From positions 1,024,001 to 1,088,000 of the forward strand of contig CAXXDQ010000003.1 of the NCBI GenBank assembly GCA_963664325.2: 64,000 nucleotides of DNA, in the 5' to 3' direction. Shown here one piece after another: positions 1 to 64,000 of the stretch. The position numbers and the translations under genes were made by a program. Under the pieces are notes generated by a model. It had not been told where the DNA came from. It did not search any database and saw only the letters and a list, made by a program, of their open reading frames with translations. Origin of the DNA: Desulfomonilia bacterium. GTDB lineage: Bacteria > Desulfobacterota > Desulfomonilia > UBA1062. Each line of letters begins with the position of its first letter. Positions within the stretch are counted from its first letter, which is position 1.

Positions 1-774
1 GATTCGGAAGAAGTCAGTTCGATTTTAAAACCCTATACAGCAAAATCCGATGCGCGCACCCTGGTCTATTTCGGGCGAAGAATTCGTGCATACTGGGCGG
101 ATACGGTACAGAGCACCGTGAATATTTTTGAAAAACTCGCCATAAATTTTTCCGCTCTGCCCGAAGATCCTGATACCGGGAAGCTTGCATATTTCCTGGG
201 CTTTTCCAAAGAGGCAGCAAGGCTGGCAAAAAAATTCAAGGAGACTATAGAATCGCACGCGCCCAAAACACTTGTGGTCTTGTCGGCCGATGACCTGAGA
301 ATGCTCAAACTGGAATATCCGAAACTGGGCCTTGATTTCAAAAACATGGAAATCATCAGCCTGCCGGAATTCCTGCTTGCAGTTCTCAAAGAAAAAAAGC
401 CAGCGCTTGCAGGCTTCAAAAAAAGACGGGTCACATACCACGACCCCTGCGGGCTGGGCCGCGAGCTTCGTGTTTTCGAAGCGCCGCGAGATATCATACG
501 CATGGTCCCCGGCATAAAGCTTGTCGAGATGGCTTTTTCCCGCGATCAGGCCCCGTGCTGCGGCTACGGCTCCGGGCTCGAGATAAGCCATCCCGAAATC
601 ATGCGCGAAATGGCGTCCCGCCTGATTGCCGTCGCTCGCGAGTCAAAGGCGGATGTCCTTGTGACCGGCTGCCCCACATGCCGCAGCGTCCTGCTCGATA
701 ACATGAAAAAGGGCGGGGATACCGGACCTGAAATCCTCGACATCCCGGGTTTCCTTGAAAGGTGTCTGCAATGA
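1..774 (+). CDS. (Fe-S)-binding CCG-domain protein (GlpC/HdrB-like), 5'-truncated by window edge
   Basis: Frame is open from base 1. Motifs TYHDPCGLGR, CCGYG and VTGCPTC are typical of the CCG domain. Stop overlaps the next ATG (ATGA). Confidence 0.85.
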   Translation, partial: DSEEVSSILKPYTAKSDARTLVYFGRRIRAYWADTVQSTVNIFEKLAINFSALPEDPDTGKLAYFLGFSKEAARLAKKFKETIESHAPKTLVVLSADDLRMLKLEYPKLGLDFKNMEIISLPEFLLAVLKEKKPALAGFKKRRVTYHDPCGLGRELRVFEAPRDIIRMVPGIKLVEMAFSRDQAPCCGYGSGLEISHPEIMREMASRLIAVARESKADVLVTGCPTCRSVLLDNMKKGGDTGPEILDIPGFLERCLQ

Positions 775-2435
775 ACGAAGAATTGATATCATGGAGCGCG
801 AAAGACCGTCCGGAATATCTTAAAAAGCTCAAAGAAACAACATTCGATGTATTGATCGTTGGAGGCGGTATCACCGGCGCGGGCGTTCTGCGCGAATGCG
901 GGCTTCAGGGGTTCAGAGCGGCCCTCATTGAAAAGGATGACTTCGCGTTCGGGACATCATCCAAAAGCACGCGTCTGGCACACGGCGGGGTCCGCTATAT
1001 CATAAACGGCGAGTTCGGTCTGGTGCGGGAGGAAACGCACGAGCGCGACTGGATGCGCGGCGCCTTTCCCAACCTCGTGCGGCCAGTGCCGATCATCTTC
1101 GCCTGCTACAGCCTGAAGGAAGCGGTCACGGTCGGGATAGTGCTCACTATTTACGACGCCCTGTCAGGCTGGAAGAATTACCGCATCACGCGCTTTTTAA
1201 ACTTAGACAAGATCAGGAAGCTCGAACCGGATATGACCTTTAAGGGCATACATTCAGGATACCTTCTCTACGAGTGCATAACCAACGATGCCCGGCTTAC
1301 CGCCGAGGTCGTAAAGGAAGGGGTCATGCTGGGGGGAATGGCACTCAACTATGTGAGCGCAAAAGAGGTGCTCATGGAAAACGGCCGCGCCGCAGGTGTT
1401 GCCGCCCTTGACCGGGAAACCGGCGAGACCGTAACCATTAAGGCGAAAAATGTCGTTAATGCATCAGGGCCGTGGACCGACGGGCTCCTTCCCAAAGATT
1501 ACAACGAAGGCAGCCGCCTGATCAGGCCTGCAAAGGGCGTGCACATCGTGGTCAAACGCGAGGCGATAGGCAACCGCGGAGGGCTCTTTGTCAAGAATCC
1601 TGTGGACAAGCGTGGTGTCTTCGTGCTGGCCCACGGCGATTTTACCTATCTGGGGACTACCGACACCGAATATTCAGGTGACCTCGACAACTGCTACACT
1701 GAAAAAGAGGAGTACGGGTATTTCAAGAACATCACCAATGCGAGCCTTCCTGCAGCAAGGTTCGAACCGGAGGACCTTGTGGGCACCTATGCCGGAAACC
1801 GTCCGCTGGTGCACCAGGAAGGGCTCTCCGAAGACAAGACCTCGCGCAGGGAATATATCGACGAAGTGAAGCCCGGGTTTTTCGTGCTTACAGGCGGCAA
1901 GCTCACTATTTTCCGGACCATGGCGCTCAAGCTTCTGAATTACATGTCGGCGAGGGAAGCTTTTTCCATCACCGAACCCGACAGTAAAGTTTCTAAAAAA
2001 AGATTTTCCATTTCGCTTACAAAAGAAGAATGGAATAATCTTGTTCGCAAAACAATCGGTGACAAAGGCCCCGGGCTTGACAGCAGGACCCTCGAACACA
2101 TTTACCAGAACTACGGCAGAGGCGGCATCGCCATACTTGAAATGGTGCGGAACGATCCGTCCTTTGCCGAGCCCGTTACATACGATCAGCCCGACATCAT
2201 GGCCGAGATCGCCTACTGCATGGAATACGAGATGATCACGCACGTGAAGGACTTTCTGCTCCGCCGCACGAACCTCTCGCTGCATCAGCGCGAAAACCAT
2301 GAAGAGCTGGGCCGAAAAGTGGCCGGACGCATGGCGGCATATCTTGGCTGGAGTGAATCGCGCATCGAAGACGAAGTCAGGGAATATGCAGCTCTGGCCC
2401 GTAAGAACAAATTTTTCTTATCCGATAAGAGCTGA
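771..2435 (+). CDS. FAD-dependent glycerol-3-phosphate dehydrogenase/oxidase family protein (GlpD-like)
   Basis: DVLIVGGGITGAG, GTSSKSTRLAHGGVRY, VVNASGPW, GGKLT and C-terminal DFLLRRT motifs. Start placed at ATG 771, coupled to the upstream stop. Confidence 0.9.
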   Translation: MNEELISWSAKDRPEYLKKLKETTFDVLIVGGGITGAGVLRECGLQGFRAALIEKDDFAFGTSSKSTRLAHGGVRYIINGEFGLVREETHERDWMRGAFPNLVRPVPIIFACYSLKEAVTVGIVLTIYDALSGWKNYRITRFLNLDKIRKLEPDMTFKGIHSGYLLYECITNDARLTAEVVKEGVMLGGMALNYVSAKEVLMENGRAAGVAALDRETGETVTIKAKNVVNASGPWTDGLLPKDYNEGSRLIRPAKGVHIVVKREAIGNRGGLFVKNPVDKRGVFVLAHGDFTYLGTTDTEYSGDLDNCYTEKEEYGYFKNITNASLPAARFEPEDLVGTYAGNRPLVHQEGLSEDKTSRREYIDEVKPGFFVLTGGKLTIFRTMALKLLNYMSAREAFSITEPDSKVSKKRFSISLTKEEWNNLVRKTIGDKGPGLDSRTLEHIYQNYGRGGIAILEMVRNDPSFAEPVTYDQPDIMAEIAYCMEYEMITHVKDFLLRRTNLSLHQRENHEELGRKVAGRMAAYLGWSESRIEDEVREYAALARKNKFFLSDKS

Positions 2436-2458
2436 CTGTTTTTTAAAGGAGCGTCAGG

Positions 2459-4009
2459 ATGAGTTACGAAGATGATCTGATCCTGGCCATAGACAGCGGC
2501 ACCCAGAACGTGAAGGCGGCCGTATTCGATCTGAACGGCAATCAGCTTGCGCTGTCGCGTATGGCGAACGAACCGGATTCGGCCCCTTTTCCCCGCTGGG
2601 TGGAGCACGACCCGGAAGACTACTGGAAGAAACTTTGCGCCACGGTGCGCCAAGTGCTTGGCGCAATCGGCCCCGGCATCGGGAAACTCAAGGCAGTCGG
2701 GCTCACCTCGCAGCGCGGCACGGTCATCCCCATGGATAAAAAAGGCAATATCCTGCGGCCTGCCATTATCTATCTGGACGGACGCGAAACTTTCGGGCTT
2801 CCGCCTTTAGGCGGCTTCTGGGGCCTCTTTTTCAAGGCCATAGGCAAAAAGAGCGCCATAGACTATGTGCGCAGACATTCGCGCTTCCTGTGGATCAGAG
2901 AGAACGAACCCGATGTATACAGCCGGACACACAAGTTCATGCAGGTCGCGAGCTTTCTTAACTACCGGCTTACCGGGCAGATCAACGAATCCATCGCCAT
3001 GATGGTGGGCATGTTCCCGATAGACTACACGAAATTCAAATTCTATCCGTTCAGGGGGATTCACGAGGCATTCGGGGTGACGCCGGCGATGCTGCCCGAG
3101 CTGATGCGGCCGCAGAGCATAACCGGCCGCATCACAAGGGACGCCAGCCGCGAGACCATGATCCCTGAAGGCCTGCCCGTCGTTGTTGGCGGCGGAGACC
3201 AGCAGTCTGCCATGATCGGCATGGGCGTTACCGATGAAAGGCATGCCTCCCTTGTGCTCGGGACGACCATCGGCCTCAATATCCCCTCGAAGAAATATAT
3301 CAATGACAAGGACATAATCTTCCTGCCCTGGCCCTCGGCGATCCCGGATGAATACATACTTGAAGTGGGTGTGGGCAGCGGCCTGCTGACCATATCCTGG
3401 TTCGTGAAGGAACTTGCAGGGCACGAAGCCGCGCTCTCCAGGGAACAGAACAGGCCTGCCGAAGAGATTCTGGAGGAGGCTATCCGCGACATACCGCCGG
3501 GCTCGCTCGGCCTGATGGTCCAGCCTTACTGGAACGCGCCGTTCCACCGGCCCGAGGCCAGGGGTGCGATGCTTGGCTTCTCCATGGCCCATACCCGCGC
3601 ACACCTCTACCGGGCGATTCTCGAAGGCATGGCATATGAGATCAGGGCCGGATACGAGGCCATCCATAAAGAGACCGGTTTTACTCTCGCCGAGATACGC
3701 GTTTCCGGCGGCGGCTCTCAGAGCGACATGCTGCTCGCCATACTGGCCGATGTCCTTGGCATACCGGCTGTCCGCACCAGAGTGGGTGAAGCAGGGGCCC
3801 TGGGTGCGGCCATATGCGCCGCGGCAGGCGCGGGACTTCTGCCCGATTTCAGGGCCGGGATAGAAAAGATGGTGCATGTAAAAGACCGCTTTGAGCCCAG
3901 TCCCGAGAACCGCAGGACCTATGAAACGATGTACGCTACCTACCGGAAAATCTATCTGCGGGTGGGGGACCTGTATCAGGAGACCGAAAACATTGCATCG
4001 GACAAATAA
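2459..4009 (+). CDS. FGGY-family carbohydrate kinase
   Basis: LAIDSGTQNVKA phosphate-1 motif, GGGDQQS, HLYRAILEG, VSGGGSQS. RBS AAGGAG upstream. Confidence 0.92.
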   Translation: MSYEDDLILAIDSGTQNVKAAVFDLNGNQLALSRMANEPDSAPFPRWVEHDPEDYWKKLCATVRQVLGAIGPGIGKLKAVGLTSQRGTVIPMDKKGNILRPAIIYLDGRETFGLPPLGGFWGLFFKAIGKKSAIDYVRRHSRFLWIRENEPDVYSRTHKFMQVASFLNYRLTGQINESIAMMVGMFPIDYTKFKFYPFRGIHEAFGVTPAMLPELMRPQSITGRITRDASRETMIPEGLPVVVGGGDQQSAMIGMGVTDERHASLVLGTTIGLNIPSKKYINDKDIIFLPWPSAIPDEYILEVGVGSGLLTISWFVKELAGHEAALSREQNRPAEEILEEAIRDIPPGSLGLMVQPYWNAPFHRPEARGAMLGFSMAHTRAHLYRAILEGMAYEIRAGYEAIHKETGFTLAEIRVSGGGSQSDMLLAILADVLGIPAVRTRVGEAGALGAAICAAAGAGLLPDFRAGIEKMVHVKDRFEPSPENRRTYETMYATYRKIYLRVGDLYQETENIASDK

Positions 4010-4032
4010 TTCATTATTTATTTCAGAGTGAG

Positions 4033-5397
4033 GTGAATATGGATACTATTGAAGAAAGAGACCGGCTAAACATTTCCACAAAAATATTTTATCTGTTCGG
4101 CGACATAGGCATATCCATGTGCCTGTCGGCCGTTGCGTTCTTCATCCTGTTCTATTATGCCGATGTGGCCAAGGTCGATCCGGCCCTTGTAGGAACGGCC
4201 CTTCTGCTGGGCAAGCTCTGGGACGCCGTCAGTAATCCGCTCTTCGGCTGGATTTCCGACCGCACCAAGTCGCGCCATGGCCGGCGCAAGGTCTATCTCT
4301 ACTATGCCTCGATCCCTCTGGGCCTGTCCTTTGCCTTGCTCTGGGCCATGCCCGAAGGCCTGACCGGCATCCTGACCACGGTCTGGATTATCGTCACATT
4401 CCTTTTGTACTACACATTCGACAACATCGTAGGGGTATCCTACTATGCCATGACCCCGGAGCTCACGCGCGACTATGATGAGCGCACCAGCCTGACGACC
4501 TTCCGCATGATCGGCGGCACCGTGGGCTACATGGCAGGCGCCGCCCTGCCGCCGTTTATCGCGGGGCTGTTCGCAACCGGAAAGATCGGGTGGAGGATGA
4601 TGGGGATCATGTTCGCGGTTTTTGCCATTATGTGCCTATATATAACGGCCTTCGGGGTCAAACAGCGCAAAGAGCTGGAAGGCCCGCCCTCCACGCTGCC
4701 GGTCTTGCCTTCCATCATCACCTGTTTCAAGAACAAGCCGTATGTGTATCTGATCATTCAGGGCCTTTTTACAGGCATCAGCTTTGTCCTGGTGATGTCG
4801 TACATGGCCTTTTACCTCACCTACCAGCTCAACATGAAGGACAAGATACCGGTCATGATGGTCCTGCTGCTGGCGACGATAGGCGTTTTTCTCTTTCTCT
4901 GGAAGTGGATCACCGACAAATGGGCCAAGGGCCCGACCTATGCACTGGGTCTGTTCATCGCTTTCGGCGCCACCGCGTTATCGTTCTTTTTGCCGCAGGG
5001 CGGCAGCTTCTGGATCTACCCTATTGTCTTCGTGGCCGGGTTCGGATTCTCCGCACAGTGGGTGCTGCCCTGGTCGATCATACCGGATGTGATCGAATAC
5101 GACGAGCTGATCACCGGAGAGAGGCGCGAAGGGATCTACTATGGGGTCAAGGGTCTGACCGACAAGGTTGCCTGGGCCCTTGGGCTTTTTGTAGGCGGCT
5201 GGGTGCTGAAGCTCTTCGGCTTTGTGCCTGAAGCCGCACAGAGCGCGAAATCTCTGCTTGGAATCCGGCTCTTTTTCGGCCCGATCCCGGCGCTCGTGAC
5301 ATTCATCAGTCTGCCGCTCCTGATCTGGTTTCCCATAAACCGCAAAACCCATGCCGAAATACTGGCCAAGCTGAAGCTCAAAAAGGGCGAGAGCTAA
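4033..5397 (+). CDS. MFS transporter, glycoside-pentoside-hexuronide (MelB-like) family
   Basis: Many hydrophobic segments; WDAVSNPLFGWISDRTKSRHGRR, ELTRDYDERT and DVIEYDELITGERREG motifs. Confidence 0.92.
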   Translation: MNMDTIEERDRLNISTKIFYLFGDIGISMCLSAVAFFILFYYADVAKVDPALVGTALLLGKLWDAVSNPLFGWISDRTKSRHGRRKVYLYYASIPLGLSFALLWAMPEGLTGILTTVWIIVTFLLYYTFDNIVGVSYYAMTPELTRDYDERTSLTTFRMIGGTVGYMAGAALPPFIAGLFATGKIGWRMMGIMFAVFAIMCLYITAFGVKQRKELEGPPSTLPVLPSIITCFKNKPYVYLIIQGLFTGISFVLVMSYMAFYLTYQLNMKDKIPVMMVLLLATIGVFLFLWKWITDKWAKGPTYALGLFIAFGATALSFFLPQGGSFWIYPIVFVAGFGFSAQWVLPWSIIPDVIEYDELITGERREGIYYGVKGLTDKVAWALGLFVGGWVLKLFGFVPEAAQSAKSLLGIRLFFGPIPALVTFISLPLLIWFPINRKTHAEILAKLKLKKGES

Positions 5398-5732
5398 TCA
5401 TTATCCTTCCCCTGTCGAATTTAAAAGATCCCCGGCTTTGTCAGGGGGCTTAAGAAATACATAGACGGTCCCACCCGTTTATTCCGGAAAAATATCAGGC
5501 CAAAATACACGTTGGACAACATGCGTCCAGGAATGATGCCTGTAATTATCTCATGGTTTAATTCACAAAGGCGATTTAACCGTACCAGACACCTTTTTGA
5601 TATCACAGGCAGATAACAAGCTTTACAAAAAAGTCTGAGGCAGGTTTATCAATGTTGTCTGAAAGTGTAGATAACGTGATAAAATCTATGGTTCGTAGAT
5701 AAGCTCAAAGACTGTATATATCTTCTGGATGT

Positions 5733-5762
5733 GAGCCGTCCGCTGGATTAGCTTGTTGGCTG
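5733..5762 (-). other. Truncated attC site (left half only)
   Basis: Minus strand CAGCCAAC-AAGCTAATCCAGCGGACGGCTC lies downstream of the cassette ORF. CAGCCAAC is the complement of the G/TTGGCTG that starts the same cassette. No matching right arm found. Confidence 0.65.
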
Positions 5763-5824
5763 CTTTGCCTATCCTTGCTCGGTGCCTGGCAGATCTTCCA
5801 ATATATGCGTTCGTTGCATCAAAA

Positions 5825-6535
5825 TTATGTTGGTTCCCGGTCGAGTGCTGCTTTCTTGGCAGCATCTTTTTCGGATGCACTAAGGCCCAATCGATCGACA
5901 CACCTTTCACAAATGAGCCATCCGAAAGATTGTGTTATCGAGGCCTCCTTCATCTCAGCGAAGAAATCTTGCATAGCACCTGTCTTTTGCATAGTTGCGT
6001 CATCTACATAATACCCATCGCCAAATGAAATGGGGTACGAAGAACCCCAAAAGGTTCCATGTGTATTGCAGCAGTATGCTTTCTTGCTTGTTATTTCTTT
6101 GGCCTGCAATGAAGCGTGCACAGAGGCCGCAAAAGGAAGTGCAGGATCCTTAGCATCCAATTTTGGCTCTGTGCCGAATACTGTTTCCCATGCCTTCTGA
6201 GCGGCAGCGAATGCGGGAGGAAATTCTGCAGTACCGAAGTAGGAGGGAAGCTTGCCTGTTTGCTGCCATGTCTGAAAATACTGGCGAGCCTTGGACTTGT
6301 CTACAGAAAACATGTCAATGCAGGACGCACATAATACCCATCCGGTATTGTCGGCAGCCCTACCGAATACATAGGAAGCGAGTTTCTCGCCGTGTTCGCC
6401 AACATACTCGACCTGCTGAGGATAATAGTACCGAAAGAAGAACTCCCAATAGTTTACGTTGGTAACTACTTCAGTTGTTGACAGCATATAGGAACTGTCT
6501 TGCGCTAAGTCCATAGAACAAACATCACATCCCAT
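5825..6535 (-). CDS. Hypothetical integron cassette protein with repeated Cys-motif module
   Basis: Start reassigned to ATG 6535 (RBS AAAGGAGG, just after the attC crossover). Contains CDVC, GWVLCASCID, YCCNTH and GWLICERCVD. Confidence 0.75.
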   Translation of the reverse strand: MGCDVCSMDLAQDSSYMLSTTEVVTNVNYWEFFFRYYYPQQVEYVGEHGEKLASYVFGRAADNTGWVLCASCIDMFSVDKSKARQYFQTWQQTGKLPSYFGTAEFPPAFAAAQKAWETVFGTEPKLDAKDPALPFAASVHASLQAKEITSKKAYCCNTHGTFWGSSYPISFGDGYYVDDATMQKTGAMQDFFAEMKEASITQSFGWLICERCVDRLGLSASEKDAAKKAALDREPT

Positions 6536-6554
6536 GCGTATCCCCCTCCTTTCC

Positions 6555-6679
6555 AGCCAACGATCAAGCTGAGGCACAGCCACCAGAGGCCGACTCCGAA
6601 ATGGAACCGCGACAATCAAATTCCTGAACCGCTCCCACTCACCGGGGCGGTGGCTGTTGCCTCCAGCGCCTTGTTCGGC
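6555..6679 (-). other. Integron attC recombination site
   Basis: Minus strand R'' GCCGAAC 3 nt after the stop of 6683..7123; arm GCTGGAGGCAACAGCCACC pairs with GGTGGCTGTGCCTCAGC leaving two unpaired bases; R' G/TTGGCT; about 125 bp. Confidence 0.88.
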
Positions 6680-6682
6680 GTC

Positions 6683-7123
6683 TTACTCATTGATGAACAA
6701 CGCGTAAATTAGGTGACCGCCATCAGTTACTGGGTCACGCAGAGCAACGCGTTGGCCTGCGCGTATCACTAGATCAGTCTGGGATTTAGCCCTCGCGAGT
6801 TCACTTAAAGTGATGAACATTTCACCCTTCTTGACTAGGTCGAACAGGGCGTCGCGAGGATTCGCAGTGCCTTTCAGAAAGTCGGCAGATACATTTACCG
6901 CATAAGCCGTAGGTCCGTCACAGACGAGTTCTGCGGACTTGGAAACAGTAAGCTGCTCGCAACTGACTGCCTTCGGCACGATCTCTAAATCCGTTGCGAA
7001 AACAATCGCCTTGTGGAGATCGTCCATGTCCCAGAGGATGCCTCTCTTGTCAAACGCCTTCTTGGCTGCCTGTGAGGCTGTCATTAATCTCTCGAATCCT
7101 TCGCGAAACTCGTTTTGGTTCAT
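6683..7123 (-). CDS. Hypothetical integron cassette protein (146 aa)
   Basis: ORF fills the space between G/TTCGGC (7142-7136) and the complementary GCCGAAC of the attC. No recognisable motif. Confidence 0.75.
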   Translation of the reverse strand: MNQNEFREGFERLMTASQAAKKAFDKRGILWDMDDLHKAIVFATDLEIVPKAVSCEQLTVSKSAELVCDGPTAYAVNVSADFLKGTANPRDALFDLVKKGEMFITLSELARAKSQTDLVIRAGQRVALRDPVTDGGHLIYALFINE

Positions 7124-7135
7124 GGGCGTTGTCCA

Positions 7136-7158
7136 GCCGAACTATTGATTATACTGCA
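7136..7158 (-). other. Putative attI-like site at the head of the cassette array
   Basis: Minus strand TGCAGTATAATCAATAG/TTCGGC: crossover core without an attC-length hairpin upstream, loosely resembling attI1 TAAAACAAAG/TT. Confidence 0.45.
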
Positions 7159-7439
7159 GCAATTAAATGTTATCATACTTACCTCCCAACCGATCCGATG
7201 CTTAAAAATATCACGATAAAACCATTGATTCAAGCTATTATATGCTTTAATTTGTTTAAATATTAATGATTATACCGCTGAGAGATAATTGAGTTGAAAT
7301 ATTAATCATGCCTTATAATGTCATTCCAAAATAGCAAACAAAACTATAAAGTACTTTGCAAAACATTGAGCACTAATGGTGTCACCCATTAAAAGGTAGC
7401 TGTCAAGAGAGTAGGTTTCTCCGTTAGCAGAGGCGTTGG

Positions 7440-7828
7440 ACCCTTCTGCTTGCATGTGCAACCATAGCGATAATTGCTGTTTTACCATGCCCTGACTTGC
7501 CGCCGCCTTATTTTCTGTTAATATTGGTTACGGATGCCTGATCCGCACCAGTCACCCATCGGGATCAAGGTTATCTCGGGCTGCCCGAGGCCCGGAACTC
7601 TCGGGGGGGGGTCCGGGGCGAGAGGCAGCCCAACCCCTGGCTTGAAGCCCCAGAAAAAGCATCGGTTCATTGCCGTGTCCGATTTGTTTTCACAGGTTTT
7701 ATGGTTGCTGGCCAACACCTTCTGGCTCATGGCAATGGCGGTTGTCAAAGCATGGCGAGGGACGGCTGACAAATCAGGCCTTGTGGTTCTCATCCCAACA
7801 CCTTGAGGTCTTGCCGTCCCAGCCATAT
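7440..7828 (-). ncRNA. Putative bridge/seek RNA region in the 3' non-coding end of the IS110 (limits approximate)
   Basis: Long non-coding end downstream of the transposase. Contains AAGGCCTGA (7782-7774, target flank plus core) and ATGGGTGA (7559-7552, IS end plus core), each next to a potential stem-loop. Confidence 0.65.
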
Positions 7829-8848
7829 TCATGAAACCAGCATCTCCTCTTTATAGGGGACCTGATCCTTCATGATGTAGTAGCTGGCCCTTGCCAGCTT
7901 ATGGGCCAATGCCTTTATCGCTACAAACTTATTCTGCGAAGACTCCTTGCGCTGGTAAAAGGAATTGAGCCTTCTGTTGTACCTCCTTGCTATGTTTGCA
8001 GCCTCGATAAACGCCCATGCTAAATATTTATTACCGTTCTTTGAGTTGCCTTTACCTTTGACCTTGTCATTCGATGTCCACTTGCCGGATATGCACCTGC
8101 TGTATGACGAAAAGTTGCCGACTTTCTTGAATCTCGATATGTCTCCCACCTCATACATGATTGTTAATGCCAGAGTCTTGCCTATACCCGGAACTGTAAG
8201 AAGGTTTTCAAATTCCCTTCTGAGCCTGGCTTTCTCAAGAACCGCTTTTTCTATAACCCTGATCTCATGATCCAGAGTCCTTATAGTATTTACGCCGGAT
8301 ATTGCCATCAGCCTTGAATATTTGTCCTTGAAGAGCCTTTCTATTTCTTCTTCTTTAAGGGTCTTTATATCATATGAGTTGATTCTTCTTGCCGTGCACC
8401 TGTTGATCAGTCCTTGCAGAGAAAGAATATTGGAGGTCCTTTGATGAACAAAGAAAGTCCTCTTTCTGAACAAATCCCTCAGAGGCCTTTCTTCTTTCGG
8501 GTAAATATACCCTTTCCTCAAAATGCCGAGAGAAAGCATCTGGGCCAGCCAGAACGCGTCGCTCTTGTCATCTGAATGCTTCAGCCCGCTGTACTGATGA
8601 TTCGCAGCAGGGTTTGCAAGGCACACTTCATATCCGGAATCCATCAACCCGTCCACGAGCCAGTACCAGTTGAATGTGCTCTCAACTGTAATAGCCTTGA
8701 TGTTCTCCCTGAATGGTTCAAGTTCATAGACAATCTTGGGCAGTTCGTTCGGAAGCCTCCTGTGGTAAACCTTCTCCTGAGTGATCTTATCCAGTATCCC
8801 AACGTAAGTATTGTTCGAATGAAGATCCATCCCGACGTACAGTTCCAT
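7829..8848 (-). CDS. IS110-family transposase/recombinase
   Basis: DEDD-type residues VGMDLHS, TVESTF and KHSDDKSDA; LLTVPGIG; SKNGNKYL; ALAHKLAR. Start at ATG 8848 (MELYVG). Confidence 0.95.
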   Translation of the reverse strand: MELYVGMDLHSNNTYVGILDKITQEKVYHRRLPNELPKIVYELEPFRENIKAITVESTFNWYWLVDGLMDSGYEVCLANPAANHQYSGLKHSDDKSDAFWLAQMLSLGILRKGYIYPKEERPLRDLFRKRTFFVHQRTSNILSLQGLINRCTARRINSYDIKTLKEEEIERLFKDKYSRLMAISGVNTIRTLDHEIRVIEKAVLEKARLRREFENLLTVPGIGKTLALTIMYEVGDISRFKKVGNFSSYSRCISGKWTSNDKVKGKGNSKNGNKYLAWAFIEAANIARRYNRRLNSFYQRKESSQNKFVAIKALAHKLARASYYIMKDQVPYKEEMLVS

Positions 8849-8940
8849 CTCCTGTCCCTCCCTTCCTTCGCTTTCTATTCTCAACGTCCTCTGCTAGGGA
8901 GAAACTTACTACTCCTTAGAAACTGCCTTTTAGATGATTA

Positions 8941-9064
8941 TCAGGCCTTTATTCTTGATATTTATGTCGATTGGTTTTAGGTTTTTATTATGGATACATC
9001 GCTGAGTATCGAATATCCAAGAGCAGAATACGTTTTATTTTGTCAAGGATAAAGGCCTGACACA
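8941..9064. repeat. REP-like inverted repeat pair (IS110 target)
   Basis: TCAGGCCTTTATTCTTGATA (8941-8960) and TGTCAAGGATAAAGGCCTGA (9041-9060) are 18/20 complementary. The match extends through TGTCA once the IS is removed. Confidence 0.75.
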
Positions 9065-9102
9065 CTGTCACCACATCTACATAAACAGGAGCAGTGGAAA
9101 TT

Positions 9103-9285
9103 ATGACAGACAGAAAGAAAGCATGGATAAGGCCGGAACTGATTGTCTTGGTCCGCAACAAACCAGAAGAGCAAGTTCTGACTGCATGTAAGACCAGTGG
9201 GCAAACGTCTTCGGTGTCCACGTTCCAGACAGGGTGCAAGGACGAATTTGGGTGTCCTGACTGCAGCGAGCCGGGCTCATCCTAA
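9103..9285 (+). CDS. Small Cys-rich peptide, putative RiPP precursor
   Basis: MTDRKKAWIRPELIVLVRNKPEEQVLTAC leader with a WxxPxL motif, then a Ser/Thr/Gly-rich part; 4 Cys in total. AGGAG upstream. Confidence 0.65.
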   Translation: MTDRKKAWIRPELIVLVRNKPEEQVLTACKTSGQTSSVSTFQTGCKDEFGCPDCSEPGSS

Positions 9286-9387
9286 ACATCCCCAACCCCT
9301 TTGTGACTGATGGACCAGTCGAGAAATCTTCGTCAAATTACTTAAAGAGTTACAAGTCATCAGATCATAGCATAAAATTGAAAATGA

Positions 9388-9852
9388 CTACTCGTAATTT
9401 CCATAGACCCGTATGTGTATGATATAGCCTTTGCTGTCCTTCGGGTAGTAGAGCGTTGTACGATAAAAAAGGGATGCCCGATTGGGGTTCAGGGGAATAA
9501 GCTGGGTATCAAGGAACACGGTGCCTAAAATCTCGCCGTCCTTGGTTTCCGCGGCAATCTCTATTCCTTGGATCAGTTCATCATATGCAATTGTTCCGCG
9601 TGGAGTCCTGTAACATAATGCAAGGTCTATGAGCACGGTCTCGCCTGTCAGGAGATTGAGGGCCGTCCCGGCTAATATTGCCGTACCACCCTTTATTGTA
9701 GTTTTGAACTCCTCGTGTGACAGCGGTTTTGCGGACATCGGAATCGAGAGGTCGACCTGAAGTATCTGGCCATAAGAGATAACAGGTGCTGCAAGCAAAG
9801 CGATAAGCAAGAAGGCCCTCAGTTTCATTTTTCGGAAAAATAAATTGCTCAT
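9388..9852 (-). CDS. Hypothetical exported protein
   Basis: Basic-hydrophobic signal peptide (RKMKLRAFLLIALLAAPVISYG); AAAGGGGG upstream of ATG 9852. Confidence 0.65.
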   Translation of the reverse strand: MSNLFFRKMKLRAFLLIALLAAPVISYGQILQVDLSIPMSAKPLSHEEFKTTIKGGTAILAGTALNLLTGETVLIDLALCYRTPRGTIAYDELIQGIEIAAETKDGEILGTVFLDTQLIPLNPNRASLFYRTTLYYPKDSKGYIIHIRVYGNYE

Positions 9853-9996
9853 ATTGCCCCCTTTCAAATGATGAATCAGCTATAAATCCGACCACCACAA
9901 AGTACACCGGTATCATTAATTTTATGCTGTTATGATGTGTTTCCTCTGCCATTCAATTTTTACTATGTTTATATTCGCAATTATTTCGTAAATTTT

Positions 9997-11919
9997 CTAT
10001 TCTGCGATCAAAACGATATCATGCCGGGCACTCAGGGAAACATTGACTGAAATCGAGTTCACCCCGGAATACTCCTCCTGCGGCACCCCGTCCATAACGA
10101 GTTTCCATGTCCTGTCAGGGTCAAGTTTTATTATGTTAAACGATGTGGTGCCGCTCTGGTCTGTTCCCCCCTCGGTTGTTATAACGAGGGCCTCCTTTTC
10201 AAAGTCGTAGATAGCCCGCTTGAGCAGGACATTCGGAAAGGACAGGCCGGTCACCTGAGGAGAATCGAAATCCCGCTGAGTGAACGGTTTGCTGTGAAGT
10301 GCCAGGAGACCGTTGGGAGGGTTCGCAGCAGCAAAGGCAACAAGCACGCCTGTAAGGGCATGAGACCACGGGGTGAAAGCCGTTTTGGAAAGATTGAGGT
10401 ATGTGTCTTGCTCAACCGGGAAACGGAGCATACCGTCTTCCCACGAGGCCTTGTAGTAATCCTTGCACCAGGCCACCAGCTTGTCCCTCAGGTCCGTATC
10501 TCCCACTTCCGCTGCCAGCAGGGCGAAGAACGGTGTGGCGCACTGGTCTGAGAGCATCTCGGTTTTCAGGTATGCAGTATTGCTGTCTGGCGCTATCACA
10601 TGCCTTTGCTTCTGGTACGGATAATGTCGTTCGATTAAACCCGGCTCCCAGGCATGCATGAAGGCGCCGTTCCATCCGTTGGAAACCGAGGCATTGGCCT
10701 GGATTACCCCAAGCCAGGCCAGTGGAACCGTTAACAGGGACAGGCCGTTGCCGAAGCTGCAGAACTCCTGGGTGATGGTTGTTTTCTGTTTCACCAGATA
10801 CATGAAACAGGTCTCATGCGTGACCGGGTTGATGAACATGTTCTTGAGGAAAAAATCCAGAAAGGAGTTGCGGGCCTCGGCATAGGATGTCCCGTGTATA
10901 TGGTCGTACAGCATTAATGACAGGATAGGATGCTGGTTGCATTCTCCGAAGACCGCGTTGGGCTCGCATTCTATGCTGTGGTAAGAATTGTTCGCCATCT
11001 GGTCGTACATGACCTTTTGCAGGGAATTGTTGTCATAGGTATACTGCTCGGCATCGCTCCACTTGAAGACGATGGAACCGGGCTCGTCCCATTTCAAGTC
11101 ATGGTAAAGCGTTTCATAAAGACCGATCATCTGCCCCAGGTGTCCGGAGTACATGATGTTCTTTTTCCCGACCGGGTCGTGCTCTTCCGGATAGGGCGTG
11201 TTCAGCAGCGGCTCGATAAAATTAACCCCTTTGCTGCGTTCGGCCCAGTACTGCCACACCTGCTTCTGAATCATTTTCTGGATCAGTTTGTCCATGCGCG
11301 GCTTGATGTACTCGCGCCAGGCCGGTAGCTTGTGGTACTGCTCCAGCGCAAAGAAGTAGGTCATGAAAGCGATGCTGTAGCGGTACGAGGAGAGATAGAA
11401 TTGGGTTTCTTCATATGTCTTGATCCTGCTGAAGTCGTCAAGGGCATCGTCACTGACGGAGAGATACCAGCGGAACAGGCCCATTTCATCCGTGCCGATC
11501 TGCTGATATGAGGCAGGATCGACTGTCGGCAACGCAGGAACGATGCCGGTCAGGCTTTTAATCGAATAACCGGCCTTGTTTTTGGCGACCACGATGATGT
11601 CATAATTCACACCTGTTATAAGGCCTTTGAACTGGTAACCGTCCTTGGATACATCCACAGGTCCCTCTGAAGACCCGGTGACAGTGGACCCGTCAGCAGT
11701 GATCGCACCGGTCGTACCTATATAGGCTTCCACTGACGGCACGGGGTCGCCTTTCGTGGCAAAGGCGGGCAGGTCAATGGTTATGGTACGCGAGCTGAAC
11801 GCCTTAACTTTCAAGTCATTAAGAACCGGCGCCGCTGCCTGTTTGCATCCGGTCAAAAGAAAAAGAATTACAATAAACCAGACCAGTATACATTTTTTTA
11901 TTATTGAGTTCATATTCAT
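9997..11919 (-). CDS. Lipoprotein with FN3-like N-domain and linalool dehydratase/isomerase-family catalytic domain
   Basis: Lipobox LLTGC; NIMYSGHLGQMIGLYE and IECEPNAVFGECNQH resemble LinD motifs as recalled (NIMYKGHL, CEPDNYFVQCN); YDIIVVAKNKAGYS FN3-like strand. Confidence 0.75.
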   Translation of the reverse strand: MNMNSIIKKCILVWFIVILFLLTGCKQAAAPVLNDLKVKAFSSRTITIDLPAFATKGDPVPSVEAYIGTTGAITADGSTVTGSSEGPVDVSKDGYQFKGLITGVNYDIIVVAKNKAGYSIKSLTGIVPALPTVDPASYQQIGTDEMGLFRWYLSVSDDALDDFSRIKTYEETQFYLSSYRYSIAFMTYFFALEQYHKLPAWREYIKPRMDKLIQKMIQKQVWQYWAERSKGVNFIEPLLNTPYPEEHDPVGKKNIMYSGHLGQMIGLYETLYHDLKWDEPGSIVFKWSDAEQYTYDNNSLQKVMYDQMANNSYHSIECEPNAVFGECNQHPILSLMLYDHIHGTSYAEARNSFLDFFLKNMFINPVTHETCFMYLVKQKTTITQEFCSFGNGLSLLTVPLAWLGVIQANASVSNGWNGAFMHAWEPGLIERHYPYQKQRHVIAPDSNTAYLKTEMLSDQCATPFFALLAAEVGDTDLRDKLVAWCKDYYKASWEDGMLRFPVEQDTYLNLSKTAFTPWSHALTGVLVAFAAANPPNGLLALHSKPFTQRDFDSPQVTGLSFPNVLLKRAIYDFEKEALVITTEGGTDQSGTTSFNIIKLDPDRTWKLVMDGVPQEEYSGVNSISVNVSLSARHDIVLIAE

Positions 11920-12161
11920 TGCCCTCCCATATGTAAAAAATTCCCTGTAAAGGTAAAAGCCGTCATAATTTAAATATTAAAAAATTGCCCTGTCAGCATA
12001 TATCATTTCCATAGTGCAATTCCCGAAAAGAGTGTAAATTAATATACTCCAATCAAGCCGATTATCCAAGATTTTCATTCAGAATAGCATCAATGTGCCG
12101 GGTTTGAGCTAGTATGGCAGCCTGTCCGGCACTTGATATTTGGAATTCAGGCCTTAAAAAA

Positions 12162-13235
12162 TCAATAGCATCCCAGATGGGCAAAGCCAGGGATTGAAAA
12201 CGGGATGTGCCGGTCTTCTTTTACAAGGTATGCAGCCAGTCTTTCTATGTTCCTGACGCCGATGAAGTTGAGCGTGTTTTCAATCAGGCCGACATGGGGC
12301 CTGATCCTGTACCAGATATTGTTCTTGATCCACAGGGCCCTGGCAAAATATTTTGTGAAGCGCGCGAATTCCGCCTCGGCGCTGTTCCTGTCGTAAAGGG
12401 CCATTGCGGCAACCTTGCCGGTGATCAGGGCGCCCAGTATGCCGAACCAGCCGATGGGGTCCATGGCCCCGCTGATAGTACCGCAGAAAATAAGGCCGTC
12501 TCTGACAAGCCTTAAATTGTCCGTGCCGGCCAGCGGTACCGCGCCTGATGCATAATGCCACTCTTCATGTTCAAGGCCTTCGATCCTGCGCATGAAATCA
12601 GTGTATCTGTCGAGGCTGGCCCGGGATACCTCACGGTTCGAGAAGAGCAGGTTAAAGTAATAGTTGTTGGCGGTGCTCAGATAGCCGTATTCCGTGATGC
12701 CCTCATCCCACCATAGCCAAGAATAGTTGGAAAAGCCTATTTCACCCCTGGAAATATACCCGTACCAGCGGCGGTAGGGAATATTGAGCATGTCATAAAC
12801 CCCTTCGGTGAGGCCGCATGCTATGATTGTGCCGGGCTTGAGTTTGCCTATGTCCTGCTTTTTAAGGGCGTGGCCGAATTCGAACCGGACGCCCTCGGCA
12901 GCAGCGATCCCGTAAAGATATGTATCAAGGCTTGTGGGACGGTTTCCCCTCTCGACGCTGAAGAGGCCGCCGTGCGGTGCATAGGCCCTGGTGTCATGGA
13001 AATAGTATGGGCAAGCTATAACGGGGTAAAAGCATGGCGACACATCAATGCCGATATAATCCGATGTCATCTTTACATTGATCGGGGTCGTATGGGTCGA
13101 CGGGTTATAAAGGGGGTCGCCGCCGTATGTCTTTTCGCGCTCGATGAGCGTAACGTGAAAACCTTCCCTTGCGAGGTTTATCGCGCAGACAAGCCCTGAC
13201 ATCCCCGCACCGTAGATAAGGGCTTCCTTGGCCAT
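12162..13235 (-). CDS. NAD(P)/FAD-dependent oxidoreductase
   Basis: ALIYGAGMSGL Rossmann motif directly after ATG 13235; GTISGAMDP C-terminal FAD motif. Confidence 0.82.
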   Translation of the reverse strand: MAKEALIYGAGMSGLVCAINLAREGFHVTLIEREKTYGGDPLYNPSTHTTPINVKMTSDYIGIDVSPCFYPVIACPYYFHDTRAYAPHGGLFSVERGNRPTSLDTYLYGIAAAEGVRFEFGHALKKQDIGKLKPGTIIACGLTEGVYDMLNIPYRRWYGYISRGEIGFSNYSWLWWDEGITEYGYLSTANNYYFNLLFSNREVSRASLDRYTDFMRRIEGLEHEEWHYASGAVPLAGTDNLRLVRDGLIFCGTISGAMDPIGWFGILGALITGKVAAMALYDRNSAEAEFARFTKYFARALWIKNNIWYRIRPHVGLIENTLNFIGVRNIERLAAYLVKEDRHIPFSIPGFAHLGCY

Positions 13236-13239
13236 TACG

Positions 13240-14583
13240 TTATGCACCCATGGACCTGACGACTGCTTCTGCAGCATCGAGGCCGCTCTTTGCAGCGCCT
13301 TCCACCGACGGCATATACATGTATTCCCCGGCCAGATACAATCCCTTTACATCATTGGGCGTTTCCCTTTTCATACGGCTTATGGCCGTAAGCATCCCGG
13401 GCGGCGAGGTGCAGACCGCCTCCTTGAACCTGTAGATCTCTGTAAACCTGGGAAAGTCAGGCATGTCCGGCGTGAACCGCTGAATGTCTTTTATAAGATA
13501 TTTTCTGATATCCTCATCCTTCATTTTATTCAGGTCTGCCGCATGCCTGCCGTATGTAAAGCAGTTTATCAGGCCTGCACCTTCCGGCGTGTAGAAGGGA
13601 GATTTTATCGAACTCTCGGTATAGCCCGCCATAGCCGAACCGAATTTTCTGGGAAGCGCCACTGCATACCAGCTCTCAGGCAGCAGCCTTTTTTCAAGGC
13701 CGAAAATCACGTGGCAGGACTGTGAGTAGCGAACTGTTTCCAGGGGTTTTCTGATGGAGCCGGGCAAGCCCGGAATCATTTTCGCAAGTGTGGTTGCAGT
13801 GGTTGTGCATATGACATGGCTGCATTCAATGAACCCAACATCAGTTTCGACACCTTTTACTTTCCCTTCTTCTAGAACCACCTTCTTTACTTTGGTGTTC
13901 AGGTTTACCGAGGTTATGCAGTCTTCATAAAGCCTTGCCGAAAGAGAGCCGATGCCTTTCCTGAAGGTCCACAGGCCGTTGATGCAATAGAGCAGCAGCG
14001 CCAGGCCGTAGCTGGCAGCGACATCCTCGGGCTCCCCGAGCGTCAGGCACGATGCAACGGGCTGGAATACGTGCTCCAGAAGGGAGCTGCCGGCCTTCTT
14101 AAGCGTATAGTCCGCAAGCGATATGGTATCAAGGTCAAGCGAGGCTTCGAAATCAGTAAAACCGAGTTTTCCAATCCTTGAAATTATGTCAGGGGTCACC
14201 TTCACCAATTCGAAAATAGCCTTGGCTGGCACACCCCTGAACCGCAGGAGTTCCGGGAGGTTTTTGATAATGTCAAGAGGCCTTATCGAGGCCAGGACAG
14301 GCGAAGGTTTCCTGCCAGCCGCCGGCGGGATTCCCGCACGGAAAGGCATCTGCACGAGATCGCCTGCCAGACCCAGTTCCCGGCTCAGCATGAAATATGT
14401 ATGATAATACCTGAAGAGGAACTGCGCCCCGGTATCGAGGATATAGCCGTCTTTGTTATGGCTAAAGGTTCTGCCTCCCGCAAAAGGCTTTTCTTCAAGG
14501 CACAGCATGCCGATGCCTTTTTTCTTCAGTATATATGCGGCTGCTAGTCCTGCAGTTCCTGCGCCGATTATTATGACTTTCAT
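13240..14583 (-). CDS. Flavin amine oxidase / protoporphyrinogen oxidase-like FAD oxidoreductase
   Basis: MKVIIIGAGTAGLAAA, E..GGRT, DTGAQF, GLYLAGEY, SVEGAAKSG. Confidence 0.85.
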   Translation of the reverse strand: MKVIIIGAGTAGLAAAYILKKKGIGMLCLEEKPFAGGRTFSHNKDGYILDTGAQFLFRYYHTYFMLSRELGLAGDLVQMPFRAGIPPAAGRKPSPVLASIRPLDIIKNLPELLRFRGVPAKAIFELVKVTPDIISRIGKLGFTDFEASLDLDTISLADYTLKKAGSSLLEHVFQPVASCLTLGEPEDVAASYGLALLLYCINGLWTFRKGIGSLSARLYEDCITSVNLNTKVKKVVLEEGKVKGVETDVGFIECSHVICTTTATTLAKMIPGLPGSIRKPLETVRYSQSCHVIFGLEKRLLPESWYAVALPRKFGSAMAGYTESSIKSPFYTPEGAGLINCFTYGRHAADLNKMKDEDIRKYLIKDIQRFTPDMPDFPRFTEIYRFKEAVCTSPPGMLTAISRMKRETPNDVKGLYLAGEYMYMPSVEGAAKSGLDAAEAVVRSMGA

Positions 14584-14741
14584 AAATATACCCCGAAAGA
14601 CGCTTATGTTATTATCCGTCACAGGCAGCCGGGATAAACGTCCCATGCGCCTTGTGCAATTACTCTTATCTAATTATAATGCAAGAAACAATGTTTGTAT
14701 TAAGTTTCTGATTGTTTACTTTTCAGGCAATGGAGGAAGTT

Positions 14742-15368
14742 GTGAGATATTTTGTAGCATTATTTCTTGTTGTGAGTTTAATGATACCGTCCGGGTCGGC
14801 CCTGGCTGCCCAGCTCAACCTTGATGCAAAAACGAGAAGCGAACTTGAAAGCGGCAAGATAATAACGAGCCTGGAACAGAATCCCCATACCAAGGTCTTC
14901 AAACCGACAGGGCACAGTCTGGTCGAGGCCAGTGTGGAAGAGGTCTGGTGGGTGATAACGGATTTCAGCCATTTCGGCGAATTCATGCCGGGTGTTATTT
15001 ATTACAGGCCCGTCGGATGGAAAGACGGCAGGCTTATCGTTGATTGCAGGGTCAGGGTCGTCATGTTTAAACTGGATTACACGCTTTCCTATGTCATCGA
15101 CGAGAAGGATCACACCACATACTGGTTTTATGTAAAAGGTCCAATAAAAGATGCGCAGGGGTATTTCAGGATTGAACCGTATGACGAGAAAAGGGTGCTG
15201 GTTACTTACACGACTTCGCTCGATATAGGCAAGGCCATCCCCGGTTTCGTTGAGGAGACCCTGGGCAAGACGACCTTTCCCTCGATATTCAAGTCTCTCA
15301 AAAAAAGGGTTGCTTTGTTGAAACAGAAAGGGCCCATTCCGAAACCCGTACTGCCGCCGATGAACTAG
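14742..15368 (+). CDS. Exported SRPBCC/START (polyketide cyclase-like) lipid-binding protein
   Basis: GTG start after GGAGG, signal peptide ending SALA, and ASVEEVWWVITDFSHFGEFMP SRPBCC signature. Confidence 0.8.
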   Translation: MRYFVALFLVVSLMIPSGSALAAQLNLDAKTRSELESGKIITSLEQNPHTKVFKPTGHSLVEASVEEVWWVITDFSHFGEFMPGVIYYRPVGWKDGRLIVDCRVRVVMFKLDYTLSYVIDEKDHTTYWFYVKGPIKDAQGYFRIEPYDEKRVLVTYTTSLDIGKAIPGFVEETLGKTTFPSIFKSLKKRVALLKQKGPIPKPVLPPMN

Positions 15369-15512
15369 TGCTGAAGGCAGGCGCTCATGATTAGCGCTCG
15401 TACCGGAGGCTGGCTGCTTATATTTTGTAAACCGTCTTCAACTGTAAGAGTCGTTTAATATTTCAGGTGTGTATGGTAAAAGACAATCAAACGCTTGAGA
15501 GGGGAGACTGCC

Positions 15513-15938
15513 ATGTCATGGAGGGGATATAAAAATCTGAAAGATGCATTTGCCGCAGGTACTACACCCGACCCGGCCGAACTCAGGGGATATTACAAGG
15601 TTAAGCTGGTAACCGGCGTACTGCCTGATTTCAGGTCTTTTCTGCACTGCAAGTTTTTCCCCATGGGTGTGGAAACAGAGGGCGGCGGGTTCAACGAATT
15701 TCTGGGATTTGTAAGGATCGGCAACTTTAAAATCGAAAGAACGGATTCAATACTGGGCGACGGGCAGCAGGTGCTTCGCATCATTTACAACAGGAAGGGC
15801 AATCCGTTCTGGCTCAAGCCGCTGAACGATGAGCTGAAGAAATTATCCGACGGATTTTATATCGGCCGCGGGGTTTTCCTGATAAAGGGCCGGGCCTTCA
15901 ACACTTTTTATTTCTCGGTCGAGAAGCTTGGGGCCTGA
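15513..15938 (+). CDS. Hypothetical protein
   Basis: ATG after GAGGGGAG; continuous ORF ending 1 nt before the selA start. Confidence 0.7.
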   Translation: MSWRGYKNLKDAFAAGTTPDPAELRGYYKVKLVTGVLPDFRSFLHCKFFPMGVETEGGGFNEFLGFVRIGNFKIERTDSILGDGQQVLRIIYNRKGNPFWLKPLNDELKKLSDGFYIGRGVFLIKGRAFNTFYFSVEKLGA

Positions 15939-15939
15939 T

Positions 15940-17286
15940 ATGGAGAAAAAAGAGGCATTCAGGACGATCCCGAAGATGGATGCAATCCTCGGCAGCGAAG
16001 AGCTTGCCTGCCTTCCTCTGCGCCAGGAGATGATCAGGAAGGCCGTGGAGGACGAGCTTAAATTGCTGCGCGATTCAATAAAAAAAGGCGAGATTCAAAA
16101 GAGTCCGGCAGCTCATGAGATAGCGGCAAAGGTTGGAGCGGTACTGAGAGAACTCATTGAAACTGGAATAAGGCCCTTGATAAATGCCACGGGCGTCATG
16201 GTCTATACCAATCTCGGGAGGGCTCCGCTTTCCACGTATGCGCTTATGGCCATGCTTGATGCAGGCGGGTATTCCGACCTTGAATATAATGTCAGGGAAG
16301 GCGGCCGGGGCTCCAGACAGGATCATATTAAAGAAATCGCAAAGGCGGTCTTTGGCGTCGAGGATGCGATTACAGTCAACAACAATGCTGCTGCGGTCAT
16401 GCTCGTTCTGGCAAGCCTGGCTGCGGGCAGGGAAGTGATTGTCTCCAGGGGCGAGCTTGTCGAGATAGGCGGTTCGTTCAGGATGCCGGATGTCATGACG
16501 TTAAGCGGGGCCGTGCTCAGAGAGGTCGGGACGACGAACAAGACCAGACTGTCGGATTATGAATCTGCTATAAACGGGAACACCGGACTCATCATGAAAG
16601 TCCACCGGAGCAACTTTGCGCTCATAGGCTTTACCGATGAGGCTGAAATAAAGGAGCTTGCGGCACTCGCGCATTCAAGAGGCCTGCCCTTTTATGTGGA
16701 CATGGGCTCCGGCATACCGTTCGACCTCGGCCCGTTCGGCATTCACGGCGAATGGACCGTGCAGTCGTGTCTGGCAGACGGTGCCGATATAGTATCTTTC
16801 AGCGGTGACAAGGTTCTGAGCGGACCCCAGGCGGGTATCATTCTCGGCCGTAAGCCGCTCATTTCAAGGATGTCGAAACATCCGCTGCACAGGGCCGTCA
16901 GGATAGACAAGTTCAGTCTTGCCGCTCTTGTTGAAACGCTGAAACTGCTCGGTATGGAGATGTACGAAGAACTGCCGGTATTAAGGATGATTACCGAAGA
17001 CAGCGCCGATGTCAGGAAAAGGGCATTGAGGCTTAAAAGAAAGCTTAAGAAAGCCTCTTCAATAACAGGGACAAAGGCAGTCATCGGCGGTGGGGCGGCG
17101 CCGACCTCATCAATACCTTCTTTTGCAGTCGTAGTTGCCATAGAGGATACCGTTAATGCGCATGCAAGACTCCGCGAGGAAGGGATTGTATGCCGCATCG
17201 AAGATGACAGGCTCATATTCGATATGAAAACCGTATCCGAGGAAGAGATTAAGGACGCGGCCGAAAGGATTAACAATGCCCTTTAA
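15940..17286 (+). CDS. selA: L-seryl-tRNA(Sec) selenium transferase
   Basis: INATGVMVYTNLGRAPL, VNNNAAA, SRGELVEIGGSFR, EVGTTNKT, KVHRSNF and SFSGDKVLSGPQAG (PLP lysine). Confidence 0.96.
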   Translation: MEKKEAFRTIPKMDAILGSEELACLPLRQEMIRKAVEDELKLLRDSIKKGEIQKSPAAHEIAAKVGAVLRELIETGIRPLINATGVMVYTNLGRAPLSTYALMAMLDAGGYSDLEYNVREGGRGSRQDHIKEIAKAVFGVEDAITVNNNAAAVMLVLASLAAGREVIVSRGELVEIGGSFRMPDVMTLSGAVLREVGTTNKTRLSDYESAINGNTGLIMKVHRSNFALIGFTDEAEIKELAALAHSRGLPFYVDMGSGIPFDLGPFGIHGEWTVQSCLADGADIVSFSGDKVLSGPQAGIILGRKPLISRMSKHPLHRAVRIDKFSLAALVETLKLLGMEMYEELPVLRMITEDSADVRKRALRLKRKLKKASSITGTKAVIGGGAAPTSSIPSFAVVVAIEDTVNAHARLREEGIVCRIEDDRLIFDMKTVSEEEIKDAAERINNAL

Positions 17287-18199
17287 GTCACCGTACAGGA
17301 TCGGGATCGCGCTTGGCGGCGGCGGTGTCAGGGGTCTGGCCAACATAGGTGTGCTGAGGGCAATGGAAGAATCGGGAATAAGACCCGATGTGGTATCGGG
17401 GACAAGCATGGGGGCCATTGTCGGCGCCCTCTATGCCGATACTGTAAGCGCATCCATGACGGAAAGCACTGTCAGGAGATTCCTTTCTTCCGAGGAATTC
17501 CTGAAAGAGGTTCAGAAGCTTGGGTCTCTTTCCGGAGGGACGGAAATGGACATGGGTTTCTTTGAAAAGATGTTCGATACTGCAAAAAAAGGATATGCCT
17601 TCTACCGTTTCATGACAAAGGACTCGGTTGTCTCCCAGGCGGCCTTAGAGCAGATTGAAAGGCTGGTTCCGGATAAGAATTTTTCGGATCTCAAACTAAG
17701 GTTTGCCTGCATTGCGCTCGACCTGGTCTCAGGGAATACGGTCATGTTCCGCTCCGGCTCACTGAGGACGGCCATAAGGGCGTCAAGCGCCGTCCCGGGA
17801 GCGCTGCCGCCGGTCAGCATGGAGGGCATGCTGTGTGTCGACGGCGGATGGGCCGAGAGTGTTCCGATATCGGCGGTCCGGCAGCTCGGAGCCCATTTTA
17901 TCATAGCATCCGACGTGACGCGCGATATAACGCCAATCGATGCGAAGACTGACCTGAAAAACAGCATGGATATAATGATCAGGGCGAACGATGTTGCAAG
18001 GTCTTCCATGAATATGCTCAGGACAAAGGAAGCCGATTTTGTAATCCATCCAGAAGTCGGTGATGCACCCTGGTCCGCTTTTGAAAATCTCGATGCCTAC
18101 ATATCGGCCGGTTATAGGGAGGCTAAAAAGGCAATGCCGTCACTCAAAAAGGCCATCCTGAAGTTTAAGGTTACCGGATTTCTGAGGCTGTTAAGGTAA
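17276..18199 (+). CDS. Patatin-like phospholipase
   Basis: LGGGGVRG, GTSMG nucleophile elbow, ASSAVPG, DGG. Confidence 0.93.
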   Translation: MPFKSPYRIGIALGGGGVRGLANIGVLRAMEESGIRPDVVSGTSMGAIVGALYADTVSASMTESTVRRFLSSEEFLKEVQKLGSLSGGTEMDMGFFEKMFDTAKKGYAFYRFMTKDSVVSQAALEQIERLVPDKNFSDLKLRFACIALDLVSGNTVMFRSGSLRTAIRASSAVPGALPPVSMEGMLCVDGGWAESVPISAVRQLGAHFIIASDVTRDITPIDAKTDLKNSMDIMIRANDVARSSMNMLRTKEADFVIHPEVGDAPWSAFENLDAYISAGYREAKKAMPSLKKAILKFKVTGFLRLLR

Positions 18200-18214
18200 G
18201 CGGGCTGACCGGGC

Positions 18215-19177
18215 ATGGATGAAAATCGGAAAATCGTCCTTTACGTAACCGGGGAAGATTCGGGAAGCCGCCTGGACGTATTCCTTTCAAAGAGGACCGG
18301 GATCAGCCGGTCTGCCTCATCCCGCCTTATCCTGGAACAGAAGGCGACGGTGGATTCAATCCCCAGAAAACCTTCATTTGCTGTTGTGACGGATATGAGA
18401 GTGGTATGCGAGAAGGAAGAGAAAAAACAGTCCGGTCTCATGCCCTGGGAAACAGAACTCAGTGTCCTCTATGACGATGAGGCCCTTATAGTGATCGACA
18501 AGCCTGCAGGGCTTGTAGTTCATCCGGGAGCGGGCAACACGGAAAAAACCCTTGTCCATGCGCTCCTTGCCAAATATCCCCAGATGGCCGGTGTAGGCAG
18601 CATTGAAAGGCCGGGCATTGTCCACAGGCTGGACAAGCTCACGTCAGGCGTCATAGTGATCGCAAAAACGCAGCAGGCATATATAAAACTAGCGGATGCC
18701 TTCAAGGAGCATACGCACAAAAGGGTCTATATCTGCATCTGTTTCGGCGGCATGCAGAAGAACAGCGGCCGCATTGAAACGCTGATCAACCGGAATCCCG
18801 TGGACAGGAAGAAGATGACCTCAAAGGCAAAGTCGGGACGCCCGGCAATAACCAACTGGGAAGTAATGAAATCATGGCCCGGTTTTTCAATGCTTAAACT
18901 GAGTCTTGAAACTGGCAGGACCCACCAGATAAGGGTTCACCTTTCAGACACCGGCCACCCCATAGTAGGCGATATGGAATACGGAGGCAGGGGCCGGGCG
19001 GCCAACATAGCGAATGCAGATATGAGGGCGTATGTGAAGAGCCTCAACAGGCAGATGCTTCATGCGCACATCCTGGGGATCAACCATCCCGTTACAGGGG
19101 AATACATGGAATTCATTTCGCAGCTTCCCGGAGATATGGCGAAGCTCGAACAGGAACTTGACAGGATTTATTCATGA
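18215..19177 (+). CDS. rluD: RluA-family pseudouridine synthase with S4 domain (RluD-like)
   Basis: RLDVFL S4 domain, DKPAGLVVHPG, GIVHRLDKLTSG, TGRTHQIRVH. Confidence 0.9.
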   Translation: MDENRKIVLYVTGEDSGSRLDVFLSKRTGISRSASSRLILEQKATVDSIPRKPSFAVVTDMRVVCEKEEKKQSGLMPWETELSVLYDDEALIVIDKPAGLVVHPGAGNTEKTLVHALLAKYPQMAGVGSIERPGIVHRLDKLTSGVIVIAKTQQAYIKLADAFKEHTHKRVYICICFGGMQKNSGRIETLINRNPVDRKKMTSKAKSGRPAITNWEVMKSWPGFSMLKLSLETGRTHQIRVHLSDTGHPIVGDMEYGGRGRAANIANADMRAYVKSLNRQMLHAHILGINHPVTGEYMEFISQLPGDMAKLEQELDRIYS

Positions 19178-19581
19178 GAACAAGAGAACTCGACAGACTC
19201 GGCAACCACCTCGGGTTAATCAGCAAAGACATGTACAGGCTGTTGAGCATAAAAGCGGACTGGGAAGAGATTGCAGGCAAGGTCTTTGCAGCCCATACCA
19301 TACCTGCAAAACTGAAAGGAACAAAGCTGGAGGTCCTGTGCGATTCACCGGTCTGGGTGCAGCAGATAGGCCTGCTTGAATTAACGCTCATTGAAAACAT
19401 CAGGAAACATACAAGCCTGAGGATAAAAGAGATAAATCCAAAGATAGGGGTGCTTAAACCCGAAGTTCAAATGGTGCTGAGAAAACCCGAGCCCTTTAAA
19501 ATCAATATTGACAGCCGGGCTTACGAGAATATTGAAAATCCAGAACTGAAGCAAAAAATCCGGCGTCTGGTAAGGGAATAG
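19174..19581 (+). CDS. DUF721/DciA-family protein
   Basis: WEEIAG..AAHT.P....G..L.V.CDSPVWVQQI pattern typical of DciA; ATGA overlap with rluD. Confidence 0.8.
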   Translation: MRTRELDRLGNHLGLISKDMYRLLSIKADWEEIAGKVFAAHTIPAKLKGTKLEVLCDSPVWVQQIGLLELTLIENIRKHTSLRIKEINPKIGVLKPEVQMVLRKPEPFKINIDSRAYENIENPELKQKIRRLVRE

Positions 19582-19731
19582 GGAGCATCTTCATCAGCCA
19601 AGACCTGATATGCAACGGTTGCTACTTAGTTAAGAAGCTTTCACACAAATTGCAATCCGGTGGATTTCTTATTGTCTCGGGACGATTCAATCCTATTGAG
19701 ACTTATAGGGAAGTCGGGAGCAATCAGCATT

Positions 19732-21972
19732 TTATTCACTCAGGGAGCGCTTGAGCAGTTCGGCCTGGCGCAGTATCATGGTCCTTCCTCTGACTTTCAG
19801 CTTGCGTCCGATATGCTCCATGTGTTTTTTAACAGTCACTTCACTTATTCCGAGCTTGGAGGCAATCTGCCGGTTGGAGTATCCAAGCCGGAGACTTGTG
19901 AGAACCCGGATCTCCTGTGTTGTAAGCCCGAATTTCTTCAGAGTGAGAAAAGGTTCGGTTTCAAGGCGCTTGAAATTGATCAGGATGTAGTCGTTTAATG
20001 CATACGCACTGCAGACCAGGTTGTAGCTATCGAGGACCAGGTGCTCCGGGAGTATTTGGCTGTGACTTTTCCCTCTTCTTTTCAGCAATCCGATCTGTAT
20101 TATCCATTCCCTGATTGAAGGGAAAAGCAGGTGTCTCCATGATGGGCCGACCTGGGAATTCATCATGTCCAATGCATCCTCGGTCCACATGACATCGCAC
20201 AGTTGCCTGTCCAGGAGAACCGCCCTGATATGAAAATTCTGTAGCAGGCCCCTGCTGCCCATCTGATAAATAGTGCTTTGCTTGAGGCGTACAATGGATT
20301 GGGCCCAGGAGATTATGAGCGGGGACAGCTTTTGAATTAATGCGACACCTTTCCTGGTATATGGCCGTTGCGGGTTATAGCGGCAAAACTGGATGTAGAC
20401 TCTGTGCTCTTCAGTTCTGGCAACTGGCATAGTAATCGCATAGTGTGTGCCGGTGGCTGCCTCGACTATGTTCTGTGCTGAAAGGTCGTCCTCGGTCCGG
20501 GGTTCCGGCGGGCTGAGGAATACCTCTCCCAGTTCCATGGTCCTGAGTACAGGAAGCCAGGAGAAGTTCTTTCTGATGGCCGTGTATAATTTCTCCCAGT
20601 CAAAATTAAGACCTGAGCTTACAAATATCCTTTCGATGCCATTCACAGTACTGATCCAGTAAATGGCCACCCAGTCTATATGCAGGAATTTCCCCAGAAT
20701 GTTCCTGAACAGATCCGGGGCTTCGTCGAAATTTTTGACTTCCGCAAGCTCGGTATGGAGATTGAAAACGGTCTTCCGCCATTTATTCTTGAGCCAGGAA
20801 GATGCCCTGATACGGCTGTCCTTGGGCAAGACAGCCATGAGCGGCGAAAAGTTTGAATGGGACTGAATTACTGCAGGGAGATCACTTGATATATCGAGCG
20901 CCCTGGCGAGTATCTCCGTCCGGCTGAAGGCTTTCAACTTCGAGCCGATGTTGAAGAGATGCTTTCGTACAGTTGTGTTCTTGATACCCAGGCTTTCTCC
21001 GATCTGGGCATTTGATTTTCCGGAATACAGGCAGTCAATGATTTCTATTTCCCTGGGGGAGAGGCCTAAGGCTAAAAGGGGCGTGAAGTCACTGGACTTC
21101 TTCGTAAGGTTGAGGACAGTGAGAAATATTGTTTTCCCGGATGAGTCTTCAAGCGCAACAGCCCTGCATTCGATTGGACCTGATTCCGAGATGAAGGATG
21201 TCTGGCATGTCGATACACGATCATTCATATCTCCGATCAGCCCGCAGCCTTCAAGCCATTCTCTGAGACTGGCAGGCAGTCCCAGTATAATCGGGTCAGG
21301 AAAGTGTTTGGTAAGAAATTCCTTGGTAGATTTGGGCAGGCCGACAACTTTGAGGTTGCTGTCAAGCATCAGATAGTGGAAAGCGGCCTTCTTTTCGGAA
21401 GCAGAGAGGAGCAGGTCACCGGAGCTCGAAATCCTGGCATTTAGAAGAGCGTTGCCGCTCATGACAAGAGCAGGGGCCAGCAAAGCCAGGGCTTCGGCCT
21501 CATTTCTATCAAAAGGTTTAAGCCTGCGGAACAGAGAAAGATGCAGTCTGAAGCCTTGCGTGACGGACAGGACCAGGTGGATGGAGAATTTAAAACCGCT
21601 GAATTTACTTATGAGTCCCAGGGCATGCTCGTCACCTTCACATCCGGGCCCTTTCATGTACTGGCTGAGGAAGATATCACCGGGCTTGCCTCTGTACAGG
21701 ATAGAGGAATGCATGTCCTCGGCAGTGATGTTCGGATAGACCTTATCCCAGTGAAATGGTGCACCTCTTTCGCATATCAATGTCGGGGACGAGTCGTTAG
21801 CTCCGGAGAAGAATATGCAGAATTCGTTGAAGGTGATGACTTCCCTGATGGGTTTTGTGATCCGCTCGGGTAGATCCTCCAGATCGGAAGCAGCAACCAG
21901 CGCATTGTGGAGCTTCAGTATCGTTTCAGCAGGAACTTCTCCTGGGTCGTATGACACCTCGGCGTGGTTCAT
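19732..21972 (-). CDS. Transcriptional regulator with two tandem sensor+LuxR-HTH modules
   Basis: Two HTHs (GLSPREIEI..GKSNAQIGESLGI..TVRKHL and GLTTQEIRV..GYSNRQIASKLGISEVTVKKHM); the two halves are mutually similar. Start ATG 21972 after GGAGG. Confidence 0.85.
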   Translation of the reverse strand: MNHAEVSYDPGEVPAETILKLHNALVAASDLEDLPERITKPIREVITFNEFCIFFSGANDSSPTLICERGAPFHWDKVYPNITAEDMHSSILYRGKPGDIFLSQYMKGPGCEGDEHALGLISKFSGFKFSIHLVLSVTQGFRLHLSLFRRLKPFDRNEAEALALLAPALVMSGNALLNARISSSGDLLLSASEKKAAFHYLMLDSNLKVVGLPKSTKEFLTKHFPDPIILGLPASLREWLEGCGLIGDMNDRVSTCQTSFISESGPIECRAVALEDSSGKTIFLTVLNLTKKSSDFTPLLALGLSPREIEIIDCLYSGKSNAQIGESLGIKNTTVRKHLFNIGSKLKAFSRTEILARALDISSDLPAVIQSHSNFSPLMAVLPKDSRIRASSWLKNKWRKTVFNLHTELAEVKNFDEAPDLFRNILGKFLHIDWVAIYWISTVNGIERIFVSSGLNFDWEKLYTAIRKNFSWLPVLRTMELGEVFLSPPEPRTEDDLSAQNIVEAATGTHYAITMPVARTEEHRVYIQFCRYNPQRPYTRKGVALIQKLSPLIISWAQSIVRLKQSTIYQMGSRGLLQNFHIRAVLLDRQLCDVMWTEDALDMMNSQVGPSWRHLLFPSIREWIIQIGLLKRRGKSHSQILPEHLVLDSYNLVCSAYALNDYILINFKRLETEPFLTLKKFGLTTQEIRVLTSLRLGYSNRQIASKLGISEVTVKKHMEHIGRKLKVRGRTMILRQAELLKRSLSE

Positions 21973-22580
21973 GAAAATCCCTCCCTTGAAATCTGTCATT
22001 GGAAACCCGATATTTAATCAGGATGTGAAATTATATACAACGCAATAATGGAAATCATACTCAGAGAAATGCAAGTTATTGTCAAGATATGTTTAGAGTT
22101 TGCTAAGAACAGTTGGCGTTTCATAATCTTTGACTCTATTGCATGTCGTATAAATGAGACCCGGGAAATGCCTTTTCATATTATACTAAATGATACCCTG
22201 AAGCCGTTTAGTCCATACTGAAATTTTCATCCATATATTGGGTTTCTGAAATGGCCTGTGACATATGTAATGCAATTCAGATCTGTTCTCGAATTGTGTG
22301 GGCGAAGCTTGTGGCTTTAAAACCCCTTGACATGAAGCTTTTCGGACAGACAATCATAAGGTATCTGTATCGTAAACGTTGAAAAAGAATATTTATGGAG
22401 AACCTCCAATGCCATTCCATTCAACGAATGATACGATTGAAATGGTATACGAAGAGATAATTGTTTTTCCTGAAGGGATCAGATAACTTATATATCATCT
22501 TTATTTTTTATTTATTTACGGGAGGGCTAATAGCCCATGAATCAGAATTTTCAATATTCATGGATCATAGACAGGCAGTA

Positions 22581-22880
22581 ATGGAAGAAAGAAGGAAATA
22601 TCCCAGACGAAAACTAGGCTGCCCTGCATTGTTCAAAGGGGGCACCCAGGCGCTTGAGACTGTCCGTGTTCGTGATATATGCAGAGGCGGCATCTTTGTT
22701 GAAACTAAAAATCCGGCTAACCACGGTGAAACTGTCATTGTAAATATTGATGGATACAATCTGGGCAGGGATATCGGTATTAAAGGCACAGTGGTAAGAA
22801 GCGTTCCTGAATACGGAATAGGTATTCAGATATCATCAACAACAAACGACGAGCATTTAAGAGAATGGCTTTCCAGATAA
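22581..22880 (+). CDS. Stand-alone PilZ domain protein
   Basis: ERRKYPR (RxxxR) and DICRGG (DxSxxG-like) motifs, KGTVVR. Start could alternatively be 22560. Confidence 0.85.
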   Translation: MEERRKYPRRKLGCPALFKGGTQALETVRVRDICRGGIFVETKNPANHGETVIVNIDGYNLGRDIGIKGTVVRSVPEYGIGIQISSTTNDEHLREWLSR

Positions 22881-23410
22881 TCATCCACTCGGTAGAATAA
22901 TCTTGATATTGGGAAGTCCATTTCGCTCCCCGTTTCTTTCATGTCCTTGCTGAAGTAGATATATCCGGTCAACGGTTTCTGTGCTGCCAGTCAGCCCGGA
23001 TGATTATCTTTCCATATTATACGAAAGGATACCATAAGACCATTTCGCCTTTACCGGAACCATCCTTCATATGTTGATATTTCTGTCACAGCCAGTGATC
23101 CAAGAAATATGATTTAGGCCATTATCCCTGCGGGGATGGCTATGCCCGTGGCTGAAAATCCTCTTGGTATGCAGCTTATCGGACGGAAATGTTAAGGTAT
23201 CTGAATCACAGCCGTTTGAGTAAGCGTGATCCGGTTCAATTTCAGGTGCGGGTTCAGATTTACCAAGCATGGTATACTTAAGGATAATATACAAGGCATT
23301 ATGCCAAGAATATAATATCATAAGGAGAATATCTCCTTCTTTACCTGATATCGCCGACAGGACATCCACCCATGAAATCAGGAATTCATAACATGACAAG
23401 GAGGTTTATT

Positions 23411-24127
23411 ATGAAAAGGATTACAGTATTACTATCGGCAATGTTTTTGGTAGCCGTCACACTTAGTGGTTGTATTTTGCCAATCACGGCAATCAGCAAC
23501 TCAATGCTGGCGCTCTCGGCAGACTCTGGCAGCGGGACATCAGCGGATCCTTATATCATCGAGAACAAGACATTCAATATGGCAGGGAAAAATGTCAACG
23601 TAGGCATCCATCTCCGGAACACAACTGCCTATATCATCATCCGCAACATCACAGTCCTCAACGGGACTCAGGCCCTCGGCAATAAAAACAACCAGTCCAA
23701 AGCCAATTGCCTGGGCATTATGCTTGAAAATGTGGCCCATGCGACCATCGAAAACTGCCGCTTCGAAAATAACAATATGGGTATGTGGCTTGAAGGGTGC
23801 TTCAATGTGTCCGCAATCAACAACACGGTTATGAATAACCGCTACCGGGGCATCTACCTGATGGATTCACATGACTGCACCATTGAGGGGAATACAGTCG
23901 ACAGCGATAACCCGGAATATGATCAGAATATCCTGCTCAACATAAATTTCCTGAAACCAGAAAGTGTATGCAAATTTAATCGTGTGCAGGATAACGAGAC
24001 AAAGACTGTCAGCCTCGCAGGCAATGAAAACACTTGTTACAACTACATCACGGGCAATTCGTGGGAAGGCGTGCCCGCCATAGTCTCTGTCGGTTCGGAT
24101 GTATGCGAAGATAACTATATATACTAG
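23411..24127 (+). CDS. Lipoprotein with right-handed parallel beta-helix (NosD/CASH-like) repeats
   Basis: RBS AGGAGG, lipobox LSGC, GSGTSADPYIIEN and repeated GIxL..xxxxIxNNT units. Confidence 0.82.
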   Translation: MKRITVLLSAMFLVAVTLSGCILPITAISNSMLALSADSGSGTSADPYIIENKTFNMAGKNVNVGIHLRNTTAYIIIRNITVLNGTQALGNKNNQSKANCLGIMLENVAHATIENCRFENNNMGMWLEGCFNVSAINNTVMNNRYRGIYLMDSHDCTIEGNTVDSDNPEYDQNILLNINFLKPESVCKFNRVQDNETKTVSLAGNENTCYNYITGNSWEGVPAIVSVGSDVCEDNYIY

Positions 24128-24678
24128 GCAGAACCTCTCCAGATCCAGAGCCCTGTCTCCATTACGGGGCTCTGGTAATAATTCAGTCCGCAAACGTTCG
24201 GGCTGTCCTCTACCATAATGCTGTCTGATTCTCTGCTAAAACCCTTTGGAACCAAGAGGGGAAATTGATCATTTGTAATATCTTCTCTGTCTCCATGGTA
24301 TAGCCATGTCATGGCTGGCTGGATGATTCTTACGGGGAGCCTGTAATTTATTTCAGAACGAATATGCTGACTGCTTGAATGCTGCAATCCCAATCCGGGA
24401 TCAGGGTATAAAAAAGCCACAGGGGCCTGCTAAGGATGATGATTTTGGGACAATCGACGAATCTGGAGATATGACTCATCTTTACGCTTGTAAAATAAAG
24501 TTTTATGGGACTTACCTCAATAGAGATAAACCTGAGTTTTGGCTTCAGAAAACCATAAAAGCAAGCCCTCTGGAATTATACCTCTATGGATGTAAAAATC
24601 TGTTTGATAAAAAACACCTGGCGTTATACTGAAAATAGTAATGCTCCCGTGCTGAAGCAGAAACATTTTTATGAGTTG

Positions 24679-24725
24679 TCAAAACCCGTAATGCAGACCG
24701 AACCCCAGGTTTTCTTCGATCTTTT
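24679..24725 (-). pseudogene. Remnant copy of the 3' end of the 25272..25733 gene
   Basis: Reads KIEENLGFGLHYGF* versus KVDENLRFGLHYGF*; no start or upstream coding part. Confidence 0.6.
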
Positions 24726-24738
24726 AAAAATGGAATAT

Positions 24739-24957
24739 TCAATGATACCCCAACCTGGAGACTAAGGCGGCAGGAGGAAAATCTGAGTCTTTAATTTCCT
24801 TCTCTTCTTTCTCTATCTCCAGAGTGGAGAACTTCACAAGGACACCTCTGGGCCTGTCCAGGATAACAATGTCGTCTTCCTTTACTATATGCCTGATGTC
24901 GTTAAATCCGAAGTTTATTCTCTCTCCCTCTATGGTTTTCCCCGAGAAATTAAGCAT
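24739..24957 (-). CDS. Small hypothetical protein (72 aa)
   Basis: Strong RBS AAGGAGG 8 nt upstream of ATG. Confidence 0.6.
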   Translation of the reverse strand: MLNFSGKTIEGERINFGFNDIRHIVKEDDIVILDRPRGVLVKFSTLEIEKEEKEIKDSDFPPAALVSRLGYH

Positions 24958-25271
24958 CTTTCATTCCTCCTTTCCTGTTTCGGCTTCCATCCAGATCTTG
25001 CGTTGCTCAATTGTTGTTAATTGAATTTTGCCGCCCCTGTACAATCTGGATCAATAATTAATAATGTTTCACGGCGGTCATAAATATAAATTTTATGGAA
25101 AGTATTTCAATCATGAAAACCCTGAGATTTGTATTCGAAATACCTTAGACGCCTGTCATGTGAATATAATAAACCCTTTAAATATTAAAATTTGATTGAT
25201 GAAAATTCAATGATGGCAGGCTGTATATGATAGTTCCGCCATGCTTGTGCAGAGCTGTTTCATTCAGGTTG

Positions 25272-25733
25272 TTAAAATCCATAATGCAGACCGAACCTCA
25301 GGTTTTCATCGACCTTTTCATCTGGATCCCTGCTGAAAGAAGGATTCAGGTAACCTTCATACACTTTGTATTTCAAAAAAGGTTCCGCGTACAAGGAAAC
25401 ACCCTTTGAAACATTCCAGGACATCCCTGCGCCCAGGTTCAAACCAACGTCATAGCGATAGATATCTTTAAAGGTGGTTTTTTTTGCCCCGGGTTTTTCC
25501 AGGGTGTCCCAGTTGAAATTTCCACCGGTCAATAGATACGGCTGGAAGTATTCGTTATATTTCAGTTTAAAACGGCCGGTTACCTCAGCGGTGCTGTGAT
25601 AATCTTTTGTAACATCAAGTGAGATTGCCTTTTCATCCTTGTCTTCAGCTTTTGCCGCACCGGTATTCAGCACAAGGAACATTGAAATAATCAGGAGAGC
25701 CCATGCATGTCGTTTTATCGCTATTGAATTCAT
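25272..25733 (-). CDS. Putative small outer-membrane beta-barrel protein
   Basis: Signal peptide ending AKA, amphipathic strands (FQPYLLTGG, GLNLGAGMSW, SLYAE) and C-terminal GLHYGF with terminal Phe. Confidence 0.7.
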   Translation of the reverse strand: MNSIAIKRHAWALLIISMFLVLNTGAAKAEDKDEKAISLDVTKDYHSTAEVTGRFKLKYNEYFQPYLLTGGNFNWDTLEKPGAKKTTFKDIYRYDVGLNLGAGMSWNVSKGVSLYAEPFLKYKVYEGYLNPSFSRDPDEKVDENLRFGLHYGF

Positions 25734-26011
25734 GGCTTCTGTATTTTTATCTCCATTTTACTTTCTGCACGGCCTTAAAAATCCGTGCTTTCGGAGAAAA
25801 TATATTTTTTCTATTTCTTTTAATAGTACCTCTATTTTAAAAATCAATAATAATTCATAATGCAAAGCAGGTTTTGGTCTATCTGCTTGGTTTTACTGGA
25901 GATGTTTTGTGAATCCGGCATGGCTATTATCCAGGAACTATCGTGTTGAAGGCCATTTTAAAGCATCAGTCCATTACATATATTTCGAAATGCGGGCCCA
26001 GTCGTGCCTGA

Positions 26012-27322
26012 TTACAGGTCAGTCATCCACCCCTTGCCCTGGAGTCTGGCGCCCATATTCATGAAGTTAAGAAAAGAGGACCTGAACATATCGCTCATAA
26101 GGGCCCTCTTGACCGGCTGAAGGCGGAGGAAGCCACCGATGAAGGTTCTCATAAACTGTTGTGTGATGCTGTGGGGATTGTCGAAAATCTGATTCTGGAG
26201 ATTGCCCCTTTCAAGGCTAAGCAGCATGATCCTTTCAAATGTTGTCTCCGGATGGATGACTCTGCTGCCGCGGTTTATCATCTCGATGGCGTTTGCCGCG
26301 CACTTGGAAAAACATACGCCGCAGCCCACGCATATTTTAACATCGACATGCCCTTTCTTCATCTTGGGTTTTTGCGGATCGCCGGCCGGGATCAGACTTA
26401 TCGCATTCACAGGGCATACATCAACGCATTTCCCGCATCCTTTGCACGAAGACTCATCAATCCTGGAGATAAAATTGGAGGTAACGGCACTGTTTACGAA
26501 TCCAAACCTGTTCAGCCCGGCCAGAAAATTGCAGCAGCACTTGCAGCAGTGGCAGATGACCGTCGGGTTCCTTTGCGTATTCTCTGCACAGAAGACCAGG
26601 CCGAGTTCTTTCGAGCGCGCAAAATTCTCCAGCATCTCTGATTTCGACACCTCCCGGGCCAGATTATGCCTGATTGCATAGTCCGCCCCTATGCCCAGAG
26701 GACTGCAATTGTTAAGGGGGGCGTCGCATTTCTTTTCATTGTTCTGGGATTTTTCATTTCTGCATGAGCATATGCCGATGGCAAACCTGTGAGAATTTTC
26801 AACGATTGCCGAGGCCCTTTCATAGTCGAAGAATTCGATCGAGTCACCGGGGTGTATCGTTTCTTCAACAGGGATGACTCTCAACACGGAAACATGTTCA
26901 TTGTGCGAGAAATTAGCCTGATACAAAGATTCAAAGTATTCATGAAACAGTTTTGAGCATTCCTTCTGATTGTGAATATCCCCGGTTCTCATCATTGTAA
27001 ACTCGAATATACCGATGAGCAGGGGAGAGGGCATGTAGTAAAACTGGCTTTCATTGTCATTCCATACATCAATGATCAGGCCCTTCTTGCCGAGATTATC
27101 GAGGATGCCTCTCAGACGGGTGCTGTTGACTTTTGTTGCTTTGGAGATTCTTTCAAGGCTGGACAGGGAATAGGGCATATCAATGATCAGCTCTGCCTCT
27201 TCTAAAGTATAAAGTTCCTTTAAAATACTATAGAAGGTCTCATTCCAGGGGGCTTTCACCGTAAGACTGTCAATCTTTTGCCCCAGCCTGCGATATGTAC
27301 TATCTTCAACTCCGAGACTCAT
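26012..27322 (-). CDS. 4Fe-4S dicluster domain protein
   Basis: CKGCGKCVDVCP and CVGCGVCFSKC ferredoxin motifs; CSCR; ICHCCKCCC; HTH-like N-terminus. Confidence 0.88.
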   Translation of the reverse strand: MSLGVEDSTYRRLGQKIDSLTVKAPWNETFYSILKELYTLEEAELIIDMPYSLSSLERISKATKVNSTRLRGILDNLGKKGLIIDVWNDNESQFYYMPSPLLIGIFEFTMMRTGDIHNQKECSKLFHEYFESLYQANFSHNEHVSVLRVIPVEETIHPGDSIEFFDYERASAIVENSHRFAIGICSCRNEKSQNNEKKCDAPLNNCSPLGIGADYAIRHNLAREVSKSEMLENFARSKELGLVFCAENTQRNPTVICHCCKCCCNFLAGLNRFGFVNSAVTSNFISRIDESSCKGCGKCVDVCPVNAISLIPAGDPQKPKMKKGHVDVKICVGCGVCFSKCAANAIEMINRGSRVIHPETTFERIMLLSLERGNLQNQIFDNPHSITQQFMRTFIGGFLRLQPVKRALMSDMFRSSFLNFMNMGARLQGKGWMTDL

Positions 27323-27541
27323 ATATGCTCCCTTATATGTTCATTTTAAGGCATTGCCGGGAAATAAGCTTATCCACAGTCATTATACAAGAATACCATA
27401 GATGTTTTGAACCTTGAACCATTAACTTTAATGAGGGATCTTCTAACTCTTCAACCGGGCGTCAACCTCTGGGGCGCCCTGCAGTATAGCCTGTACAATG
27501 AACAGGGATTGGAGGCGGCCTGTAAAAACGGCACTTCTGCC

Positions 27542-29479
27542 TCAGATTTCCCGGCCTGCGCGATGGCCCTCGTGTATGGCTTCAAGGATACGGCGCGGCC
27601 CCTTCGAGTCTCCGGCCATAATATATGAGATACCCTCCTCTTTGAGCACGGCCTCAAGTGCATTTTCAGCCCTGGCACCCAGGGCGGTTATGACTGATGC
27701 GGCGGGAAGTGTTTCAACAGCTCCTCCCCTTGAGAAGTCTACGCAATCACGATCAATCATGGTGATTGTCGAGCCCAGGTAAATTTTACCGCCGGCGTCC
27801 CTGATGCGCTTATACAGCCAGTATCCGTGGGCTGTCATCTTATTCACAGGCGGGGAGGCCAGCATTTCGACAATGGCCGTTTCAATGCCTTTATCAATGA
27901 GAAAGTCGGCTGTCTCCATGCCCACGTAACCGGCACCGAGAACCACGGCAGGCCCTTTGACCTGAACCTTGCCTGTAAGGACATCCCGTGCGTCAAATAC
28001 GTGCGTGGACTCAATTCCCGGTATGCCTGAAATTACCGGATAAGAACCGGTGGCCAGGATTACAGTGTCAGGCCTTCCTTCCTTCAGCATAATACTTGAC
28101 ACCGGCCGGCTCAGCCTGATTTCAACGCCTAGCTGGCCAAGCCTTCTGAGCGCCCATTCGACCCAGGCCCAGAAACGCTCCTTGTGCGGCGGTTTGCTGG
28201 CGGAGCGCAGCTGGCCTCCCGCTGAATCTTCCTTTTCGAAGATTGTCACAGAATGCCCCCTCTCTGCCGCGGCCATGGCCGCGGAAATGCCGGCAGGCCC
28301 TGCGCCGATCACCCACACCTTTTTAGGATTTTCGGCGCGCTTTGCCGGGCGGTACTCCTGGCCGCACTCCGGGTTGAAGGAGCAGGTGGAGGACTTCATC
28401 TCGAAGCTCAGGCGCTCTATGCAGCCCTGGTTGCAGGCTACGCACGGCCTGATGTCGATGGTGTTGCCGGCGCCTGCCTTGTTGATGAAATCGGGATCCG
28501 TAAGATGCTGCCTGCCGAAACTTATAAGGTCTGCATCGCCGCGGGCCAGGGCCTGTTCGGCCAGCACGGGTTCGCTGATGCGGCCCACACCGATAACCGG
28601 TACATTCACCATTTCCCTTATGGCACGGGCCCTGAACAGGTTGAACCCGGGGGGGGTGTCCATGGATGCTATGCTCAGATTCCCGGGTGTTGAGTATACG
28701 CCGACCGAGACGTGCAGGGCATTGGCGCCTGCCTGCACAAGTCTGGGTGCGAGTCGCCTGGTGAACTCGAGATCGAACCCGCCCGTAATCAGCTCGTCGG
28801 CCGAAAACCGGACAATTATAGGATAATCTGCACCCGCGGCCTTCCGGGCCGCGGCTATGCACTCAAGCACGAACCGGCAGCGGTTATCTTCAGAACCGCC
28901 GTATTCGTCGGCCCTCTTATTGGAAAAGGGTGAGAGGAACTGGTTGAGAAGGTATCCGTGGGCGCTGTGGATTTCAATTGCGTCAAAACCTGCGGCGCGC
29001 GCGCGGACTGCCGCCGAGGCATACGCGTTTACAACTTCATTGATGCGCTCTATGGTCATCTCCTCGCAGGGCTGCTGAAGTATGACACTGGGTATGGCCG
29101 ACGGTGCCTCCGGGATGCCTCCCGCAGCCGCCGGGAATGTCTCCCTTCCTGCATGGTGAAGCTGGACGGCTGTTCTGCCGCCCTCGCGGTGTATGGCCTC
29201 GGGGATCTTTGACAGCGGGGCGATGAAATCGTCGCTCCATATGCCGAGTTCGTTGGGGAAGCCCTTGCCGCGCGGCGTCACGGCCGTGACCTCGGTAATG
29301 ATGAGACCGGCGCCGCCCCTGGCCCTGCGGGCAAGGTATTCCGCAAGACGTTCGTTCGGGGTGTTGTCCGTGCCTGCATATCCGGTGGCCATGGCCGGCA
29401 TGACCGCCCTGTTCCTGAGCTTCAGGGTGCCGATCTCAACTGGTGAAAACAGGTGCTCGAATCTTATCCTGCTGTTCAT
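27542..29479 (-). CDS. NADH:flavin oxidoreductase (OYE-like TIM barrel + 4Fe-4S + FAD; 2,4-dienoyl-CoA/enoate reductase family)
   Basis: LRNRAVMPAM, IEIHSAHGYLLNQFLSP, DEYGGS, CVACNQGC..C.FNP, VIGAGPAG. Confidence 0.92.
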   Translation of the reverse strand: MNSRIRFEHLFSPVEIGTLKLRNRAVMPAMATGYAGTDNTPNERLAEYLARRARGGAGLIITEVTAVTPRGKGFPNELGIWSDDFIAPLSKIPEAIHREGGRTAVQLHHAGRETFPAAAGGIPEAPSAIPSVILQQPCEEMTIERINEVVNAYASAAVRARAAGFDAIEIHSAHGYLLNQFLSPFSNKRADEYGGSEDNRCRFVLECIAAARKAAGADYPIIVRFSADELITGGFDLEFTRRLAPRLVQAGANALHVSVGVYSTPGNLSIASMDTPPGFNLFRARAIREMVNVPVIGVGRISEPVLAEQALARGDADLISFGRQHLTDPDFINKAGAGNTIDIRPCVACNQGCIERLSFEMKSSTCSFNPECGQEYRPAKRAENPKKVWVIGAGPAGISAAMAAAERGHSVTIFEKEDSAGGQLRSASKPPHKERFWAWVEWALRRLGQLGVEIRLSRPVSSIMLKEGRPDTVILATGSYPVISGIPGIESTHVFDARDVLTGKVQVKGPAVVLGAGYVGMETADFLIDKGIETAIVEMLASPPVNKMTAHGYWLYKRIRDAGGKIYLGSTITMIDRDCVDFSRGGAVETLPAASVITALGARAENALEAVLKEEGISYIMAGDSKGPRRILEAIHEGHRAGREI

Positions 29480-29492
29480 GTTAAAGCTCCTT

Positions 29493-30314
29493 TCAGATCT
29501 TCTTTTCAGACATCTTGTCACGAAGGAACTGAAACCCCGGTGTGATATTTTCTGTGATGTCCATTGGCAGCATGGCCTTGGCCGGATAACCCATGTTCAT
29601 GACCCCGCCTGCCTTGAAAAGATTTTCCAGCATCTCGAATATGCTGTCGGCCGGCATCCCGACGGCAAGCTCGTTTTCTCCAATGCCGGCAAAAGACCGG
29701 TCGCCCATGCCCGGAATCACCACCTGGGGGCTGCCCAGAAGAAACGGCAGCAGCGCGCCTTTGACGCAGGATTCACCGAACCCCTCGAAGAACGAATGCA
29801 CGACCTGCCTGTACGCATAGCATAAACCATGGATCATGTGGGTAACCTGAACGCCGTCCCCGTAGATAAGGATGCTGTCCGGAATCATCTGTGCATCTTT
29901 GAGGGGAGATGTTACAAAACCGCAATACTGCTTCAGCCGCTCTTCTCCTTTGGAGCGCAGCAGAGCCCATGCGCCTTGAACCCTTCGTGTTTCCGCAGCC
30001 CTGTCCATGTGCCAGCCCTGCCGGACCTGACTCTCGATGAGGTCCTCCATGGAAACGTCAGACCACCCGTGAAAGGCGGTTGCCGGCGTGCAGAAATTAT
30101 CATCCCCAGTCATGGCGACGGGCATGCCCCACTTTCGGCTCAACGTTAAGGCCTGGCAGAGGGACAGCTTTTTATGCGCCTTTATGGGCCGGTATATACC
30201 TTCCGGGATCTCCAACTCATTCTTAATATAGGTTATTGCGACCGGGTATGATGCAAGGTGCAGCTTATGATATATGTCTCCGCCTGCTTTCCTGAATTCT
30301 TCAAGTGTTCCCAT
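29493..30314 (-). CDS. DUF169-family protein
   Basis: SYPVAI, SLCQA, CTPA, ESC and PGMGDRSFAG...ELAVGMP pattern. Confidence 0.75.
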   Translation of the reverse strand: MGTLEEFRKAGGDIYHKLHLASYPVAITYIKNELEIPEGIYRPIKAHKKLSLCQALTLSRKWGMPVAMTGDDNFCTPATAFHGWSDVSMEDLIESQVRQGWHMDRAAETRRVQGAWALLRSKGEERLKQYCGFVTSPLKDAQMIPDSILIYGDGVQVTHMIHGLCYAYRQVVHSFFEGFGESCVKGALLPFLLGSPQVVIPGMGDRSFAGIGENELAVGMPADSIFEMLENLFKAGGVMNMGYPAKAMLPMDITENITPGFQFLRDKMSEKKI

Positions 30315-30436
30315 CTGTAACCTCCAAATCTTCTCAAGGGAAATCCTGGTGCTGTTCGCCCGGTTTCCGGAACATCTCTGAGGCGACGGCAGATGCCGGT
30401 TCAGGCTGCCGGATTATGCCGTGATACACAGCCTGC

Positions 30437-31813
30437 TTATCCACATGCGGATTCAACGGGCGTTCTGCTCTTTTTGGAGATACGAGCAGCTGCGTCCTTG
30501 TGGCCCTCGATGCGCTCCGCCACTGCCTTCTTCAAGCGGCGGTCATAGCGGATGCCGTTAATGACGGATTTGGGCTCAAGTCCGAAATAGCGTTTATGGA
30601 ATATAATGGCAGAGGCCAGCGCATCCCTGAGCATTTCCAAAAGGCCTATTTTGGGGAGATTCTTTTTATAAACAGGGAGTGCCTCATCATAGGTGGGCAC
30701 ATTCACCATGTCGCCATCCGGTCCGAGCACCACCAGCCCCCCGTTTACCAGGAGCTTATAGCGTTTGGCGGTTTCCTCCAGGGTCGGCCCGCACACAAGC
30801 GCACATTGCCCGCAGGTAAGGATGCGGTCGTCTCTGAGGCCTGTGACGCCAAGCTTTTCTGCAAAGGAGAAGAACGCCCTTTCGCGTTCATTGCGCATGA
30901 GATTTTCGGGATGCTTATCCAGGTATTCATTTACGATCTCCTCTGGAACAAGCTCGTTTCCGATGGAGCGGATCAGGGAGTAGCGCGGGGCGGAGTCGCC
31001 TGAGAGTGTCCCCTTGAGCAGGAGCTGCAAATGGATGGCCGCCTTAGTTAGCGAATCAACAGGTCTGTCGATCCAGGGTTCGATCCAGTGGTAGGACCAT
31101 GTGGTCCATTTCTTGTCCGGTGAAAGCCCGTGCAAACCGAAACAGGAAATATTGCACAGGTTGATGTCGCGGCGTTTGCCCCGCGGGTGGAGTGTGCCGT
31201 TTAAGAGCACATATTCTTCTTCGTCATCCCTGAACATCTGCGCGGCGCAGGTCTTGTCGCACATCCGGCACGTGCTGCAGTAGCTGTCGATAAAATGGCG
31301 AGGTGAAAACCTTAAAGGGTCGCTTGCGAGAACTGCATCGGTCACCACTGTGCCCAGATATATGGAAGCACCGTATTCCTCGGTCATCACATTGCCTGAC
31401 CAGCCCTGTCCGGCTATGCCCGATGCGACAGCGCCGAAACGGTGCGAGAAACTGGGGAGTGTGGCCAGGACATCAGGATTTCGGCGGTAGTCGTTGTTCG
31501 TCGGTACGGCCCGGGCATGGTATCCCAGCGAACGGATGTAACCGGCCACGAACTCTGCGGTGCGGTACATCTGCTGGTTCATTCTGACCTGGTCCAGGTT
31601 GTGGGGCACCGGGGACTTCTTGCCCAGAAAATCGTATATCGCCTGTATATCCATGGGCAGGGCCATTGAAATGATAGACCGGGCTCCCGGCATGACATAG
31701 GACGGATCGAGCGATGGCGGACCATCAAGACGATCAGGACCCGCGATGCCAACCACCTCAATCCTCTGGCCATGGACAAAATCCCTGATCTTTTCTTCCA
31801 GGTTGTCCTTCAT
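30437..31813 (-). CDS. Epoxyqueuosine-reductase/reductive-dehalogenase-like Fe-S protein
   Basis: MPGARSIISMA, FSHRFGAVASG..G.SG, YGASIYLGTVVTD, CSTCRMCDKTC, CGQCALVC. Confidence 0.75.
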   Translation of the reverse strand: MKDNLEEKIRDFVHGQRIEVVGIAGPDRLDGPPSLDPSYVMPGARSIISMALPMDIQAIYDFLGKKSPVPHNLDQVRMNQQMYRTAEFVAGYIRSLGYHARAVPTNNDYRRNPDVLATLPSFSHRFGAVASGIAGQGWSGNVMTEEYGASIYLGTVVTDAVLASDPLRFSPRHFIDSYCSTCRMCDKTCAAQMFRDDEEEYVLLNGTLHPRGKRRDINLCNISCFGLHGLSPDKKWTTWSYHWIEPWIDRPVDSLTKAAIHLQLLLKGTLSGDSAPRYSLIRSIGNELVPEEIVNEYLDKHPENLMRNERERAFFSFAEKLGVTGLRDDRILTCGQCALVCGPTLEETAKRYKLLVNGGLVVLGPDGDMVNVPTYDEALPVYKKNLPKIGLLEMLRDALASAIIFHKRYFGLEPKSVINGIRYDRRLKKAVAERIEGHKDAAARISKKSRTPVESACG

Positions 31814-31846
31814 TTAGAGCCTCCATACGTCAGCTGTCGAACTGCA

Positions 31847-32090
31847 AAGCTGAAAATAATCCGTTAAGCTGTTAAGCAGAATGAAAATATCAGCTGGTAA
31901 GAAGAATCGAGGGCGGCTTTGCTTATCAGCTTATCAGGTATTCTAGCAGGTATTAAACCGTTAAGCTATTGAGCTTTTGAGCTATTAAGCTGTTAAGCAA
32001 AAAAGAAGCTGGTAAGCTTATAGCTGATAAGTTAACAGGCAAAACCGTCTTTGATTCTGCTCACCAGCTCAATAGCTTAACAGCTTCTTT
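31847..32090. repeat. AGCT-core short-unit repeat/palindrome tract
   Basis: Repeated TTAAGCTGTTAAGC, AGCTGGTAAG, AGCTGATAAG and complements (AGCTTATCAG, TAGCTTAACAGCTT). Related tracts at about 37053-37160 and 42198-42222. Confidence 0.7.
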
Positions 32091-32100
32091 TTCTGAAAAT

Positions 32101-32136
32101 AAAAAGGGTCCCCCTGTTTCCAGGGGAGCCCTTTTT
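32101..32136 (-). terminator. Rho-independent terminator (possibly bidirectional)
   Basis: AAAAAGGGTCCCCCTG-TTTC-CAGGGGAGCCCTTTTT immediately after the stop at 32142. Confidence 0.85.
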
Positions 32137-32141
32137 ACAGG

Positions 32142-34244
32142 CTATATGCCAAATACGTGTCCGTTGACGGTCTCGCCGTTGTACACCACCGAGGTTGTTC
32201 CTGTTTGAGGTTCCTGGCCCACTATAGGAATGGAAACATTCGTGAACTTGCCGGAAAAATTGCCTGTGAAAGCAATCGTACCGGTTAATGTGCCGTTGCC
32301 GCTCAAACTGACCGTACCGCTTAACGTACCGTTGATGATAACTCTACGGGTCCCGCTGCAGTCAATGGTGCCTGTGGATACGATGTAGTTCTGCGAATCA
32401 ATGTAATTGGTAAATGTTTCATTGAGCAGGCCGCTCAGGCCGCTCTGTGTGATCCTGAAACGTACATTCCCGTCACCGCATGGGTCATAGTATGTCTCAT
32501 CAGTGCCCAGGCCCGGACTGGGATCCTGGAGCATGACTTTCATCATGGGATTCCCTGCCGTCAGTTTCGCGATGGTGAAAAATTCTTCAATGGTATAATC
32601 CACACGGCCCTGGTCGTAGCTGCTGAATTCGCTGATGGAGTACAGGGGCGAGGAACTGCTGGCCTTGACCTTGAAGTACCTGTAATTCTTGAAGGTGTTT
32701 ATAATCGGGCGCGCTTCTGCCTCATATGCGTTCATGGTCTCAAATGTCAGTGTTTCCGGCAGGGGCGGGAGGTCCAGCGTTTCGGTCTGCATGACGTCAT
32801 AGGATGTGGCCGGTGCGTTGACCGATCCTTCAAGAGTATATGTGCCGTCAGGTGTGGCTGAGCTGTATATGTAGTAAATTGTCGCATTCGGCACTGTATT
32901 CCAAGTGACCGTGACACGGTCGTTAAGATTGTGGTTAAGGAGCGGGTTCGTAACAGAGGTCAGTACTACATCCGTGGCCTGCACATTCTGCGGTGCCGGC
33001 AGCTGTTCCGCGCATGCCCCGCTGGAAACGACAAGCTGAACCGTCGACCCGGGCTGCACCATCGTTCCGGCGGCAGGGGACTGGCTGATCACACCGCCTT
33101 CGGACACGGTATTGCTGCAGGTCGTGCTCGTGCTGCAGACAAGTCCTGCGGACGAAACAATGTCGCAGCTCGTGGCCGTTGGCACCAGAACCTGACACAG
33201 ACCGGTTGATATTATGCGGTTGACTGTGGAACCGTATGATACGCCTGTCCCTGCCGGCGGGCTCAGGCCGATGAATTCTCCTTGAGACACCGTATTGCTG
33301 CAGTTAAGAACCGTATTGCAATGAAGGCCTGCTGCCTCGATTTCTTCGCATGTAGTTGCATCGGGTACTGTAGCCCCACACAGCCCGGTCGACAGCGACA
33401 GCTGAATAGTGGATCCGGGCTGGACCATGGAGTCTGCCACAGGCGACTGTGATATTACGGAACCTGCCGGTACGGTATTGCTGCAGTGTCTGGTCCTGCT
33501 GCACACGAAACCGGCGGCTTCGACATCCTCACAGCTTGTTACGATCGGTACCGGAACTTCCACGGTGCACGGGCCGGTAGAGATGACCATGCTGACCGTT
33601 GTGCCGGGCTGGACCATGGTGCCTGCCGGCGGGTCCTGGCTGATCACCGTACCGATGAGCGCGGTGTTGCTGCAGCTCTGGGTAGTATCGCATACGAGCC
33701 CGGCCTCTTCAATGTCAGCACAGCCTGTTGCGGCCGGTACGGATACTTCATTGGTCAGACACTCACCGCTTGAGAGTGTAAGTGTCACCGTTGCGCCGGC
33801 CGGTACGACCGTACCCGGTTCAGGAGACTGGCTGATGACCTCGCCTTGGGGCAGAGTTTCACTGCAGTTCTGGACAAGCGAGCATACCAGACCTGCGTTT
33901 ATGATCTCATCGCAGCTTGCGGCCGTCGGGACCGTCGATGGAGGCGAAGCCACCGTTACCTCCCACTCGCGGTCAGATGTCCCGAAACCTCCGAACTGGA
34001 CTTTTACACCCACATTATAGGTGCCGATCGGATGGTTTCCGAAAGTGAAACTGGCTTTCGTTTCACCCGTCTGCGCTACATCGTCTATATACCACTGTAT
34101 CGTACCGAACGCCCTGACTGAAAACTCCTGGTTTGTTCCCCAGGTCAAAGAAACCGGGCCTTCTTCCGGAGATACCGATAGAATACAACCTGACAATACT
34201 AGGAGCGGTATCATAATCCAAAATTGTATGAGTGCTCGCTTCAT
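32142..34244 (-). CDS. Lipoprotein: Ig-like N-domain, 5 Cys-rich PASTA-like repeats, FN3-like domain, C-terminal domain (copy 1)
   Basis: Lipobox LSGC; repeats VP...C....AGLxC....CSxTV..G.VISQSP.AGT.V..G.TV.L..S.G.C; PAPQNVQA...VTWN..YFKVKA. ATG 34244 after AGGAG. Confidence 0.88.
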   Translation of the reverse strand: MKRALIQFWIMIPLLVLSGCILSVSPEEGPVSLTWGTNQEFSVRAFGTIQWYIDDVAQTGETKASFTFGNHPIGTYNVGVKVQFGGFGTSDREWEVTVASPPSTVPTAASCDEIINAGLVCSLVQNCSETLPQGEVISQSPEPGTVVPAGATVTLTLSSGECLTNEVSVPAATGCADIEEAGLVCDTTQSCSNTALIGTVISQDPPAGTMVQPGTTVSMVISTGPCTVEVPVPIVTSCEDVEAAGFVCSRTRHCSNTVPAGSVISQSPVADSMVQPGSTIQLSLSTGLCGATVPDATTCEEIEAAGLHCNTVLNCSNTVSQGEFIGLSPPAGTGVSYGSTVNRIISTGLCQVLVPTATSCDIVSSAGLVCSTSTTCSNTVSEGGVISQSPAAGTMVQPGSTVQLVVSSGACAEQLPAPQNVQATDVVLTSVTNPLLNHNLNDRVTVTWNTVPNATIYYIYSSATPDGTYTLEGSVNAPATSYDVMQTETLDLPPLPETLTFETMNAYEAEARPIINTFKNYRYFKVKASSSSPLYSISEFSSYDQGRVDYTIEEFFTIAKLTAGNPMMKVMLQDPSPGLGTDETYYDPCGDGNVRFRITQSGLSGLLNETFTNYIDSQNYIVSTGTIDCSGTRRVIINGTLSGTVSLSGNGTLTGTIAFTGNFSGKFTNVSIPIVGQEPQTGTTSVVYNGETVNGHVFGI

Positions 34245-34326
34245 GTATTCTCTCCTTTTGTGTGTGATGGCATTTATCATATTCTATGCTGCCCCTTTCT
34301 GCTCTGCTCTGCTCTGCGATAAAAGT

Positions 34327-34355
34327 AAAAGGGGGAAGGCAAAAAGTCTTCCCCC
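34327..34355 (-). terminator. Intergenic GC hairpin / putative terminator
   Basis: GGGGGAAGGC-AAAAA-GTCTTCCCCC with a short T tract on the minus strand. Confidence 0.6.
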
Positions 34356-34372
34356 TGCGTTAGCATTATATC

Positions 34373-36799
34373 CTAGTCCCAGACGGTGAAAGTTATATCA
34401 TCAAGAAAAACACCATCGGTGCCCCAGAAACTGTCGAAATAAAAGCCGACTTTTGTAACAGCCCTGTTGGGAGAATAGCTCTTCAGGTACCACGTGTTGC
34501 CGCTGTCACCACGTATATCCTGGTAATGGCTGTTGTTCAGGTAAATGGACGTTTTGAGTTCTGCCATATTTGCTGCATAGCCGCGGTACTGGAAATCGAT
34601 CTGAATGAGCCAGGTGTTGGTGAAGTCCCTGCTTATCATGAGCGTATTGACGCCAAACCAAGCACCCTGCGCCCAGAAGCTGTAGGAACCGGAATAAGGT
34701 TCCTCATCATCAACATCAATGGTGCCCCAGCTCCCTTCATTGTTCGACTTGTACCAGGGTAAAAATGCGCCGTCGTCCCAGTTCTCAACAATTGTTTCCT
34801 GGAATGTCGTGAGGGTGATGGTATCGGTGGTGCTGTCAGTATCGTCACTCACGACCAGGCTGATTACATATGAGCCGGGTTTGTCAAGCGTAATGGTCGG
34901 ATTCACAATTGCCGCATTGGAAAGTGCTGCCGAGCTGCCTTCAGGGGCTGAATCGATCGACCATGAATAGGTTATCGTATCGCCGTCAAGATCTGAACTG
35001 CCGCTCCCGGAAAGCTGGACCGCACGGTTGGCGTAGTGGACTGTCTGATCAGCCCCGGCATCTGAAACAGGCGGGTTGTTGGACGCGTGAATCTGGACCG
35101 TATCCGCAACGCTGTCTGCATCTCCGTCGTTGACTACAAGGCTCAGCGTGTAATCGCCCTTCTTGTCAGGCGTAAAGGTCGGTTCGGCTATGGTCGGGTC
35201 AGAAAGTTCAGCCGAGCTGCCTGTCGGTGCTGAATCGATCGACCACGAATAGGTAAGTGTGTCGTTGTCGGTGTCGGTGCCGCTGCCGGAAAGCTGTGCC
35301 GTATGATAATTGAGAATGTTTATATCACTGCCGGCATTGGCTGTCGGCGCATGGTTGGTTGTTGTGACGGTAACCGTGTCAGGAGCGCTGCTTATGCTGT
35401 CGGTATCGGTCACGATAAGGCTGAATTCATATGTACCCTTGACATCGGGCATGAAGGTCGGATTGGCAGCTGTTGCATCTGAAAGCTCAGCGGTGCTTCC
35501 GTCCGGGGCTGAGACGATCGTCCATGCATAGGTCAGCACGTCACCGTCAGGGTCGCTTCCGCTTCCGTCAAGCTGGGCTATCTGGGTAAATGGGATAGTG
35601 ATGGGCTCGCCGGCCTCTGCTACAGGCACATGATTGGAAGAGGTTACCAGCACCGTGTCTTCAGCTGTCAGGTCGCCGTCACTCACGGTGAGCGTCATTA
35701 CGTATGCGCCCTTCTTGTCGGGCGTGAACGTCGGGTTGGCGATAGCCTCATCGCTCAGAATGGCGGTGCTGCCATCAGGCCGTGAGGTGACAGACCATGA
35801 ATATGTCAACTCTGTTCCGTCGGGGTCGCTGCTCTCGCTTCCGTCGAGCTGAGCAGTACCGCCCAATTCGGCGATGGTAATATCGTCGCCGGCTCTGGCT
35901 ACGGGCGCATGGTTGTATACGGTTATTATTACCCAGTCCGTACCGCTGTCGAATCGGCCGTCATTCACGACCAGACTTATTACATAAATTCCCTTTTTGT
36001 CGGGAGTGAAGATCGGCGTCATGCTGGTGGAATCATCAAGCACGGCTGCGTTGCCGGTAGGCCCTGAATCGATGGACCAATGGTACGTCAGGTCATGGCC
36101 TTCAAAATCGCTGCTCTCGCTTCCATTGAGCGGGACCGTACTGCCTAATAAGACGGTCTGGTTATCGCCGGCTTCGGCCACTGGCGGAACGAAATCGGAA
36201 TAGGCGTATATGACAACCGCATCAGCCGCACTGTTCGACTCTCCGTCATTTACGATCAGGCGTATGGTATAGGCGCCTTCAACATCAGGAGTAAAGCTCG
36301 GGTTGACGGCATAGGGGTCGTCCAGTTCAGCTTCGCTGAGTTCAGGCCTGGCGACTATTTCCCAGAGATAGGTCAGAGTCTGATCTTCCGGGTCTGTGCT
36401 GCCGCTCCCGTCAAGCTGAACAACGTCGCCGAAATCAAAGAACTGGTCGGGGCCGGCATCGGCTGTGGGGGGAAGGTTGTCAACTACCTCTACAGTCCAT
36501 TCCCTGGTAATTGCTTCATTATTAAACGTGTCTCTTGTCTCAACCCTGATCCTGTTCAGGCCGCTATCCTCTTCATTTGCTTCATAGGTATAGGATGAGC
36601 TTGTGGCCCCATCGATGAGCGTGTCATTCTTGTACCACGCATATGAACCGTTAAACATGCCATAGGTTGAAAAGTCATGACTAGCACCTACCTTGATTAT
36701 GACATTTGTGTCTGTATTGGGAGATGTTCTTAAGATACAGCCACTCAACCAGACGGTTATGATAGAAAGTATTGCCAATAGTATTGCATGTCTCTTCAT
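34373..36799 (-). CDS. Lipoprotein with 6 PKD/REJ-like Ig repeats and C-terminal beta-sandwich tip (acidic variant)
   Basis: Lipobox LSGC; six NxxPxAxAG..LDGSxSxDPxG..LTYxW..PxFTPD..GxY..L.V.DG units; ends DDITFTVWD. Confidence 0.9.
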   Translation of the reverse strand: MKRHAILLAILSIITVWLSGCILRTSPNTDTNVIIKVGASHDFSTYGMFNGSYAWYKNDTLIDGATSSSYTYEANEEDSGLNRIRVETRDTFNNEAITREWTVEVVDNLPPTADAGPDQFFDFGDVVQLDGSGSTDPEDQTLTYLWEIVARPELSEAELDDPYAVNPSFTPDVEGAYTIRLIVNDGESNSAADAVVIYAYSDFVPPVAEAGDNQTVLLGSTVPLNGSESSDFEGHDLTYHWSIDSGPTGNAAVLDDSTSMTPIFTPDKKGIYVISLVVNDGRFDSGTDWVIITVYNHAPVARAGDDITIAELGGTAQLDGSESSDPDGTELTYSWSVTSRPDGSTAILSDEAIANPTFTPDKKGAYVMTLTVSDGDLTAEDTVLVTSSNHVPVAEAGEPITIPFTQIAQLDGSGSDPDGDVLTYAWTIVSAPDGSTAELSDATAANPTFMPDVKGTYEFSLIVTDTDSISSAPDTVTVTTTNHAPTANAGSDINILNYHTAQLSGSGTDTDNDTLTYSWSIDSAPTGSSAELSDPTIAEPTFTPDKKGDYTLSLVVNDGDADSVADTVQIHASNNPPVSDAGADQTVHYANRAVQLSGSGSSDLDGDTITYSWSIDSAPEGSSAALSNAAIVNPTITLDKPGSYVISLVVSDDTDSTTDTITLTTFQETIVENWDDGAFLPWYKSNNEGSWGTIDVDDEEPYSGSYSFWAQGAWFGVNTLMISRDFTNTWLIQIDFQYRGYAANMAELKTSIYLNNSHYQDIRGDSGNTWYLKSYSPNRAVTKVGFYFDSFWGTDGVFLDDITFTVWD

Positions 36800-37169
36800 G
36801 AGTTGCCTCCCAAGTGTTATTTATCCGCATGCTGCAAAAAACCCTCTAACTGAGTAACTTTGTGTCATTAATTTCCTATCGGCAGCTTTTTAAATGACTT
36901 AATTGTTAAAATTAATTTTTCTTAATTTAACGATTATAAAAATTAATGAAATAGATTATAGATATCCTATAGTAATGGCAGTAAATTTCTCTTGAACGCT
37001 TCAAACAGAATCTTGATTATCGGGTTCGATGGTTGGCTGGTACACAAAAAGGAAGCTGATTTGCTGATAAGCCGGTAAGAAAAACCATCTTTGGTTCTGC
37101 TTGCCGTCTCAATAGCTTGACAGCTTGCAAGCCAAGTTTTTATTCAGCTTGTCAGCTTTTCTTTACCGG

Positions 37170-37205
37170 AAAAAAAAGAAACCCCTGTTTCCAGGGGTTT
37201 CTTTT
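37170..37205 (-). terminator. Rho-independent terminator
   Basis: AAAAGAAACCCCTG-TTTC-CAGGGGTTTCTTTT perfect hairpin with T tract after the stop at 37216. Confidence 0.88.
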
Positions 37206-37215
37206 AGCTTACATG

Positions 37216-39318
37216 TTATAATCCGAATGCGTGGCCGTTAACCGTTTCGCCGTTGTACACCACCGAGGTTGTACCTGTTTGCGGTTCCTGATTTGAGATA
37301 GGAATGGAAATATTCGAGAACTTGCCGGCGAAATTGCCTGTGAATGCTAACGAACCTGTTAAAGTGCCGTTGCCGCTCATGTTGATCGAACCGCTGATAG
37401 TGCCATTCATGATCATTTTTCTGGTTCCGCTGCAGTCGATTGTGCCTGGAGGATTAATGTAGTTCTGCGAATCAACATAATTGTTAAACGCCACTGTAAG
37501 TAGTCCGCCCAGGCCCTGCATGGCGACTGTAAAACGGACACTCCCGTCTCCGCATGGATCATAGTAGCTCTCATCCGTACCCAGGCCCGGGCTCGGGTTC
37601 TGGAGCATGACCCTTGTCAGAGGGTTACCTGCTGTAATCTTCGCGACATTAAAGAATTCCTCCAGCGTATAATCCATGCGGCCCTGGTCATAGTTGCTCA
37701 GGTTGCTGTCGTTGTACAGGGGCGATGTGCTTAAGGCCTTGACCTTGAAATACCTGTAATTCTTGAAAGCGCTCAGGATCGGGCGCGCAACCAATTCATA
37801 AGCGTCAATGGCGGCTATTGTTAGTGGTGAGGGAAGGGGCGGAAGATTGAGCGTTTGAGTCTGCATTACATCATAGGATGTGGAAGGGGCGTCGACTGAG
37901 CCTGCGATCGTATAGGTTCCATCAGGGGTGTCGGAGCTGTATATGTTATAGGATGTCGCGTTAGGCACCGCGTTCCATGTGACCCTGATTCTGTCGTTGA
38001 GGTTGTGGTTGAGCAGGGGGTTGGTGACCGAGGTAAGCACGACATCCGAGGCCTGCACATTCTGCGGAGTAGGAAGCTGCTCCGCGCACGCCCCGCTGGA
38101 AAGAACAAGCTGGACCGTCGATCCGGGCGGCACCAGCGTGCCCGGTGCCGGGAGCTGGCTGATCACACCGCCTGCAGGAACAGTATTGCTGCAGGTCGTA
38201 CTAGTGCTGCAGACAAGGCCTGCGGCCGTCACGTCATTGCAGTTCGCAGCGTTCGGTACAGGCACCTGGCACGGTCCGGTCGAAAGTATCAGGTTGACTG
38301 TGGCACCGTAGGACAGGCCCGTTCCGGCCGGCGGGCTCAAGCCGATAAATCCGCCCTGGGGAACCGTATTGCTGCAGTAAAGCACCGTGTTGCAATGAAG
38401 GCCGGCGGCCTCGATCTCCTCGCAGGTCGTGACATCGGGTACTGTGGCTCCGCATAACCCGGTCGATATACCAAGCTGAATAGTGGAACCCCGCAGCACC
38501 ATGGTGCCAGGCTCCGGCGACTGGGTTACTACTGAACCTACGGGTACGGTATTGCTGCAGACCCTGGTCCGGCTGCAGACAAAGCCGGCCTGCTCGACGT
38601 CCTCGCAGCTCGTGACTATAGGCACAGGGACTTCTACTGTGCACGGCCCGGTTGAGATCACGAGGCTGACCGTTGTGCCAGGCTGAACCATGGTTCCGGC
38701 AGCCGGGGTCTGTCTGATCACCATGCCGACCGGTACCGATGGACTGCAGCTCTGTGTGGCGTCGCATACAAGTCCTGCAGCTTCAATACTGGCGCAGCCT
38801 AAAGCAGCCGGGACTTCGACCTCGTTCGAGCAGATGCCGCTTGAAAGCGTGAGCGTCACTGTGGCGCCTGCAGGAATGAAAAGGCCAGCTTCCGGGGCCT
38901 GGCTTATCACCGAGCCCTTGGGCGCCGTATCACTGCAGTTCTGCACAAGTGAGCACGCAAGGCCCGCGTTCACTATGTCATCGCAGCCCGTGGCGGAGGG
39001 TACCGCGGAGGGGGGAAGCTTCACAATGACGGTCCAGGCGCGCTCCACGGAAGAAGAGGCAAATGTGTTTCTCACCTTGACCGCGTAGGTCCCCAGGCCG
39101 TAGGTCAGACTTTTAAAAGTAAAGCCTGCTCCGGTCTCCCCGGTTACTGCGGCATCGTTTACATACCACTGGTAGGTCCCGAGCCCTGTGACCTTGAACG
39201 CCTGATTGTTGCCCCATGTCAGAGGAATGGTCCCCTCGGGCGGCGTGGTTGAAAAAATACACCCCGCCAAAACCAGAAGCGGTATCATGACCAGAAAGAG
39301 CTTTATATTCAGCTTCAT
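37216..39318 (-). CDS. Cys-rich PASTA-repeat lipoprotein (copy 2)
   Basis: Lipobox LAGC; same architecture as 32142..34244. Confidence 0.88.
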   Translation of the reverse strand: MKLNIKLFLVMIPLLVLAGCIFSTTPPEGTIPLTWGNNQAFKVTGLGTYQWYVNDAAVTGETGAGFTFKSLTYGLGTYAVKVRNTFASSSVERAWTVIVKLPPSAVPSATGCDDIVNAGLACSLVQNCSDTAPKGSVISQAPEAGLFIPAGATVTLTLSSGICSNEVEVPAALGCASIEAAGLVCDATQSCSPSVPVGMVIRQTPAAGTMVQPGTTVSLVISTGPCTVEVPVPIVTSCEDVEQAGFVCSRTRVCSNTVPVGSVVTQSPEPGTMVLRGSTIQLGISTGLCGATVPDVTTCEEIEAAGLHCNTVLYCSNTVPQGGFIGLSPPAGTGLSYGATVNLILSTGPCQVPVPNAANCNDVTAAGLVCSTSTTCSNTVPAGGVISQLPAPGTLVPPGSTVQLVLSSGACAEQLPTPQNVQASDVVLTSVTNPLLNHNLNDRIRVTWNAVPNATSYNIYSSDTPDGTYTIAGSVDAPSTSYDVMQTQTLNLPPLPSPLTIAAIDAYELVARPILSAFKNYRYFKVKALSTSPLYNDSNLSNYDQGRMDYTLEEFFNVAKITAGNPLTRVMLQNPSPGLGTDESYYDPCGDGSVRFTVAMQGLGGLLTVAFNNYVDSQNYINPPGTIDCSGTRKMIMNGTISGSINMSGNGTLTGSLAFTGNFAGKFSNISIPISNQEPQTGTTSVVYNGETVNGHAFGL
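38012..39303. repeat. About 1.29 kb direct repeat, copy A (copy B at 43078..44369)
   Basis: Constant offset of 5066 bp. Translations in the main and alternative frames are identical between copies. Confidence 0.88.
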
Positions 39319-39384
39319 GCATTACCCCCGTTGTTTAATAATAACACATTATCAGCAGGCCTTTTTCAGAGGCTGTTTTAAGAA

Positions 39385-39418
39385 GGGGAGGGCAGGCCGG
39401 AGATGCCTGTCCTTCCCC
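39385..39418 (-). terminator. Intergenic GC hairpin
   Basis: GGGGAGGGCAGGC...GCCTGTCCTTCCCC; weak T tract. Confidence 0.55.
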
Positions 39419-39436
39419 ATGCTTTTTATATTAATC

Positions 39437-41899
39437 CTAATCCCAGTAGTTGATCACAATGTTGTCGAGGTAAGAGCCATCCACCAATAAATACTGATAA
39501 TGTCTGAAGTAGATGTTCGTGTTGACAACCTGGTCAATGTTTACAGTGTAATTATCCTGCCATGTATTGTTTCCCGCTATGAAAGGCAGGGCGCAGAAGA
39601 GGGCGTTGTCTTTATAGAAGGACATGTCAAGGTTGGCTATGTTTCCGGCCCATCCCTTCTGTGAAAATACTACTGTCGTGACGTAGGTAGGGGTTGAGAA
39701 TGTCTTTGTAAGATTGCACCAGTTATCACCGCCTCCGAATGTACCGCCTGCGACCTTGAACTGCCAGCCGCCATGGATACCGCCTTCGTTGTCGTTTATA
39801 ACCCCTATGGTACCCCATCCTCCGAAGTTGTTGTTTTGTGTCTTCACCCAGCCGCCTTCATAACCTCCGGACTCGAAGTTTGCAGAAATCGTAGCGGCAG
39901 AGGTTGTAAGGGTGAGAGAATCGATGCTGCTGTTTTCCGTTCCGTCGTTCACGACCAGGTTAATTACATAGGAGCCCGGCTTATCGAGCGTAATGATAGG
40001 GTTCACAATGGATGAATTGTTGAAGGAAGCTGAGCTGCCTGACGGTTTGTTGGTGAGGGTCCAGGCATAGGTCAGCGGGTCGCTGTCTAGATCGGAACTT
40101 ACATTGCCGTTCAGCTGGACAAAGCGGCCTGCATAATGGACGGTCTGATTTGCACCGGCCTCGGCAACGGGCGGGTTGTTTAGTGAGTTGATCTGAAGCG
40201 TATCGGTGTTGCTGTATGCCTCACCGTCGTACACAACGTAGCTCAGTATATAGTTGCCCTTTTTATCAGGCGTGAAGGTCGGATTTGTGATGAATCGGTT
40301 GGAGAGTGCGGCCGTGCTGCCTGACGGGGCTGAAACAATCGTCCATGTATAAGTCAGCGGGTCGTTGTCGATGTCTGTGCCGATTCCGTTGAGCTGTACC
40401 AGATGTTTATTGAGTATGTTGACATCGCTGCCAGCCTCAGCCACAGGCACATGGTTGGTGGTTGTGACAGTCACGGTATCGGGCACGCTTGGAAGGTTCT
40501 CATTATCTTTGACAATGAGGCTGAACGTATACACTCCCTTCTTATCCGGTGTAAATGTCGGATTTGCAATAGTGGCATTGGAGAGCGTGGCTGTACTTAA
40601 GGGCGGAGCTGTTTCAATCGTCCACTCATAGGTCACGGGGTCGCCGTCAGGATCGGTCCCGATGCCGTTAAGATGTGCCGTCTGCGTGAACGGGATGACA
40701 ATGGGATCGCCGGCCTCGGCAACCGGCACGTGGTTGGAGTATGTCAGGGCCACCGTGTCTTCAGCGGTCAGGTCCCCGTCGCTTACGACCAGTTTGATAA
40801 CATAACCGCCCTTCTTGTCCGGAGTGAAATCCGGGTTGACGATGGAGTTATCGGACAGCATGGCTGTGCTGCCGTCGGGTCTGTTTATGACAGACCATGA
40901 ATAGGTCAGCACCGTGCCGTCGGGGTCTATGCTCAGGCTGCCGTCGAGATGGGCCGTGCCTCCGAGTTCAGAAATGGTGATATCATTGCCTGCATTTGCA
41001 ACGGGTGCGGTGTTATAGACTGTTATGTTGATCCAGTCGACGCCGCTGTCGAATGTGCCGTCGTTCACGACCAGCCTTATGACGTAAAGGCCCTTCTTGT
41101 CGGGCATGAAGTTTGGTGTCATGGTGTTGGAACCGTTAAGAACTGCTCCGCTGCCGGGAGGAGCGGTGTCGATTCCCCATGTGTAAGTCAGGCTGTGGTG
41201 CTCAGGATCGAAGCTGGCGCTGCCGTCGAGATGGACAAGATTACCGAACACGACGTTCTGGTCAGGGCCTGCGTCGGCCGTGGGCGGGAGGAAATCCGAA
41301 TAGGCGTTGATGACTACCGCGTCGCTGGCGCTGTTGGACTCGCCGTCGTTCACAATCAGGCGGATTGTGTAGGCGCCTTCGATATCGGGGGTAAAACTGG
41401 GGTTGACAGCGTAGGGGTCGTCAAGGGCTGCATTGCTGCCGGACGGTCTTCCAACCATGGTCCAGAGGTAGAGCAGCGGCTGGGATTCAGGGTCTGAACT
41501 GGCGCTGCCGTCGAGATAGGCGACATTGCCGAAGTACAGGTTCTGGTCAGGGCCAGCGTTTGCAATCGGCGGGAGGTTGTAGTAGACGTTGACGGTCCAC
41601 TCCTTTACCAGCGTTTTGCCGCTGAGCAGGTCCTTTGTCTGCACCTTGAAGATGTTTATGCCGTTGTCGCCGGCTTCTGCATAGTAGGTGTAGGACGAGC
41701 CGGAGGCCCCTCCGATGAGAATGTTGTTTTTGTACCATTCATAAGGGCCGTTCAGGAAACCGGAAACCGTGAATGCCTGCGAGTTGCCCACCTTAAGTGT
41801 TATAGGTGTGGCAGTGTTGGGATTGGTGCTTAAAATACATCCGCTGAAACCAGCAAGAATAACAAAAACTAGGAACGTCAGAATTAAATTTCGCTTCAT
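39437..41899 (-). CDS. Lipoprotein with 6 PKD-like repeats and variable tip
   Basis: ATG after GGAGG; lipobox FSGC; six repeats; ends DNIVINYWD. Confidence 0.9.
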   Translation of the reverse strand: MKRNLILTFLVFVILAGFSGCILSTNPNTATPITLKVGNSQAFTVSGFLNGPYEWYKNNILIGGASGSSYTYYAEAGDNGINIFKVQTKDLLSGKTLVKEWTVNVYYNLPPIANAGPDQNLYFGNVAYLDGSASSDPESQPLLYLWTMVGRPSGSNAALDDPYAVNPSFTPDIEGAYTIRLIVNDGESNSASDAVVINAYSDFLPPTADAGPDQNVVFGNLVHLDGSASFDPEHHSLTYTWGIDTAPPGSGAVLNGSNTMTPNFMPDKKGLYVIRLVVNDGTFDSGVDWINITVYNTAPVANAGNDITISELGGTAHLDGSLSIDPDGTVLTYSWSVINRPDGSTAMLSDNSIVNPDFTPDKKGGYVIKLVVSDGDLTAEDTVALTYSNHVPVAEAGDPIVIPFTQTAHLNGIGTDPDGDPVTYEWTIETAPPLSTATLSNATIANPTFTPDKKGVYTFSLIVKDNENLPSVPDTVTVTTTNHVPVAEAGSDVNILNKHLVQLNGIGTDIDNDPLTYTWTIVSAPSGSTAALSNRFITNPTFTPDKKGNYILSYVVYDGEAYSNTDTLQINSLNNPPVAEAGANQTVHYAGRFVQLNGNVSSDLDSDPLTYAWTLTNKPSGSSASFNNSSIVNPIITLDKPGSYVINLVVNDGTENSSIDSLTLTTSAATISANFESGGYEGGWVKTQNNNFGGWGTIGVINDNEGGIHGGWQFKVAGGTFGGGDNWCNLTKTFSTPTYVTTVVFSQKGWAGNIANLDMSFYKDNALFCALPFIAGNNTWQDNYTVNIDQVVNTNIYFRHYQYLLVDGSYLDNIVINYWD

Positions 41900-42231
41900 T
41901 GATTCCTCCTCCAATTATTAATTGTTTGCAACCCTGAAGGGCTGCATTCATTACTCCATCTGCACATCATAAATCATTTCAATGATGAAAATATAACAAT
42001 GATGCTTAAAAAAGTATAACTATTTTACAGAAAATATACAAGTGTCATGCCATTTCAGAATGATATTATTTTTGGAATTCTATCAATGTGTTAGGAAAAA
42101 TGCTATTTGTCAGGTCCTGCAAGTCCTTTGACTTAAGTGGAAATATATTTCCCATTTTGGATACTTCGATTCCCAATATCCTATATGAGAATATTTTATC
42201 AGCTCATCAGTTATAAGCTAACTTTCAGGGC

Positions 42232-42263
42232 AAAAAGGAAACCCCTCGGTAAAGGGGTTTCCT
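42232..42263 (-). terminator. Rho-independent terminator
   Basis: AAAAAGGAAACCCCT-CGGTAA-AGGGGTTTCCT after the stop at 42270. Confidence 0.82.
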
Positions 42264-42269
42264 GCTGAT

Positions 42270-44384
42270 TCACATTCCAATGTTGAAATATAAAACGTGG
42301 TTTGCAACTTCCTCGCCGTTGTACCTGACACAAACTGTTCCGGGTTGAATGGTCTTGTTTGAAACAGGCAGGTTGATATTTGTGTATGTGCCTGAATAAT
42401 TACCCGTGTAGGCCACCGAGCCGGTAACGGTTCCGCTGAAGCTCAAACTTACAGATGCCGATATCGTGCCGTTTATAATGATTCTCCTGTTCCCTGTGCA
42501 GTCAACGGCGTGTGTTACTGAATTGTATATCATGGAATCCACATAATTCGTGAAAACCAGCTTTGCGAGCCCGCCGAGGCCTTGCAGGGCGACGGTGAAA
42601 TGCACATTCCCGTCACCGCACAGGTCATAGTAGGTCTCGTCCAGGCCTATGTTCGGATTCGGGTCCTGGAGCGCAACCCGTGCCAGCGGAGCCCCTAGAA
42701 CGAGTACCCCGATATTGAAAAATTCCTCCAGGGTGTAATCCATGCGGCCCTGGTCATAGTTGCTCAGATTGCTGTCGCTGTACAGGGGCGATGTACTGCA
42801 GGCCTTGACCTTGTAGTACTTGAAGTTCTTAAAGTCGTTAATGATCGGCCGCGCTTCAAGTTCATATGCGTCGATGGCGGCGGTATTGAGTGAAGACGGC
42901 AATGCCGGCAGTACCAGCACCTCAGTCTGCATGTCGTCATATGTGGTCGCGGGTGCATTTACCGAACCTGCCAGGGTGTATGTGCCGGTAGGCGTATCCG
43001 AGCGGTAGATCTCGTATTTACCCGCATTTGCCACCGCATTCCATGTGACCCTCACCTTATTGTTGAAGTTGTGGTTAAGCAGGGGGTTGGTGACCGAGGT
43101 AAGCACGACATCCGAGGCCTGCACATTCTGCGGAGTAGGAAGCTGCTCCGCGCACGCCCCGCTGGAAAGAACAAGCTGGACCGTCGATCCGGGCGGCACC
43201 AGCGTGCCCGGTGCCGGGAGCTGGCTGATCACACCGCCTGCAGGAACAGTATTGCTGCAGGTCGTACTAGTGCTGCAGACAAGGCCTGCGGCCGTCACGT
43301 CATTGCAGTTCGCAGCGTTCGGTACAGGCACCTGGCACGGTCCGGTCGAAAGTATCAGGTTGACTGTGGCACCGTAGGACAGGCCCGTTCCGGCCGGCGG
43401 GCTCAAGCCGATAAATCCGCCCTGGGGAACCGTATTGCTGCAGTAAAGCACCGTGTTGCAATGAAGGCCGGCGGCCTCGATCTCCTCGCAGGTCGTGACA
43501 TCGGGTACTGTGGCTCCGCATAACCCGGTCGATATACCAAGCTGAATAGTGGAACCCCGCAGCACCATGGTGCCAGGCTCCGGCGACTGGGTTACTACTG
43601 AACCTACGGGTACGGTATTGCTGCAGACCCTGGTCCGGCTGCAGACAAAGCCGGCCTGCTCGACGTCCTCGCAGCTCGTGACTATAGGCACAGGGACTTC
43701 TACTGTGCACGGCCCGGTTGAGATCACGAGGCTGACCGTTGTGCCAGGCTGAACCATGGTTCCGGCAGCCGGGGTCTGTCTGATCACCATGCCGACCGGT
43801 ACCGATGGACTGCAGCTCTGTGTGGCGTCGCATACAAGTCCTGCAGCTTCAATACTGGCGCAGCCTAAAGCAGCCGGGACTTCGACCTCGTTCGAGCAGA
43901 TGCCGCTTGAAAGCGTGAGCGTCACTGTGGCGCCTGCAGGAATGAAAAGGCCAGCTTCCGGGGCCTGGCTTATCACCGAGCCCTTGGGCGCCGTATCACT
44001 GCAGTTCTGCACAAGTGAGCACGCAAGGCCCGCGTTCACTATGTCATCGCAGCCCGTGGCGGAGGGTACCGCGGAGGGGGGAAGCTTCACAATGACGGTC
44101 CAGGCGCGCTCCACGGAAGAAGAGGCAAATGTGTTTCTCACCTTGACCGCGTAGGTCCCCAGGCCGTAGGTCAGACTTTTAAAAGTAAAGCCTGCTCCGG
44201 TCTCCCCGGTTACTGCGGCATCGTTTACATACCACTGGTAGGTCCCGAGCCCTGTGACCTTGAACGCCTGATTGTTGCCCCATGTCAGAGGAATGGTCCC
44301 CTCGGGCGGCGTGGTTGAAAAAATACACCCCGCCAAAACCAGAAGCGGTATCATGACCAGAAAGAGCTTCATGTTTCGCTGCAT
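42270..44384 (-). CDS. Cys-rich PASTA-repeat lipoprotein (copy 3)
   Basis: RBS AAGGAG; lipobox LAGC; N-terminal about 435 aa equal to copy 2, C-terminal part diverged. Confidence 0.88.
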   Translation of the reverse strand: MQRNMKLFLVMIPLLVLAGCIFSTTPPEGTIPLTWGNNQAFKVTGLGTYQWYVNDAAVTGETGAGFTFKSLTYGLGTYAVKVRNTFASSSVERAWTVIVKLPPSAVPSATGCDDIVNAGLACSLVQNCSDTAPKGSVISQAPEAGLFIPAGATVTLTLSSGICSNEVEVPAALGCASIEAAGLVCDATQSCSPSVPVGMVIRQTPAAGTMVQPGTTVSLVISTGPCTVEVPVPIVTSCEDVEQAGFVCSRTRVCSNTVPVGSVVTQSPEPGTMVLRGSTIQLGISTGLCGATVPDVTTCEEIEAAGLHCNTVLYCSNTVPQGGFIGLSPPAGTGLSYGATVNLILSTGPCQVPVPNAANCNDVTAAGLVCSTSTTCSNTVPAGGVISQLPAPGTLVPPGSTVQLVLSSGACAEQLPTPQNVQASDVVLTSVTNPLLNHNFNNKVRVTWNAVANAGKYEIYRSDTPTGTYTLAGSVNAPATTYDDMQTEVLVLPALPSSLNTAAIDAYELEARPIINDFKNFKYYKVKACSTSPLYSDSNLSNYDQGRMDYTLEEFFNIGVLVLGAPLARVALQDPNPNIGLDETYYDLCGDGNVHFTVALQGLGGLAKLVFTNYVDSMIYNSVTHAVDCTGNRRIIINGTISASVSLSFSGTVTGSVAYTGNYSGTYTNINLPVSNKTIQPGTVCVRYNGEEVANHVLYFNIGM
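43078..44369. repeat. About 1.29 kb direct repeat, copy B
   Basis: Matches 38012..39303. Confidence 0.88.
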
Positions 44385-44495
44385 ATTCTTTCTCCTTTTA
44401 ATTTAATTCTCCCCGGGGATTTCTTATCCGGCCCCGGCGTGTAACTATAAACTGGAGGGAGGACTGTTTGCCCTCCCCCGGTTAGCCGGTAGTTT

Positions 44496-46967
44496 TTAAT
44501 CCCAGATTACATACGTGATGTCATCGAAGAACATCTCGTCAGCGCCTGAGTATATGTAGTCGTAGCCGGCAAAAGCGAGAGTTGTAACATACCGGTCAAC
44601 GGCATACGGTGTTGTAGAATTCTCCCCTCTGTAGGCCCAGGTGTTTTTTGCAAAAGTGGGGGGATCATCGGGGCCGATCTCTTTGAATACTGCACCGTCC
44701 AGCAGGAGCTTGGTGTTGATGTTGGAACCACCAAAGATATTCGGGTACCAGTTCAGCCACAGGCCCACCGAGATCATATAGGCATTGACCGGGGTGGTCA
44801 CTATGGTCGTATTGGATGAACCGGAACTCAAGTTGGAGTGGATGTCATAGGAATGGCTAGCGCTGTTATATCTGTCAGTGGAGATTCTCCTGTCCACGTT
44901 GCCGATTGCAGTTGTAACGGACCAGGTCCCCATTCCGCTCTCCCAGTCCTGGATGATCGTAGCCTGCGACGTGGTCAGCGTAACCGTGTCGATGCCGCTG
45001 TTTTCCGTTCCGTCGTTCACGACCAGATTGATCACATAGGAGCCCGGCTTGTCGAGGGTGATGGTCGGATTCATGACGGTCGAGCTGGAAAGTGCGGCGG
45101 AGCTTCCGACCGGCTTGCTGGTAAGTGTCCAGGCATAGGTAAGCGGGTCACCGTCAATGTCAGAGCTTCCGTTCCCGTTAACCTGGGCCATGCGATTGGC
45201 ATAGTGGACGGTCTGATTTGAACCGGCCTCGGAAACAGGTGCGTTGTTGGTTGAATTGATCTGGACCGTATCGGCGTTGCTGTTCACCGTGCCGTCATTC
45301 ACCACCAGGCTCAGTACGTAGTTGCCCTTCTTGTCCGGTGTGAAGGTCGGATTCGCGATGGACGGGTTGGAAACTCCTGCCGAGCTGCCCGCCGGGGCTG
45401 AAACGACGGCCCAGGTAAAGGTCAGGGTATCTCCGTCGATATCGGAACCGCTGCCGTTAAGCTGTGCCGAGTGGTGTGAGAGAATGTTTATGTCGTTGCC
45501 TGCGTTCGCAACCGGTGCATTGTTTGTGGTCGTGAGCGTTACCGTGTCCGGTGCGCTTGCGAGGTTTTCATTATCCTTGACGATCAGGCTGAACGTGTAT
45601 GTGCCTTTCTTGTCGGATGTGAAATACGGATTTTGGATGTTGGCATCGGAAAGTGCCGCCGTGCTTCCTGACGGGGCTGACTCAATTGTCCACGCATAGG
45701 TGAGGGGATCGTTGTCCGGGTCGGTCCCGCTGCCGTTCAGCTGTGCCGTCTGGGTGTAGGGGATGCTCATCGGTGCCCCGGCTTCGGCCACAGGCACATG
45801 GTTGGAGCAGGTTATCTGCACAGTATCTTCAGCGGTGAGGTCGCCGTCGCTTACGATAAGCTTGAGGATATATGCCCCTTTCTTGTCAGGCGTGAATGTC
45901 GGGTTGACGATGGAGTCGTCGGACAGCATGGCTATGCTCCCGCCGGGCCTTGACGTTACCGACCATGAGTAAGTCAGCGCCGTGCCGTCGGGGTCCGTGC
46001 TCAGGCTGCCGTCGAGATGGGCCATAGCCCCGAAGTCCGATACCGTGATGTCATTGCCTGCGTTTGCAACTGGTGCGGTATTATAGACTGTTACGTTGAT
46101 CCAGTCGACGCCGCTGTCGAAAGTACCGTCGTTCACGACCAGCCTTATGACGTAAAGGCCCTTCTTGTCGGGCGTGAAGCTTGGTGTCATGCTGTGGATA
46201 TTGTCAAGCACCGCTGAACTGCCGGCCGGGGCGGTGTCGATTCCCCATGTGAAGGACAGGCCGTGATGCTCTGGGTCGCTGCTGGCGCTGCCATCGAGAG
46301 TGACCTGATTGCCGAACACGACGTTCTGGTCAGCCCCTGCATCGGCCGTTGGCGGGAGGAAATCCGAATAGACGTTGATTACTACCGCATCACTGGCGCT
46401 GTTGGATTCGCCGTCGTTAACAATCAGGCGGATTGTGTAGGCGCCTTCGATATCTGGAGTAAAGCCCGGGTTGACAGCGTAGGGGTCGTCAAGGGCTGCA
46501 TTGCTGCCGGACGGTCTTCCAACCATGGTCCAGAGGTAGACCAGCGAATGGGACTCAGGGTCTGAGCTGGCGCTGCCGTCCAGGGATACGTCGTTGCCGA
46601 AATACACGTTCTGGTCAGGGCCTGCATTGGCAATCGGCGGCAGGTTGTAGTAGACTTCCACAGTCCACTCTTTTACCAGCGTCTTGCCGTTGAGCAGGTC
46701 CTTGGTCTGCACCTTGAAGGTGTTTGTGCCCTTGTCGCCGGCCTCGGCGTAGTATGTGTAGGATGCGCCGGAGGCCCCGCCAATAACCGTGCCGTTCTTG
46801 TACCATTCATACGGGCCGTTCAGCATGCCCGAGACCTTGAACGTCTGGGAGACGCCCACCTTTATTGTGATCGGAGAACCGGTTGAAGGAGTGGTACTCA
46901 TGATGCAGCCACTCAACCAAAGGGCCATGATGGAAAATATGGCCAACAGCATTGCATTTTTTCTCAT
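44496..46967 (-). CDS. Lipoprotein with 6 PKD-like repeats and variable tip
   Basis: ATG after AGGAGG; lipobox LSGC; ends DDITYVIWD. Confidence 0.9.
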   Translation of the reverse strand: MRKNAMLLAIFSIMALWLSGCIMSTTPSTGSPITIKVGVSQTFKVSGMLNGPYEWYKNGTVIGGASGASYTYYAEAGDKGTNTFKVQTKDLLNGKTLVKEWTVEVYYNLPPIANAGPDQNVYFGNDVSLDGSASSDPESHSLVYLWTMVGRPSGSNAALDDPYAVNPGFTPDIEGAYTIRLIVNDGESNSASDAVVINVYSDFLPPTADAGADQNVVFGNQVTLDGSASSDPEHHGLSFTWGIDTAPAGSSAVLDNIHSMTPSFTPDKKGLYVIRLVVNDGTFDSGVDWINVTVYNTAPVANAGNDITVSDFGAMAHLDGSLSTDPDGTALTYSWSVTSRPGGSIAMLSDDSIVNPTFTPDKKGAYILKLIVSDGDLTAEDTVQITCSNHVPVAEAGAPMSIPYTQTAQLNGSGTDPDNDPLTYAWTIESAPSGSTAALSDANIQNPYFTSDKKGTYTFSLIVKDNENLASAPDTVTLTTTNNAPVANAGNDINILSHHSAQLNGSGSDIDGDTLTFTWAVVSAPAGSSAGVSNPSIANPTFTPDKKGNYVLSLVVNDGTVNSNADTVQINSTNNAPVSEAGSNQTVHYANRMAQVNGNGSSDIDGDPLTYAWTLTSKPVGSSAALSSSTVMNPTITLDKPGSYVINLVVNDGTENSGIDTVTLTTSQATIIQDWESGMGTWSVTTAIGNVDRRISTDRYNSASHSYDIHSNLSSGSSNTTIVTTPVNAYMISVGLWLNWYPNIFGGSNINTKLLLDGAVFKEIGPDDPPTFAKNTWAYRGENSTTPYAVDRYVTTLAFAGYDYIYSGADEMFFDDITYVIWD

Positions 46968-47083
46968 TGTTTCCTCCTGCATTTTATTTTGCATGCGGCC
47001 CTTGCGGCCGTATACCGTTATTTTTAAAAAACCCTGACTTCTTTATTTCCTATCATAAATTCCGTCTTCCTGCAGTTAAAACT

Positions 47084-47110
47084 TGGAGGAAGGCCAAGGG
47101 CCTTCCTCCA
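47084..47110 (-). terminator. Intergenic hairpin / putative terminator
   Basis: TGGAGGAAGGCC-AAG-GGCCTTCCTCCA perfect 12 bp stem followed by AGTTTT on the minus strand. Confidence 0.7.
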
Positions 47111-47127
47111 GTGTTGCTGAACCTCTC

Positions 47128-50100
47128 CTAATTCCAGATAGTGACAGAGATGTCATCGGAGTACATACTATGCGATATATAAGTAGCACCTCCGGTGCCG
47201 TTCATCCTGAGTGTAATATCCGTTACCACCCGGTTGGGAGCCCAGGAATACTGTGTCCAGGAGTTGTTGCCGCCATAATGGACCCTCTCGGTGGTGCCCT
47301 CGAAAATGCCAGCTAGGTCTGCCGGGAACTTTTCCGCCACGGGGGTATAGAACCAGGCGCTCATTGATATTACAAATTTGCCCGCATAATTGGTTACACT
47401 GGCATAGCCAGACCCGCAATTGCCGAGGAAATTATTACAGTCAGATATCTGATAACCATTTGATCCTGAACGTTTTTGGTTGCCGTTAACTCCCACAGTG
47501 CCCATGTTAGAGCCCTTGTATGCAGTCCATGCGACACCATTGCTGTCGTTCAAGCTGCTCTCCCACCCTGTGGTGTACGTAGCCTGCGACGTGGTAAAGG
47601 TGACCGTATCGGCGGCGCTGCTCGCTTCGCCGTCGTTCACGACAAGGCTGAAGGTATATGTGCCCGGGGTGGCTATGGTGAAGCTCGGGGTCATGGTGTT
47701 GGGATTTGTGATCGTTACCGTCGTACCGGCAGTCTGTGTCCATGCGTAGGTCAGTGTATCGCCGTCAGGGTCCGAACTGCCGTTCCCGTTGAGCGTGACT
47801 GCGCGGTTGGCATAGAGGAGCGCGCTATTACCGGTGCCTGCCTCGGCCGTTGGCGCACGGTTGGATGCGGTGATGGTCATGGTGTCCGCCGCACTGTTCG
47901 TCTCGCCGTCGTTCACGATCAGCTGTATTGTGTACGAACCCGACTTGTCCGGCCTGAACGTCGGGTTCACGATGGTTGTGCTGGAAAGTGCCGCCGTGCT
48001 GCCGGAAGGCCTTGCCGTTACCGACCATGCATAAGTCAGAGCATCGCCGTCCGCGTCTGAGCTGCCGCTGCCGCTCAGGTTCACAAGGGTGTTCTTGTAG
48101 ACGCTCTGGTTTGTGCCAGCCTCGGCCACAGGCGCGCGGTTGGTTGCTGTGACGGTCATTGTGTCAGCCGCGCTGCTCACGGTGCCGTCGTTCACGATCA
48201 ACTGGATCGTGTAAACGCCCTTCTTGTCCGGCGTGAACGTCGGGTTCACGATCGCGGCATTGGAAAGGGTGGCCGTGCTGCCGGAAGGCCTGCCGGTTAT
48301 CGACCATGCATAAGTCAGCGTGTCGGAGTCAGGATCTGAACTGCCGCTGCCGCTCAGGCTGGCCGTTCCGCCGTTTACGAAGCTCTGATTGGCTCCGGCC
48401 TCGGCAGTTGGCGCCCTGTTGGGCACAGTGATGGTCATTGTATCAGTGGTGGTGTTGACGCCGTCGAACACGCTGAGCCGCAGAGTAAATGCGCCCTTCT
48501 TGTCAGGCGTGAAGGTCGGGTTCCAGATGGTCGTGCTTACCGGCTGGGCCGTGCTGCCGGACGGTGCCGAGATGACCGACCATGTCGGGTATAGCGGCTG
48601 GGATTCAGGGTCAACGCCGCTTCCGCTGAGACTTGCGGTCTGGCCCTTGTAGACCGGGTTCTGATCCGGGCCGGCCTCAGCCGTTGGCGGGTCGTTGTAG
48701 GCCGTGATCGTTACGAAGTCAGCCGCGCTTACGTTGACGCCGTCGGATACGGTGAGGCTGATCAGGTATGCGCCCTTTCTGTCAGGTGTAAGGGTCGGGG
48801 CTATTGCATTGACGTTGGAAAGCCCTGCGCTGCTGCCTGACGGTGCTGAAACGATGGCCCATGTGTAAATCAGCGTCTCGTTCTCCGGGTCGTGGCTGCC
48901 GCTGCCGTTGAGCGTTGCGGTCAGGCCCGTGCCGAAGAAGATGCTCTGATCGCTGCCTGCTTCCGCAGTAGGCGCTTCGTTGGGCACTGTGATGGTCATG
49001 GTGTCCGCTGAGCTTGCGTTGACTCCGTCGTTCACGGTCAGGCTCATTACGTATGCGCCTGACTTGTCCGGTGTGAAGGTCGGGTTTGCTATGGCTGCGT
49101 TGGAGAGTGCCGCAACGCTGCCTGCCGGGGCGCTGGTGATGGTCCATGCAAAGGTAAGCGGCTGGGATTCAGGATCGATGCCGCTCCCGTTAAGCGTTGC
49201 CAGCGTGTTCCATACGACTATCTGATCAACGCCTGCCTCGGCCGTCGGGGCCTCGTTGTATGCGGTTATTGTGACGGAATCCGCGGCGCTTACATTGACG
49301 CCGTCGGATACGGTGAGGCTGATCAGGTACACGCCTTTCATATCAGGCGTCAGGCTCGGCGATATCGCGTTGACATCGGATAGTGCGGCTGCACTGCCGA
49401 TAGGGGCGCTTGTTATCGTCCAGTGGTACGTCAGAGGGTCGCCTTCAGGATCGTGGCTTCCGCTCCCGTTAAGGGTGGCCGCCTCTCCCAGGCCGAAGAA
49501 GATGCTCTGGTCGCTGCCTGCTTCAGCAGTCGGCGCATTGTTGGCTACCGTGATCGTGACCGTATCAGGCGCGCTTGAGTTGACTCCATCGTTCACGACG
49601 AGGCTGATCACATACTGTCCCGATTTGTCCGGTGTGAAGGTCGGGGACACCGTGGCCGCGCCGGAAAGTGTTGCTGTGCTGCCTGTCGGGGCGCTGGTGA
49701 TGGTCCATGCGAAGCTGAGAGGCTGGCCTTCAGGATCGAAGCTGCCGTTGCCATTGAGCGTAGCCAGGGTGTTCCAGACAACGTCCTGGTTGGCGCCGGC
49801 ATCGGCCGTTGGCGCTGCGTTGCCAGCGGTTACGGTAAGCGTATCAGCGGAGCTGAAATTGGTTCCATCAGATACGACGAGGCTGAGCACATATTCGCCT
49901 GCCCTGTCCGGTATGAAGCTCGGACCCGCTATAGCCGGATTGCTGAGCGCTACGGTGCTGCCGGCTGGACGTGTAGTGATGGTCCACGCATAGGTAAGCG
50001 TCTGGTTTTCTGGATCGGTGCCGCTTCCGCTAAGCGTTACCACTGCGCCGTAACCGAAGAGCACGTTCTGGTTCGGCCCTGCTTCGGCAGTCGGCGCATT

Positions 50101-53100
50101 GTTGGGCACATTGATTGTGACCGTGTCGGCGGAGCTTGTGTTGACTCCATCGGACACGATGAGGCTGAATACGTAATCGCCGGTCTTGTCCGGTGTGAAG
50201 CTCGGATTTGCGATGGCCGGGTTGGAGAGTGAGGCAAGGCTGCCGGCCGGGGCGCTTGTGATGGTCCACGCATAGGTGAGAGGCTGGGATTCAGGATCAG
50301 TGCCGCTACCGCTGAGCGTTGCCAGTGTGTTCCAGGTGACGGTCTGGTTGTCACCGGCCTCTGCCGTAGGTGCCGCGTTGTAGGCAGTTACGGTTACCGT
50401 GTCAGCGGTGCTTAAGTTGACGCCGTCGGACACGGTGAGGCTTATCACGTATGCGCCCATCTTATCCGGGGTGAAGCTCGGATTCACGATGGCCGGGTTG
50501 CTGAGAGCTACGGTGCTGCCTGCCGGACGCGATGTGATGGTCCACGCATAGGTGAGCGGTTCGCCTTCAGGATCATGGCTGGCACTGCCGTTGAGTGTTG
50601 CAATCGCGCCGTAGCCGAAGAGGACGTTCTGGTCCGCACCGGCATTGGCTATGGGCGCCGTGTTGGGCACCGTGATGGTCATGGTATCCGGGGTGCTGAA
50701 ATTGACTCCGTCGCTAACGACAAGGCTCATTACATACGCGCCTGACTTGTCCGGTGTGAAGGTCGGGTTTGCTATGGCCGCGTTGGAGAGTGCCGCCACG
50801 CTGCCGGCCGGACGTGAGGTGATGGTCCACGCGTATGTGAGAGGCTGGGATTCAGGATCGGTTCCGCTACCGCTGAGCGTTGCCAGCGTGTTCCATGTGA
50901 CCGTCTGGTTGTCACCGGCATTGGCTGTCGGGGCCGCGTTGTAGGCTGTGATTGTTACCGTGTCAGCGGCGCTTGTGTTGACGCCGTCGGATACGGTTAG
51001 GCTCATGACGTAAGCGCCCAGTTTATCCGGTACAAAGGTCGGGTTCGCGATGGCCGGGTTGGAAAGTGCCGCAACGCTGCCGGCCGGTGCGCTGGTGATA
51101 GTCCATGCATAGGTCAGAGGCTGGGATTCAGGATCGTTGCCGCTGCCGCTGAGCGTTGCCGCCGCGCCGTAACCGAAGAGGACGTTCTGATTTGCTCCGG
51201 CCTCTGCCGTCGGTACGAGGTTACCGGACGTGATTGTCATCGTGTCAGGAGCACTTGAGTGGACTCCGTCGTTCACGACGAGGCTCATCACATATGAACC
51301 CATCTTGTCAGGTGTGAATGTCGGGTTTGCGATGGACGTGTTGGAAAGTGCCGCGGTACTGCCGGCCGGTGCGCTGGTTATGGTCCACGCATAGGTGAGA
51401 GGCTGGGACTCTGGATCAATGCCGCTGCCGCTCAGTGTCACGGATGCACCGTAACCGAAGAGGACGCTCTGATCCGCTCCGGCGTTAGCCGTTGGTGCTA
51501 GGTTGCCGGCTGTGACTGATACCGTGTCGGCTGCGCTCAGGTTGACTCCGTCGGATACGACCAGGCTGATTACATACACGCCCTGCTTGTCAGGCGTTAA
51601 GGTCGGATTCACGATGGCCGGATTACTGAGTGCAGCAAGGCTGCCTGAAGGAGCGCTGGTGATGGTCCACGCATAAGTCAGCGGGTCGTTCTCCGGGTCA
51701 TGGCTGGCGCTCCCGTTGAGTGTTGCCGTTGCGCCGTAGCCGAAGAGGATGTTCTGGTCACTGCCTGCTTCCGCTGTTGGTGCCGTGTTGGGTACCGTAA
51801 TTGTTACCGTGTCGGCGGTGCTGAAATTGACGCCGTCGGACACGATGAGGCTCATTACATACGCACCGGTCTTATCCGGTGTGAAGGCCGGGTTGGCGAT
51901 GGCCGCATTGGAGAGCGCCGCATGGCTTCCTGCAGGTGCGCTGGATATGGTCCATGCGTAGGTAAGCGGCTGGGCTTCAGGATCGGTCCCGCTGCCGTTC
52001 AGAGTTGCCAGGGTGTTCCATGCAACCGTCTGGTTCTCACCGGCCTCGGCCGTCGGGGCCACGTTGTAGGCGGTTATGGTGACTGCATCCGGGGCGCTCA
52101 GGTTGACGCCGTCGGATACGACCAGGCTGATCAGGTACGTGCCCTTCTTATCGGGCGTCAGTGTCGGGGAGACCGAGCTCGGGTTAACCAGTGCGGCGCT
52201 GCTGCCGGACGGTGCAGAAACAATCGTCCAGGTATAGGTCAGCGCGTCGTTGTCCGGGTCTGAGCTGCCGCTCCCGTTAAGTGTTGCGGTGGCGCCCAGG
52301 CCGAAGAATATGCTCTGGTCCTCGCCCGCTTCAGCAGTGGGCGCGCGGTTGGGTGCGGTGATGGTCATGGTGTCCGCGGAGCTGAAATTGACTCCATCGG
52401 AAACGATGAGGCTCATTACATAGGCACCCGGCTTATCCGGCGTGAAGCTCGGATTTGCAATGGCTGCGTTGGAGAGTACCGCCACACTGCCTGCCGGGGC
52501 GCTGGTTATGGTCCACGCATAGGTGAGGGGCTGGGATTCAGGATCGGTGCCGCTCCCGTTGAGTGTCGCCATTGTGCCCACGTTGAGAGGATTGATATCC
52601 GCGCCGGCATTGGCCGTTGGTGCCAGGTTGTAGGCGGTTATTGTTACCGTGTCCGCAGCGCTTACATTGACCCCGTCGGATACGGTGAGGCTCAGCACAT
52701 ACGCGCCTTTCTTGTCAGGCGTGAAACTCGGTGCAATTGCTGCCGGATCTGAAAGTGCGGCGCTGCTGCCGACCGGGGCGCTGGTGATGGTCCATGAGTA
52801 GGTCAGCGGATCGCCTTCGGGATCTGAGCTACCGCTCCCGTTAAGGGTTACCGAGGCTCCGAGGCCGAAGAAGATGCTCTGGTCCGCACCGGCTTCGGCC
52901 GTAGGTGCCGTATTGGGAACGGTGATGGTGACAGTATCGCTGGCGCTGTTGACCCCGTCGGATACGGTTAGGGTAAGTACATACGCGCCCGTCTTGTTCG
53001 GAGTGAAGGTCGGGTTTGCGATGGCCGGGTTGGAGAGTGCAGCGGTGCTGCCTGTCGGAGCTGTGGTGATAGCCCAAGCAAAGGTGAGCGGCTGGGCTTC

Positions 53101-56100
53101 GGGATCGGTGCCGCTGCCGTTCAGCGTGGCAAGGGTGTTCCAGGCCACGGTCTGGTTGTCGCCGGCCTCCGCGGTGGGCGGCTGGTTGGTTGCCGTGATC
53201 GTGAGGATATCTGCGGCGCTGTACATGTCGCCGTCGAACACGACCAGGCTGACCGTGTACACGCCCGCCTTATCCGGCAGGAATGTCGGATTCACGATAG
53301 ATGAGCTTGAAAGAGCGGCCGTACTTCCTGCCGGACGGGAGGTAATGGTCCAGGAATAAGTCAGCGGCTGGCTTTCAGGGTCTGAGCTCAGGCTGCCGTC
53401 GAGATTCGCCAGAGCGCCGTAACCATAGATAAGGCTGATATCAGCACCTGCTTCCGCTACAGGCGCATTGTTGGTTACGTTGACTGTCAGAGTATCGGCG
53501 GTGCTTGTCATGACCCCGTCGGACACGACAAGGCTGAGCTCATATACGCCTGACTTGTCCGCTGTAAAGGTCGGATTTGCGATAGCAGCGTTGCTTAGAA
53601 CTGCGGCGCTGCCTGCCGGCTTCGAGATCATGGTCCACGCAAAGGAGAGAGGATAGCCTTCAGGGTCTGTACTGCCGCTTCCGTTCAGGGCTACTGTCTG
53701 GCCGTGAGCCGCGTTTATATCGGTGCCTGCATTGGCCGTAGGTGCCTGATTGGCTGCGGTTACCGTGAGGGTATCGGCGGAGCTGAAGAGATATCCGTCG
53801 CTTACGACAAGGCTGATGACATAAACACCTTGTATATCCGGGATGAAGCTGGCGTTGACATTGGCGGGATTGGTTATCGCAGCAAGGCTGCCCGATGGTG
53901 CCGATATGACTGTCCATGCATAGGTCAATGATGCGCCATCCGGGTCGGAGCTGGCGCTTCCGTCAAGGTTCGCTGCAGCGCCGTAACCGAAGATGATGCT
54001 CTGATCCGATCCGGCCTCGGCCGTTGGCGGATGGTTTGTTACGGTAATGGTTATCGTGTCGGCGGAGCTGAAGAAGGCCCCGTCGGATACGATAAGGCTG
54101 ATCACATAAACGCCTACCAGATCAGGGCTGAAGGTCGGATTCACAAGGCCCGGATTGGTTATGATGGCGCTGCTGCCGGCCGGGGCCGAAGTGATGGTCC
54201 AGGACCATGATATTATCATGGTTCCATTGGGGTCATAGCTTGCGCTGCCGTCAAGAGATGCGGTCTTGCCGGGGAAGCCGAGACTCTGGTCCGCTCCGGC
54301 ATTAGCCACGGGCATGTCGCCGACTGTTAGGGTGAGCGCATCGGCCGGGCTGTAATCGTACCCGTCAAACACGACCAGGGTAATTACATACACGCCTTTC
54401 TTGTCCGGCGTCAGGCTCGGGGTTGCAGTAGAAGGTCCTGTCAGTGCGGCAACGCTGCCGGACGGGGCTGTGGCGATTTCCCATGTATAGGAGAGAGGCA
54501 GGCCTGACGGGGCATGGCTTGCGGTCCCGTCGAAGTTGGCCGTTACGCCGGGGAAGCCGATTTGCTGGTTCGGCCCGGCCTCGGCCGTTGGTCCGGTATT
54601 GACTGCCGTGATGGTAAGGCTGTCAGCGGCGCTGTACATATCTCCGTCATAAACGACAAGGCTGATCACATAGGTGCCTGGCAGGTCCGGGGTGATGGAA
54701 GGATTCACAATGTTGGAGCCGGGAAGAAGTGCTGCATGGCTGCCGTAAGGTGCGCTGGTGATCGTCCACTCATAGGAGAGCGGTGAGGCTTCAGGGTCTG
54801 AGCTTGCGCTTCCGTCAAGGGTTATGGTCTCGCCGGAACCGAATGTGAAGCTGTAGTCAGAGCCCGCTTCGGCCGTAGGTGCGTTGTTGTATACGTTAAT
54901 CTTCATCGTATCCTGGATGCTGTTTGCTTCGCCGTCATTAACGACAAGGCCGATCACGTACTCGCCTTTCCTGTCGGGCAGGAAGGTCGGATTTGCGATT
55001 GCGGTGTTCGATAGCGCGGCAGTGCTGCCGGCCGGGGCCGAGATGATCGTCCAGGCATAGGTCAGCGGGTCGCTGTCCAGGTCGGTTCCGCTCCCGAGGA
55101 GCTGGGCCGTCTTGTTGGGGAAGGCTATGGTGATGTCATCGCCGGCCTCGGCCACGGGTGCGTGGTTTGTGGTAGTGATGACCACCTCATCCGGTGCGCT
55201 TACAATGCCTTCGCTGCATGTCACGATAAGCTGGATGGTATATATGCCCTTCCTGCTTGGCGTGAAAACCGGATTGACGATTGAAGCATTTGAAAGCTGG
55301 CCGATGCCGGTGTCAGGACCGGAAGTTATTGTCCAGGCAAAACTCAGCGAATCGCTGTCCGGGTCTGAGCTGGCGCTGCCGTCGAGCTGGGCCGAAGCGC
55401 CGAATTCGATGGAGGCGTCCGCGCCTGCGTTGGCCACGGGAACGTTGCTGGAGCAGGTTACTATGACCGTGTCCTCGGCGGTAAGGTCGCCGTCGCTCAC
55501 AGTCAGTTTCATTACATATGCGCCCCTTATATCAGGTGTGAAGGTCGGATTTGCGATGGCCGCGTTCGATAGAGCTGCAAGACTGCCGGCCGGGGCCGAG
55601 GTTATCTCCCAGGCAAAAGTCAGGGTGTCGCCGTCCGGGTCTGAGCTCCCGCTCCCGTTGAGTGTGGCGGTTCCACCCAGGGGGACGGTGACATCAGCGC
55701 CGGCATTGGCAACAGGCGCTGTATTGGTTACAGTGATTGTCAGCGTATCCTTGCCGCTGGTAAGAAGGCCGTCGCTCACGATCAGGCCTATTACATAAAC
55801 ACCCGTCTTGTCGGGAGTGAATGTCGGTGTGGCGCTGGTGGGATTTAATATTACGGAGGTGCTGCCGGTTGGTTTCGTGTCGATGGTCCACGCATAGGTC
55901 AGTACGGTTTCAGGGTCCGGATCGGAGCTGCCTGTCCCGTCAAGATGGACTGTCCGGAAGAGGTGGACGGTCTGGTCAGGGCCGGCTTCGGCCGTAGGCG
56001 GACGGTTGCCGGTAGAGGCATTGATGGTGACGGTATCCGTAGCTGTCTTCTCGCCGTCGCTTACTATAAGGGTGACTGTGTATCCGCCCACTAAATCAGG

Positions 56101-56610
56101 CGTAAAGGTCGGATTGACTATATAGGGATCGTCGATCGTGGCGGTGCTGCCTGCCGGCGCAGTGGTGATCGACCAGGTGAAGGTCAGAGGCTGGCTTTCC
56201 GGGTCAGAGCTGGAGCTGCCGTTGAGATGAACCGGGATGCTTGGTGTAGCGTTTTGATCAGGACCTGCATTGGCAATCGGCGGCAGGTTGGTGACCACGT
56301 TCACGTTCCATTGCTTTACGATGATCTTGCCGGAAAGCGAGTCCTTGGTCTGCACCTTCAATATGAAGATGCCCCCGTCCGCTTCAAGGGCCGTGTATTT
56401 ATAAGAGGCCGTTATGGCGCCGGGTATGACCACATTATTTTTGGACCACTCATAAGGCCCGTTCATGAAACCAGACACCGTAAAGGTCTTGCTGGCTCCT
56501 ACGTTCAGTGTGATGGGCACTGATGTTGAAGGGCTGGTGGAAATGATACAGCCGCTCAACCATAGGGCCAAAATGGAAAACATGACCAGCAACATTGAAT
56601 TTCTTCTCAT
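47128..56610 (-). CDS. Giant lipoprotein (about 3160 aa) with 31 PKD-like repeats and variable tip; putative adhesin
   Basis: ATG after GAGGAGG; lipobox LSGC; 31 PxAxAG-initiated units of about 93 aa counted by eye; ends DDISVTIWN. Confidence 0.9.
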   Translation of the reverse strand: MRRNSMLLVMFSILALWLSGCIISTSPSTSVPITLNVGASKTFTVSGFMNGPYEWSKNNVVIPGAITASYKYTALEADGGIFILKVQTKDSLSGKIIVKQWNVNVVTNLPPIANAGPDQNATPSIPVHLNGSSSSDPESQPLTFTWSITTAPAGSTATIDDPYIVNPTFTPDLVGGYTVTLIVSDGEKTATDTVTINASTGNRPPTAEAGPDQTVHLFRTVHLDGTGSSDPDPETVLTYAWTIDTKPTGSTSVILNPTSATPTFTPDKTGVYVIGLIVSDGLLTSGKDTLTITVTNTAPVANAGADVTVPLGGTATLNGSGSSDPDGDTLTFAWEITSAPAGSLAALSNAAIANPTFTPDIRGAYVMKLTVSDGDLTAEDTVIVTCSSNVPVANAGADASIEFGASAQLDGSASSDPDSDSLSFAWTITSGPDTGIGQLSNASIVNPVFTPSRKGIYTIQLIVTCSEGIVSAPDEVVITTTNHAPVAEAGDDITIAFPNKTAQLLGSGTDLDSDPLTYAWTIISAPAGSTAALSNTAIANPTFLPDRKGEYVIGLVVNDGEANSIQDTMKINVYNNAPTAEAGSDYSFTFGSGETITLDGSASSDPEASPLSYEWTITSAPYGSHAALLPGSNIVNPSITPDLPGTYVISLVVYDGDMYSAADSLTITAVNTGPTAEAGPNQQIGFPGVTANFDGTASHAPSGLPLSYTWEIATAPSGSVAALTGPSTATPSLTPDKKGVYVITLVVFDGYDYSPADALTLTVGDMPVANAGADQSLGFPGKTASLDGSASYDPNGTMIISWSWTITSAPAGSSAIITNPGLVNPTFSPDLVGVYVISLIVSDGAFFSSADTITITVTNHPPTAEAGSDQSIIFGYGAAANLDGSASSDPDGASLTYAWTVISAPSGSLAAITNPANVNASFIPDIQGVYVISLVVSDGYLFSSADTLTVTAANQAPTANAGTDINAAHGQTVALNGSGSTDPEGYPLSFAWTMISKPAGSAAVLSNAAIANPTFTADKSGVYELSLVVSDGVMTSTADTLTVNVTNNAPVAEAGADISLIYGYGALANLDGSLSSDPESQPLTYSWTITSRPAGSTAALSSSSIVNPTFLPDKAGVYTVSLVVFDGDMYSAADILTITATNQPPTAEAGDNQTVAWNTLATLNGSGTDPEAQPLTFAWAITTAPTGSTAALSNPAIANPTFTPNKTGAYVLTLTVSDGVNSASDTVTITVPNTAPTAEAGADQSIFFGLGASVTLNGSGSSDPEGDPLTYSWTITSAPVGSSAALSDPAAIAPSFTPDKKGAYVLSLTVSDGVNVSAADTVTITAYNLAPTANAGADINPLNVGTMATLNGSGTDPESQPLTYAWTITSAPAGSVAVLSNAAIANPSFTPDKPGAYVMSLIVSDGVNFSSADTMTITAPNRAPTAEAGEDQSIFFGLGATATLNGSGSSDPDNDALTYTWTIVSAPSGSSAALVNPSSVSPTLTPDKKGTYLISLVVSDGVNLSAPDAVTITAYNVAPTAEAGENQTVAWNTLATLNGSGTDPEAQPLTYAWTISSAPAGSHAALSNAAIANPAFTPDKTGAYVMSLIVSDGVNFSTADTVTITVPNTAPTAEAGSDQNILFGYGATATLNGSASHDPENDPLTYAWTITSAPSGSLAALSNPAIVNPTLTPDKQGVYVISLVVSDGVNLSAADTVSVTAGNLAPTANAGADQSVLFGYGASVTLSGSGIDPESQPLTYAWTITSAPAGSTAALSNTSIANPTFTPDKMGSYVMSLVVNDGVHSSAPDTMTITSGNLVPTAEAGANQNVLFGYGAAATLSGSGNDPESQPLTYAWTITSAPAGSVAALSNPAIANPTFVPDKLGAYVMSLTVSDGVNTSAADTVTITAYNAAPTANAGDNQTVTWNTLATLSGSGTDPESQPLTYAWTITSRPAGSVAALSNAAIANPTFTPDKSGAYVMSLVVSDGVNFSTPDTMTITVPNTAPIANAGADQNVLFGYGAIATLNGSASHDPEGEPLTYAWTITSRPAGSTVALSNPAIVNPSFTPDKMGAYVISLTVSDGVNLSTADTVTVTAYNAAPTAEAGDNQTVTWNTLATLSGSGTDPESQPLTYAWTITSAPAGSLASLSNPAIANPSFTPDKTGDYVFSLIVSDGVNTSSADTVTINVPNNAPTAEAGPNQNVLFGYGAVVTLSGSGTDPENQTLTYAWTITTRPAGSTVALSNPAIAGPSFIPDRAGEYVLSLVVSDGTNFSSADTLTVTAGNAAPTADAGANQDVVWNTLATLNGNGSFDPEGQPLSFAWTITSAPTGSTATLSGAATVSPTFTPDKSGQYVISLVVNDGVNSSAPDTVTITVANNAPTAEAGSDQSIFFGLGEAATLNGSGSHDPEGDPLTYHWTITSAPIGSAAALSDVNAISPSLTPDMKGVYLISLTVSDGVNVSAADSVTITAYNEAPTAEAGVDQIVVWNTLATLNGSGIDPESQPLTFAWTITSAPAGSVAALSNAAIANPTFTPDKSGAYVMSLTVNDGVNASSADTMTITVPNEAPTAEAGSDQSIFFGTGLTATLNGSGSHDPENETLIYTWAIVSAPSGSSAGLSNVNAIAPTLTPDRKGAYLISLTVSDGVNVSAADFVTITAYNDPPTAEAGPDQNPVYKGQTASLSGSGVDPESQPLYPTWSVISAPSGSTAQPVSTTIWNPTFTPDKKGAFTLRLSVFDGVNTTTDTMTITVPNRAPTAEAGANQSFVNGGTASLSGSGSSDPDSDTLTYAWSITGRPSGSTATLSNAAIVNPTFTPDKKGVYTIQLIVNDGTVSSAADTMTVTATNRAPVAEAGTNQSVYKNTLVNLSGSGSSDADGDALTYAWSVTARPSGSTAALSSTTIVNPTFRPDKSGSYTIQLIVNDGETNSAADTMTITASNRAPTAEAGTGNSALLYANRAVTLNGNGSSDPDGDTLTYAWTQTAGTTVTITNPNTMTPSFTIATPGTYTFSLVVNDGEASSAADTVTFTTSQATYTTGWESSLNDSNGVAWTAYKGSNMGTVGVNGNQKRSGSNGYQISDCNNFLGNCGSGYASVTNYAGKFVISMSAWFYTPVAEKFPADLAGIFEGTTERVHYGGNNSWTQYSWAPNRVVTDITLRMNGTGGATYISHSMYSDDISVTIWN

Positions 56611-56741
56611 CGGATCCTCCTCAATTTTGTATGCATGCAACCATAACGGATGCATGCCCTTTTAAATTCCCTGAAACCCCTCTAACCAAGTTATATATAT
56701 TGAATAAATAATTCCTTATTTCTTATCTCTTGCAAATCAAT

Positions 56742-56770
56742 CAGGGGAAAGGCCTGCGGCCTTCCCCCTG
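56742..56770 (-). terminator. Intergenic hairpin / putative terminator
   Basis: CAGGGGAAAGGCC-TGC-GGCCTTCCCCCTG. Confidence 0.6.
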
Positions 56771-56784
56771 TTCTGCATCAAGTT

Positions 56785-59700
56785 TTATCTCCAGACTATG
56801 TACGTGATGTCATCGAAGAACATTTCGTCGGCACCCGAATATATATAGTCATAACCGGCAAAGGCTATGGTTGTGGCCTCACCGTTGCAGTTATAAGGTG
56901 TCGAGCTGGTATCCCCTCTGTAGGCCCAGGTGTTCTTGGAGAAAGTAGGGGCATCATCAGGGCCGATCTCTTTCCAGGCTACACCGTCCTTCAGGAGTTT
57001 TGTATTAATGCTGGAGCCTCCGAATATATTCGGATACCAGTTCAGCCATAAGCTAACTGAAACCAGATAGGCCGGGCTGCCGCCGTTTAAGTTGGTGGTA
57101 ACTATGGTCGTGTTGGATGAGCCGGAACTTATATTCGAGTGTATGTCGAAGGAATAGCTGGCGCTATGACTTCTATCACTGGAGATTCTCCTGTCCACAG
57201 TTCCGATTGCTGTAGTGATGGCCCAGTCGCCCATGCTGTTGTCATCCCAGTTCTTGGTGACTGTTACAAGGGCCGCCGTAGTGAGGGTGACTGTGCTGGC
57301 GCCGCTGCTTACCGTACCGTCATTCACGGTCAGGCTGATCACGTAGGTGCCCGGCCTGGTGAGGTTGGCGGTCGGTGTCGCGCTCGTTGGATTGGTAATG
57401 GTTGCGGTATTTCCGCTCGTCACTCCGGAGTATGGCGTGAAGGATGTGATCGACCAGGAGTAGGTCAGCGAGTCGCCGTCCGGGTCAGAGCTGCCGCCGC
57501 CATTGAGGCCGACCGCGCGACCGGCGTATGCTATGTTGCTGACGGCAGAACCGGCATTGGCCGTAGGCGCCCTGTTGGGTGTGGTGATGATCATGGTATC
57601 GGCAACGCTGGTGTTAACCCCGTCGGACACGACCAGGCTTAAAGTATAGGAACCTTTCTTGTCCGGCGTGAATGTCGGATTGAAGATGTTAATGTTGGAA
57701 GGCTGTGCAGTGCTTCCTGACGGCCGTGCGGTGACTGACCATGTAGGTGTCAGGGGCTGGCCTTCATCATCAAAACCGCTCCCGTTCAGTGTCGTTGCTA
57801 CACCTACGTACAGAGGGTTGACATCAGCGCCGGCATTGGCCGTCGGGGCTGCATTGTAGAACATGATGCTGACCGTGTCGGCTGTGCTTGCGTTGACCCC
57901 GTCGTTCACAACCAGGCTGAGCACATACGAACCCTTCACGGTCGGTGTAAAGACCGGACCCGCTATGTTGGCATTGGACAGCTGGCTGATGCTGGTGTTC
58001 GGTCCGGAGGTGATGGTCCACGCGTAGGTGAGCGGCTGGGATTCCGGGTCGGTGCCGCTGCCGGCAAGTGTTGCCGTGGCGCCTGAACCGGAGAAGAAGA
58101 CGCTCTGGTTCGAGCCGGCTTCGGCCGTTGGTGCCACGTTGTAGGCCGTGATTGTTACCGCATCGGATGCGCTCAGGTTGACACCATCTGATACGACCAG
58201 GGTGATCAGGTACGCGCCCTTCTTATCCGGGGTAAGGGTCGGGTGTATCGCGTGGATATCGGAAAGGGAAGCGCTGCTGCCTGACGGTGAGGATACGATG
58301 GCCCAGGTGTAGGTCAGGGTATCGCCCTCCGGGTCGTGACTGGCGCTGCCGTCAAGCGTGGCCGTCAGGCCTGTGCCGAAAAAGATGTTCTGGTCAGGCC
58401 CTGCTTCGGCAGTCGGCGCATTGTTGGGCACGGTGATTGTTAACGTATCGGTTACGGTGTTGACCGCGTCGGATACGGAGAGAGTGAGCACGTACGAGCC
58501 TGACTTGTCAGGTGTGAAGCTCGGGGTAAGGGTGGACGCGCCGGAAAGTGCGGCGGTGCTGCCGAACGGTGCGCTGGTGATGGTCCACACATAGGTCATG
58601 GGCTTTGATTCAGGATCGGTGGCGGTCCCGCTGAGCGTGGCCAGCGTGTTCCAGGTAACGGTCTGATTGGAACCGGCATCTATCGTCGGCGCCACGTTGT
58701 AGGCCGTTATGGTGACCGCATCGGCGGCGCTTACATTGACCCCGTCGGATACGGTGAGGGTGATCAGATATGTACCCTTCTTGTCAGGTGTCAAGCTTGG
58801 GGATACAGCAGCCGGGTCGGAAAGTGCTGCTGCGCTGCCCACAGGGGCGCTGGTGATGGTCCACGAGTAGGTCAGCGGGTCGCCTTCGGGATCGGAGCTT
58901 GCGCTCCCATTAAGGGTGGCCGTTTCACCCAGGCCGAAGAAGATGTTCTGATCGGCACCTGCTTCCGCTGTCGGCGCATTGTTGGGTACGGTTATGGTTA
59001 CTGTATCAGTTGCGGTGTTTACACCGTCGGATACGGTCAGTGTGATTACGTATGCCCCGGTCTTGTTCGGGGTGAAAGAAGGAGATGCTGTGGCCGCGCC
59101 GGAAAGTGTTGCTGTGCTGCCTGTCGGGGCCGATGTGATAACCCATGCATAGGTGATCGGGTACGCCTCGGGATCGAAGCTACCGCTGCCGTTGAGCGTG
59201 GCCAGGGTGTTCCAGGCGACGGTCTGATTGTCGCCGGCCTCGGCATGGGGTGCCGCATTAGCTGCAGTGATGGTGAGGGTATCCGGGGTGCTGTACGTAT
59301 CACCATCGTAAACGACAAGACTGACTGTGTACTCGCCCGCCTTATCCGGAAGGAAGGTCGGATTGACTATTGTTGAGCTGGAAAGTGCAGCCGTGCTGCC
59401 TGCCGGACGGGCGGTGATAGTCCATGCATAGGTCAGAGGCTGGCTTTCCGGATCGGAACTCAGGCTCCCGTCGAGGTGCGCCAGGGCGCCGTAACCGAAG
59501 ATAAGGCTGATGTCCGCACCGGCATTGGCTATTGGCGCATTGTTGCTAACGATAACGGTTACCGTATCCGCGGCGCTGGTCATGACTCCGTCGGAAACGA
59601 CAAGGCTGATCACATAGGACCCCGACTTATCTGCGATGAAGGTCGGATTTACGATGGCCGGGTTGGAAAGTGCAGCCGTGCTTCCTGACGGACGAGAAGT

Positions 59701-62682
59701 GATGGTCCACGCATAAGTGAGAGAATGGCCTTCAGGGTCAGTGCTGCCGCTGCCGTTAAGGGCCACGGTCTGGCCGTGGGCTGCGTTTATATCGGCTCCG
59801 GCATTGGCCGTGGGCGCCTGGTTGGTTGCGGTTATTGTAAGGGTGTCGGCGGCGCTGAAGAGATAGCCGTCGCTTACGATAAGGCGGATAACATACACAC
59901 CCTGCAAGGCCGGAATGAAAGCGGGATTGACTATGGCCGCGTTGGAGAACTGGGCAATGCTGGTGCTTGGTCCGGAGGCTACCGTCCATGCATAGGTGAG
60001 CGTTGCGCCGTCCGCGTCGGAGCTGGCGCTTCCGTCAAGGTTGGCTGCGGCGCCGTAGCCGAAGATGACGCTCTGATCGGCACCGGCTTCTGCAACGGGC
60101 TGATGGTTGATAACTGTAATGGTTACCGTATCGGCGGTGCTGAAGAAGGCCCCGTCGGAAACGACAAGGCTGATCACGTAAACACCCACCTTGTCAGGCG
60201 AGAATGTCGGATTCACAAGGCCCGGGTTGGTTATTATGGCGGTGCTGCCGGCCGGATGCGAAGTGATAGTCCAGGACCATGAGATTATCATGGTTCCGTT
60301 GGGGTCATAGCTCGCGCTTCCGTCGAGGAATGCGGTTTTTCCTGGGAAGCCGAGGCTCTGGTCAGGGCCGGCATTGGCCACGGGCATATCACCTACGGTA
60401 AGGGTGACCTCGTCCGCCGGGCTGTAATCGAACCCGTCAAACACGATCAGAGTGATCCTGTATACGCCCTTCTTGTCGGGGGCCAGGCTCGGATTTACGA
60501 TGGCGGTATTGGATAGTGCTGCGGTACTGCCTGACGGTGCAGAAACGATTTCCCAGGTATATGAGAGCGGAAGGCCTGAAGGGGCATGGCTGGCGATCCC
60601 GTCAAAATAAGCCGTTATGCCGGGGAAGCCGATATGCTGATCAGGTCCGGCCTCGGCCGTTGGACCGGTATTGATGGCAGTGATGGTAACGCTGTCCGCG
60701 GCGCTGTACAGATCGCCGTCAAACACGATGAGGCTGATCACATAGGTGCCAGGTATGTCGGGTGTTATGGAAGGATTCACGATGTCCGAGCCGGGAAGAA
60801 GCGCTGCCGTGCTGCCGTAAGGTGCGCTGGTTATGGTCCACGAGTAGGCCAGCGTGGTATCGGGGTCTGGATCAAAACTGGCGCTTCCGTTAAGATGAAC
60901 CGTCTCGCCGGTGCCGAAAGTAAAGCTGTAATCAGAGCCTGCCTCGGCTGTCGGTGCGTTGTTGTATACGTTTATAGTGAGTGTATCCTCAATACTGTTT
61001 ACCTCACCGTCATTTACAATGAGGCCGATCACATACGGGCCTTTCATGTCGGGCAGGAATGTCGGATTTGTAATAGTCGGGCTGGAAAGCTCCGCAATAC
61101 TGTCTTCCGGACGCGAGATGATTGTCCACTGGTAGGTCAGCGGGTCGCTGTCCGCATCGGTTCCGCTTCCGAGAAGCTGGACTGTCTTATTGGGGAAGCC
61201 GATGGTGATGTCGCCGCCGGCCTCTGCAACAGGGGCGTGGTTTGTGGTTGTGATGACAACTTCATCAGGTGCACTGGCAAGGCCTTCGCTGTCGGTCACA
61301 ATCAGGCTGAGCGTATAGATGCCTTTCCTGCTGGGTGTGAAGACCGGATTAACGATTGTGTTATTGGAAAGCTGGCCGATGCCGGTATCCGGTCCGGACG
61401 TAATCGTCCAGGCAAAACTCAGAGAGTCGCCGTCCGGGTCTGAGCTGGCGCTTCCGTTGAGATTGGCTGTCTGGCCGAATTCGATGGTGGCATTCGTTCC
61501 TGCGTTGGCGACTGGCACGTTATTGGAACAGGTTACTATAACAGTGTCTTCAGAGGTAAGGTCGCCGTCGCTTACAGTCAGTTTAAATCCATATGCACCC
61601 CTTACATCAGGATTGAAGGTTGGTGCCGGGCTGGATGCATCGGAAAGAATAGCCAAGCTGCCGGTCGGCCGTGAGGTGATTACCCAGGCATATGTCAGAA
61701 TGTCGCCGTCCGGGTCTGAGCTTCCGCTCCCGTTTAGGTTTGCCGTTGAGCCGAACAGGACGGTGATATCAGAGCCGGCCTCGGCAATTGGTGCGGTGTT
61801 GGCTACAGTTATTGTAAGTGTATCCTTGGAGCTGGTCAATTCGCCGTCACTTACTATAAGTCCCAGCACGTAAGTACCTGTCTTGTCTGGTGTGAATGTC
61901 GGCGTTGCGCTGGTGGGGTCTGCTATCCCGGCGGTGCTGCCTTCCGGTTTTGTATCGACTGTCCAGGCATAGGTTAGAGGCTGGTGTTCGGGGTCGAAGC
62001 TCGCAGTCCCGTCAAGAGAAGCTGTCCTGGAGAGGTGGACGGCCTGGTCTGGGCCGGCATTCGCAGTAGGTGGATGGTTACCGATAAAGGAATTAATGGT
62101 GACGGTATCTGTAGCTGTTTTCTCGCCGTCACTTACGATAAGCGTGATTGTGTAACCGCCCTCTAGATCTGGTGTGAAGGTCGGATTGACGATATATGGA
62201 TCGTCAATAGTGGCAGTGCTTCCTCCTGGTGCGGTGGTAATAGACCAGGTATAGGACAGAGGCTGGCTTTCAGGGTCTGAACTGGCGCTGCCGTCAAGCG
62301 TAACCAGGGTGCCGGGAGCAACGCTTTGATCTGGGCCCGCATTGGCTGTGGGCGGCAGGTTTGCTACAACATGCACGTTCCATTGCTTTACAAGTATCTT
62401 GCCGGATAGCGAGTCTTTGGTCTGCACCTTCAGTACGAAAATGCCCGCATCCGCCTCAAGAGCCGTATAGCTATAGGATGCCTTTATAGCCCCGGGAATT
62501 ACAATATCGTTCTTGGACCATTCATATGGACCATTCATTAGACCGGTCACGGAAAAGGCCTTTGATGCGCCTACATTGAGTGTGACAGGTGCTGTCGTTG
62601 AAGGACTTGTAGAAATGATACAACCACTCAACCAAAGAGCCATAAGCGAAAACATGGCTAACAATATTGCATTTCTCTTCAT
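56785..62682 (-). CDS. Large lipoprotein (about 1965 aa) with 18 PKD-like repeats and variable tip; putative adhesin
   Basis: Lipobox LSGC; 18 repeats counted by eye; ends DDITYIVWR. Confidence 0.9.
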   Translation of the reverse strand: MKRNAILLAMFSLMALWLSGCIISTSPSTTAPVTLNVGASKAFSVTGLMNGPYEWSKNDIVIPGAIKASYSYTALEADAGIFVLKVQTKDSLSGKILVKQWNVHVVANLPPTANAGPDQSVAPGTLVTLDGSASSDPESQPLSYTWSITTAPGGSTATIDDPYIVNPTFTPDLEGGYTITLIVSDGEKTATDTVTINSFIGNHPPTANAGPDQAVHLSRTASLDGTASFDPEHQPLTYAWTVDTKPEGSTAGIADPTSATPTFTPDKTGTYVLGLIVSDGELTSSKDTLTITVANTAPIAEAGSDITVLFGSTANLNGSGSSDPDGDILTYAWVITSRPTGSLAILSDASSPAPTFNPDVRGAYGFKLTVSDGDLTSEDTVIVTCSNNVPVANAGTNATIEFGQTANLNGSASSDPDGDSLSFAWTITSGPDTGIGQLSNNTIVNPVFTPSRKGIYTLSLIVTDSEGLASAPDEVVITTTNHAPVAEAGGDITIGFPNKTVQLLGSGTDADSDPLTYQWTIISRPEDSIAELSSPTITNPTFLPDMKGPYVIGLIVNDGEVNSIEDTLTINVYNNAPTAEAGSDYSFTFGTGETVHLNGSASFDPDPDTTLAYSWTITSAPYGSTAALLPGSDIVNPSITPDIPGTYVISLIVFDGDLYSAADSVTITAINTGPTAEAGPDQHIGFPGITAYFDGIASHAPSGLPLSYTWEIVSAPSGSTAALSNTAIVNPSLAPDKKGVYRITLIVFDGFDYSPADEVTLTVGDMPVANAGPDQSLGFPGKTAFLDGSASYDPNGTMIISWSWTITSHPAGSTAIITNPGLVNPTFSPDKVGVYVISLVVSDGAFFSTADTVTITVINHQPVAEAGADQSVIFGYGAAANLDGSASSDADGATLTYAWTVASGPSTSIAQFSNAAIVNPAFIPALQGVYVIRLIVSDGYLFSAADTLTITATNQAPTANAGADINAAHGQTVALNGSGSTDPEGHSLTYAWTITSRPSGSTAALSNPAIVNPTFIADKSGSYVISLVVSDGVMTSAADTVTVIVSNNAPIANAGADISLIFGYGALAHLDGSLSSDPESQPLTYAWTITARPAGSTAALSSSTIVNPTFLPDKAGEYTVSLVVYDGDTYSTPDTLTITAANAAPHAEAGDNQTVAWNTLATLNGSGSFDPEAYPITYAWVITSAPTGSTATLSGAATASPSFTPNKTGAYVITLTVSDGVNTATDTVTITVPNNAPTAEAGADQNIFFGLGETATLNGSASSDPEGDPLTYSWTITSAPVGSAAALSDPAAVSPSLTPDKKGTYLITLTVSDGVNVSAADAVTITAYNVAPTIDAGSNQTVTWNTLATLSGTATDPESKPMTYVWTITSAPFGSTAALSGASTLTPSFTPDKSGSYVLTLSVSDAVNTVTDTLTITVPNNAPTAEAGPDQNIFFGTGLTATLDGSASHDPEGDTLTYTWAIVSSPSGSSASLSDIHAIHPTLTPDKKGAYLITLVVSDGVNLSASDAVTITAYNVAPTAEAGSNQSVFFSGSGATATLAGSGTDPESQPLTYAWTITSGPNTSISQLSNANIAGPVFTPTVKGSYVLSLVVNDGVNASTADTVSIMFYNAAPTANAGADVNPLYVGVATTLNGSGFDDEGQPLTPTWSVTARPSGSTAQPSNINIFNPTFTPDKKGSYTLSLVVSDGVNTSVADTMIITTPNRAPTANAGSAVSNIAYAGRAVGLNGGGSSDPDGDSLTYSWSITSFTPYSGVTSGNTATITNPTSATPTANLTRPGTYVISLTVNDGTVSSGASTVTLTTAALVTVTKNWDDNSMGDWAITTAIGTVDRRISSDRSHSASYSFDIHSNISSGSSNTTIVTTNLNGGSPAYLVSVSLWLNWYPNIFGGSSINTKLLKDGVAWKEIGPDDAPTFSKNTWAYRGDTSSTPYNCNGEATTIAFAGYDYIYSGADEMFFDDITYIVWR

Positions 62683-62752
62683 TGTAACCCCCTGCATTTT
62701 ATTAGGAGAGCAACACACAAGGCCGCAATCCTTTAACTGCTTGAAACTTTAA

Positions 62753-62837
62753 AACCCTCTAGATGCGCGCTACATTAAATTTTTATAGGGGGTAAAATTG
62801 TGTTTTTATTAACCCTATAGCTGCGCGCTACCTTAAA
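62753..62837. promoter_or_regulatory. 27 bp tandem direct repeat upstream of the lipoprotein array (putative operator or antitermination signal)
   Basis: AACCCTCTAGATGCGCGCTACATTAAA (62753-62779) and AACCCTATAGCTGCGCGCTACCTTAAA (62811-62837): 24/27 identical, 58 bp period. Confidence 0.6.
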
Positions 62838-63683
62838 CCAAAATACAACTCTCTGGAACGGTGATGCTTTGTTAAAATTCCATGTTGATAAATAACAATT
62901 TCAAAAAACTAGTAGCGGCAAGCTTCAGGTAATAGACCTCATTAAGATGTATTCAAAAATAATTGAACTACAATAAACATATTATATGCAAAATGTATGC
63001 AAACCGCCATAGATTTAATTAAATAAAATTGATTATAATTATCAATAAGTTATATATGCAATTGAATGGTGACGATTTGTGGTTAATATTTGAAATGGGT
63101 AATTTATTACTAATCAAGGAAAATATTTCCATCCGCTGGAAAAAGCCAAAATGAGATGAATTAACAAAGGGACGTACCTGACATTATAATATCAAATTTA
63201 AAATGTTAGGGTGGGGATTTTAATATTATGGAATTGCCAGAACCAATAGGGGACGATCATTATATTATGAAAAAAAATGTTACTAATCCGATTGACCATG
63301 ATTCACATAGTGGTAAAGAATAAGAATCACAAAATTATTAAAAATAGAATGACTAAATAGCAGGAACGTCCCCAAGTTAAATTTATGCAGGTATAATTCT
63401 CCACTTTTATTAAATGTGATGTTTTGCTTAAATAGTATTATCTTTCTTAAAAATTAGAAATTAATTGCTCATATTTTAATATATTGACTGTTTACATTAT
63501 GATAACTGATTGAAATATAATCTTTTTAACTGTGGCATTTTCATTGCTTATGAAATTAACAAATGAAACTAATATTAAACCATGGTAGAATATTCTGCTT
63601 GTGTGATTTTACGGTGTCTATGATGTGATGTTATGAATGCTGAAATTAATTATAAAAGCTCAAATATATTATTAGGAGTTTAT

Positions 63684-64000
63684 ATGAATTTTAAGAGACT
63701 GTTCCTGACTGGCATTGTTCTTTTAATTTTTACGGCCTGCAGCGGTGGCAACTCCCAGCCTGAATCTTCGGCAAATGCAGCAGGGACAGAAGTTGCTAAT
63801 TCCACCATATCTCCCTATGATTTTGCTAACGGCTGCTATGCATTGAAATCGGCAGCGAACAATAATTTTATCCAATCCACAGGGGTCAGGTATGAAGCTT
63901 CTGGCCTGGGTGCCGGAAATGCTTCTACATTTTTTATGAAACCTTCAAGCCTGGGCACCTATATGCTATTTGACAAGCAATCATATTATCTTGGTGTTGA
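63684..64000 (+). CDS. Lipoprotein, 3'-truncated by window edge
   Basis: RBS AGGAG; MNFKRLFLTGIVLLIFTAC lipobox; frame open to the end (YDFANGCYALKS...FFMKPSSLGTYMLFD). Missing from the ORF track because no stop lies in the window. Confidence 0.8.
   Translation, partial: MNFKRLFLTGIVLLIFTACSGGNSQPESSANAAGTEVANSTISPYDFANGCYALKSAANNNFIQSTGVRYEASGLGAGNASTFFMKPSSLGTYMLFDKQSYYLGV

Follow-up and report, generated by a model that had tools for sequence, protein, structure and literature searches.

Recombinases of the IS110 and IS1111 type that are guided by RNA are under development as programmable tools for DNA insertion. The bridge RNA of IS621 has been described by Durrant et al. 2024 (PMC11208160) and Hiraizumi et al. 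2024 (PMC11208158). In their main text the RNA lies 5' of the gene and consists of two modules, with one kind of loop for the target and another for the joined ends of the element, both pairing with the two DNA strands around a two-nucleotide core (CT in IS621), and with extra bases on the top-strand guide that pair with the partner DNA in a handshake. The IS1111-family seekRNA elements ISEc11, ISPa11, ISKpn4 and ISPst6 (Siddiquee et al. 2024, PMC11187229) are reported in the main text to have transposases of ~340 amino acids, a long downstream non-coding region, subterminal inverted repeats, and two matches that meet at the insertion point, with the top-strand match lying 5' of the bottom-strand match, as well as natural retargeting among close relatives; the same text leaves open how the ends are recognised and what role the 'long' RNA plays. 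For many IS1111 elements, the main text of Durrant et al. (PMC11208160) places the donor-binding bases in a multiloop, and promoters formed from the joined ends (Pjunc) are described for the IS110 family.

We analysed a further element of this kind, located in a window of 64,000 nucleotides (the whole stretch of DNA under study, to which all positions refer; all features given below lie on the minus strand). It is an IS1111-type insertion sequence of the IS110 family, a well kept yet ordinary member, and its right non-coding end (7385-7828) very probably encodes a bridge (seek) RNA that would make it a target- and donor-guided system. What is new here is one more IS1111-type bridge/seek RNA recombinase, the kind being already known. 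By description, the element resembles the four seekRNA elements in the size of its transposase, its long downstream non-coding region and its subterminal inverted repeats, in the meeting of two matches at the insertion point and in its apparent retargeting among close relatives, and the insertion point listed for ISEc11 (table in PMC13604230) also follows a TG. With IS621 it shares a DEDD and Ser recombinase, two kinds of loop, for the target and for the joined ends, that would pair with both DNA strands around a two-nucleotide core, and extra bases that match the partner DNA. Unlike in IS621 as presented in the main text, the RNA is encoded 3' of the gene, TG serves as the core, the guides of a loop come in reversed order, the two partner-matching bases follow the bottom-strand rather than the top-strand guide, the top-strand guides seem to end at or just before the core, and there are three modules instead of two. 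The layout agrees with the IS1111 multiloop in the main text of Durrant et al. (PMC11208160). Compared with the elements in the main text of PMC11187229, the longer part of the RNA here holds a donor-matching multiloop and a second target-like loop. Its donor-matching strands covary with the ends, clearly for the left guide and weakly for the right. The comparison bears on how IS1111 elements recognise their own ends and on the function of the longer RNA form.

The element, its ends and its target site

The transposase gene (7829-8848) encodes 339 amino acids plus a stop codon. Its product matches PF01548 (DEDD_Tnp_IS110; E 2.5e-13), the N-terminal DEDD (RuvC-like) domain, PF02371 (E 4.4e-16), the C-terminal transposase domain with the catalytic Ser/Thr, and the curated NCBIfam family NF033542, 'IS110 family RNA-guided transposase', at 176 bits, above its cut-off of 140. 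The motifs DLHS, VEST, SDDxxDA and TSN are present, including the D of DLHS and the E of VEST, and the Ser of TSN aligns onto the Ser of the IS621 ESG motif (chain 8wt6_A; C-terminal domain E 2.6e-8); in this clade the catalytic motif reads [ST][ND], as against the published S/T-G. In an alignment of eight sequences (the protein itself and seven relatives of 50-57% identity) every invariant column is retained and the frame is open; the gene is intact in sequence, as a preliminary description of the locus had held. It is the sole IS110-family gene across the 4.3-Mb genome, in which related elements otherwise occur only as decayed end fragments. The closest named element in the plasmid collection, an ISGsu4-like transposase according to the annotation of its plasmid record, shares 46% identity over 97% of the protein; the covariance model R1 described below finds no match at that locus (L108), so the link to named elements is one of protein similarity.

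The limits of the element were set by homology to multi-copy relatives, whose left flanks diverge directly outside TG-ATAATCAT... and whose right flanks do so directly outside ...TAATGGG-TG. By these limits the body spans 7385-8941 (1557 bp, or 1559 bp with one copy of the TG core) and is single-copy in the genome. A TG is present at both junctions (left, 8942-8943; right, 7383-7384) without a longer target duplication, as in site-specific insertion by IS110/IS1111 elements. The core is a dinucleotide, since the flanks of the relatives diverge right outside TG and since both junctions of the relative L051 carry CG instead. The preliminary description had given the core as TGA, which these junctions rule out: the third base matches by coincidence in the present copy.

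The left end comprises 93 nt (8849-8941) with the conserved terminus ATAATCATC, and the right-end terminus, likewise delimited by comparison with relatives, spans 7385-7409 with a terminal ATGGG at 7389-7385. The left subterminal inverted repeat TAAAAGGCAG (8932-8923) and the right one, CTACCTTTTA (7399-7390), are complementary at 9 of 10 positions and have terminal extensions of 9 nt and 5 nt, in keeping with the IS1111 group, where subterminal inverted repeats measure 7-17 bp and little sequence extends beyond them. The distribution of non-coding sequence also follows that group, with 444 nt downstream of the gene (7828-7385) and 93 nt upstream (8941-8849).

The left target flank (...ATAAAGGCC; 8944-8959), whose last bases are AATAAAGGCC, belongs to the right-hand copy of a genomic repeat of ~25 nt, where it makes up the inner part, and the right target flank (ACACCATTAG; 7373-7382) begins with ACACC. 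When the element is excised in silico, the restored site is a 13-mer with 14 occurrences in the genome, where 0.11 would be expected, and the majority of these copies lie inside the ~25-nt repeat, of which there are 17 copies at up to 4 mismatches, several of them arranged as inverted pairs separated by 34-528 bp. Repeat comparison places an inverted partner copy at 9038-9063, and this segment together with 8944-8959 and 7378-7382 makes up a palindromic MITE/REP-like unit of ~120 bp. From the restored 13-mer and the partner copy (9063-9038) we conclude that the element sits inside the end of this small palindromic unit. Insertion into the ends of repeat units is a known habit of IS1111-type elements. 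The setting recalls, by description, a known IS1111-type element that inserts at one fixed point of a terminal repeat belonging to another repeated element; unlike in that case, the target repeat here is ~25 nt long and often occurs as short inverted pairs. From the viewpoint of the host genome the finding is an ordinary one, a single insertion sequence within one copy of a short repeat.

The fold of the right non-coding end

Relatives were collected from genomes of the same family, 12 of 52 of which contain a match (the own genome included), and from a species-representative collection with 542 confirmed relatives, of which the best 80 were used. The region after the stop codon was aligned for 29 elements, which served for the first stem, and a second alignment of 41 elements covered the remainder of the RNA. 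The fold that is conserved in these alignments begins with module A (7752-7826), the target-binding loop, which is closed by stem P1 (7826-7813 with 7766-7752). RNAalifold finds compensatory changes in 10 of 10 pairs of P1 among the 29 elements, and on the structure as we define it 96.5% of the P1 cells are paired. On four of five measures none of 500 shuffles reached the observed value, and on the fifth, both-sided changes, it was reached by 8 of 500; sliding the 3' partners lowered pairing from 85.5% to 36-52%. Counts for the inner hairpin in the 29-element alignment mean little, because that hairpin is placed one column off. The covariance model R1, built on module A, gave 98 matches in 92 of 100 sources, nearly all of which begin at the end of a transposase gene. 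A predicted structured non-coding RNA conserved with the transposase, as expected of bridge RNAs and seekRNAs, is present here.

Module B (7670-7735), a second target-like loop, is closed by stem P2 (7735-7728 with 7677-7670), in which 7 of 8 pairs show compensatory changes among the 41 elements. It is followed by hairpin C1 (7651-7634), with compensatory changes in 5 of 5 pairs in the same alignment, and by hairpin C2 (7631-7578), which contains a run of nine C and differs in length and sequence among relatives; together they occupy 7578-7651. Hairpin C3 (7525-7550) directly follows the donor guide described below and holds the TGCGGAT/ATCCGTA stem to which the preliminary description had drawn attention; of 41 relatives, 39 have a hairpin here (mean z -2.93). 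A long-range stem, P0, pairs CCGCC (7741-7737) with GGCGG (7503-7507) and may close a multiloop that encloses modules B and C; 83.9% of its cells are paired, mostly through invariant pairs or one-sided changes, with almost no compensatory change, which lends this stem weak support. G-U pairs account for 15 cells in P1, 38 in P0 and 21 in P2, and the fold therefore fits the transposase-sense strand only.

The other stem of the preliminary description, TTGTCA (7772-7767) with TGACAA (7747-7742), fared differently: both sequences exist, but the pairing is not conserved and crosses the covariation-supported P1, and a counterpart is found in 12 of 81 distinct relatives even with G-U pairs allowed, where a hand estimate gives about 6 by chance. 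Minimum-energy folds of the single sequence roughly agree with module A and elsewhere propose long-range helices, which we set aside because relatives lack them. A search of 6500-10000 against Rfam 15 (E up to 1) returned no relevant family; the sole match in that interval, a chance-level thermometer (E 0.5), falls within the gene and scores 22 bits, where the gathering score is 88.

Guide segments and their covariation with flanks and ends

In the unpaired strands of this conserved, covarying fold lie the segments that match the insertion site. The 5' strand of loop A carries the right target guide GGTGT (7798-7802), the reverse complement of the ACACC that opens the right flank, followed directly by a hairpin (7797-7784), and the 3' strand (7773-7782) carries the left target guide AAGGCC (7782-7777), the core TG (7776-7775) and the dinucleotide AT (7774-7773), which equals the first two nucleotides of the left end. 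The present copy is cognate with its own site at 6 of 6 positions plus core on the left and 5 of 5 on the right, and the right guide (7802-7798) precedes the left guide (7782-7777), which is the IS1111 order stated in the main text of PMC11187229, with the top-strand match 5' of the bottom-strand match. For the donor, a 3' strand (7551-7570) consists of a conserved box CCTTGATCC (7570-7562), the left donor guide GATGGG (7560-7555), TG (7554-7553) and AC (7552-7551), the last being equal to the first two nucleotides of the right flank.

Two of these matches had been noticed before from the window itself: AAGGCCTGA (7782-7774), equal to the left flank plus core at 8949-8941, and ATGGGTGA (7559-7552), equal to the right end plus core at 7389-7382. 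Both are present, and each extends by one base, to AAGGCCTGAT (10 nt) and ATGGGTGAC (9 nt), respectively. In 2000 dinucleotide shuffles we counted, on both strands, the words that the 429-nt non-coding end shares with junction segments of 25 nt; a left-junction word of at least 10 nt arose in 24 of 2000, a right-junction word of at least 9 nt in 88 of 2000, and both together in 2 of 2000. Given these frequencies the window on its own is suggestive, and it is the comparison of relatives that makes the case. The preliminary description had proposed covariation among homologues as a check, and the guide segments do change together with target flanks and ends.

This covariation was scored on 67 unique pairs of guide and left flank and 56 of guide and right flank, after dropping right junctions at which the search pattern had caught an internal motif and those with a core other than TG or CG. 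An exact word of at least 6 nt from the left flank plus core is found in 35 of 67 cognate pairs as against 100 of 4406 non-cognate pairs, and an exact right-flank word of at least 5 nt in 28 of 56 as against 322 of 3054. In fixed register, the left guide is identical to the left flank at a mean of 4.40 of 6 positions compared with 2.11 ± 0.14 after permutation, and the right guide, for which six offsets were granted equally to cognate and permuted pairs, at 4.93 of 6 compared with 3.60 ± 0.12; none of 10,000 permutations reached either value, a significance that is overstated because the relatedness of the elements is ignored and many of them share one target. A long exact match is missing from about half of the cognate pairs, and the left guide of one multi-copy family (G035/G036) agrees at just 2-3 bases plus the core. 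The two nucleotides after the core of module A are AT in 67 and GT in 22 of the 98 matches, and most left ends begin with AT.

The element L014, from a same-genus genome (G008), is ~84-87% identical in nucleotide sequence and has lost the part that matches 8342-7856, the C-terminal half of the transposase gene. Within its RNA region the stems and module C have hardly changed, and the differences gather in the guide strands of the two target-like modules, A and B. Its left guide, TGTTC-TG-AT, is identical to the left junction of that copy, and its right guide fits its right flank at 4 of 5 positions. By this comparison, the pair represents a natural retargeting between close relatives.

On the donor side, the motif CCTTGATCC-N-GATGGG-TG-NN-TGG occurs in 75 of 106 sources scanned, and where the donor guide varies (GGC, GGGC, GGGG), the variant recurs in the right-end terminus 120-180 nt downstream. 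In 12 of 18 unique combinations the two nucleotides after the core are those with which the right flank begins, with a score of 1.5 of 2 compared with 0.74 ± 0.15 after permutation, a value reached by none of 10,000 permutations, kinship being ignored. The box CCTTGATCC was considered as part of the donor guide and rejected; because it stays constant while the subterminal repeat varies, we take it for a structural or protein-binding box. The other half of the donor site is represented by a GAACC box and a candidate right donor guide, GATGCTTTT (7663-7655), within 7655-7668, which is complementary to the left-end terminus ATAATCATC at 7 of 9 positions. Matching changes accompany other left-end termini in five relatives (L075, L081, L105, L076 and L077), and the covariation score is 5.75 compared with 5.48 ± 0.08, reached by 15 of 10,000 permutations; support for this guide is weak because the left end hardly varies. 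The opposite-strand guide halves, which the preliminary description had not clearly identified, can thus be assigned for the target (GGTGT, 7802-7798) and more tentatively for the donor. As a separate observation, on our own reading two further combinations of the 18 fit if a 4-nt duplication of the terminus is granted.

These results also bear on two other ways of reading the junction-like words. They could be chance repeats in an unrelated 3' untranslated region, in line with the shuffle test, by which a single such word is not very rare; the joint frequency of both words speaks against this, as does the fact that homologous positions in relatives track their own flanks to a degree reached by 0 of 10,000 permutations, and we consider coincidence barely credible. 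Alternatively, the non-coding end might work as DNA, the guide-like words being internal copies of end and target that bind the transposase directly. The words do have the same sense as the junctions, as internal end-repeats would, and IS1111 elements, in the main-text accounts, carry subterminal inverted repeats. However, the words lie in unpaired strands of helices that are maintained by compensatory changes, many of whose G-U pairs would become A-C mismatches on the opposite strand; published bridge and seek RNAs are marked by guides of opposite sense for the two halves of one site, which overlap near the core; and the RNA of IS1111 relatives is reported to have co-purified with the transposase and to be essential. 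A function as DNA is therefore very improbable, and an RNA with target and donor segments encoded in the 3' non-coding end, as first proposed from the window, agrees with both the conserved fold and the covarying guides.

A model for recombination and the state of the element

Combining the fold with the guides, we propose that the transposase-strand transcript would form a bridge (seek) RNA of three similarly built modules. Each would have a closing stem and, on either side of a small TGG...CCA hairpin, a 5' strand that bears a guide and a GAACC-like box and a 3' strand that bears a guide, the core and two further bases. Module C, situated in the multiloop, would recognise the element's own joined ends, with GATGGG-TG pairing with the right end and core and GATGCTTTT probably pairing with the left end. 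The two nucleotides after the core would match the partner DNA: the left end starts with the AT of module A and the right flank with the AC of module C, such that each bottom-strand guide would spell a product junction. Bound to this RNA, the DEDD/Ser transposase would join the circularised element into the end of the ~25-nt repeat, the insertion point being TG. Transcription of the RNA, its binding by the protein and the recombination activity itself are steps that we infer from the sequence. Among 23 sequencing runs listed, none is recorded as RNA; two contig sets contain the stretch unchanged and may be its source, and the single raw-read DNA run yielded no read on it.

The source of the transcript may lie in the circle. 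Promoter prediction gives no sigma-70-like site within the integrated element, compared with 2.3 expected from shuffles. Joining the ends would bring TTGACA (7406-7401), a 17-nt spacer (16 nt of right end plus the core T) and then the core G followed by ATAAT (8941-8937) into one line, the ATAAT supplying most of a -10 hexamer at the circle junction. Both hexamer sources, TTGACA and ATAAT, are conserved in relatives, and the RNA would probably be transcribed from a promoter formed at this junction, of the Pjunc type.

The absence of a predicted promoter from the integrated copy can also be read differently, namely that the element descends from bridge-RNA insertion sequences and is now immobile, a sequence-intact relic that is unexpressed or unable to move in this genome. 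Its single copy, while 14 exact targets stand unoccupied, would fit such a state, as would the presence in the genome of related elements only as decayed end fragments and the state of L014, the same-genus relative, whose transposase has lost its C-terminal half through an internal deletion. Against this, the frame is open and all residues invariant in the eight aligned sequences are kept, all guides are cognate with the element's own flanks and ends, and the RNA stems are all intact. A low copy number would moreover be expected if expression needs a promoter that forms only in the excised circle, and with 14 empty perfect targets the element may be silent, a new arrival or tightly repressed. 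We therefore regard loss of mobility as rather unlikely, although a serious consideration, and the sequence supports the reading of the locus as an intact, potentially reprogrammable recombinase. As such it would be a compact, sequence-intact system of 339 amino acids and an RNA of ~320 nt, in which four guide segments, the core and a natural target can be read, and the roughly 90 aligned relatives offer a guide-to-target code for the clade.

Module B is built like module A, with its own well-supported stem, and carries GGTGT (7719-7715) and AAAACC-TG (7700-7693) in its strands. These strands covary with the right flank (3.80 compared with 3.44 ± 0.10) and with the left flank (5.49 compared with 4.56 ± 0.13), in both cases more loosely than those of module A and with none of 5000 permutations reaching the observed value. 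The two nucleotides after its core match neither partner. We considered module B as a donor loop and rejected this, since its strands fit the target and not the ends. Its possible roles are to hold the integrated copy's flanks while the element is excised, or to broaden the choice of target. That the RNA of this clade is a three-loop rather than a two-loop bridge RNA, with module B as the extra loop and partner bases on the bottom-strand guides, is possible but still doubtful; if the placement of the partner bases is true, strand exchange would start on the other strand than in IS621. Module B, this placement and the tandem loops of some relatives may go beyond the published work as set out in the main-text passages searched. 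Two or three target loops in tandem are found in the relatives L054, L052, L046 and L106, an arrangement that would permit several targets per element.

An internally deleted same-genus relative

The same-genus relative L014 (genome G008, contig C47) is an internal-deletion derivative, the missing part corresponding to window positions 8342-7856, such that its transposase is left without the C-terminal half while both element ends and the entire RNA region are retained. L014 also lacks, at the position of the variable hairpin C2 (7578-7631, minus strand), the run of nine C residues found there in the window element.

Organization of the RNA region in the window and in relatives

Overlapping the entire RNA region, and read from that same strand, is an open frame of 104 amino acids (7518-7832, minus strand), for which a Pfam search returned no match. 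Since the RNA fold is conserved over this stretch, the frame is most likely not a gene.

In some relatives the target-loop module, which directly follows the transposase gene in the window element (7826-7752), occurs in tandem, with two or three copies placed after a single transposase gene (positions 3502-3928 in locus L054, 3502-3771 in L052, 3502-3767 in L046 and 1465-1744 in L106) and with guide strands that differ from copy to copy. Rather than directly after its transposase gene (2501-3514), locus L107 carries the module approximately 1.3 kb downstream (4828-4931), and additional DNA may therefore separate gene and RNA in this relative.

The target repeat and element-end remnants

A genome-wide copy search, allowing up to 4 mismatches, identified 17 copies of a repeat of approximately 25 nt that carries the 13-mer target at its end. 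In the window the repeat lies at 9038-9063 and, interrupted by the element, at 8944-8959 plus 7378-7382. Inverted pairs of this repeat are frequent, with a spacing of 34-528 bp, an arrangement reminiscent of REP or MITE families. Contig C8 carries a cluster of a sister repeat family, whose end reads ...AAGGGC-TG-ACCCC.

Copies of the target repeat are adjoined by remnants of the element ends elsewhere in the genome (loci L002, L003 and L005; contig C7 at 698300-698520, 57050-57300 and 56211-56239, and contig C8 at 79500-79650). These comprise a left-end remnant of 54 bp (93% identical) and right-end remnants consisting of 99 bp at 83% identity and two pieces of approximately 30 bp; at two places the flanking sequence is duplicated, with one copy on either side of the remnant. 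Such remnants suggest earlier insertions that deletions then cut back, or a different kind of event involving only the ends.

Related contigs in sequencing runs

The sample bearing the window (runs X1 and X3; contig records 2 and 6) also yielded, at higher depth, a 1.6-1.7-kb contig with another element of the same clade, which matches the window element only at 7545-7571 and 8652-8677. Run X10 (record 4), labelled as another organism, contained a 210-nt contig identical to window positions 7615-7824.

Follow-up and report, generated by a model that had tools for sequence, protein, structure and literature searches.

Surface lipoproteins built as a binding head on a stalk are well studied in gut Bacteroides and little known in other two-membrane bacteria. 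In the account given by PMC4850273, the Bacteroides proteins SGBP-B (of the xyloglucan locus), SusE and SusF have an N-terminal lipid, a tandem Ig-like stalk and one distal C-terminal glycan-binding domain, held away from the membrane. The Myxococcus TraA/TraB system, as presented in PMC6372800, combines a variable lectin-like domain and a cysteine-rich stalk with an invariant operon partner, which has a cell-wall-binding domain and stands outside specificity. Here we describe an array of lipoprotein genes that shares features with both, at positions 32142–62682 (minus strand) of the window, the whole 64,000-nucleotide stretch of DNA that was analysed.

Results

The array comprises eight co-oriented lipoprotein ORFs in the order A, B, C1, D1, C2, D2, C3, D3, all on the minus strand. 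Gene A (56785–62682; 1965 aa from the ATG at 62682) encodes a lipobox and Ig anchor module, then 18 PKD repeats, and ends in a C1-type jelly-roll head (~70% identical to that of C1); B (47128–56655; 3175 aa, start probably Met16) has the anchor module, 31 PKD repeats and the commonest head type (9/24 heads in the genus). C1 (44496–46994; 832 aa, head at ~44499–44993), C2 (39437–41914; 825 aa) and C3 (34373–36799; 808 aa) each have the anchor module and 6 PKD repeats; the head type of C2 was found nowhere else in the genus set, and that of C3 occurs also on one gene in each of three genomes (G001–G003, 75–79% identical). D1 (42270–44384; 704 aa), D2 (37216–39318; 700 aa) and D3 (32142–34280; 712 aa, start probably Met13) are PASTA lipoproteins with five repeats each. 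Repeat numbers are counts of Pfam stretches (K319L-like for PKD), and membership of the underlying families is clear-cut, at 220–1104 bits for PKD (PF22352, PF18911; cut-off 27) and 154–167 bits for PASTA (PF03793; cut-off 23.2) in D1, D2 and D3. The original prediction had proposed this organisation, including co-orientation, the repeat numbers and a unit of ~5.06 kb for each C and D pair, and it is confirmed in each respect: every ORF has a lipobox, and successive D stop codons lie 5054 and 5074 bp apart.

Between the array genes, the only same-strand ORFs of at least 150 aa are two of 177 aa, nested within D1 and D2, and the remaining array ORFs of at least 150 aa are opposite-strand frames inside the eight genes. 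This list and the Pfam results bear out a further expectation, that no enzyme or secretion gene lies within the array. A Pfam scan of 27 window ORFs detected no TonB-dependent receptor, SusD or glycoside hydrolase, and near the array there is no transporter, glycosidase or other gene hinting at a ligand. Pfam matches on the PKD proteins to PA14, Sde0182_C and similar families gave 0 qualifying stretches (except one Sde0182_C in C3) and were dismissed; NCBIfam matches to the myxosortase-dependent M36 peptidase, MalA, HypBA2 and MtsC were matches to PKD repeats far below the cut-offs, and do not indicate membership.

Upstream of A lies a divergent intergenic region (62683–63693, ~1 kb) that is AT-rich (GC 0.39) and contains a two-copy direct repeat near 62764–62848. 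Terminator-like hairpins follow B (47110–47084, strong), D1 and D3 (32127–32110), and in the gaps between C and D genes the scan reported none on the minus strand, although neither promoter nor terminator scans exceeded the level of shuffled sequence (18 terminator-like sites observed; shuffled mean 13.4, sd 5.0).

In all eight proteins, a leader with charged and hydrophobic parts runs up to a lipobox (LSGC, LAGC or FSGC), as expected of SPase II substrates, and all are predicted to be lipidated. An Ig-like module begins at the lipobox cysteine in every case. Over the first ~105 residues, the PKD and PASTA proteins share 30–37% identity (full-length alignments of the N-terminal module; BLASTP E 1e-8 to 7e-15), with weaker or partial alignments for D3, so that the predicted common N-terminus of lipobox and Ig module stands, less firmly for D3. 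In the D1 model, this module matches Ig-like domains at Z ~10. The module is far from confined to the array: it is carried by 46 ORFs in the genome, starting at the cysteine in 45/46, with a post-cysteine motif C-I-x-S-x-[ST]-P, and elsewhere it bears FGE-sulfatase-like, VWA, RCC1, cadherin-like or Fn3 heads. The description of the array as a ‘dedicated system’ was therefore too strong, because its anchor is common to so many proteins with other heads. The array is instead one branch of a lineage-specific family whose members carry a non-catalytic head on a stalk that follows the lipid anchor and Ig module. A motif placed immediately after the lipidated cysteine in 46 proteins may serve as a sorting signal for surface lipoproteins. 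The genome encodes BamA and LolA, and the organism therefore has two membranes; the analysis identified no factor that would export lipoproteins to the surface.

At the end of each PKD protein is a head of ~150 aa, and the chain stops at the last jelly-roll strand, with no C-terminal tag. A structural model of the head (pLDDT 85.2, pTM 0.83) is all-beta, and its best structural match is the K1 cleaved-adhesin domain of Kgp (4itc_A, Z 14.7, rmsd 2.6 Å over 140 residues, 11% identity), followed by TmCBM61 (Z 13.4) and MAM domains (Z ~12), the jelly roll being so common a fold that the Z-scores of many unrelated domains (CBM, MAM and phage tail) lie within 2–3 units of one another. Foldseek returned CBM16, 61, 22 and 27 at E 6e-6 to 1e-4, and an Atlas feature search listed a cleaved-adhesin cluster as a lead (score 0.86). 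Four head types gave no sequence match to PF07675 (cleaved adhesin) in Pfam at E up to 10. As modelled, then, the head resembles cleaved-adhesin, CBM and MAM domains, and this is a resemblance of fold. Every head retains the conserved fold and conserved tryptophans.

Heads fall into sharply separated classes. The 24 heads found across four genomes of the genus form 10 discrete types, 5/10 of which occur once, and nine heads of seven types are present within one genome. Among 276 head pairs, 228 are less than 35% identical and 44 at least 50% identical, with only 4 between; all these counts come from four related genomes of a single genus and are not independent. Stalks behave differently, PKD stalks being 54–74% identical compared with 17–31% for most heads, as expected from the prediction that the proteins differ mostly at the C-terminus. 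Genes A and B, for example, have stalks 74% identical and heads 17% identical, while the heads of A and C1 are 70% identical. A further case is given by the orthologous loci L013 and L014, in which DNA is 88% identical on either side of the head (5.3 kb upstream, 4.9 kb downstream), yet the 565-bp head itself cannot be aligned as DNA and is ~30–32% identical as protein. Conversely, L014 and L015 have stalks 65–81% identical and heads 74–91% identical. Heads are thus exchanged independently of stalks, in the manner of cassettes, and the locus offers a clean natural case of this, the stalks being conserved and the edges of recombination sharp. Species of the genus also differ in the number of array genes and in their order. 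The PKD repeats are mutually 67–80% identical in DNA, and there has therefore been no recent homogenisation of repeats.

Two mechanisms of programmed diversification were considered and rejected. Silent head cassettes do not account for the variation, all 9 heads in the genome being the ends of full genes; nor does a diversity-generating retroelement, as the search, which covered the array, found no reverse transcriptase, and the heads are discrete types. A polymorphic toxin of the CDI or Rhs type was likewise rejected, the variable end being a jelly roll of binding type and the downstream 700-aa lipoprotein showing no co-variation.

PASTA domains are best known as binders of peptidoglycan or muropeptides. 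In the D proteins they form a string: the AlphaFold model of D1 (mean pLDDT 82.7) consists of the Ig anchor (residues 20–100), five four-cysteine PASTA repeats (~108–410), an Fn3 domain with a helical insert (412–550; structural match at Z 12.3) and a C-terminal beta domain (~580–700). All 20 PASTA cysteines, four per repeat, are invariant or at least 90% conserved across 26 family members. The PASTA part resembles the ectodomains of PrkC and PknB (Foldseek 3py9, E 4.8e-10; 2kui, E 3e-7), and the family is rare, with ~27 clusters among 5.8 billion proteins. By sequence, the C-terminal domain of D1 had no usable match in the Atlas and none in PDB sequences or Pfam at E 10; fold searches used the whole D1 model, and the Fn3, PASTA and Ig parts filled the resulting lists, so that the fold of this domain was barely probed. 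Like the PKD proteins, the D proteins vary towards the C-terminus, as had been predicted, with PASTA stalks 74–100% identical and the last 200 aa 57–70%.

Two kinase assignments for the D proteins were discarded. The match to the Stk1/PknB kinase (NCBIfam NF033483) reaches 119–128 bits against a cut-off of 450 and covers only the PASTA part (profile positions 379–563), with no Pfam kinase domain, and PADLOC matches to the PD-T4-6 anti-phage kinase are confined to its PASTA tail (positions ~353–490 of 486–547). PADLOC gave no hits on the PKD proteins. The use of PASTA repeats as a putatively disulfide-stapled lipoprotein stalk widens the view of this domain beyond penicillin-binding proteins and kinases.

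D1 and D2 share an exactly identical tract of 1292 bp (43078–44369 in D1, 38012–39303 in D2, both minus strand), extending from codon 6 to ~codon 436 and hence spanning the anchor module together with the five PASTA repeats. The short-read contig that covers this span has about twice the depth of neighbouring contigs. The tract has sharp edges and reflects a recent gene conversion or duplication.

Adjacency of the two kinds of gene was strict within the genus. In the four genomes, every full-length PASTA gene (16/16) lies immediately downstream of a PKD gene with a head, at a gap of 92–118 bp in this array and ~90–130 bp across the genus. The reverse does not hold: 8/24 head-bearing genes have no PASTA neighbour, long-stalk PKD genes are without a partner, and the same head type is found on genes with and without a PASTA neighbour. 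The sole PASTA lipoprotein detected beyond the genus, in a genome of another genus (G014), stands unpaired, with no head gene there. The conservation of PKD-then-PASTA adjacency is upheld inside the genus.

Nor do the two proteins change together. Between L013 and L014 the PASTA C-termini are 92% identical while the heads are 32% identical, and for c4_1 and L013 these values fall to 80% and 29%. Identity of heads and identity of partner Fn3 domains are weakly correlated (Spearman 0.44, from pairs that are not independent), and complex prediction for D1 residues 412–704 with the C1 head scored 0.00, a value uninformative in either direction. The original prediction had also suggested that PKD and PASTA proteins work as ‘cognate pairs’; this is unsupported, because the PASTA protein does not change along with head type, long-stalk genes are unpartnered and a lone PASTA gene exists elsewhere. 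Its view that the pairing is not a described system was sustained, as a literature search for PKD/PASTA pairing found none, and the array proteins matched NCBIfam and PADLOC profiles only at domain level and beneath the cut-offs.

Discussion

We lean towards the view that the array is a surface display of adhesins or lectins, in which Ig-anchored stalks carry exchanged heads and the PASTA protein is a constant companion. The proteins would be outer-membrane lipoproteins in which, after signal peptide cleavage, the lipidated cysteine leads directly into the Ig-like anchor module, followed by a rigid stalk of repeated domains and then by a non-catalytic binding head. Jelly-roll heads of ~150 aa, of lectin or adhesin type, would be held on PKD stalks of 6, 18 or 31 repeats, and homologous recombination, flanked on one side by the final PKD repeat, which is conserved, and on the other by the next gene downstream, would move discrete head types between stalks and genomes. 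In the PASTA proteins, five disulfide-stapled PASTA repeats and the Fn3 domain would form the stalk for a conserved C-terminal head; co-transcribed with short PKD proteins, they would be companions that remain constant, with no matching of specificity. The most likely role of such a display would be adhesion or aggregation through binding of external glycans or other cell surfaces, with heads placed at several different distances from the cell. One would then have to ask how a lipid-anchored protein as large as B, at 3175 aa, could cross the outer membrane.

Other readings place the same proteins in a different relation to each other or to the envelope. Were each PKD protein to pair with the PASTA protein encoded beside it, the variable parts of the two being matched, and so form a surface receptor of two chains, one could explain the 16/16 adjacency with its short gaps (92–118 bp here) and the weak correlation of head and Fn3 identities, and the equal number of modules in the two proteins, eight each (Ig, 6 PKD and head; Ig, 5 PASTA, Fn3 and head), would bring their heads to similar heights. 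However, the heads change over constant partners in both comparisons made above; moreover, the occurrence of one head type with and without a PASTA neighbour, the unpartnered third of head genes (8/24) and the G014 PASTA gene without a head gene make this reading a distinctly improbable one. Somewhat less improbable, though still unlikely, is an envelope scaffold facing the periplasm, in which PASTA repeats, and perhaps CBM-like heads, hold peptidoglycan. The match of the PASTA part to the peptidoglycan-sensing kinases PknB and PrkC is consistent with this, as are the two membranes and Lol pathway of an organism in which no surface-export factor was found. Against it, a stalk of 18 or 31 PKD repeats far exceeds the width of the periplasm, discrete and rapidly exchanged heads would be unexpected if the ligand were as invariant as the peptidoglycan of the cell itself, and the VWA, FGE/C-type-lectin-like and cadherin-like heads found on the same anchor are typical of extracellular binding proteins.

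If the heads do face outwards, their diversity could itself be the function. The swappable heads might be the specificity determinants of a polymorphic system of cell–cell recognition or adhesion in an uncultured two-membrane bacterium, in which like binds like on neighbouring cells (or the surface of a partner organism is bound), stalk length sets reach, and the PASTA lipoprotein is an invariant helper or co-receptor that the short-stalk receptors need. MAM domains, which are among the best fold matches of the head, mediate homophilic contacts, and discrete head types (5/10 of single occurrence), replacement at orthologous loci and an invariant operon partner would all be in keeping with self-recognition. 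A recognition locus, however, usually presents one allele per cell, and here nine heads of seven types are encoded in one genome. The precedent is TraA/TraB, where, according to PMC6372800, a variable lectin-like domain on a cysteine-rich stalk determines specificity and the partner, though required, takes no part in recognition; domain order and anchor in the array differ from those of TraA, and we regard self- or partner recognition as improbable. Were the heads nevertheless to set cell–cell specificity, the array would amount to a new system for recognising kin or partners, functionally analogous to TraA/TraB and assembled from unrelated parts. Least probable of all is surface variation to evade phages or grazers, in which heads would have no ligand of their own and difference itself would matter. 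Cassette-like replacement of heads, the 1292-bp tract of putative gene conversion, and shifting copy number and gene order fit such evasion, but with 9/9 heads on full genes the genome holds no silent store of heads, no invertible promoter or recombinase was found in the array, and the fold and tryptophans conserved in all heads are what one would expect of a working binding domain.

Adhesin or lectin display, the reading favoured here, has partial counterparts in several described systems. The Kgp cleaved-adhesin (haemagglutinin) domain of Porphyromonas gingivalis shares the fold of the head, for which PDB 4itc is the best match, but the head is 11% identical to it, has no PF07675 match and occurs with neither a protease domain nor a T9SS context. 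The linear PASTA string of the D proteins is like that of PknB, PrkC and Stk1, and PrkC, from the title of 3py9, also ends in an Ig-like domain; unlike these kinases, the D proteins have no kinase domain or transmembrane helix, are predicted to be lipid-anchored, belong to a two-membrane bacterium and have four conserved cysteines per repeat. With TraA/TraB the array shares variable lectin-like heads, a cysteine-rich stalk and an invariant partner gene, yet it lacks the PA14 variable domain (0 qualifying Pfam stretches), MYXO-CTERM and a beta-barrel/OmpA partner; its variation sits at the C-terminus, paralogues are numerous in each genome, and the sequences showed no relationship. Compared with SGBP and SusE/SusF, the array has no SusC/SusD transporter or glycosidase nearby, and so does not qualify as a polysaccharide utilisation locus; it belongs to another phylum, uses another anchor module and shows no detected sequence relationship to them. 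In common with those proteins, its products have a predicted lipid anchor and an Ig-like stalk that carries a CBM-like jelly-roll head at the far end, with glycan binding putative; to this the array adds far longer stalks (up to 31 repeats), heads exchanged as cassettes and a companion gene with a PASTA stalk.

Organization of the array

The array comprises eight ORFs, all on the minus strand, within 32142–62682. In order of transcription these are two long-stalk PKD lipoprotein genes, A (ATG at 62682; 1965 aa, 18 K319L-type PKD stretches) and B (3175 aa, 31 stretches), then three units of a short-stalk PKD lipoprotein gene (C) and a PASTA lipoprotein gene (D): C1 (832 aa) and D1 (704 aa), C2 (825 aa) and D2 (700 aa), and C3 (808 aa) and D3 (712 aa), with six K319L-type PKD stretches in each C protein and five PASTA stretches in each D protein. 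All Pfam scores for PKD and PASTA were far above the curated cut-offs. Each of the eight proteins has a lipobox (LSGC, LAGC or FSGC) behind a charged, hydrophobic leader, and the first ~105 residues past the signal peptide are homologous between PKD and PASTA proteins (30–37% identity in full-length alignments, E 1e-8 to 7e-15, D3 being weaker). The original prediction had described the array correctly in every countable respect.

Intergenic gaps measure 129 bp after A and 133 bp after B, 92–118 bp within units and 355–416 bp between them. One flank is made up of ordinary genes for cytoplasmic proteins (DUF169, an old-yellow-enzyme-type reductase, Fe-S proteins); the other is a 1-kb AT-rich divergent intergenic region, followed by the start of a plus-strand lipoprotein gene (63694–64000, lipobox FTAC) that is divergent from gene A and lacks the family N-terminal module. 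Upstream of A, at 62764–62848, a direct repeat of ~27 bp (core GTAGCGCGCA) is present in two copies 58 bp apart, the nearer beginning ~80 bp before the start codon. Only four occurrences of the core exist genome-wide, of which just these two have such a context, and the repeat may be an operator.

Elsewhere in the window lie an IS110-family transposase gene (7829–8884, minus strand) within a low-GC patch (GC 0.44), and a regulator gene (19732–21999, minus strand; two GerE/LuxR DNA-binding domains in 755 aa), adjoined by an AT-rich stretch (22000–26000, GC 0.41) with a NosD-like beta-helix ORF. Genes for a 640-aa linalool dehydratase/isomerase-like protein (9997–11919, minus strand) and a SelA selenocysteine synthase (15928–17286, plus strand) are unrelated to the array.

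A widely used anchor module

A profile of the shared N-terminal (anchor) module, built from the eight array proteins, matched 46 ORFs of the genome to which the window belongs; in 45/46 the module begins exactly at a cysteine, with a signal peptide before it. Among the 33 module sequences listed in full, the residues past the cysteine are Ile at +2 (31/33), Ser at +4 (26/33), Thr or Ser at +6 (29/33) and Pro at +7 (32/33). The motif C-I-x-S-x-[ST]-P abuts the lipidated cysteine, with no flexible tether ahead of the first beta strand (46 ORFs, including all eight array genes), and is a candidate lineage-specific lipoprotein sorting signal. In the D1 model the module folds as an Ig-like sandwich of seven strands (Z ~10 to Ig-like domains, rmsd 2.2 Å over 79 residues), the first of which starts one residue past the cysteine.

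Twenty further members were scanned for other domains: four had PKD stalks but no named head, three carried FGE-sulfatase-like heads, in one case on a PKD stalk, two had VWA heads, and others had cadherin-like, Fn3-rich or MopE-like parts. The anchor module is thus a general device of the lineage, not private to the array. Past the two ends of the window, at a distance of 2–3 kb, are two more N-module lipoprotein genes (G000:C3:1020824-1021720 and 1090087-1090950, on the window's own contig), of which one has a VWA head and the other a single PKD domain.

Discrete, exchangeable heads on PKD stalks

The C-terminal ~150 residues of A, B and C1–C3, here called heads, gave no hit in Pfam at thresholds up to E 10. 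Together with the ends of other PKD-stalk proteins they align around four invariant residues (three Trp, one Asp), and an AlphaFold model based on 15 sequences was all-beta and confident (pLDDT 85.2, pTM 0.83). Its best structural match was the K1 cleaved-adhesin domain of Lys-gingipain (4itc_A, Z 14.7, rmsd 2.6 Å over 140 residues), with TmCBM61 (Z 13.4), CBM27, CBM22 and MAM domains (Z ~12) also matching. Foldseek placed CBM16, 61, 22 and 27 on top (E 6e-6 to 1e-4, TM 0.46–0.58), and an Atlas feature search gave sub-threshold leads only, to CBM_4_9, galactose-binding-like and cleaved-adhesin domains. The modelled fold class is a jelly roll of the lectin/adhesin type, a common fold that does not by itself name a ligand.

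Within the window, A and B share 74% identity across 1800 stalk residues versus 17% in the head, whereas A and C1 have 70% identical heads on stalks 56% identical and three-fold different in length. At the DNA level, the three units are 60–94% identical across the PKD repeats and 26–44% over the head and C-to-D gap. A head profile found exactly nine heads in the window's genome, each at the end of a full PKD-stalk gene, so the genome holds no silent cassettes. It gave five, six and seven matches in three other genomes of the genus (15 strong, three weak, the latter in short ORFs) and none in 57 other relatives. The 24 strong heads from the four genomes fell into ten types by single linkage at 50% identity, five of them seen once; the types were well separated, with 228 of 276 head pairs below 35% identity, 44 at 50% or above and four in between. 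The commonest type was found on proteins ranging from 661 to 3175 residues.

The clearest replacement was seen between L013 and L014, orthologous loci of two species in the genus, where DNA identity was 88% over 5.3 kb upstream, including the stalk, and again 88% over 4.9 kb from the gene end onward, while the 565 bp between could not be aligned and protein identity fell there from 83–100% to ~30%. L014 and a further locus, L015, present the reverse case, with stalks 65–81% and heads 74–91% identical. Taken together, the comparisons show discrete head types moving independently of stalks and bear the signature of cassette replacement through recombination in the conserved flanks.

PASTA proteins as proposed constant companions

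As modelled (pLDDT 82.7, built from 26 family members), D1 is a four-part protein. The anchor module is followed by five consecutive PASTA domains and then by an Fn3 domain into which a helical segment is inserted (Z 12.3 to 3mpc_B); the C-terminal domain combines two helices with a beta part of eight strands, and no match to it was found in Pfam, PDB sequences or the Atlas. The row of PASTA domains is similar to the PrkC and PknB ectodomains, which however lack the pattern of four cysteines seen in each D-type repeat. All 20 repeat cysteines are invariant or at least 90% conserved, two further cysteines are invariant in the C-terminal domain, and these cysteines probably serve as disulfide staples. 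This is a small family: searching residues 412–704 of D1 among 5.8 billion proteins recovered ~27 clusters of ~700-aa proteins, seven from this genome, the remaining matches covering the Fn3 part only; the sole name given to the family by any source was the automatic ‘beta-lactam-binding protein with PASTA domain’. In D1 and D2, 1292 bp are exactly identical (43078–44369 and 38012–39303); this tract is sharp at both edges and extends from codon 6 through the last of the five PASTA repeats. One short-read contig, which covers precisely the tract, had ~2x the depth seen in its neighbours, which is what two true copies should give (three runs, all from one sample, possibly the assembly's own source and hence not independent).

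Full-length PASTA lipoproteins were found in 5/61 genomes and heads in 4/61, and, within the limits of the searches, the D-type family is confined to one genus apart from a single stray member. Within the four genomes of the genus every full-length PASTA gene (16/16; seven here, nine in the others) lies directly behind a same-strand, head-bearing PKD gene, an order repeated in five MAG loci that are probably from the same genomes. The adjacency holds in one direction only, as 8/24 head genes (those of 1107 and 1965–3175 residues) have no PASTA neighbour. Outside the genus, G014 encodes a 641-aa D-family lipoprotein of four repeats with no PKD gene adjoining and no match to the head profile in its genome. 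In G013, also outside the genus, a lipoprotein (L023, G013:C141, 687-aa ORF) fuses two four-Cys PASTA, one ordinary PASTA and three PKD repeats, indicating that both domain kinds act as stalk parts in this bacterial family; its C-terminal tail is rich in Asp and resembles a dockerin or EF-hand. PASTA also serves as a long stalk in a 937-aa secreted protein of the same bacterial family (L024, G027:C59), in which N-terminal YSNG-type repeats precede ~8 cysteine-free PASTA repeats.

That each PKD protein might be matched to its own PASTA neighbour, as originally proposed, was not borne out. Head similarity barely tracked similarity of the partner's last 200 residues (Spearman 0.28, 11 non-independent pairs), and heads changed while partners stayed: the PASTA C-termini of L013 and L014 are 92% identical and the heads 32%, and for c4_1, a pair from a second locus on contig C4 of the same genome, compared with L013 or L014, the values are 80% and 27–29%. 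This second locus consists of four triplets of a PKD-stalk protein, a PASTA protein (53–58% identical to D1) and a protein of four PKD repeats and an RCC1 propeller, whose gene starts 9–15 bp past the PASTA gene; here PASTA subtype tracks the RCC1 protein's size class rather than the PKD head. A gene for a cytoplasmic, 869-aa multi-PAS histidine kinase (L056, G000:C4:760472-763081) lies in the middle of the locus, separating triplets 2 and 3. In the array, B, D1 and D3 are each followed by a terminator-like hairpin, and no minus-strand terminator-like site falls in the C-to-D gaps, in a scan overall not above shuffled controls. Our reading is that C and D would form two-gene operons, with D a constant companion rather than a specificity-matched partner.

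Function and relation to known systems

The genome encodes BamA and LolA, so the organism that makes lipoproteins A–D has two membranes. We infer that they are exposed on the cell surface, where they would bind external glycans or cell surfaces, any contact between C and D being putative. Display and binding are suggested by four features: the heads are of a binding, non-catalytic type; stalks reach 31 repeats; head types are exchanged rapidly; and other heads borne by this anchor module are extracellular in character. Differing stalk lengths would place one head type at different distances from the cell. The main alternative is a periplasmic, peptidoglycan-associated role, which the PASTA domains suggest but with which the stalk lengths and head variation agree poorly.

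The original prediction did not recognise the PKD/PASTA pairing as a described system; we likewise found none in the literature, and NCBIfam and PADLOC returned only domain-level matches below cut-offs. A bolder analogy is with myxobacterial TraA/TraB, in which self-recognition is determined by a lectin-like domain that is polymorphic and sits on a cysteine-rich stalk, and the partner encoded in the operon is needed but has no role in specificity (PMC6372800), although none of that family's defining parts were found here. The closest working model for A–D is the Bacteroides SGBP-B/SusE/SusF type, which the source describes as lipid-anchored proteins whose tandem Ig-like domains keep a distal C-terminal binding domain clear of the membrane (PMC4850273); the array differs in having no SusC/D or glycosidase context. 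The design of anchor, stalk and head is already known. What is new is the family of four-Cys PASTA-stalk lipoproteins, with a head unmatched by sequence, and the strict placement of their genes directly after short PKD-stalk genes. Also new are the jelly-roll heads, which come in discrete types and are exchangeable, and the conserved motif past the lipidated cysteine.

Follow-up and report, generated by a model that had tools for sequence, protein, structure and literature searches.

The window analysed here, 64,000 nucleotides from the metagenome-assembled genome (MAG) of a Desulfomonilia bacterium, carries five tandem A-type genes on the minus strand, coding for the lipobox proteins A808, A825, A832, A3175 and A1977. 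Similar tips are found in these proteins on stalks of different length, and different tips on similar stalks. The question raised by this locus is therefore whether tips have been exchanged between stalks and, if so, where the exchanged piece begins and ends and how old the exchanges are. The features are collected in Table 1.

Table 1. Features of the A-type locus, in positions of the window.
Feature	Positions	Strand	Length	Description
A1977	56785..62718	-	1977 aa	lipobox, base module, 18 K319L-like PKD repeats, T1 tip; likely start ATG 62682 (MKRNAILL)
A1977 tip	56788..57264	-	159 aa	type T1
A3175	47128..56655	-	3175 aa	lipobox, base module, 31 PKD repeats, T2 tip
A3175 tip	47131..47577	-	149 aa	type T2
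A832	44496..46994	-	832 aa	lipobox, base module, 6 PKD repeats, T1 tip; likely start internal ATG 46967 (MRKNAMLL)
A832 tip	44499..44957	-	153 aa	type T1
A825	39437..41914	-	825 aa	6 PKD repeats; stalk sister to A832 stalk; T8 tip 39440-39889
A808	34373..36799	-	808 aa	6 PKD repeats; T3 tip 34376-34792
B704	42270..44384	-		lipoprotein 3' of A832; same base module, 5 PASTA repeats, FN3-like domain, further C-terminal domain
B700	37216..39318	-		lipoprotein 3' of A825
B712	32142..34280	-		lipoprotein 3' of A808
GC-rich hairpin	56742..56770	-		13 bp stem, begins 15 nt past A1977 stop codon
GC-rich hairpin	47084..47110	-		12 bp stem, past A3175 stop codon; same type as A1977 hairpin
AT-rich non-coding leader	62719..63690	-	~1 kb	upstream of A1977; GTAGCGCGCAnCTAnAGGGTT twice, 62753-62773 and 62811-62831

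All five A-type proteins of the window start with a hydrophobic leader, followed by an L(S/A)GC lipobox (both read by eye) and an N-terminal Ig-like base module of about 100 aa. The base module is common to the A-type proteins and many other lipoproteins of the genome, being present in about 57 reading frames. It is followed by a stalk of K319L-like PKD repeats, 6 in each of A808, A825 and A832, 31 in A3175 and 18 in A1977, and by a C-terminal tip of about 140-160 aa. The repeat counts in the window were obtained from three sources (a motif count, the Pfam K319L-like_PKD stretches and a custom repeat HMM), the figure of 31 for A3175 being that of the assembly only, since the short-read contigs are fragmented at about 48.7-52.7 kb. 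The genome contains nine A-type genes, the other four being at a second locus, and the repeat HMM finds 6-31 repeats in all nine; the second locus and related genomes have the same pattern of stalk and tip. An Omp85/BamA gene in the genome (221.7 bits) shows the envelope to be diderm. The repeats contain DxDxD-type motifs. The A-type proteins are probably exposed at the cell surface, and stalks of 6, 18 and 31 repeats might have reaches of 25, 70 and 120 nm respectively.

The model for the C-terminal 280 aa of the B-type lipoproteins has a pLDDT of 67.9, and Foldseek found no matches for it at E <= 0.001, with a weak FN3-like resemblance for the first part only. Paralogous tandem-LuxR regulators are found beside two such lipoprotein clusters; one tandem-LuxR regulator lies at 19732-21999. 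A GGGGAAGG..CCTTCCCC hairpin, to which the two hairpins of Table 1 belong, follows every one of the nine A-type genes.

The original prediction was that nearly the same tip is carried by the 6-repeat A832 and the 18-repeat A1977. The two tips are indeed 73% identical over 154 aligned residues, the other nine of the ten tip pairs in the window being 23-34% identical, and their likeness is well beyond chance (tblastn E = 8e-72; clade support 98-100%). It was also noted that the 18- and 31-repeat proteins share their first 13 repeats in the same order but have dissimilar tips. When repeats 1-13 of A1977 and A3175 are compared, the diagonal shows 73-89% protein identity (75-85% at the DNA level), off-diagonal pairs are mostly at 40-65%, and the two tips are 23% identical, in full agreement with this. 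The three 6-repeat proteins likewise have homologous, colinear stalks, with identities of 66-91% between A832 and A825 and 61-77% to A808, and different tips (27-34%), as had been noted.

Trees for the stalk heads and for the tips were built separately and are incongruent, so that the congruence which was to refute the exchange is not seen; AU tests reject clades of each tree on the data of the other. The clades of the stalk-head tree, which include (A1977, A3175) and (A832, A825, P0002), where P0002 is a protein from another assembly, have 98-100% support. In the tip tree, the clades are (A1977, A832, P0002) and (A3175, C4_Apsi, 9-repeat, 19-repeat), C4_Apsi being a frameshifted 6-repeat gene on contig C4. 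On the stalk-head data, the tip clade (A832, A1977, P0002) is rejected with a p-AU of 7e-46. On the tip data, the stalk clades (A1977, A3175), (A832, A825), (A832, A825, A808) and (C4_A840, C4_Apsi) are rejected with p values of 1.3e-4, 0.008, 1.5e-4 and 0.005 respectively, and the clade (C4_A1198, C4_A1029) is borderline (p 0.049). The individual similarities follow the same pattern. The A3175 tip is 63% identical to that of C4_Apsi, and related MAGs have 9- and 19-repeat proteins whose tips match it at 53-56%, so that a single tip type, T2, is found on stalks of 6, 9, 19 and 31 repeats. The A808 tip has a counterpart on a 6-repeat protein of related MAGs: the two tips are 78% identical, the stalks only 50-60%.

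Related loci were found by a scan of genome contigs, with alignment of the neighbouring B-type proteins, and these allow the boundaries of the exchanged piece to be seen. A clean case is that of L010 and L011, in two related MAGs. Their DNA is 81-97% identical on either side of the tip, from the upstream sequence to the end of the stalk and again in the B gene that follows, but only 38-46% identical across the tip itself; at the protein level the stalk is 87-97% identical, the last repeat 75% and the tip 35%. The B-type protein had been considered as a tip-specific partner, an idea that is rejected for now, as the downstream B gene is 80-97% identical between L010 and L011 despite the replacement of the tip. 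Another protein, P0010, has repeats 1-7 that resemble those of G003_A1025 (78-88%), together with a repeat 8 and a tip that resemble those of C4_A1029 (83% and 89%). An internal patch is seen in the comparison of L012_A1028 with G003_A1025, in which repeats 1-5 are 97-99% and the tip 99% identical, with repeats 7 and 8 at only 81% and 64%.

It was further suggested that the recombination took place between repeats. For A832 and A1977 this is not the case: the break falls past the last repeat, in the linker, and the last repeat of A832 goes with that of A825 (76%) and not with that of A1977 (50%). Only in the relatives does the exchanged piece take in part or the whole of the last repeat.

The 11 tips that were aligned form one family, in which W12, W107, D145 and W152 are invariant and no stretch of 7-10 columns is conserved. 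In the five window proteins, the tip residues match no Pfam family at E <= 0.01, including the CBM families and the known adhesive domains. The AlphaFold model of the A832 tip (pLDDT 80.6) is all-β and forms a β-sandwich, and a Foldseek search of the PDB with this model gave 56 matches at E <= 0.001. The best matches were CBM61 (2xom), CBM16 (3oeb), CBM22 (1dyo), CBM11 (6r31) and CBM4 (1gu3), the leading CBM matches having E values of 2e-5 to 7e-4 and TM scores of 0.5-0.62. An Atlas search with the tip pointed to galactose-binding-like and CBM_4_9 clusters. The predicted tip structure therefore falls in the fold class of the β-jelly-roll carbohydrate-binding modules, at a sequence identity of only 9-17% and with no CBM Pfam model; those modules are carried on a glycoside hydrolase, whereas the A-type tip is carried on a stalk lipoprotein, at the C-terminus and therefore at the opposite end from the lipobox. 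Such a predicted fold fits a ligand-binding tip, and adhesion or glycan binding is suggested by the architecture together with the fold class. A profile of the tip has 51 matches among 1.84 billion representative proteins (E <= 0.001), of which 15 also contain PKD repeats.

We conclude that these proteins are a new family of fibrillar-adhesin-like lipoproteins, whose tips were shuffled over evolution; an adhesive role is what their architecture and fold class would suggest. The history that we consider probable is that of a paralogous, lipid-anchored family in which duplication, old repeat expansion and the exchange of whole tips as cassettes together combine specificity and reach. Each protein is built from a signal peptide with its lipobox cysteine, the base module, a PKD stalk of 6-31 repeats and a distal tip of about 150 aa. 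The family would have grown by gene duplication, by old internal expansion of the repeats and by repeated replacement of the tip. The mechanism of replacement may have been homologous recombination or gene conversion, with paralogues or other strains as partners, and with the 5' crossover within or just past the conserved last PKD repeat and the 3' crossover at the stop codon or in conserved sequence downstream. The outcome would be tip types, and with them binding specificities, in varied combinations with stalk lengths, and hence reach.

The exchanges seen in the window are old, with a tip dS of about 0.6-1.1. For the A832/A1977 exchange the tip dS is 1.10 (0.71-1.95), a value to be read with the synonymous sites near saturation, the pS of the tip (0.578, 0.459-0.694) overlapping that of the stalk (0.682, 0.630-0.736). 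For the A3175/C4_Apsi exchange the tip dS is 0.56 (0.39-0.77), compared with 1.38 (1.07-1.84) for the sister stalk of C4_Apsi, and these intervals do not overlap. The 'swapping' is therefore evolutionary history and not a running process. Thus the proposal that tips are reassorted onto stalks of different length stands as a description of the past, on the conflict of the trees and the range of stalks that carry T2, but not as a description of a process that is still running in the window.

The same is true of stalk length. The differences in length come from old internal expansion, represented by repeats 12-27 of A3175, which are 62-81% identical among themselves in DNA. In DNA, no two repeats are more than 81% identical in A3175 or 72% in A1977, and the repeats are therefore too diverged for rapid length change; between adjacent repeats of the nine genes, the median protein identities are 46-59% and the maximum is 77%. 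In the small sample of orthologues available, the number of repeats is kept: 8 in six of six (five genomes or contigs and C4_A1029), 19 in three of three MAG loci, and 9 in three of three.

An alternative is that cassette exchange is organised and currently active. Conserved flanks would then anchor the recombination, the last PKD repeat on one side of the tip and, past the stop codon, the GGGGAAGG hairpin together with the 5' part of the B gene on the other, and tips would pass frequently between paralogues within populations, much as in antigenic variation. The conservation of the hairpin after all nine genes would fit such a scheme, as would the clean replacement between the closely related L010 and L011 and the internal patch of L012_A1028. 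In addition, positions 38012-39303 of B700 and 43078-44369 of B704, just 3' of two A genes, are the same base for base over 1,292 nt, with sharp edges beyond which the identity drops to 55-78%, and recombination is therefore active in the locus, which also speaks for the probable history given above. However, the tip exchanges within the genome are old (dS 0.56-1.10), and there are no silent tip cassettes, since every tip copy found ends a full-length A-type frame: when all six frames of the genome were searched with the tip profile (E <= 0.01, frames of 60 aa or longer; very divergent tip types could escape such a search), matches were confined to the C-terminal ends of the nine full-length frames. 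Nor did a scan of 20 flanking ORFs show a reverse transcriptase, an invertase or a tyrosine or serine recombinase, the sole related gene being an IS110 transposase (7829-8884), 23 kb from the array. In these respects, donor cassettes in the genome and a recombinase or reverse transcriptase nearby, the genes differ from systems of programmed variation such as pilin-type silent cassettes, DGR and invertible segments. The short-read contigs also contain no alternative junctions, a weak point in that contigs lose rare variants. Taken together, we regard active exchange as unlikely.

A dedicated repertoire of reach times specificity, in which anchored tip cassettes would be mobile at the level of the population and the tandem-LuxR regulators would choose the combination displayed, is similarly doubtful; if true, this uncultured anaerobe would possess, in its lipoproteins, an equivalent of antigenic or adhesin variation.

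It is also necessary to consider whether the mosaics are repeat-induced chimeras of a metagenome assembly. The assembly is in 9 contigs, the break in the short-read contigs lies within A3175, and the exact identity of B700 and B704 might conceivably have been produced by polishing. In addition, one contig each of runs X1 and X3 joins 50403 to 52798; the shorter side of this joint is only 21 letters, and it was treated as a repeat artefact and not as a real join. Against this, all three stalk-tip junctions are spanned with 0 differences by short-read contigs (in X1, 44340-46155, 46511-48763 and 52661-58426, X3 and X4 having corresponding contigs), all from a single sample, possibly the one behind the assembly itself. 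Run X5, which carries the same species label but comes from a different sample, gave 0 matching reads in the roughly 4% of it that was read. The repeat pairs are at no more than 81% DNA identity in A3175 and 72% in A1977, and a megablast of the window against itself at >= 88% identity gives B700/B704 as the sole pair. The same combinations of stalk and tip are moreover found in independent assemblies: P0002 has 6 repeats and a T1 tip, as in A832, and the long stalk with a T2 tip recurs at three further MAG loci. Among the relatives found, no independent orthologue joins 18 repeats to a T1 tip as A1977 does. An origin of the mosaics in assembly is thus very improbable.

Vertical descent without any exchange, with tips evolving fast under diversifying selection and the cross-clade pairs due to constraint or convergence, draws on orthologues whose tips do outpace their stalks (G003_A854 and C4_A840, stalk 78-83% and tip 52%; L008_A2040 and L009_A2035, repeats 1-18 80-96% and tip 62%), but is scarcely credible in the face of the reciprocal AU rejections, the non-overlapping synonymous divergences of the A3175/C4_Apsi tip and the C4_Apsi sister stalk, and the abrupt fall and recovery of DNA identity between L010 and L011, a step that a gradual change of rate does not give.

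The probable history of duplication, repeat expansion and cassette replacement can be set beside several known systems. Fibrillar adhesins, as outlined by Monzon et al. (BMC Genomics 2021, PMC8286594), are fixed to the cell surface by an anchor, from which tandem Ig-like domains extend as a stalk to a putative binding domain at the far end, and stalk and adhesive domains occur in many combinations. The A-type proteins resemble them in having both an export and anchor signal and a stalk of tandem repeats, and their tip, distal to the anchor, would be the counterpart of the binding domain. They differ in that the anchor is an N-terminal lipobox with a base module, in place of the sortase motif, autotransporter or T1SS described there, and in that the tip, a putative adhesive domain, belongs to no Pfam family. 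The words 'PKD' and 'lipoprotein' are absent from the main text of that paper. Periscope proteins, in the account of Whelan et al. (PNAS 2021, PMC8201768), have repeat stalks of variable length that place a functional domain at a distance from the cell; the screen described there used tandem repeats that are at least 80% identical, and length differs between close strains through intragenic recombination. The A-type genes depart from that description on both counts, their adjacent repeats being less alike and their orthologues, in the small sample above, keeping the repeat number. For CshA-type adhesins, it is reported that the transfer of a binding domain to other scaffolds yields new adhesins (Proteins 2023, PMC10952558). 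Compared with the shuffling presented there, the A-type tips have another fold and occur in other organisms, and here the exchange is among paralogues of one genome, with the cassette boundaries mapped. The CdiA/Rhs polymorphic toxins and the tips of phage tail fibres vary at the C-terminus, where recombination replaces one module by another while the part in front of it is conserved. Unlike CdiA/Rhs, the A-type genes were found with no toxin/immunity pair and no orphan cassettes, and a replaced tip leaves the downstream B gene unchanged.

Modular adhesins and domain shuffling are already established as concepts. Full-text searches of the literature gave these general concepts and no description of the A-type family, although the supplementary tables of surveys could list relatives; the family is previously undescribed, and rare. 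Nothing in the data shows a running switch. What the locus does present is a family that follows the plan of the fibrillar adhesins with a lipid anchor, a widely shared base module and a CBM-like tip. Its cassette boundaries are mapped to a few residues and its exchanges are visible on three time scales, and it is therefore a clean natural case of the combining of binding specificity with stalk length.

The window carries a single minus-strand array of eight long genes (32142-62718), five of A-type and three of B-type. The A-type proteins, named by type and length in amino acids, open with a hydrophobic leader whose last residues, L(S/A)GC, are a lipobox, followed by a module of about 100 residues; the remainder consists of tandem units of about 93 residues and then 139-159 C-terminal residues, called here the tip. 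The units are K319L-like PKD domains in Pfam, and a motif count and our own repeat HMM agree on their numbers (6, 6, 6, 18 and 31). The tip has no Pfam match. In the B-type proteins, a leader and N-terminal module of the A kind precede five PASTA repeats and an additional region at the C terminus. The starts originally given for A832 (46967) and A1977 (62682) are plausible as internal ATG starts, with the open reading frames extending to 46994 and 62718.

Coordinates of genes and sequence elements (window positions unless a contig or locus is named)
Feature	Position	Strand	Description
B712	32142-34280	-	B-type, after short gene A808
A808	34373-36799	-	A-type, 6 K319L-like PKD
B700	37216-39318	-	B-type, after short gene A825
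A825	39437-41914	-	A-type, 6 K319L-like PKD
B704	42270-44384	-	B-type, after short gene A832
A832	44496-46994	-	A-type, 6 K319L-like PKD
A3175	47128-56655	-	A-type, 31 K319L-like PKD
A1977	56785-62718	-	A-type, 18 K319L-like PKD
Hairpin	56742-56770		after A1977 stop
Hairpin	47084-47110		after A3175 stop
Hairpins	after 44496, 39437, 34373		window
Hairpins	after 747910, 755263, 767410, 774812		contig C4
Identical tract	38012-39303 = 43078-44369		B700 and B704
GTAGCGCGCAnCTAnAGGGTT	62753-62773, 62811-62831	-	upstream of A1977 start
Transposase gene	7829-8884	-	IS110 family
Regulator	19732-21999	-	755 aa
Regulator paralogue	C3 1188374-1190557
Second family locus	C4 744314-779612		loci L005, L006
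C4_Apsi	C4 752752-755263		frameshifted A gene
Kinase and response regulator	C4 760472-763731		middle of C4 locus
8-repeat orthologues	L012 6800-9886, L007 427-3504

The original prediction was that tips are reassorted onto stalks of different length by recombination between repeats, and its observations are correct. The tips of A832 and A1977, described as nearly the same, are 73% identical, the nine other pairs of window tips being 23-34% identical. Repeats 1-13 of the 18- and 31-repeat stalks are indeed colinear, pairing one to one with 73-89% protein and 75-85% DNA identity, and the three 6-repeat proteins (A808, A825, A832) combine homologous, colinear stalks (61-91% identity) with three different tips. 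Past repeat 13, the best matches between A1977 and A3175 are dispersed. A3175 repeats 12-27 are a block of units more alike among themselves (62-81% DNA identity), and represent an old internal expansion.

Searching the 4.3-Mb genome (9 contigs) with tblastn revealed a second family locus on contig C4, organised as A-B-C units, the C product being a lipoprotein that has PKD and RCC1-like repeats. Its A genes have 10, 8 and 6 repeats, and there is a further 6-repeat gene, C4_Apsi, which has three frameshifts in its first 450 nt and an intact set of six repeats and tip. The middle of this locus encodes a histidine kinase together with a response regulator of the LuxR type. In a six-frame search of the genome, matches to the tip profile are confined to nine frames, and in every one of these the tip closes a full-length A-type frame at its C terminus; there are therefore no orphan tip cassettes. 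Across the genome the N-terminal module opens 57 reading frames, with 61 domain hits at E <= 0.001; the B and C genes are among them. The parts distal to its roughly 100 residues are of many different kinds. The module appears to be a general base for the organism's surface lipoproteins. The window also encodes a 755-aa regulator in which LuxR-type HTH regions occur twice, at about residues 308-369 and 691-743; the only paralogue that the genome has (50% identical over 734 aa) adjoins a lipoprotein cluster whose lipoproteins carry the base module too.

Separate phylogenies of stalks and tips, proposed as a check on the original prediction, are incongruent, with AU rejection in both directions. 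For the nine genes, identities in the N-module, repeats 2 and 3, the penultimate repeat and the last repeat all give the same groups: A825 with A832, and A808 next; A1977 with A3175; C4_A1198 with C4_A1029; and C4_A840 with C4_Apsi. Tip identities group A832 with A1977 (73%) and A3175 with C4_Apsi (63%), the remaining pairs being at 20-35%. Maximum-likelihood trees give 96-100% support to the stalk groups and to the tip groups. The stalk-head data reject the tip clade of A832, A1977 and P0002, a protein from another assembly (AU test, p 7e-46). The tip data reject (A1977, A3175) at p 1.3e-4, (A832, A825) at p 0.008, (A832, A825, A808) at p 1.5e-4 and (C4_A840, C4_Apsi) at p 0.005, with (C4_A1198, C4_A1029) rejected just marginally (p 0.049). 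On account of its frameshifted 5' end, C4_Apsi was excluded from the stalk-head tree.

The assembly was checked with four read runs, all from one sample. Logan contigs of X1, X3 and X4 cross all three stalk-tip junctions with 0 differences (in X1 at 44340-46155, 46511-48763 and 52661-58426), and are broken up inside A3175. These runs are possibly the assembly's own source and are therefore not independent support; this is provided by other assemblies that carry the same stalk-tip combinations. The DNA identity of any two repeats is at most 81%, and identity of at least 88% within the window is confined to the B700/B704 pair. This pair shares 1,292 identical bases, which begin at codon 6, cover the PASTA stalk and run out near codon 436; identity then drops sharply to 55-78% in the C-terminal part. 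The tract reflects either gene conversion of very recent date, with its breakpoint at a domain boundary, or a polishing artefact; one short-read contig stops about 30 nt inside it, as a true repeat would predict.

In the junction alignment A832 tracks A825 through the linker '...TLTTSQ-ATI' and A1977 from the next residues, and the DNA similarity of A832 and A1977 (73% over 594 nt) stops at the stop codon. What was exchanged in the window is thus just the tip, and the predicted recombination between repeats does not apply there; it does find an example in the relative P0010, at repeats 7/8. A GC-rich hairpin, GGGGAAGG-loop-CCTTCCCC, follows all nine A-type genes within about 10-25 nt of the stop codon, in the stretch about 10-50 nt past it. 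The hairpin may act as a terminator or attenuator and marks the cassette's 3' boundary.

Values of dS were calculated by the Nei-Gojobori method with 95% bootstrap intervals. The A3175/C4_Apsi tips (0.56, 0.39-0.77) and the C4_A840/C4_Apsi stalks (1.38, 1.07-1.84) have disjoint intervals, which shows the shared tip to be younger than the split of the stalks. The intervals of the A832/A1977 tips (1.10, 0.71-1.95) and stalks (1.80, 1.38-2.99) overlap. Stalk values are 0.84 for A1977/A3175 and 0.76 for A832/A825. Every exchange inside this genome is old.

The A832 tip has four matches in a collection of 5.8 billion proteins, two being the window's own; of 41 related genomes 2 match it, including this genome itself. 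The tip profile has 51 matches among 1.84 billion representatives at E <= 0.001 (17 at E <= 1e-10), of which 15 have PKD stalks, 1-18 units long; some of these 15 proteins are fragments. Further full-length A genes came from loci fetched via the B gene and from the congeneric genome G003. The joint tip tree (30 rows, 26 different) places tip type T2 on 31-, 6-, 9- and 19-repeat stalks, T1 on 6- and 18-repeat stalks and T4 on 10- and 6-repeat stalks; T3 is carried by two 6-repeat stalks that are just 50-60% identical to each other.

Exchanges of more recent date can be seen among the relatives. L010_A1013 and L011_A1020 occupy the same position in a pair of related MAGs; their protein identity is 87-97% over repeats 1-7, 75% for repeat 8 and 35% for the tip. 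At the DNA level the two loci are 81-97% identical upstream, along the stalk and again in the B gene that follows, and 38-46% over L010 9432-9847. P0010 resembles G003_A1025 in repeats 1-7 (78-88%) and C4_A1029 in repeat 8 and tip (83% and 89%), the crossover here being between repeats. Repeat number is constant among orthologues (8 in 6/6, 19 in 3/3, 9 in 3/3). Two 8-repeat orthologues, in L012 and L007, are 97-99% identical in repeats 1-5, 99% in the tip, and 81% and 64% in repeats 7 and 8, the result of an internal patch exchange within the stalk. The near-identical loci L008-L013 come from MAG records labelled Bacteriovoracaceae, Christensenella and Oscillospiraceae, and at least some of the labels must be wrong.

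A scan of 20 flanking ORFs found no reverse transcriptase or site-specific recombinase, the IS110 transposase being alone; its gene sits in a lower-GC stretch. The data give no evidence of a switch in operation. The roughly 1-kb leader ahead of A1977 (39% GC) contains GTAGCGCGCAnCTAnAGGGTT twice, 58 nt apart and close to the start of the gene (mean 0.02 matches in shuffles, two copies in 0/100). The pair may be regulator binding sites.

The AlphaFold tip model, from an 11-tip alignment, is an all-beta sandwich (pLDDT 80.6). Foldseek against the PDB gave 56 matches at E <= 0.001, led by the carbohydrate-binding modules CBM61, CBM16, CBM22, CBM11 and CBM4 (TM 0.5-0.62, 9-17% identity) and also including receptor-binding parts of phage tailspikes. 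An Atlas feature search gave leads to galactose-binding-like and CBM_4_9 clusters. Since an Omp85/BamA gene is present in the genome, the organism is a diderm; a stalk of 18-31 Ig-like domains would be too long for a periplasm, which argues, by inference, for display at the cell surface.

The A-type proteins match the plan of fibrillar adhesins, as set out in the available part of PMC8286594. They also resemble Periscope proteins, but the available part of PMC8201768 specifies repeats at least 80% identical, and adjacent A-type repeats fall short of this (median 46-59%, maximum 77%). The origin of new adhesins by domain shuffling is already in print (PMC10952558, in the part available). Our literature search found no description of this A-type family. 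The finding is real: the A-type proteins are a new family of an already known kind, whose tip cassettes have been exchanged over evolution.
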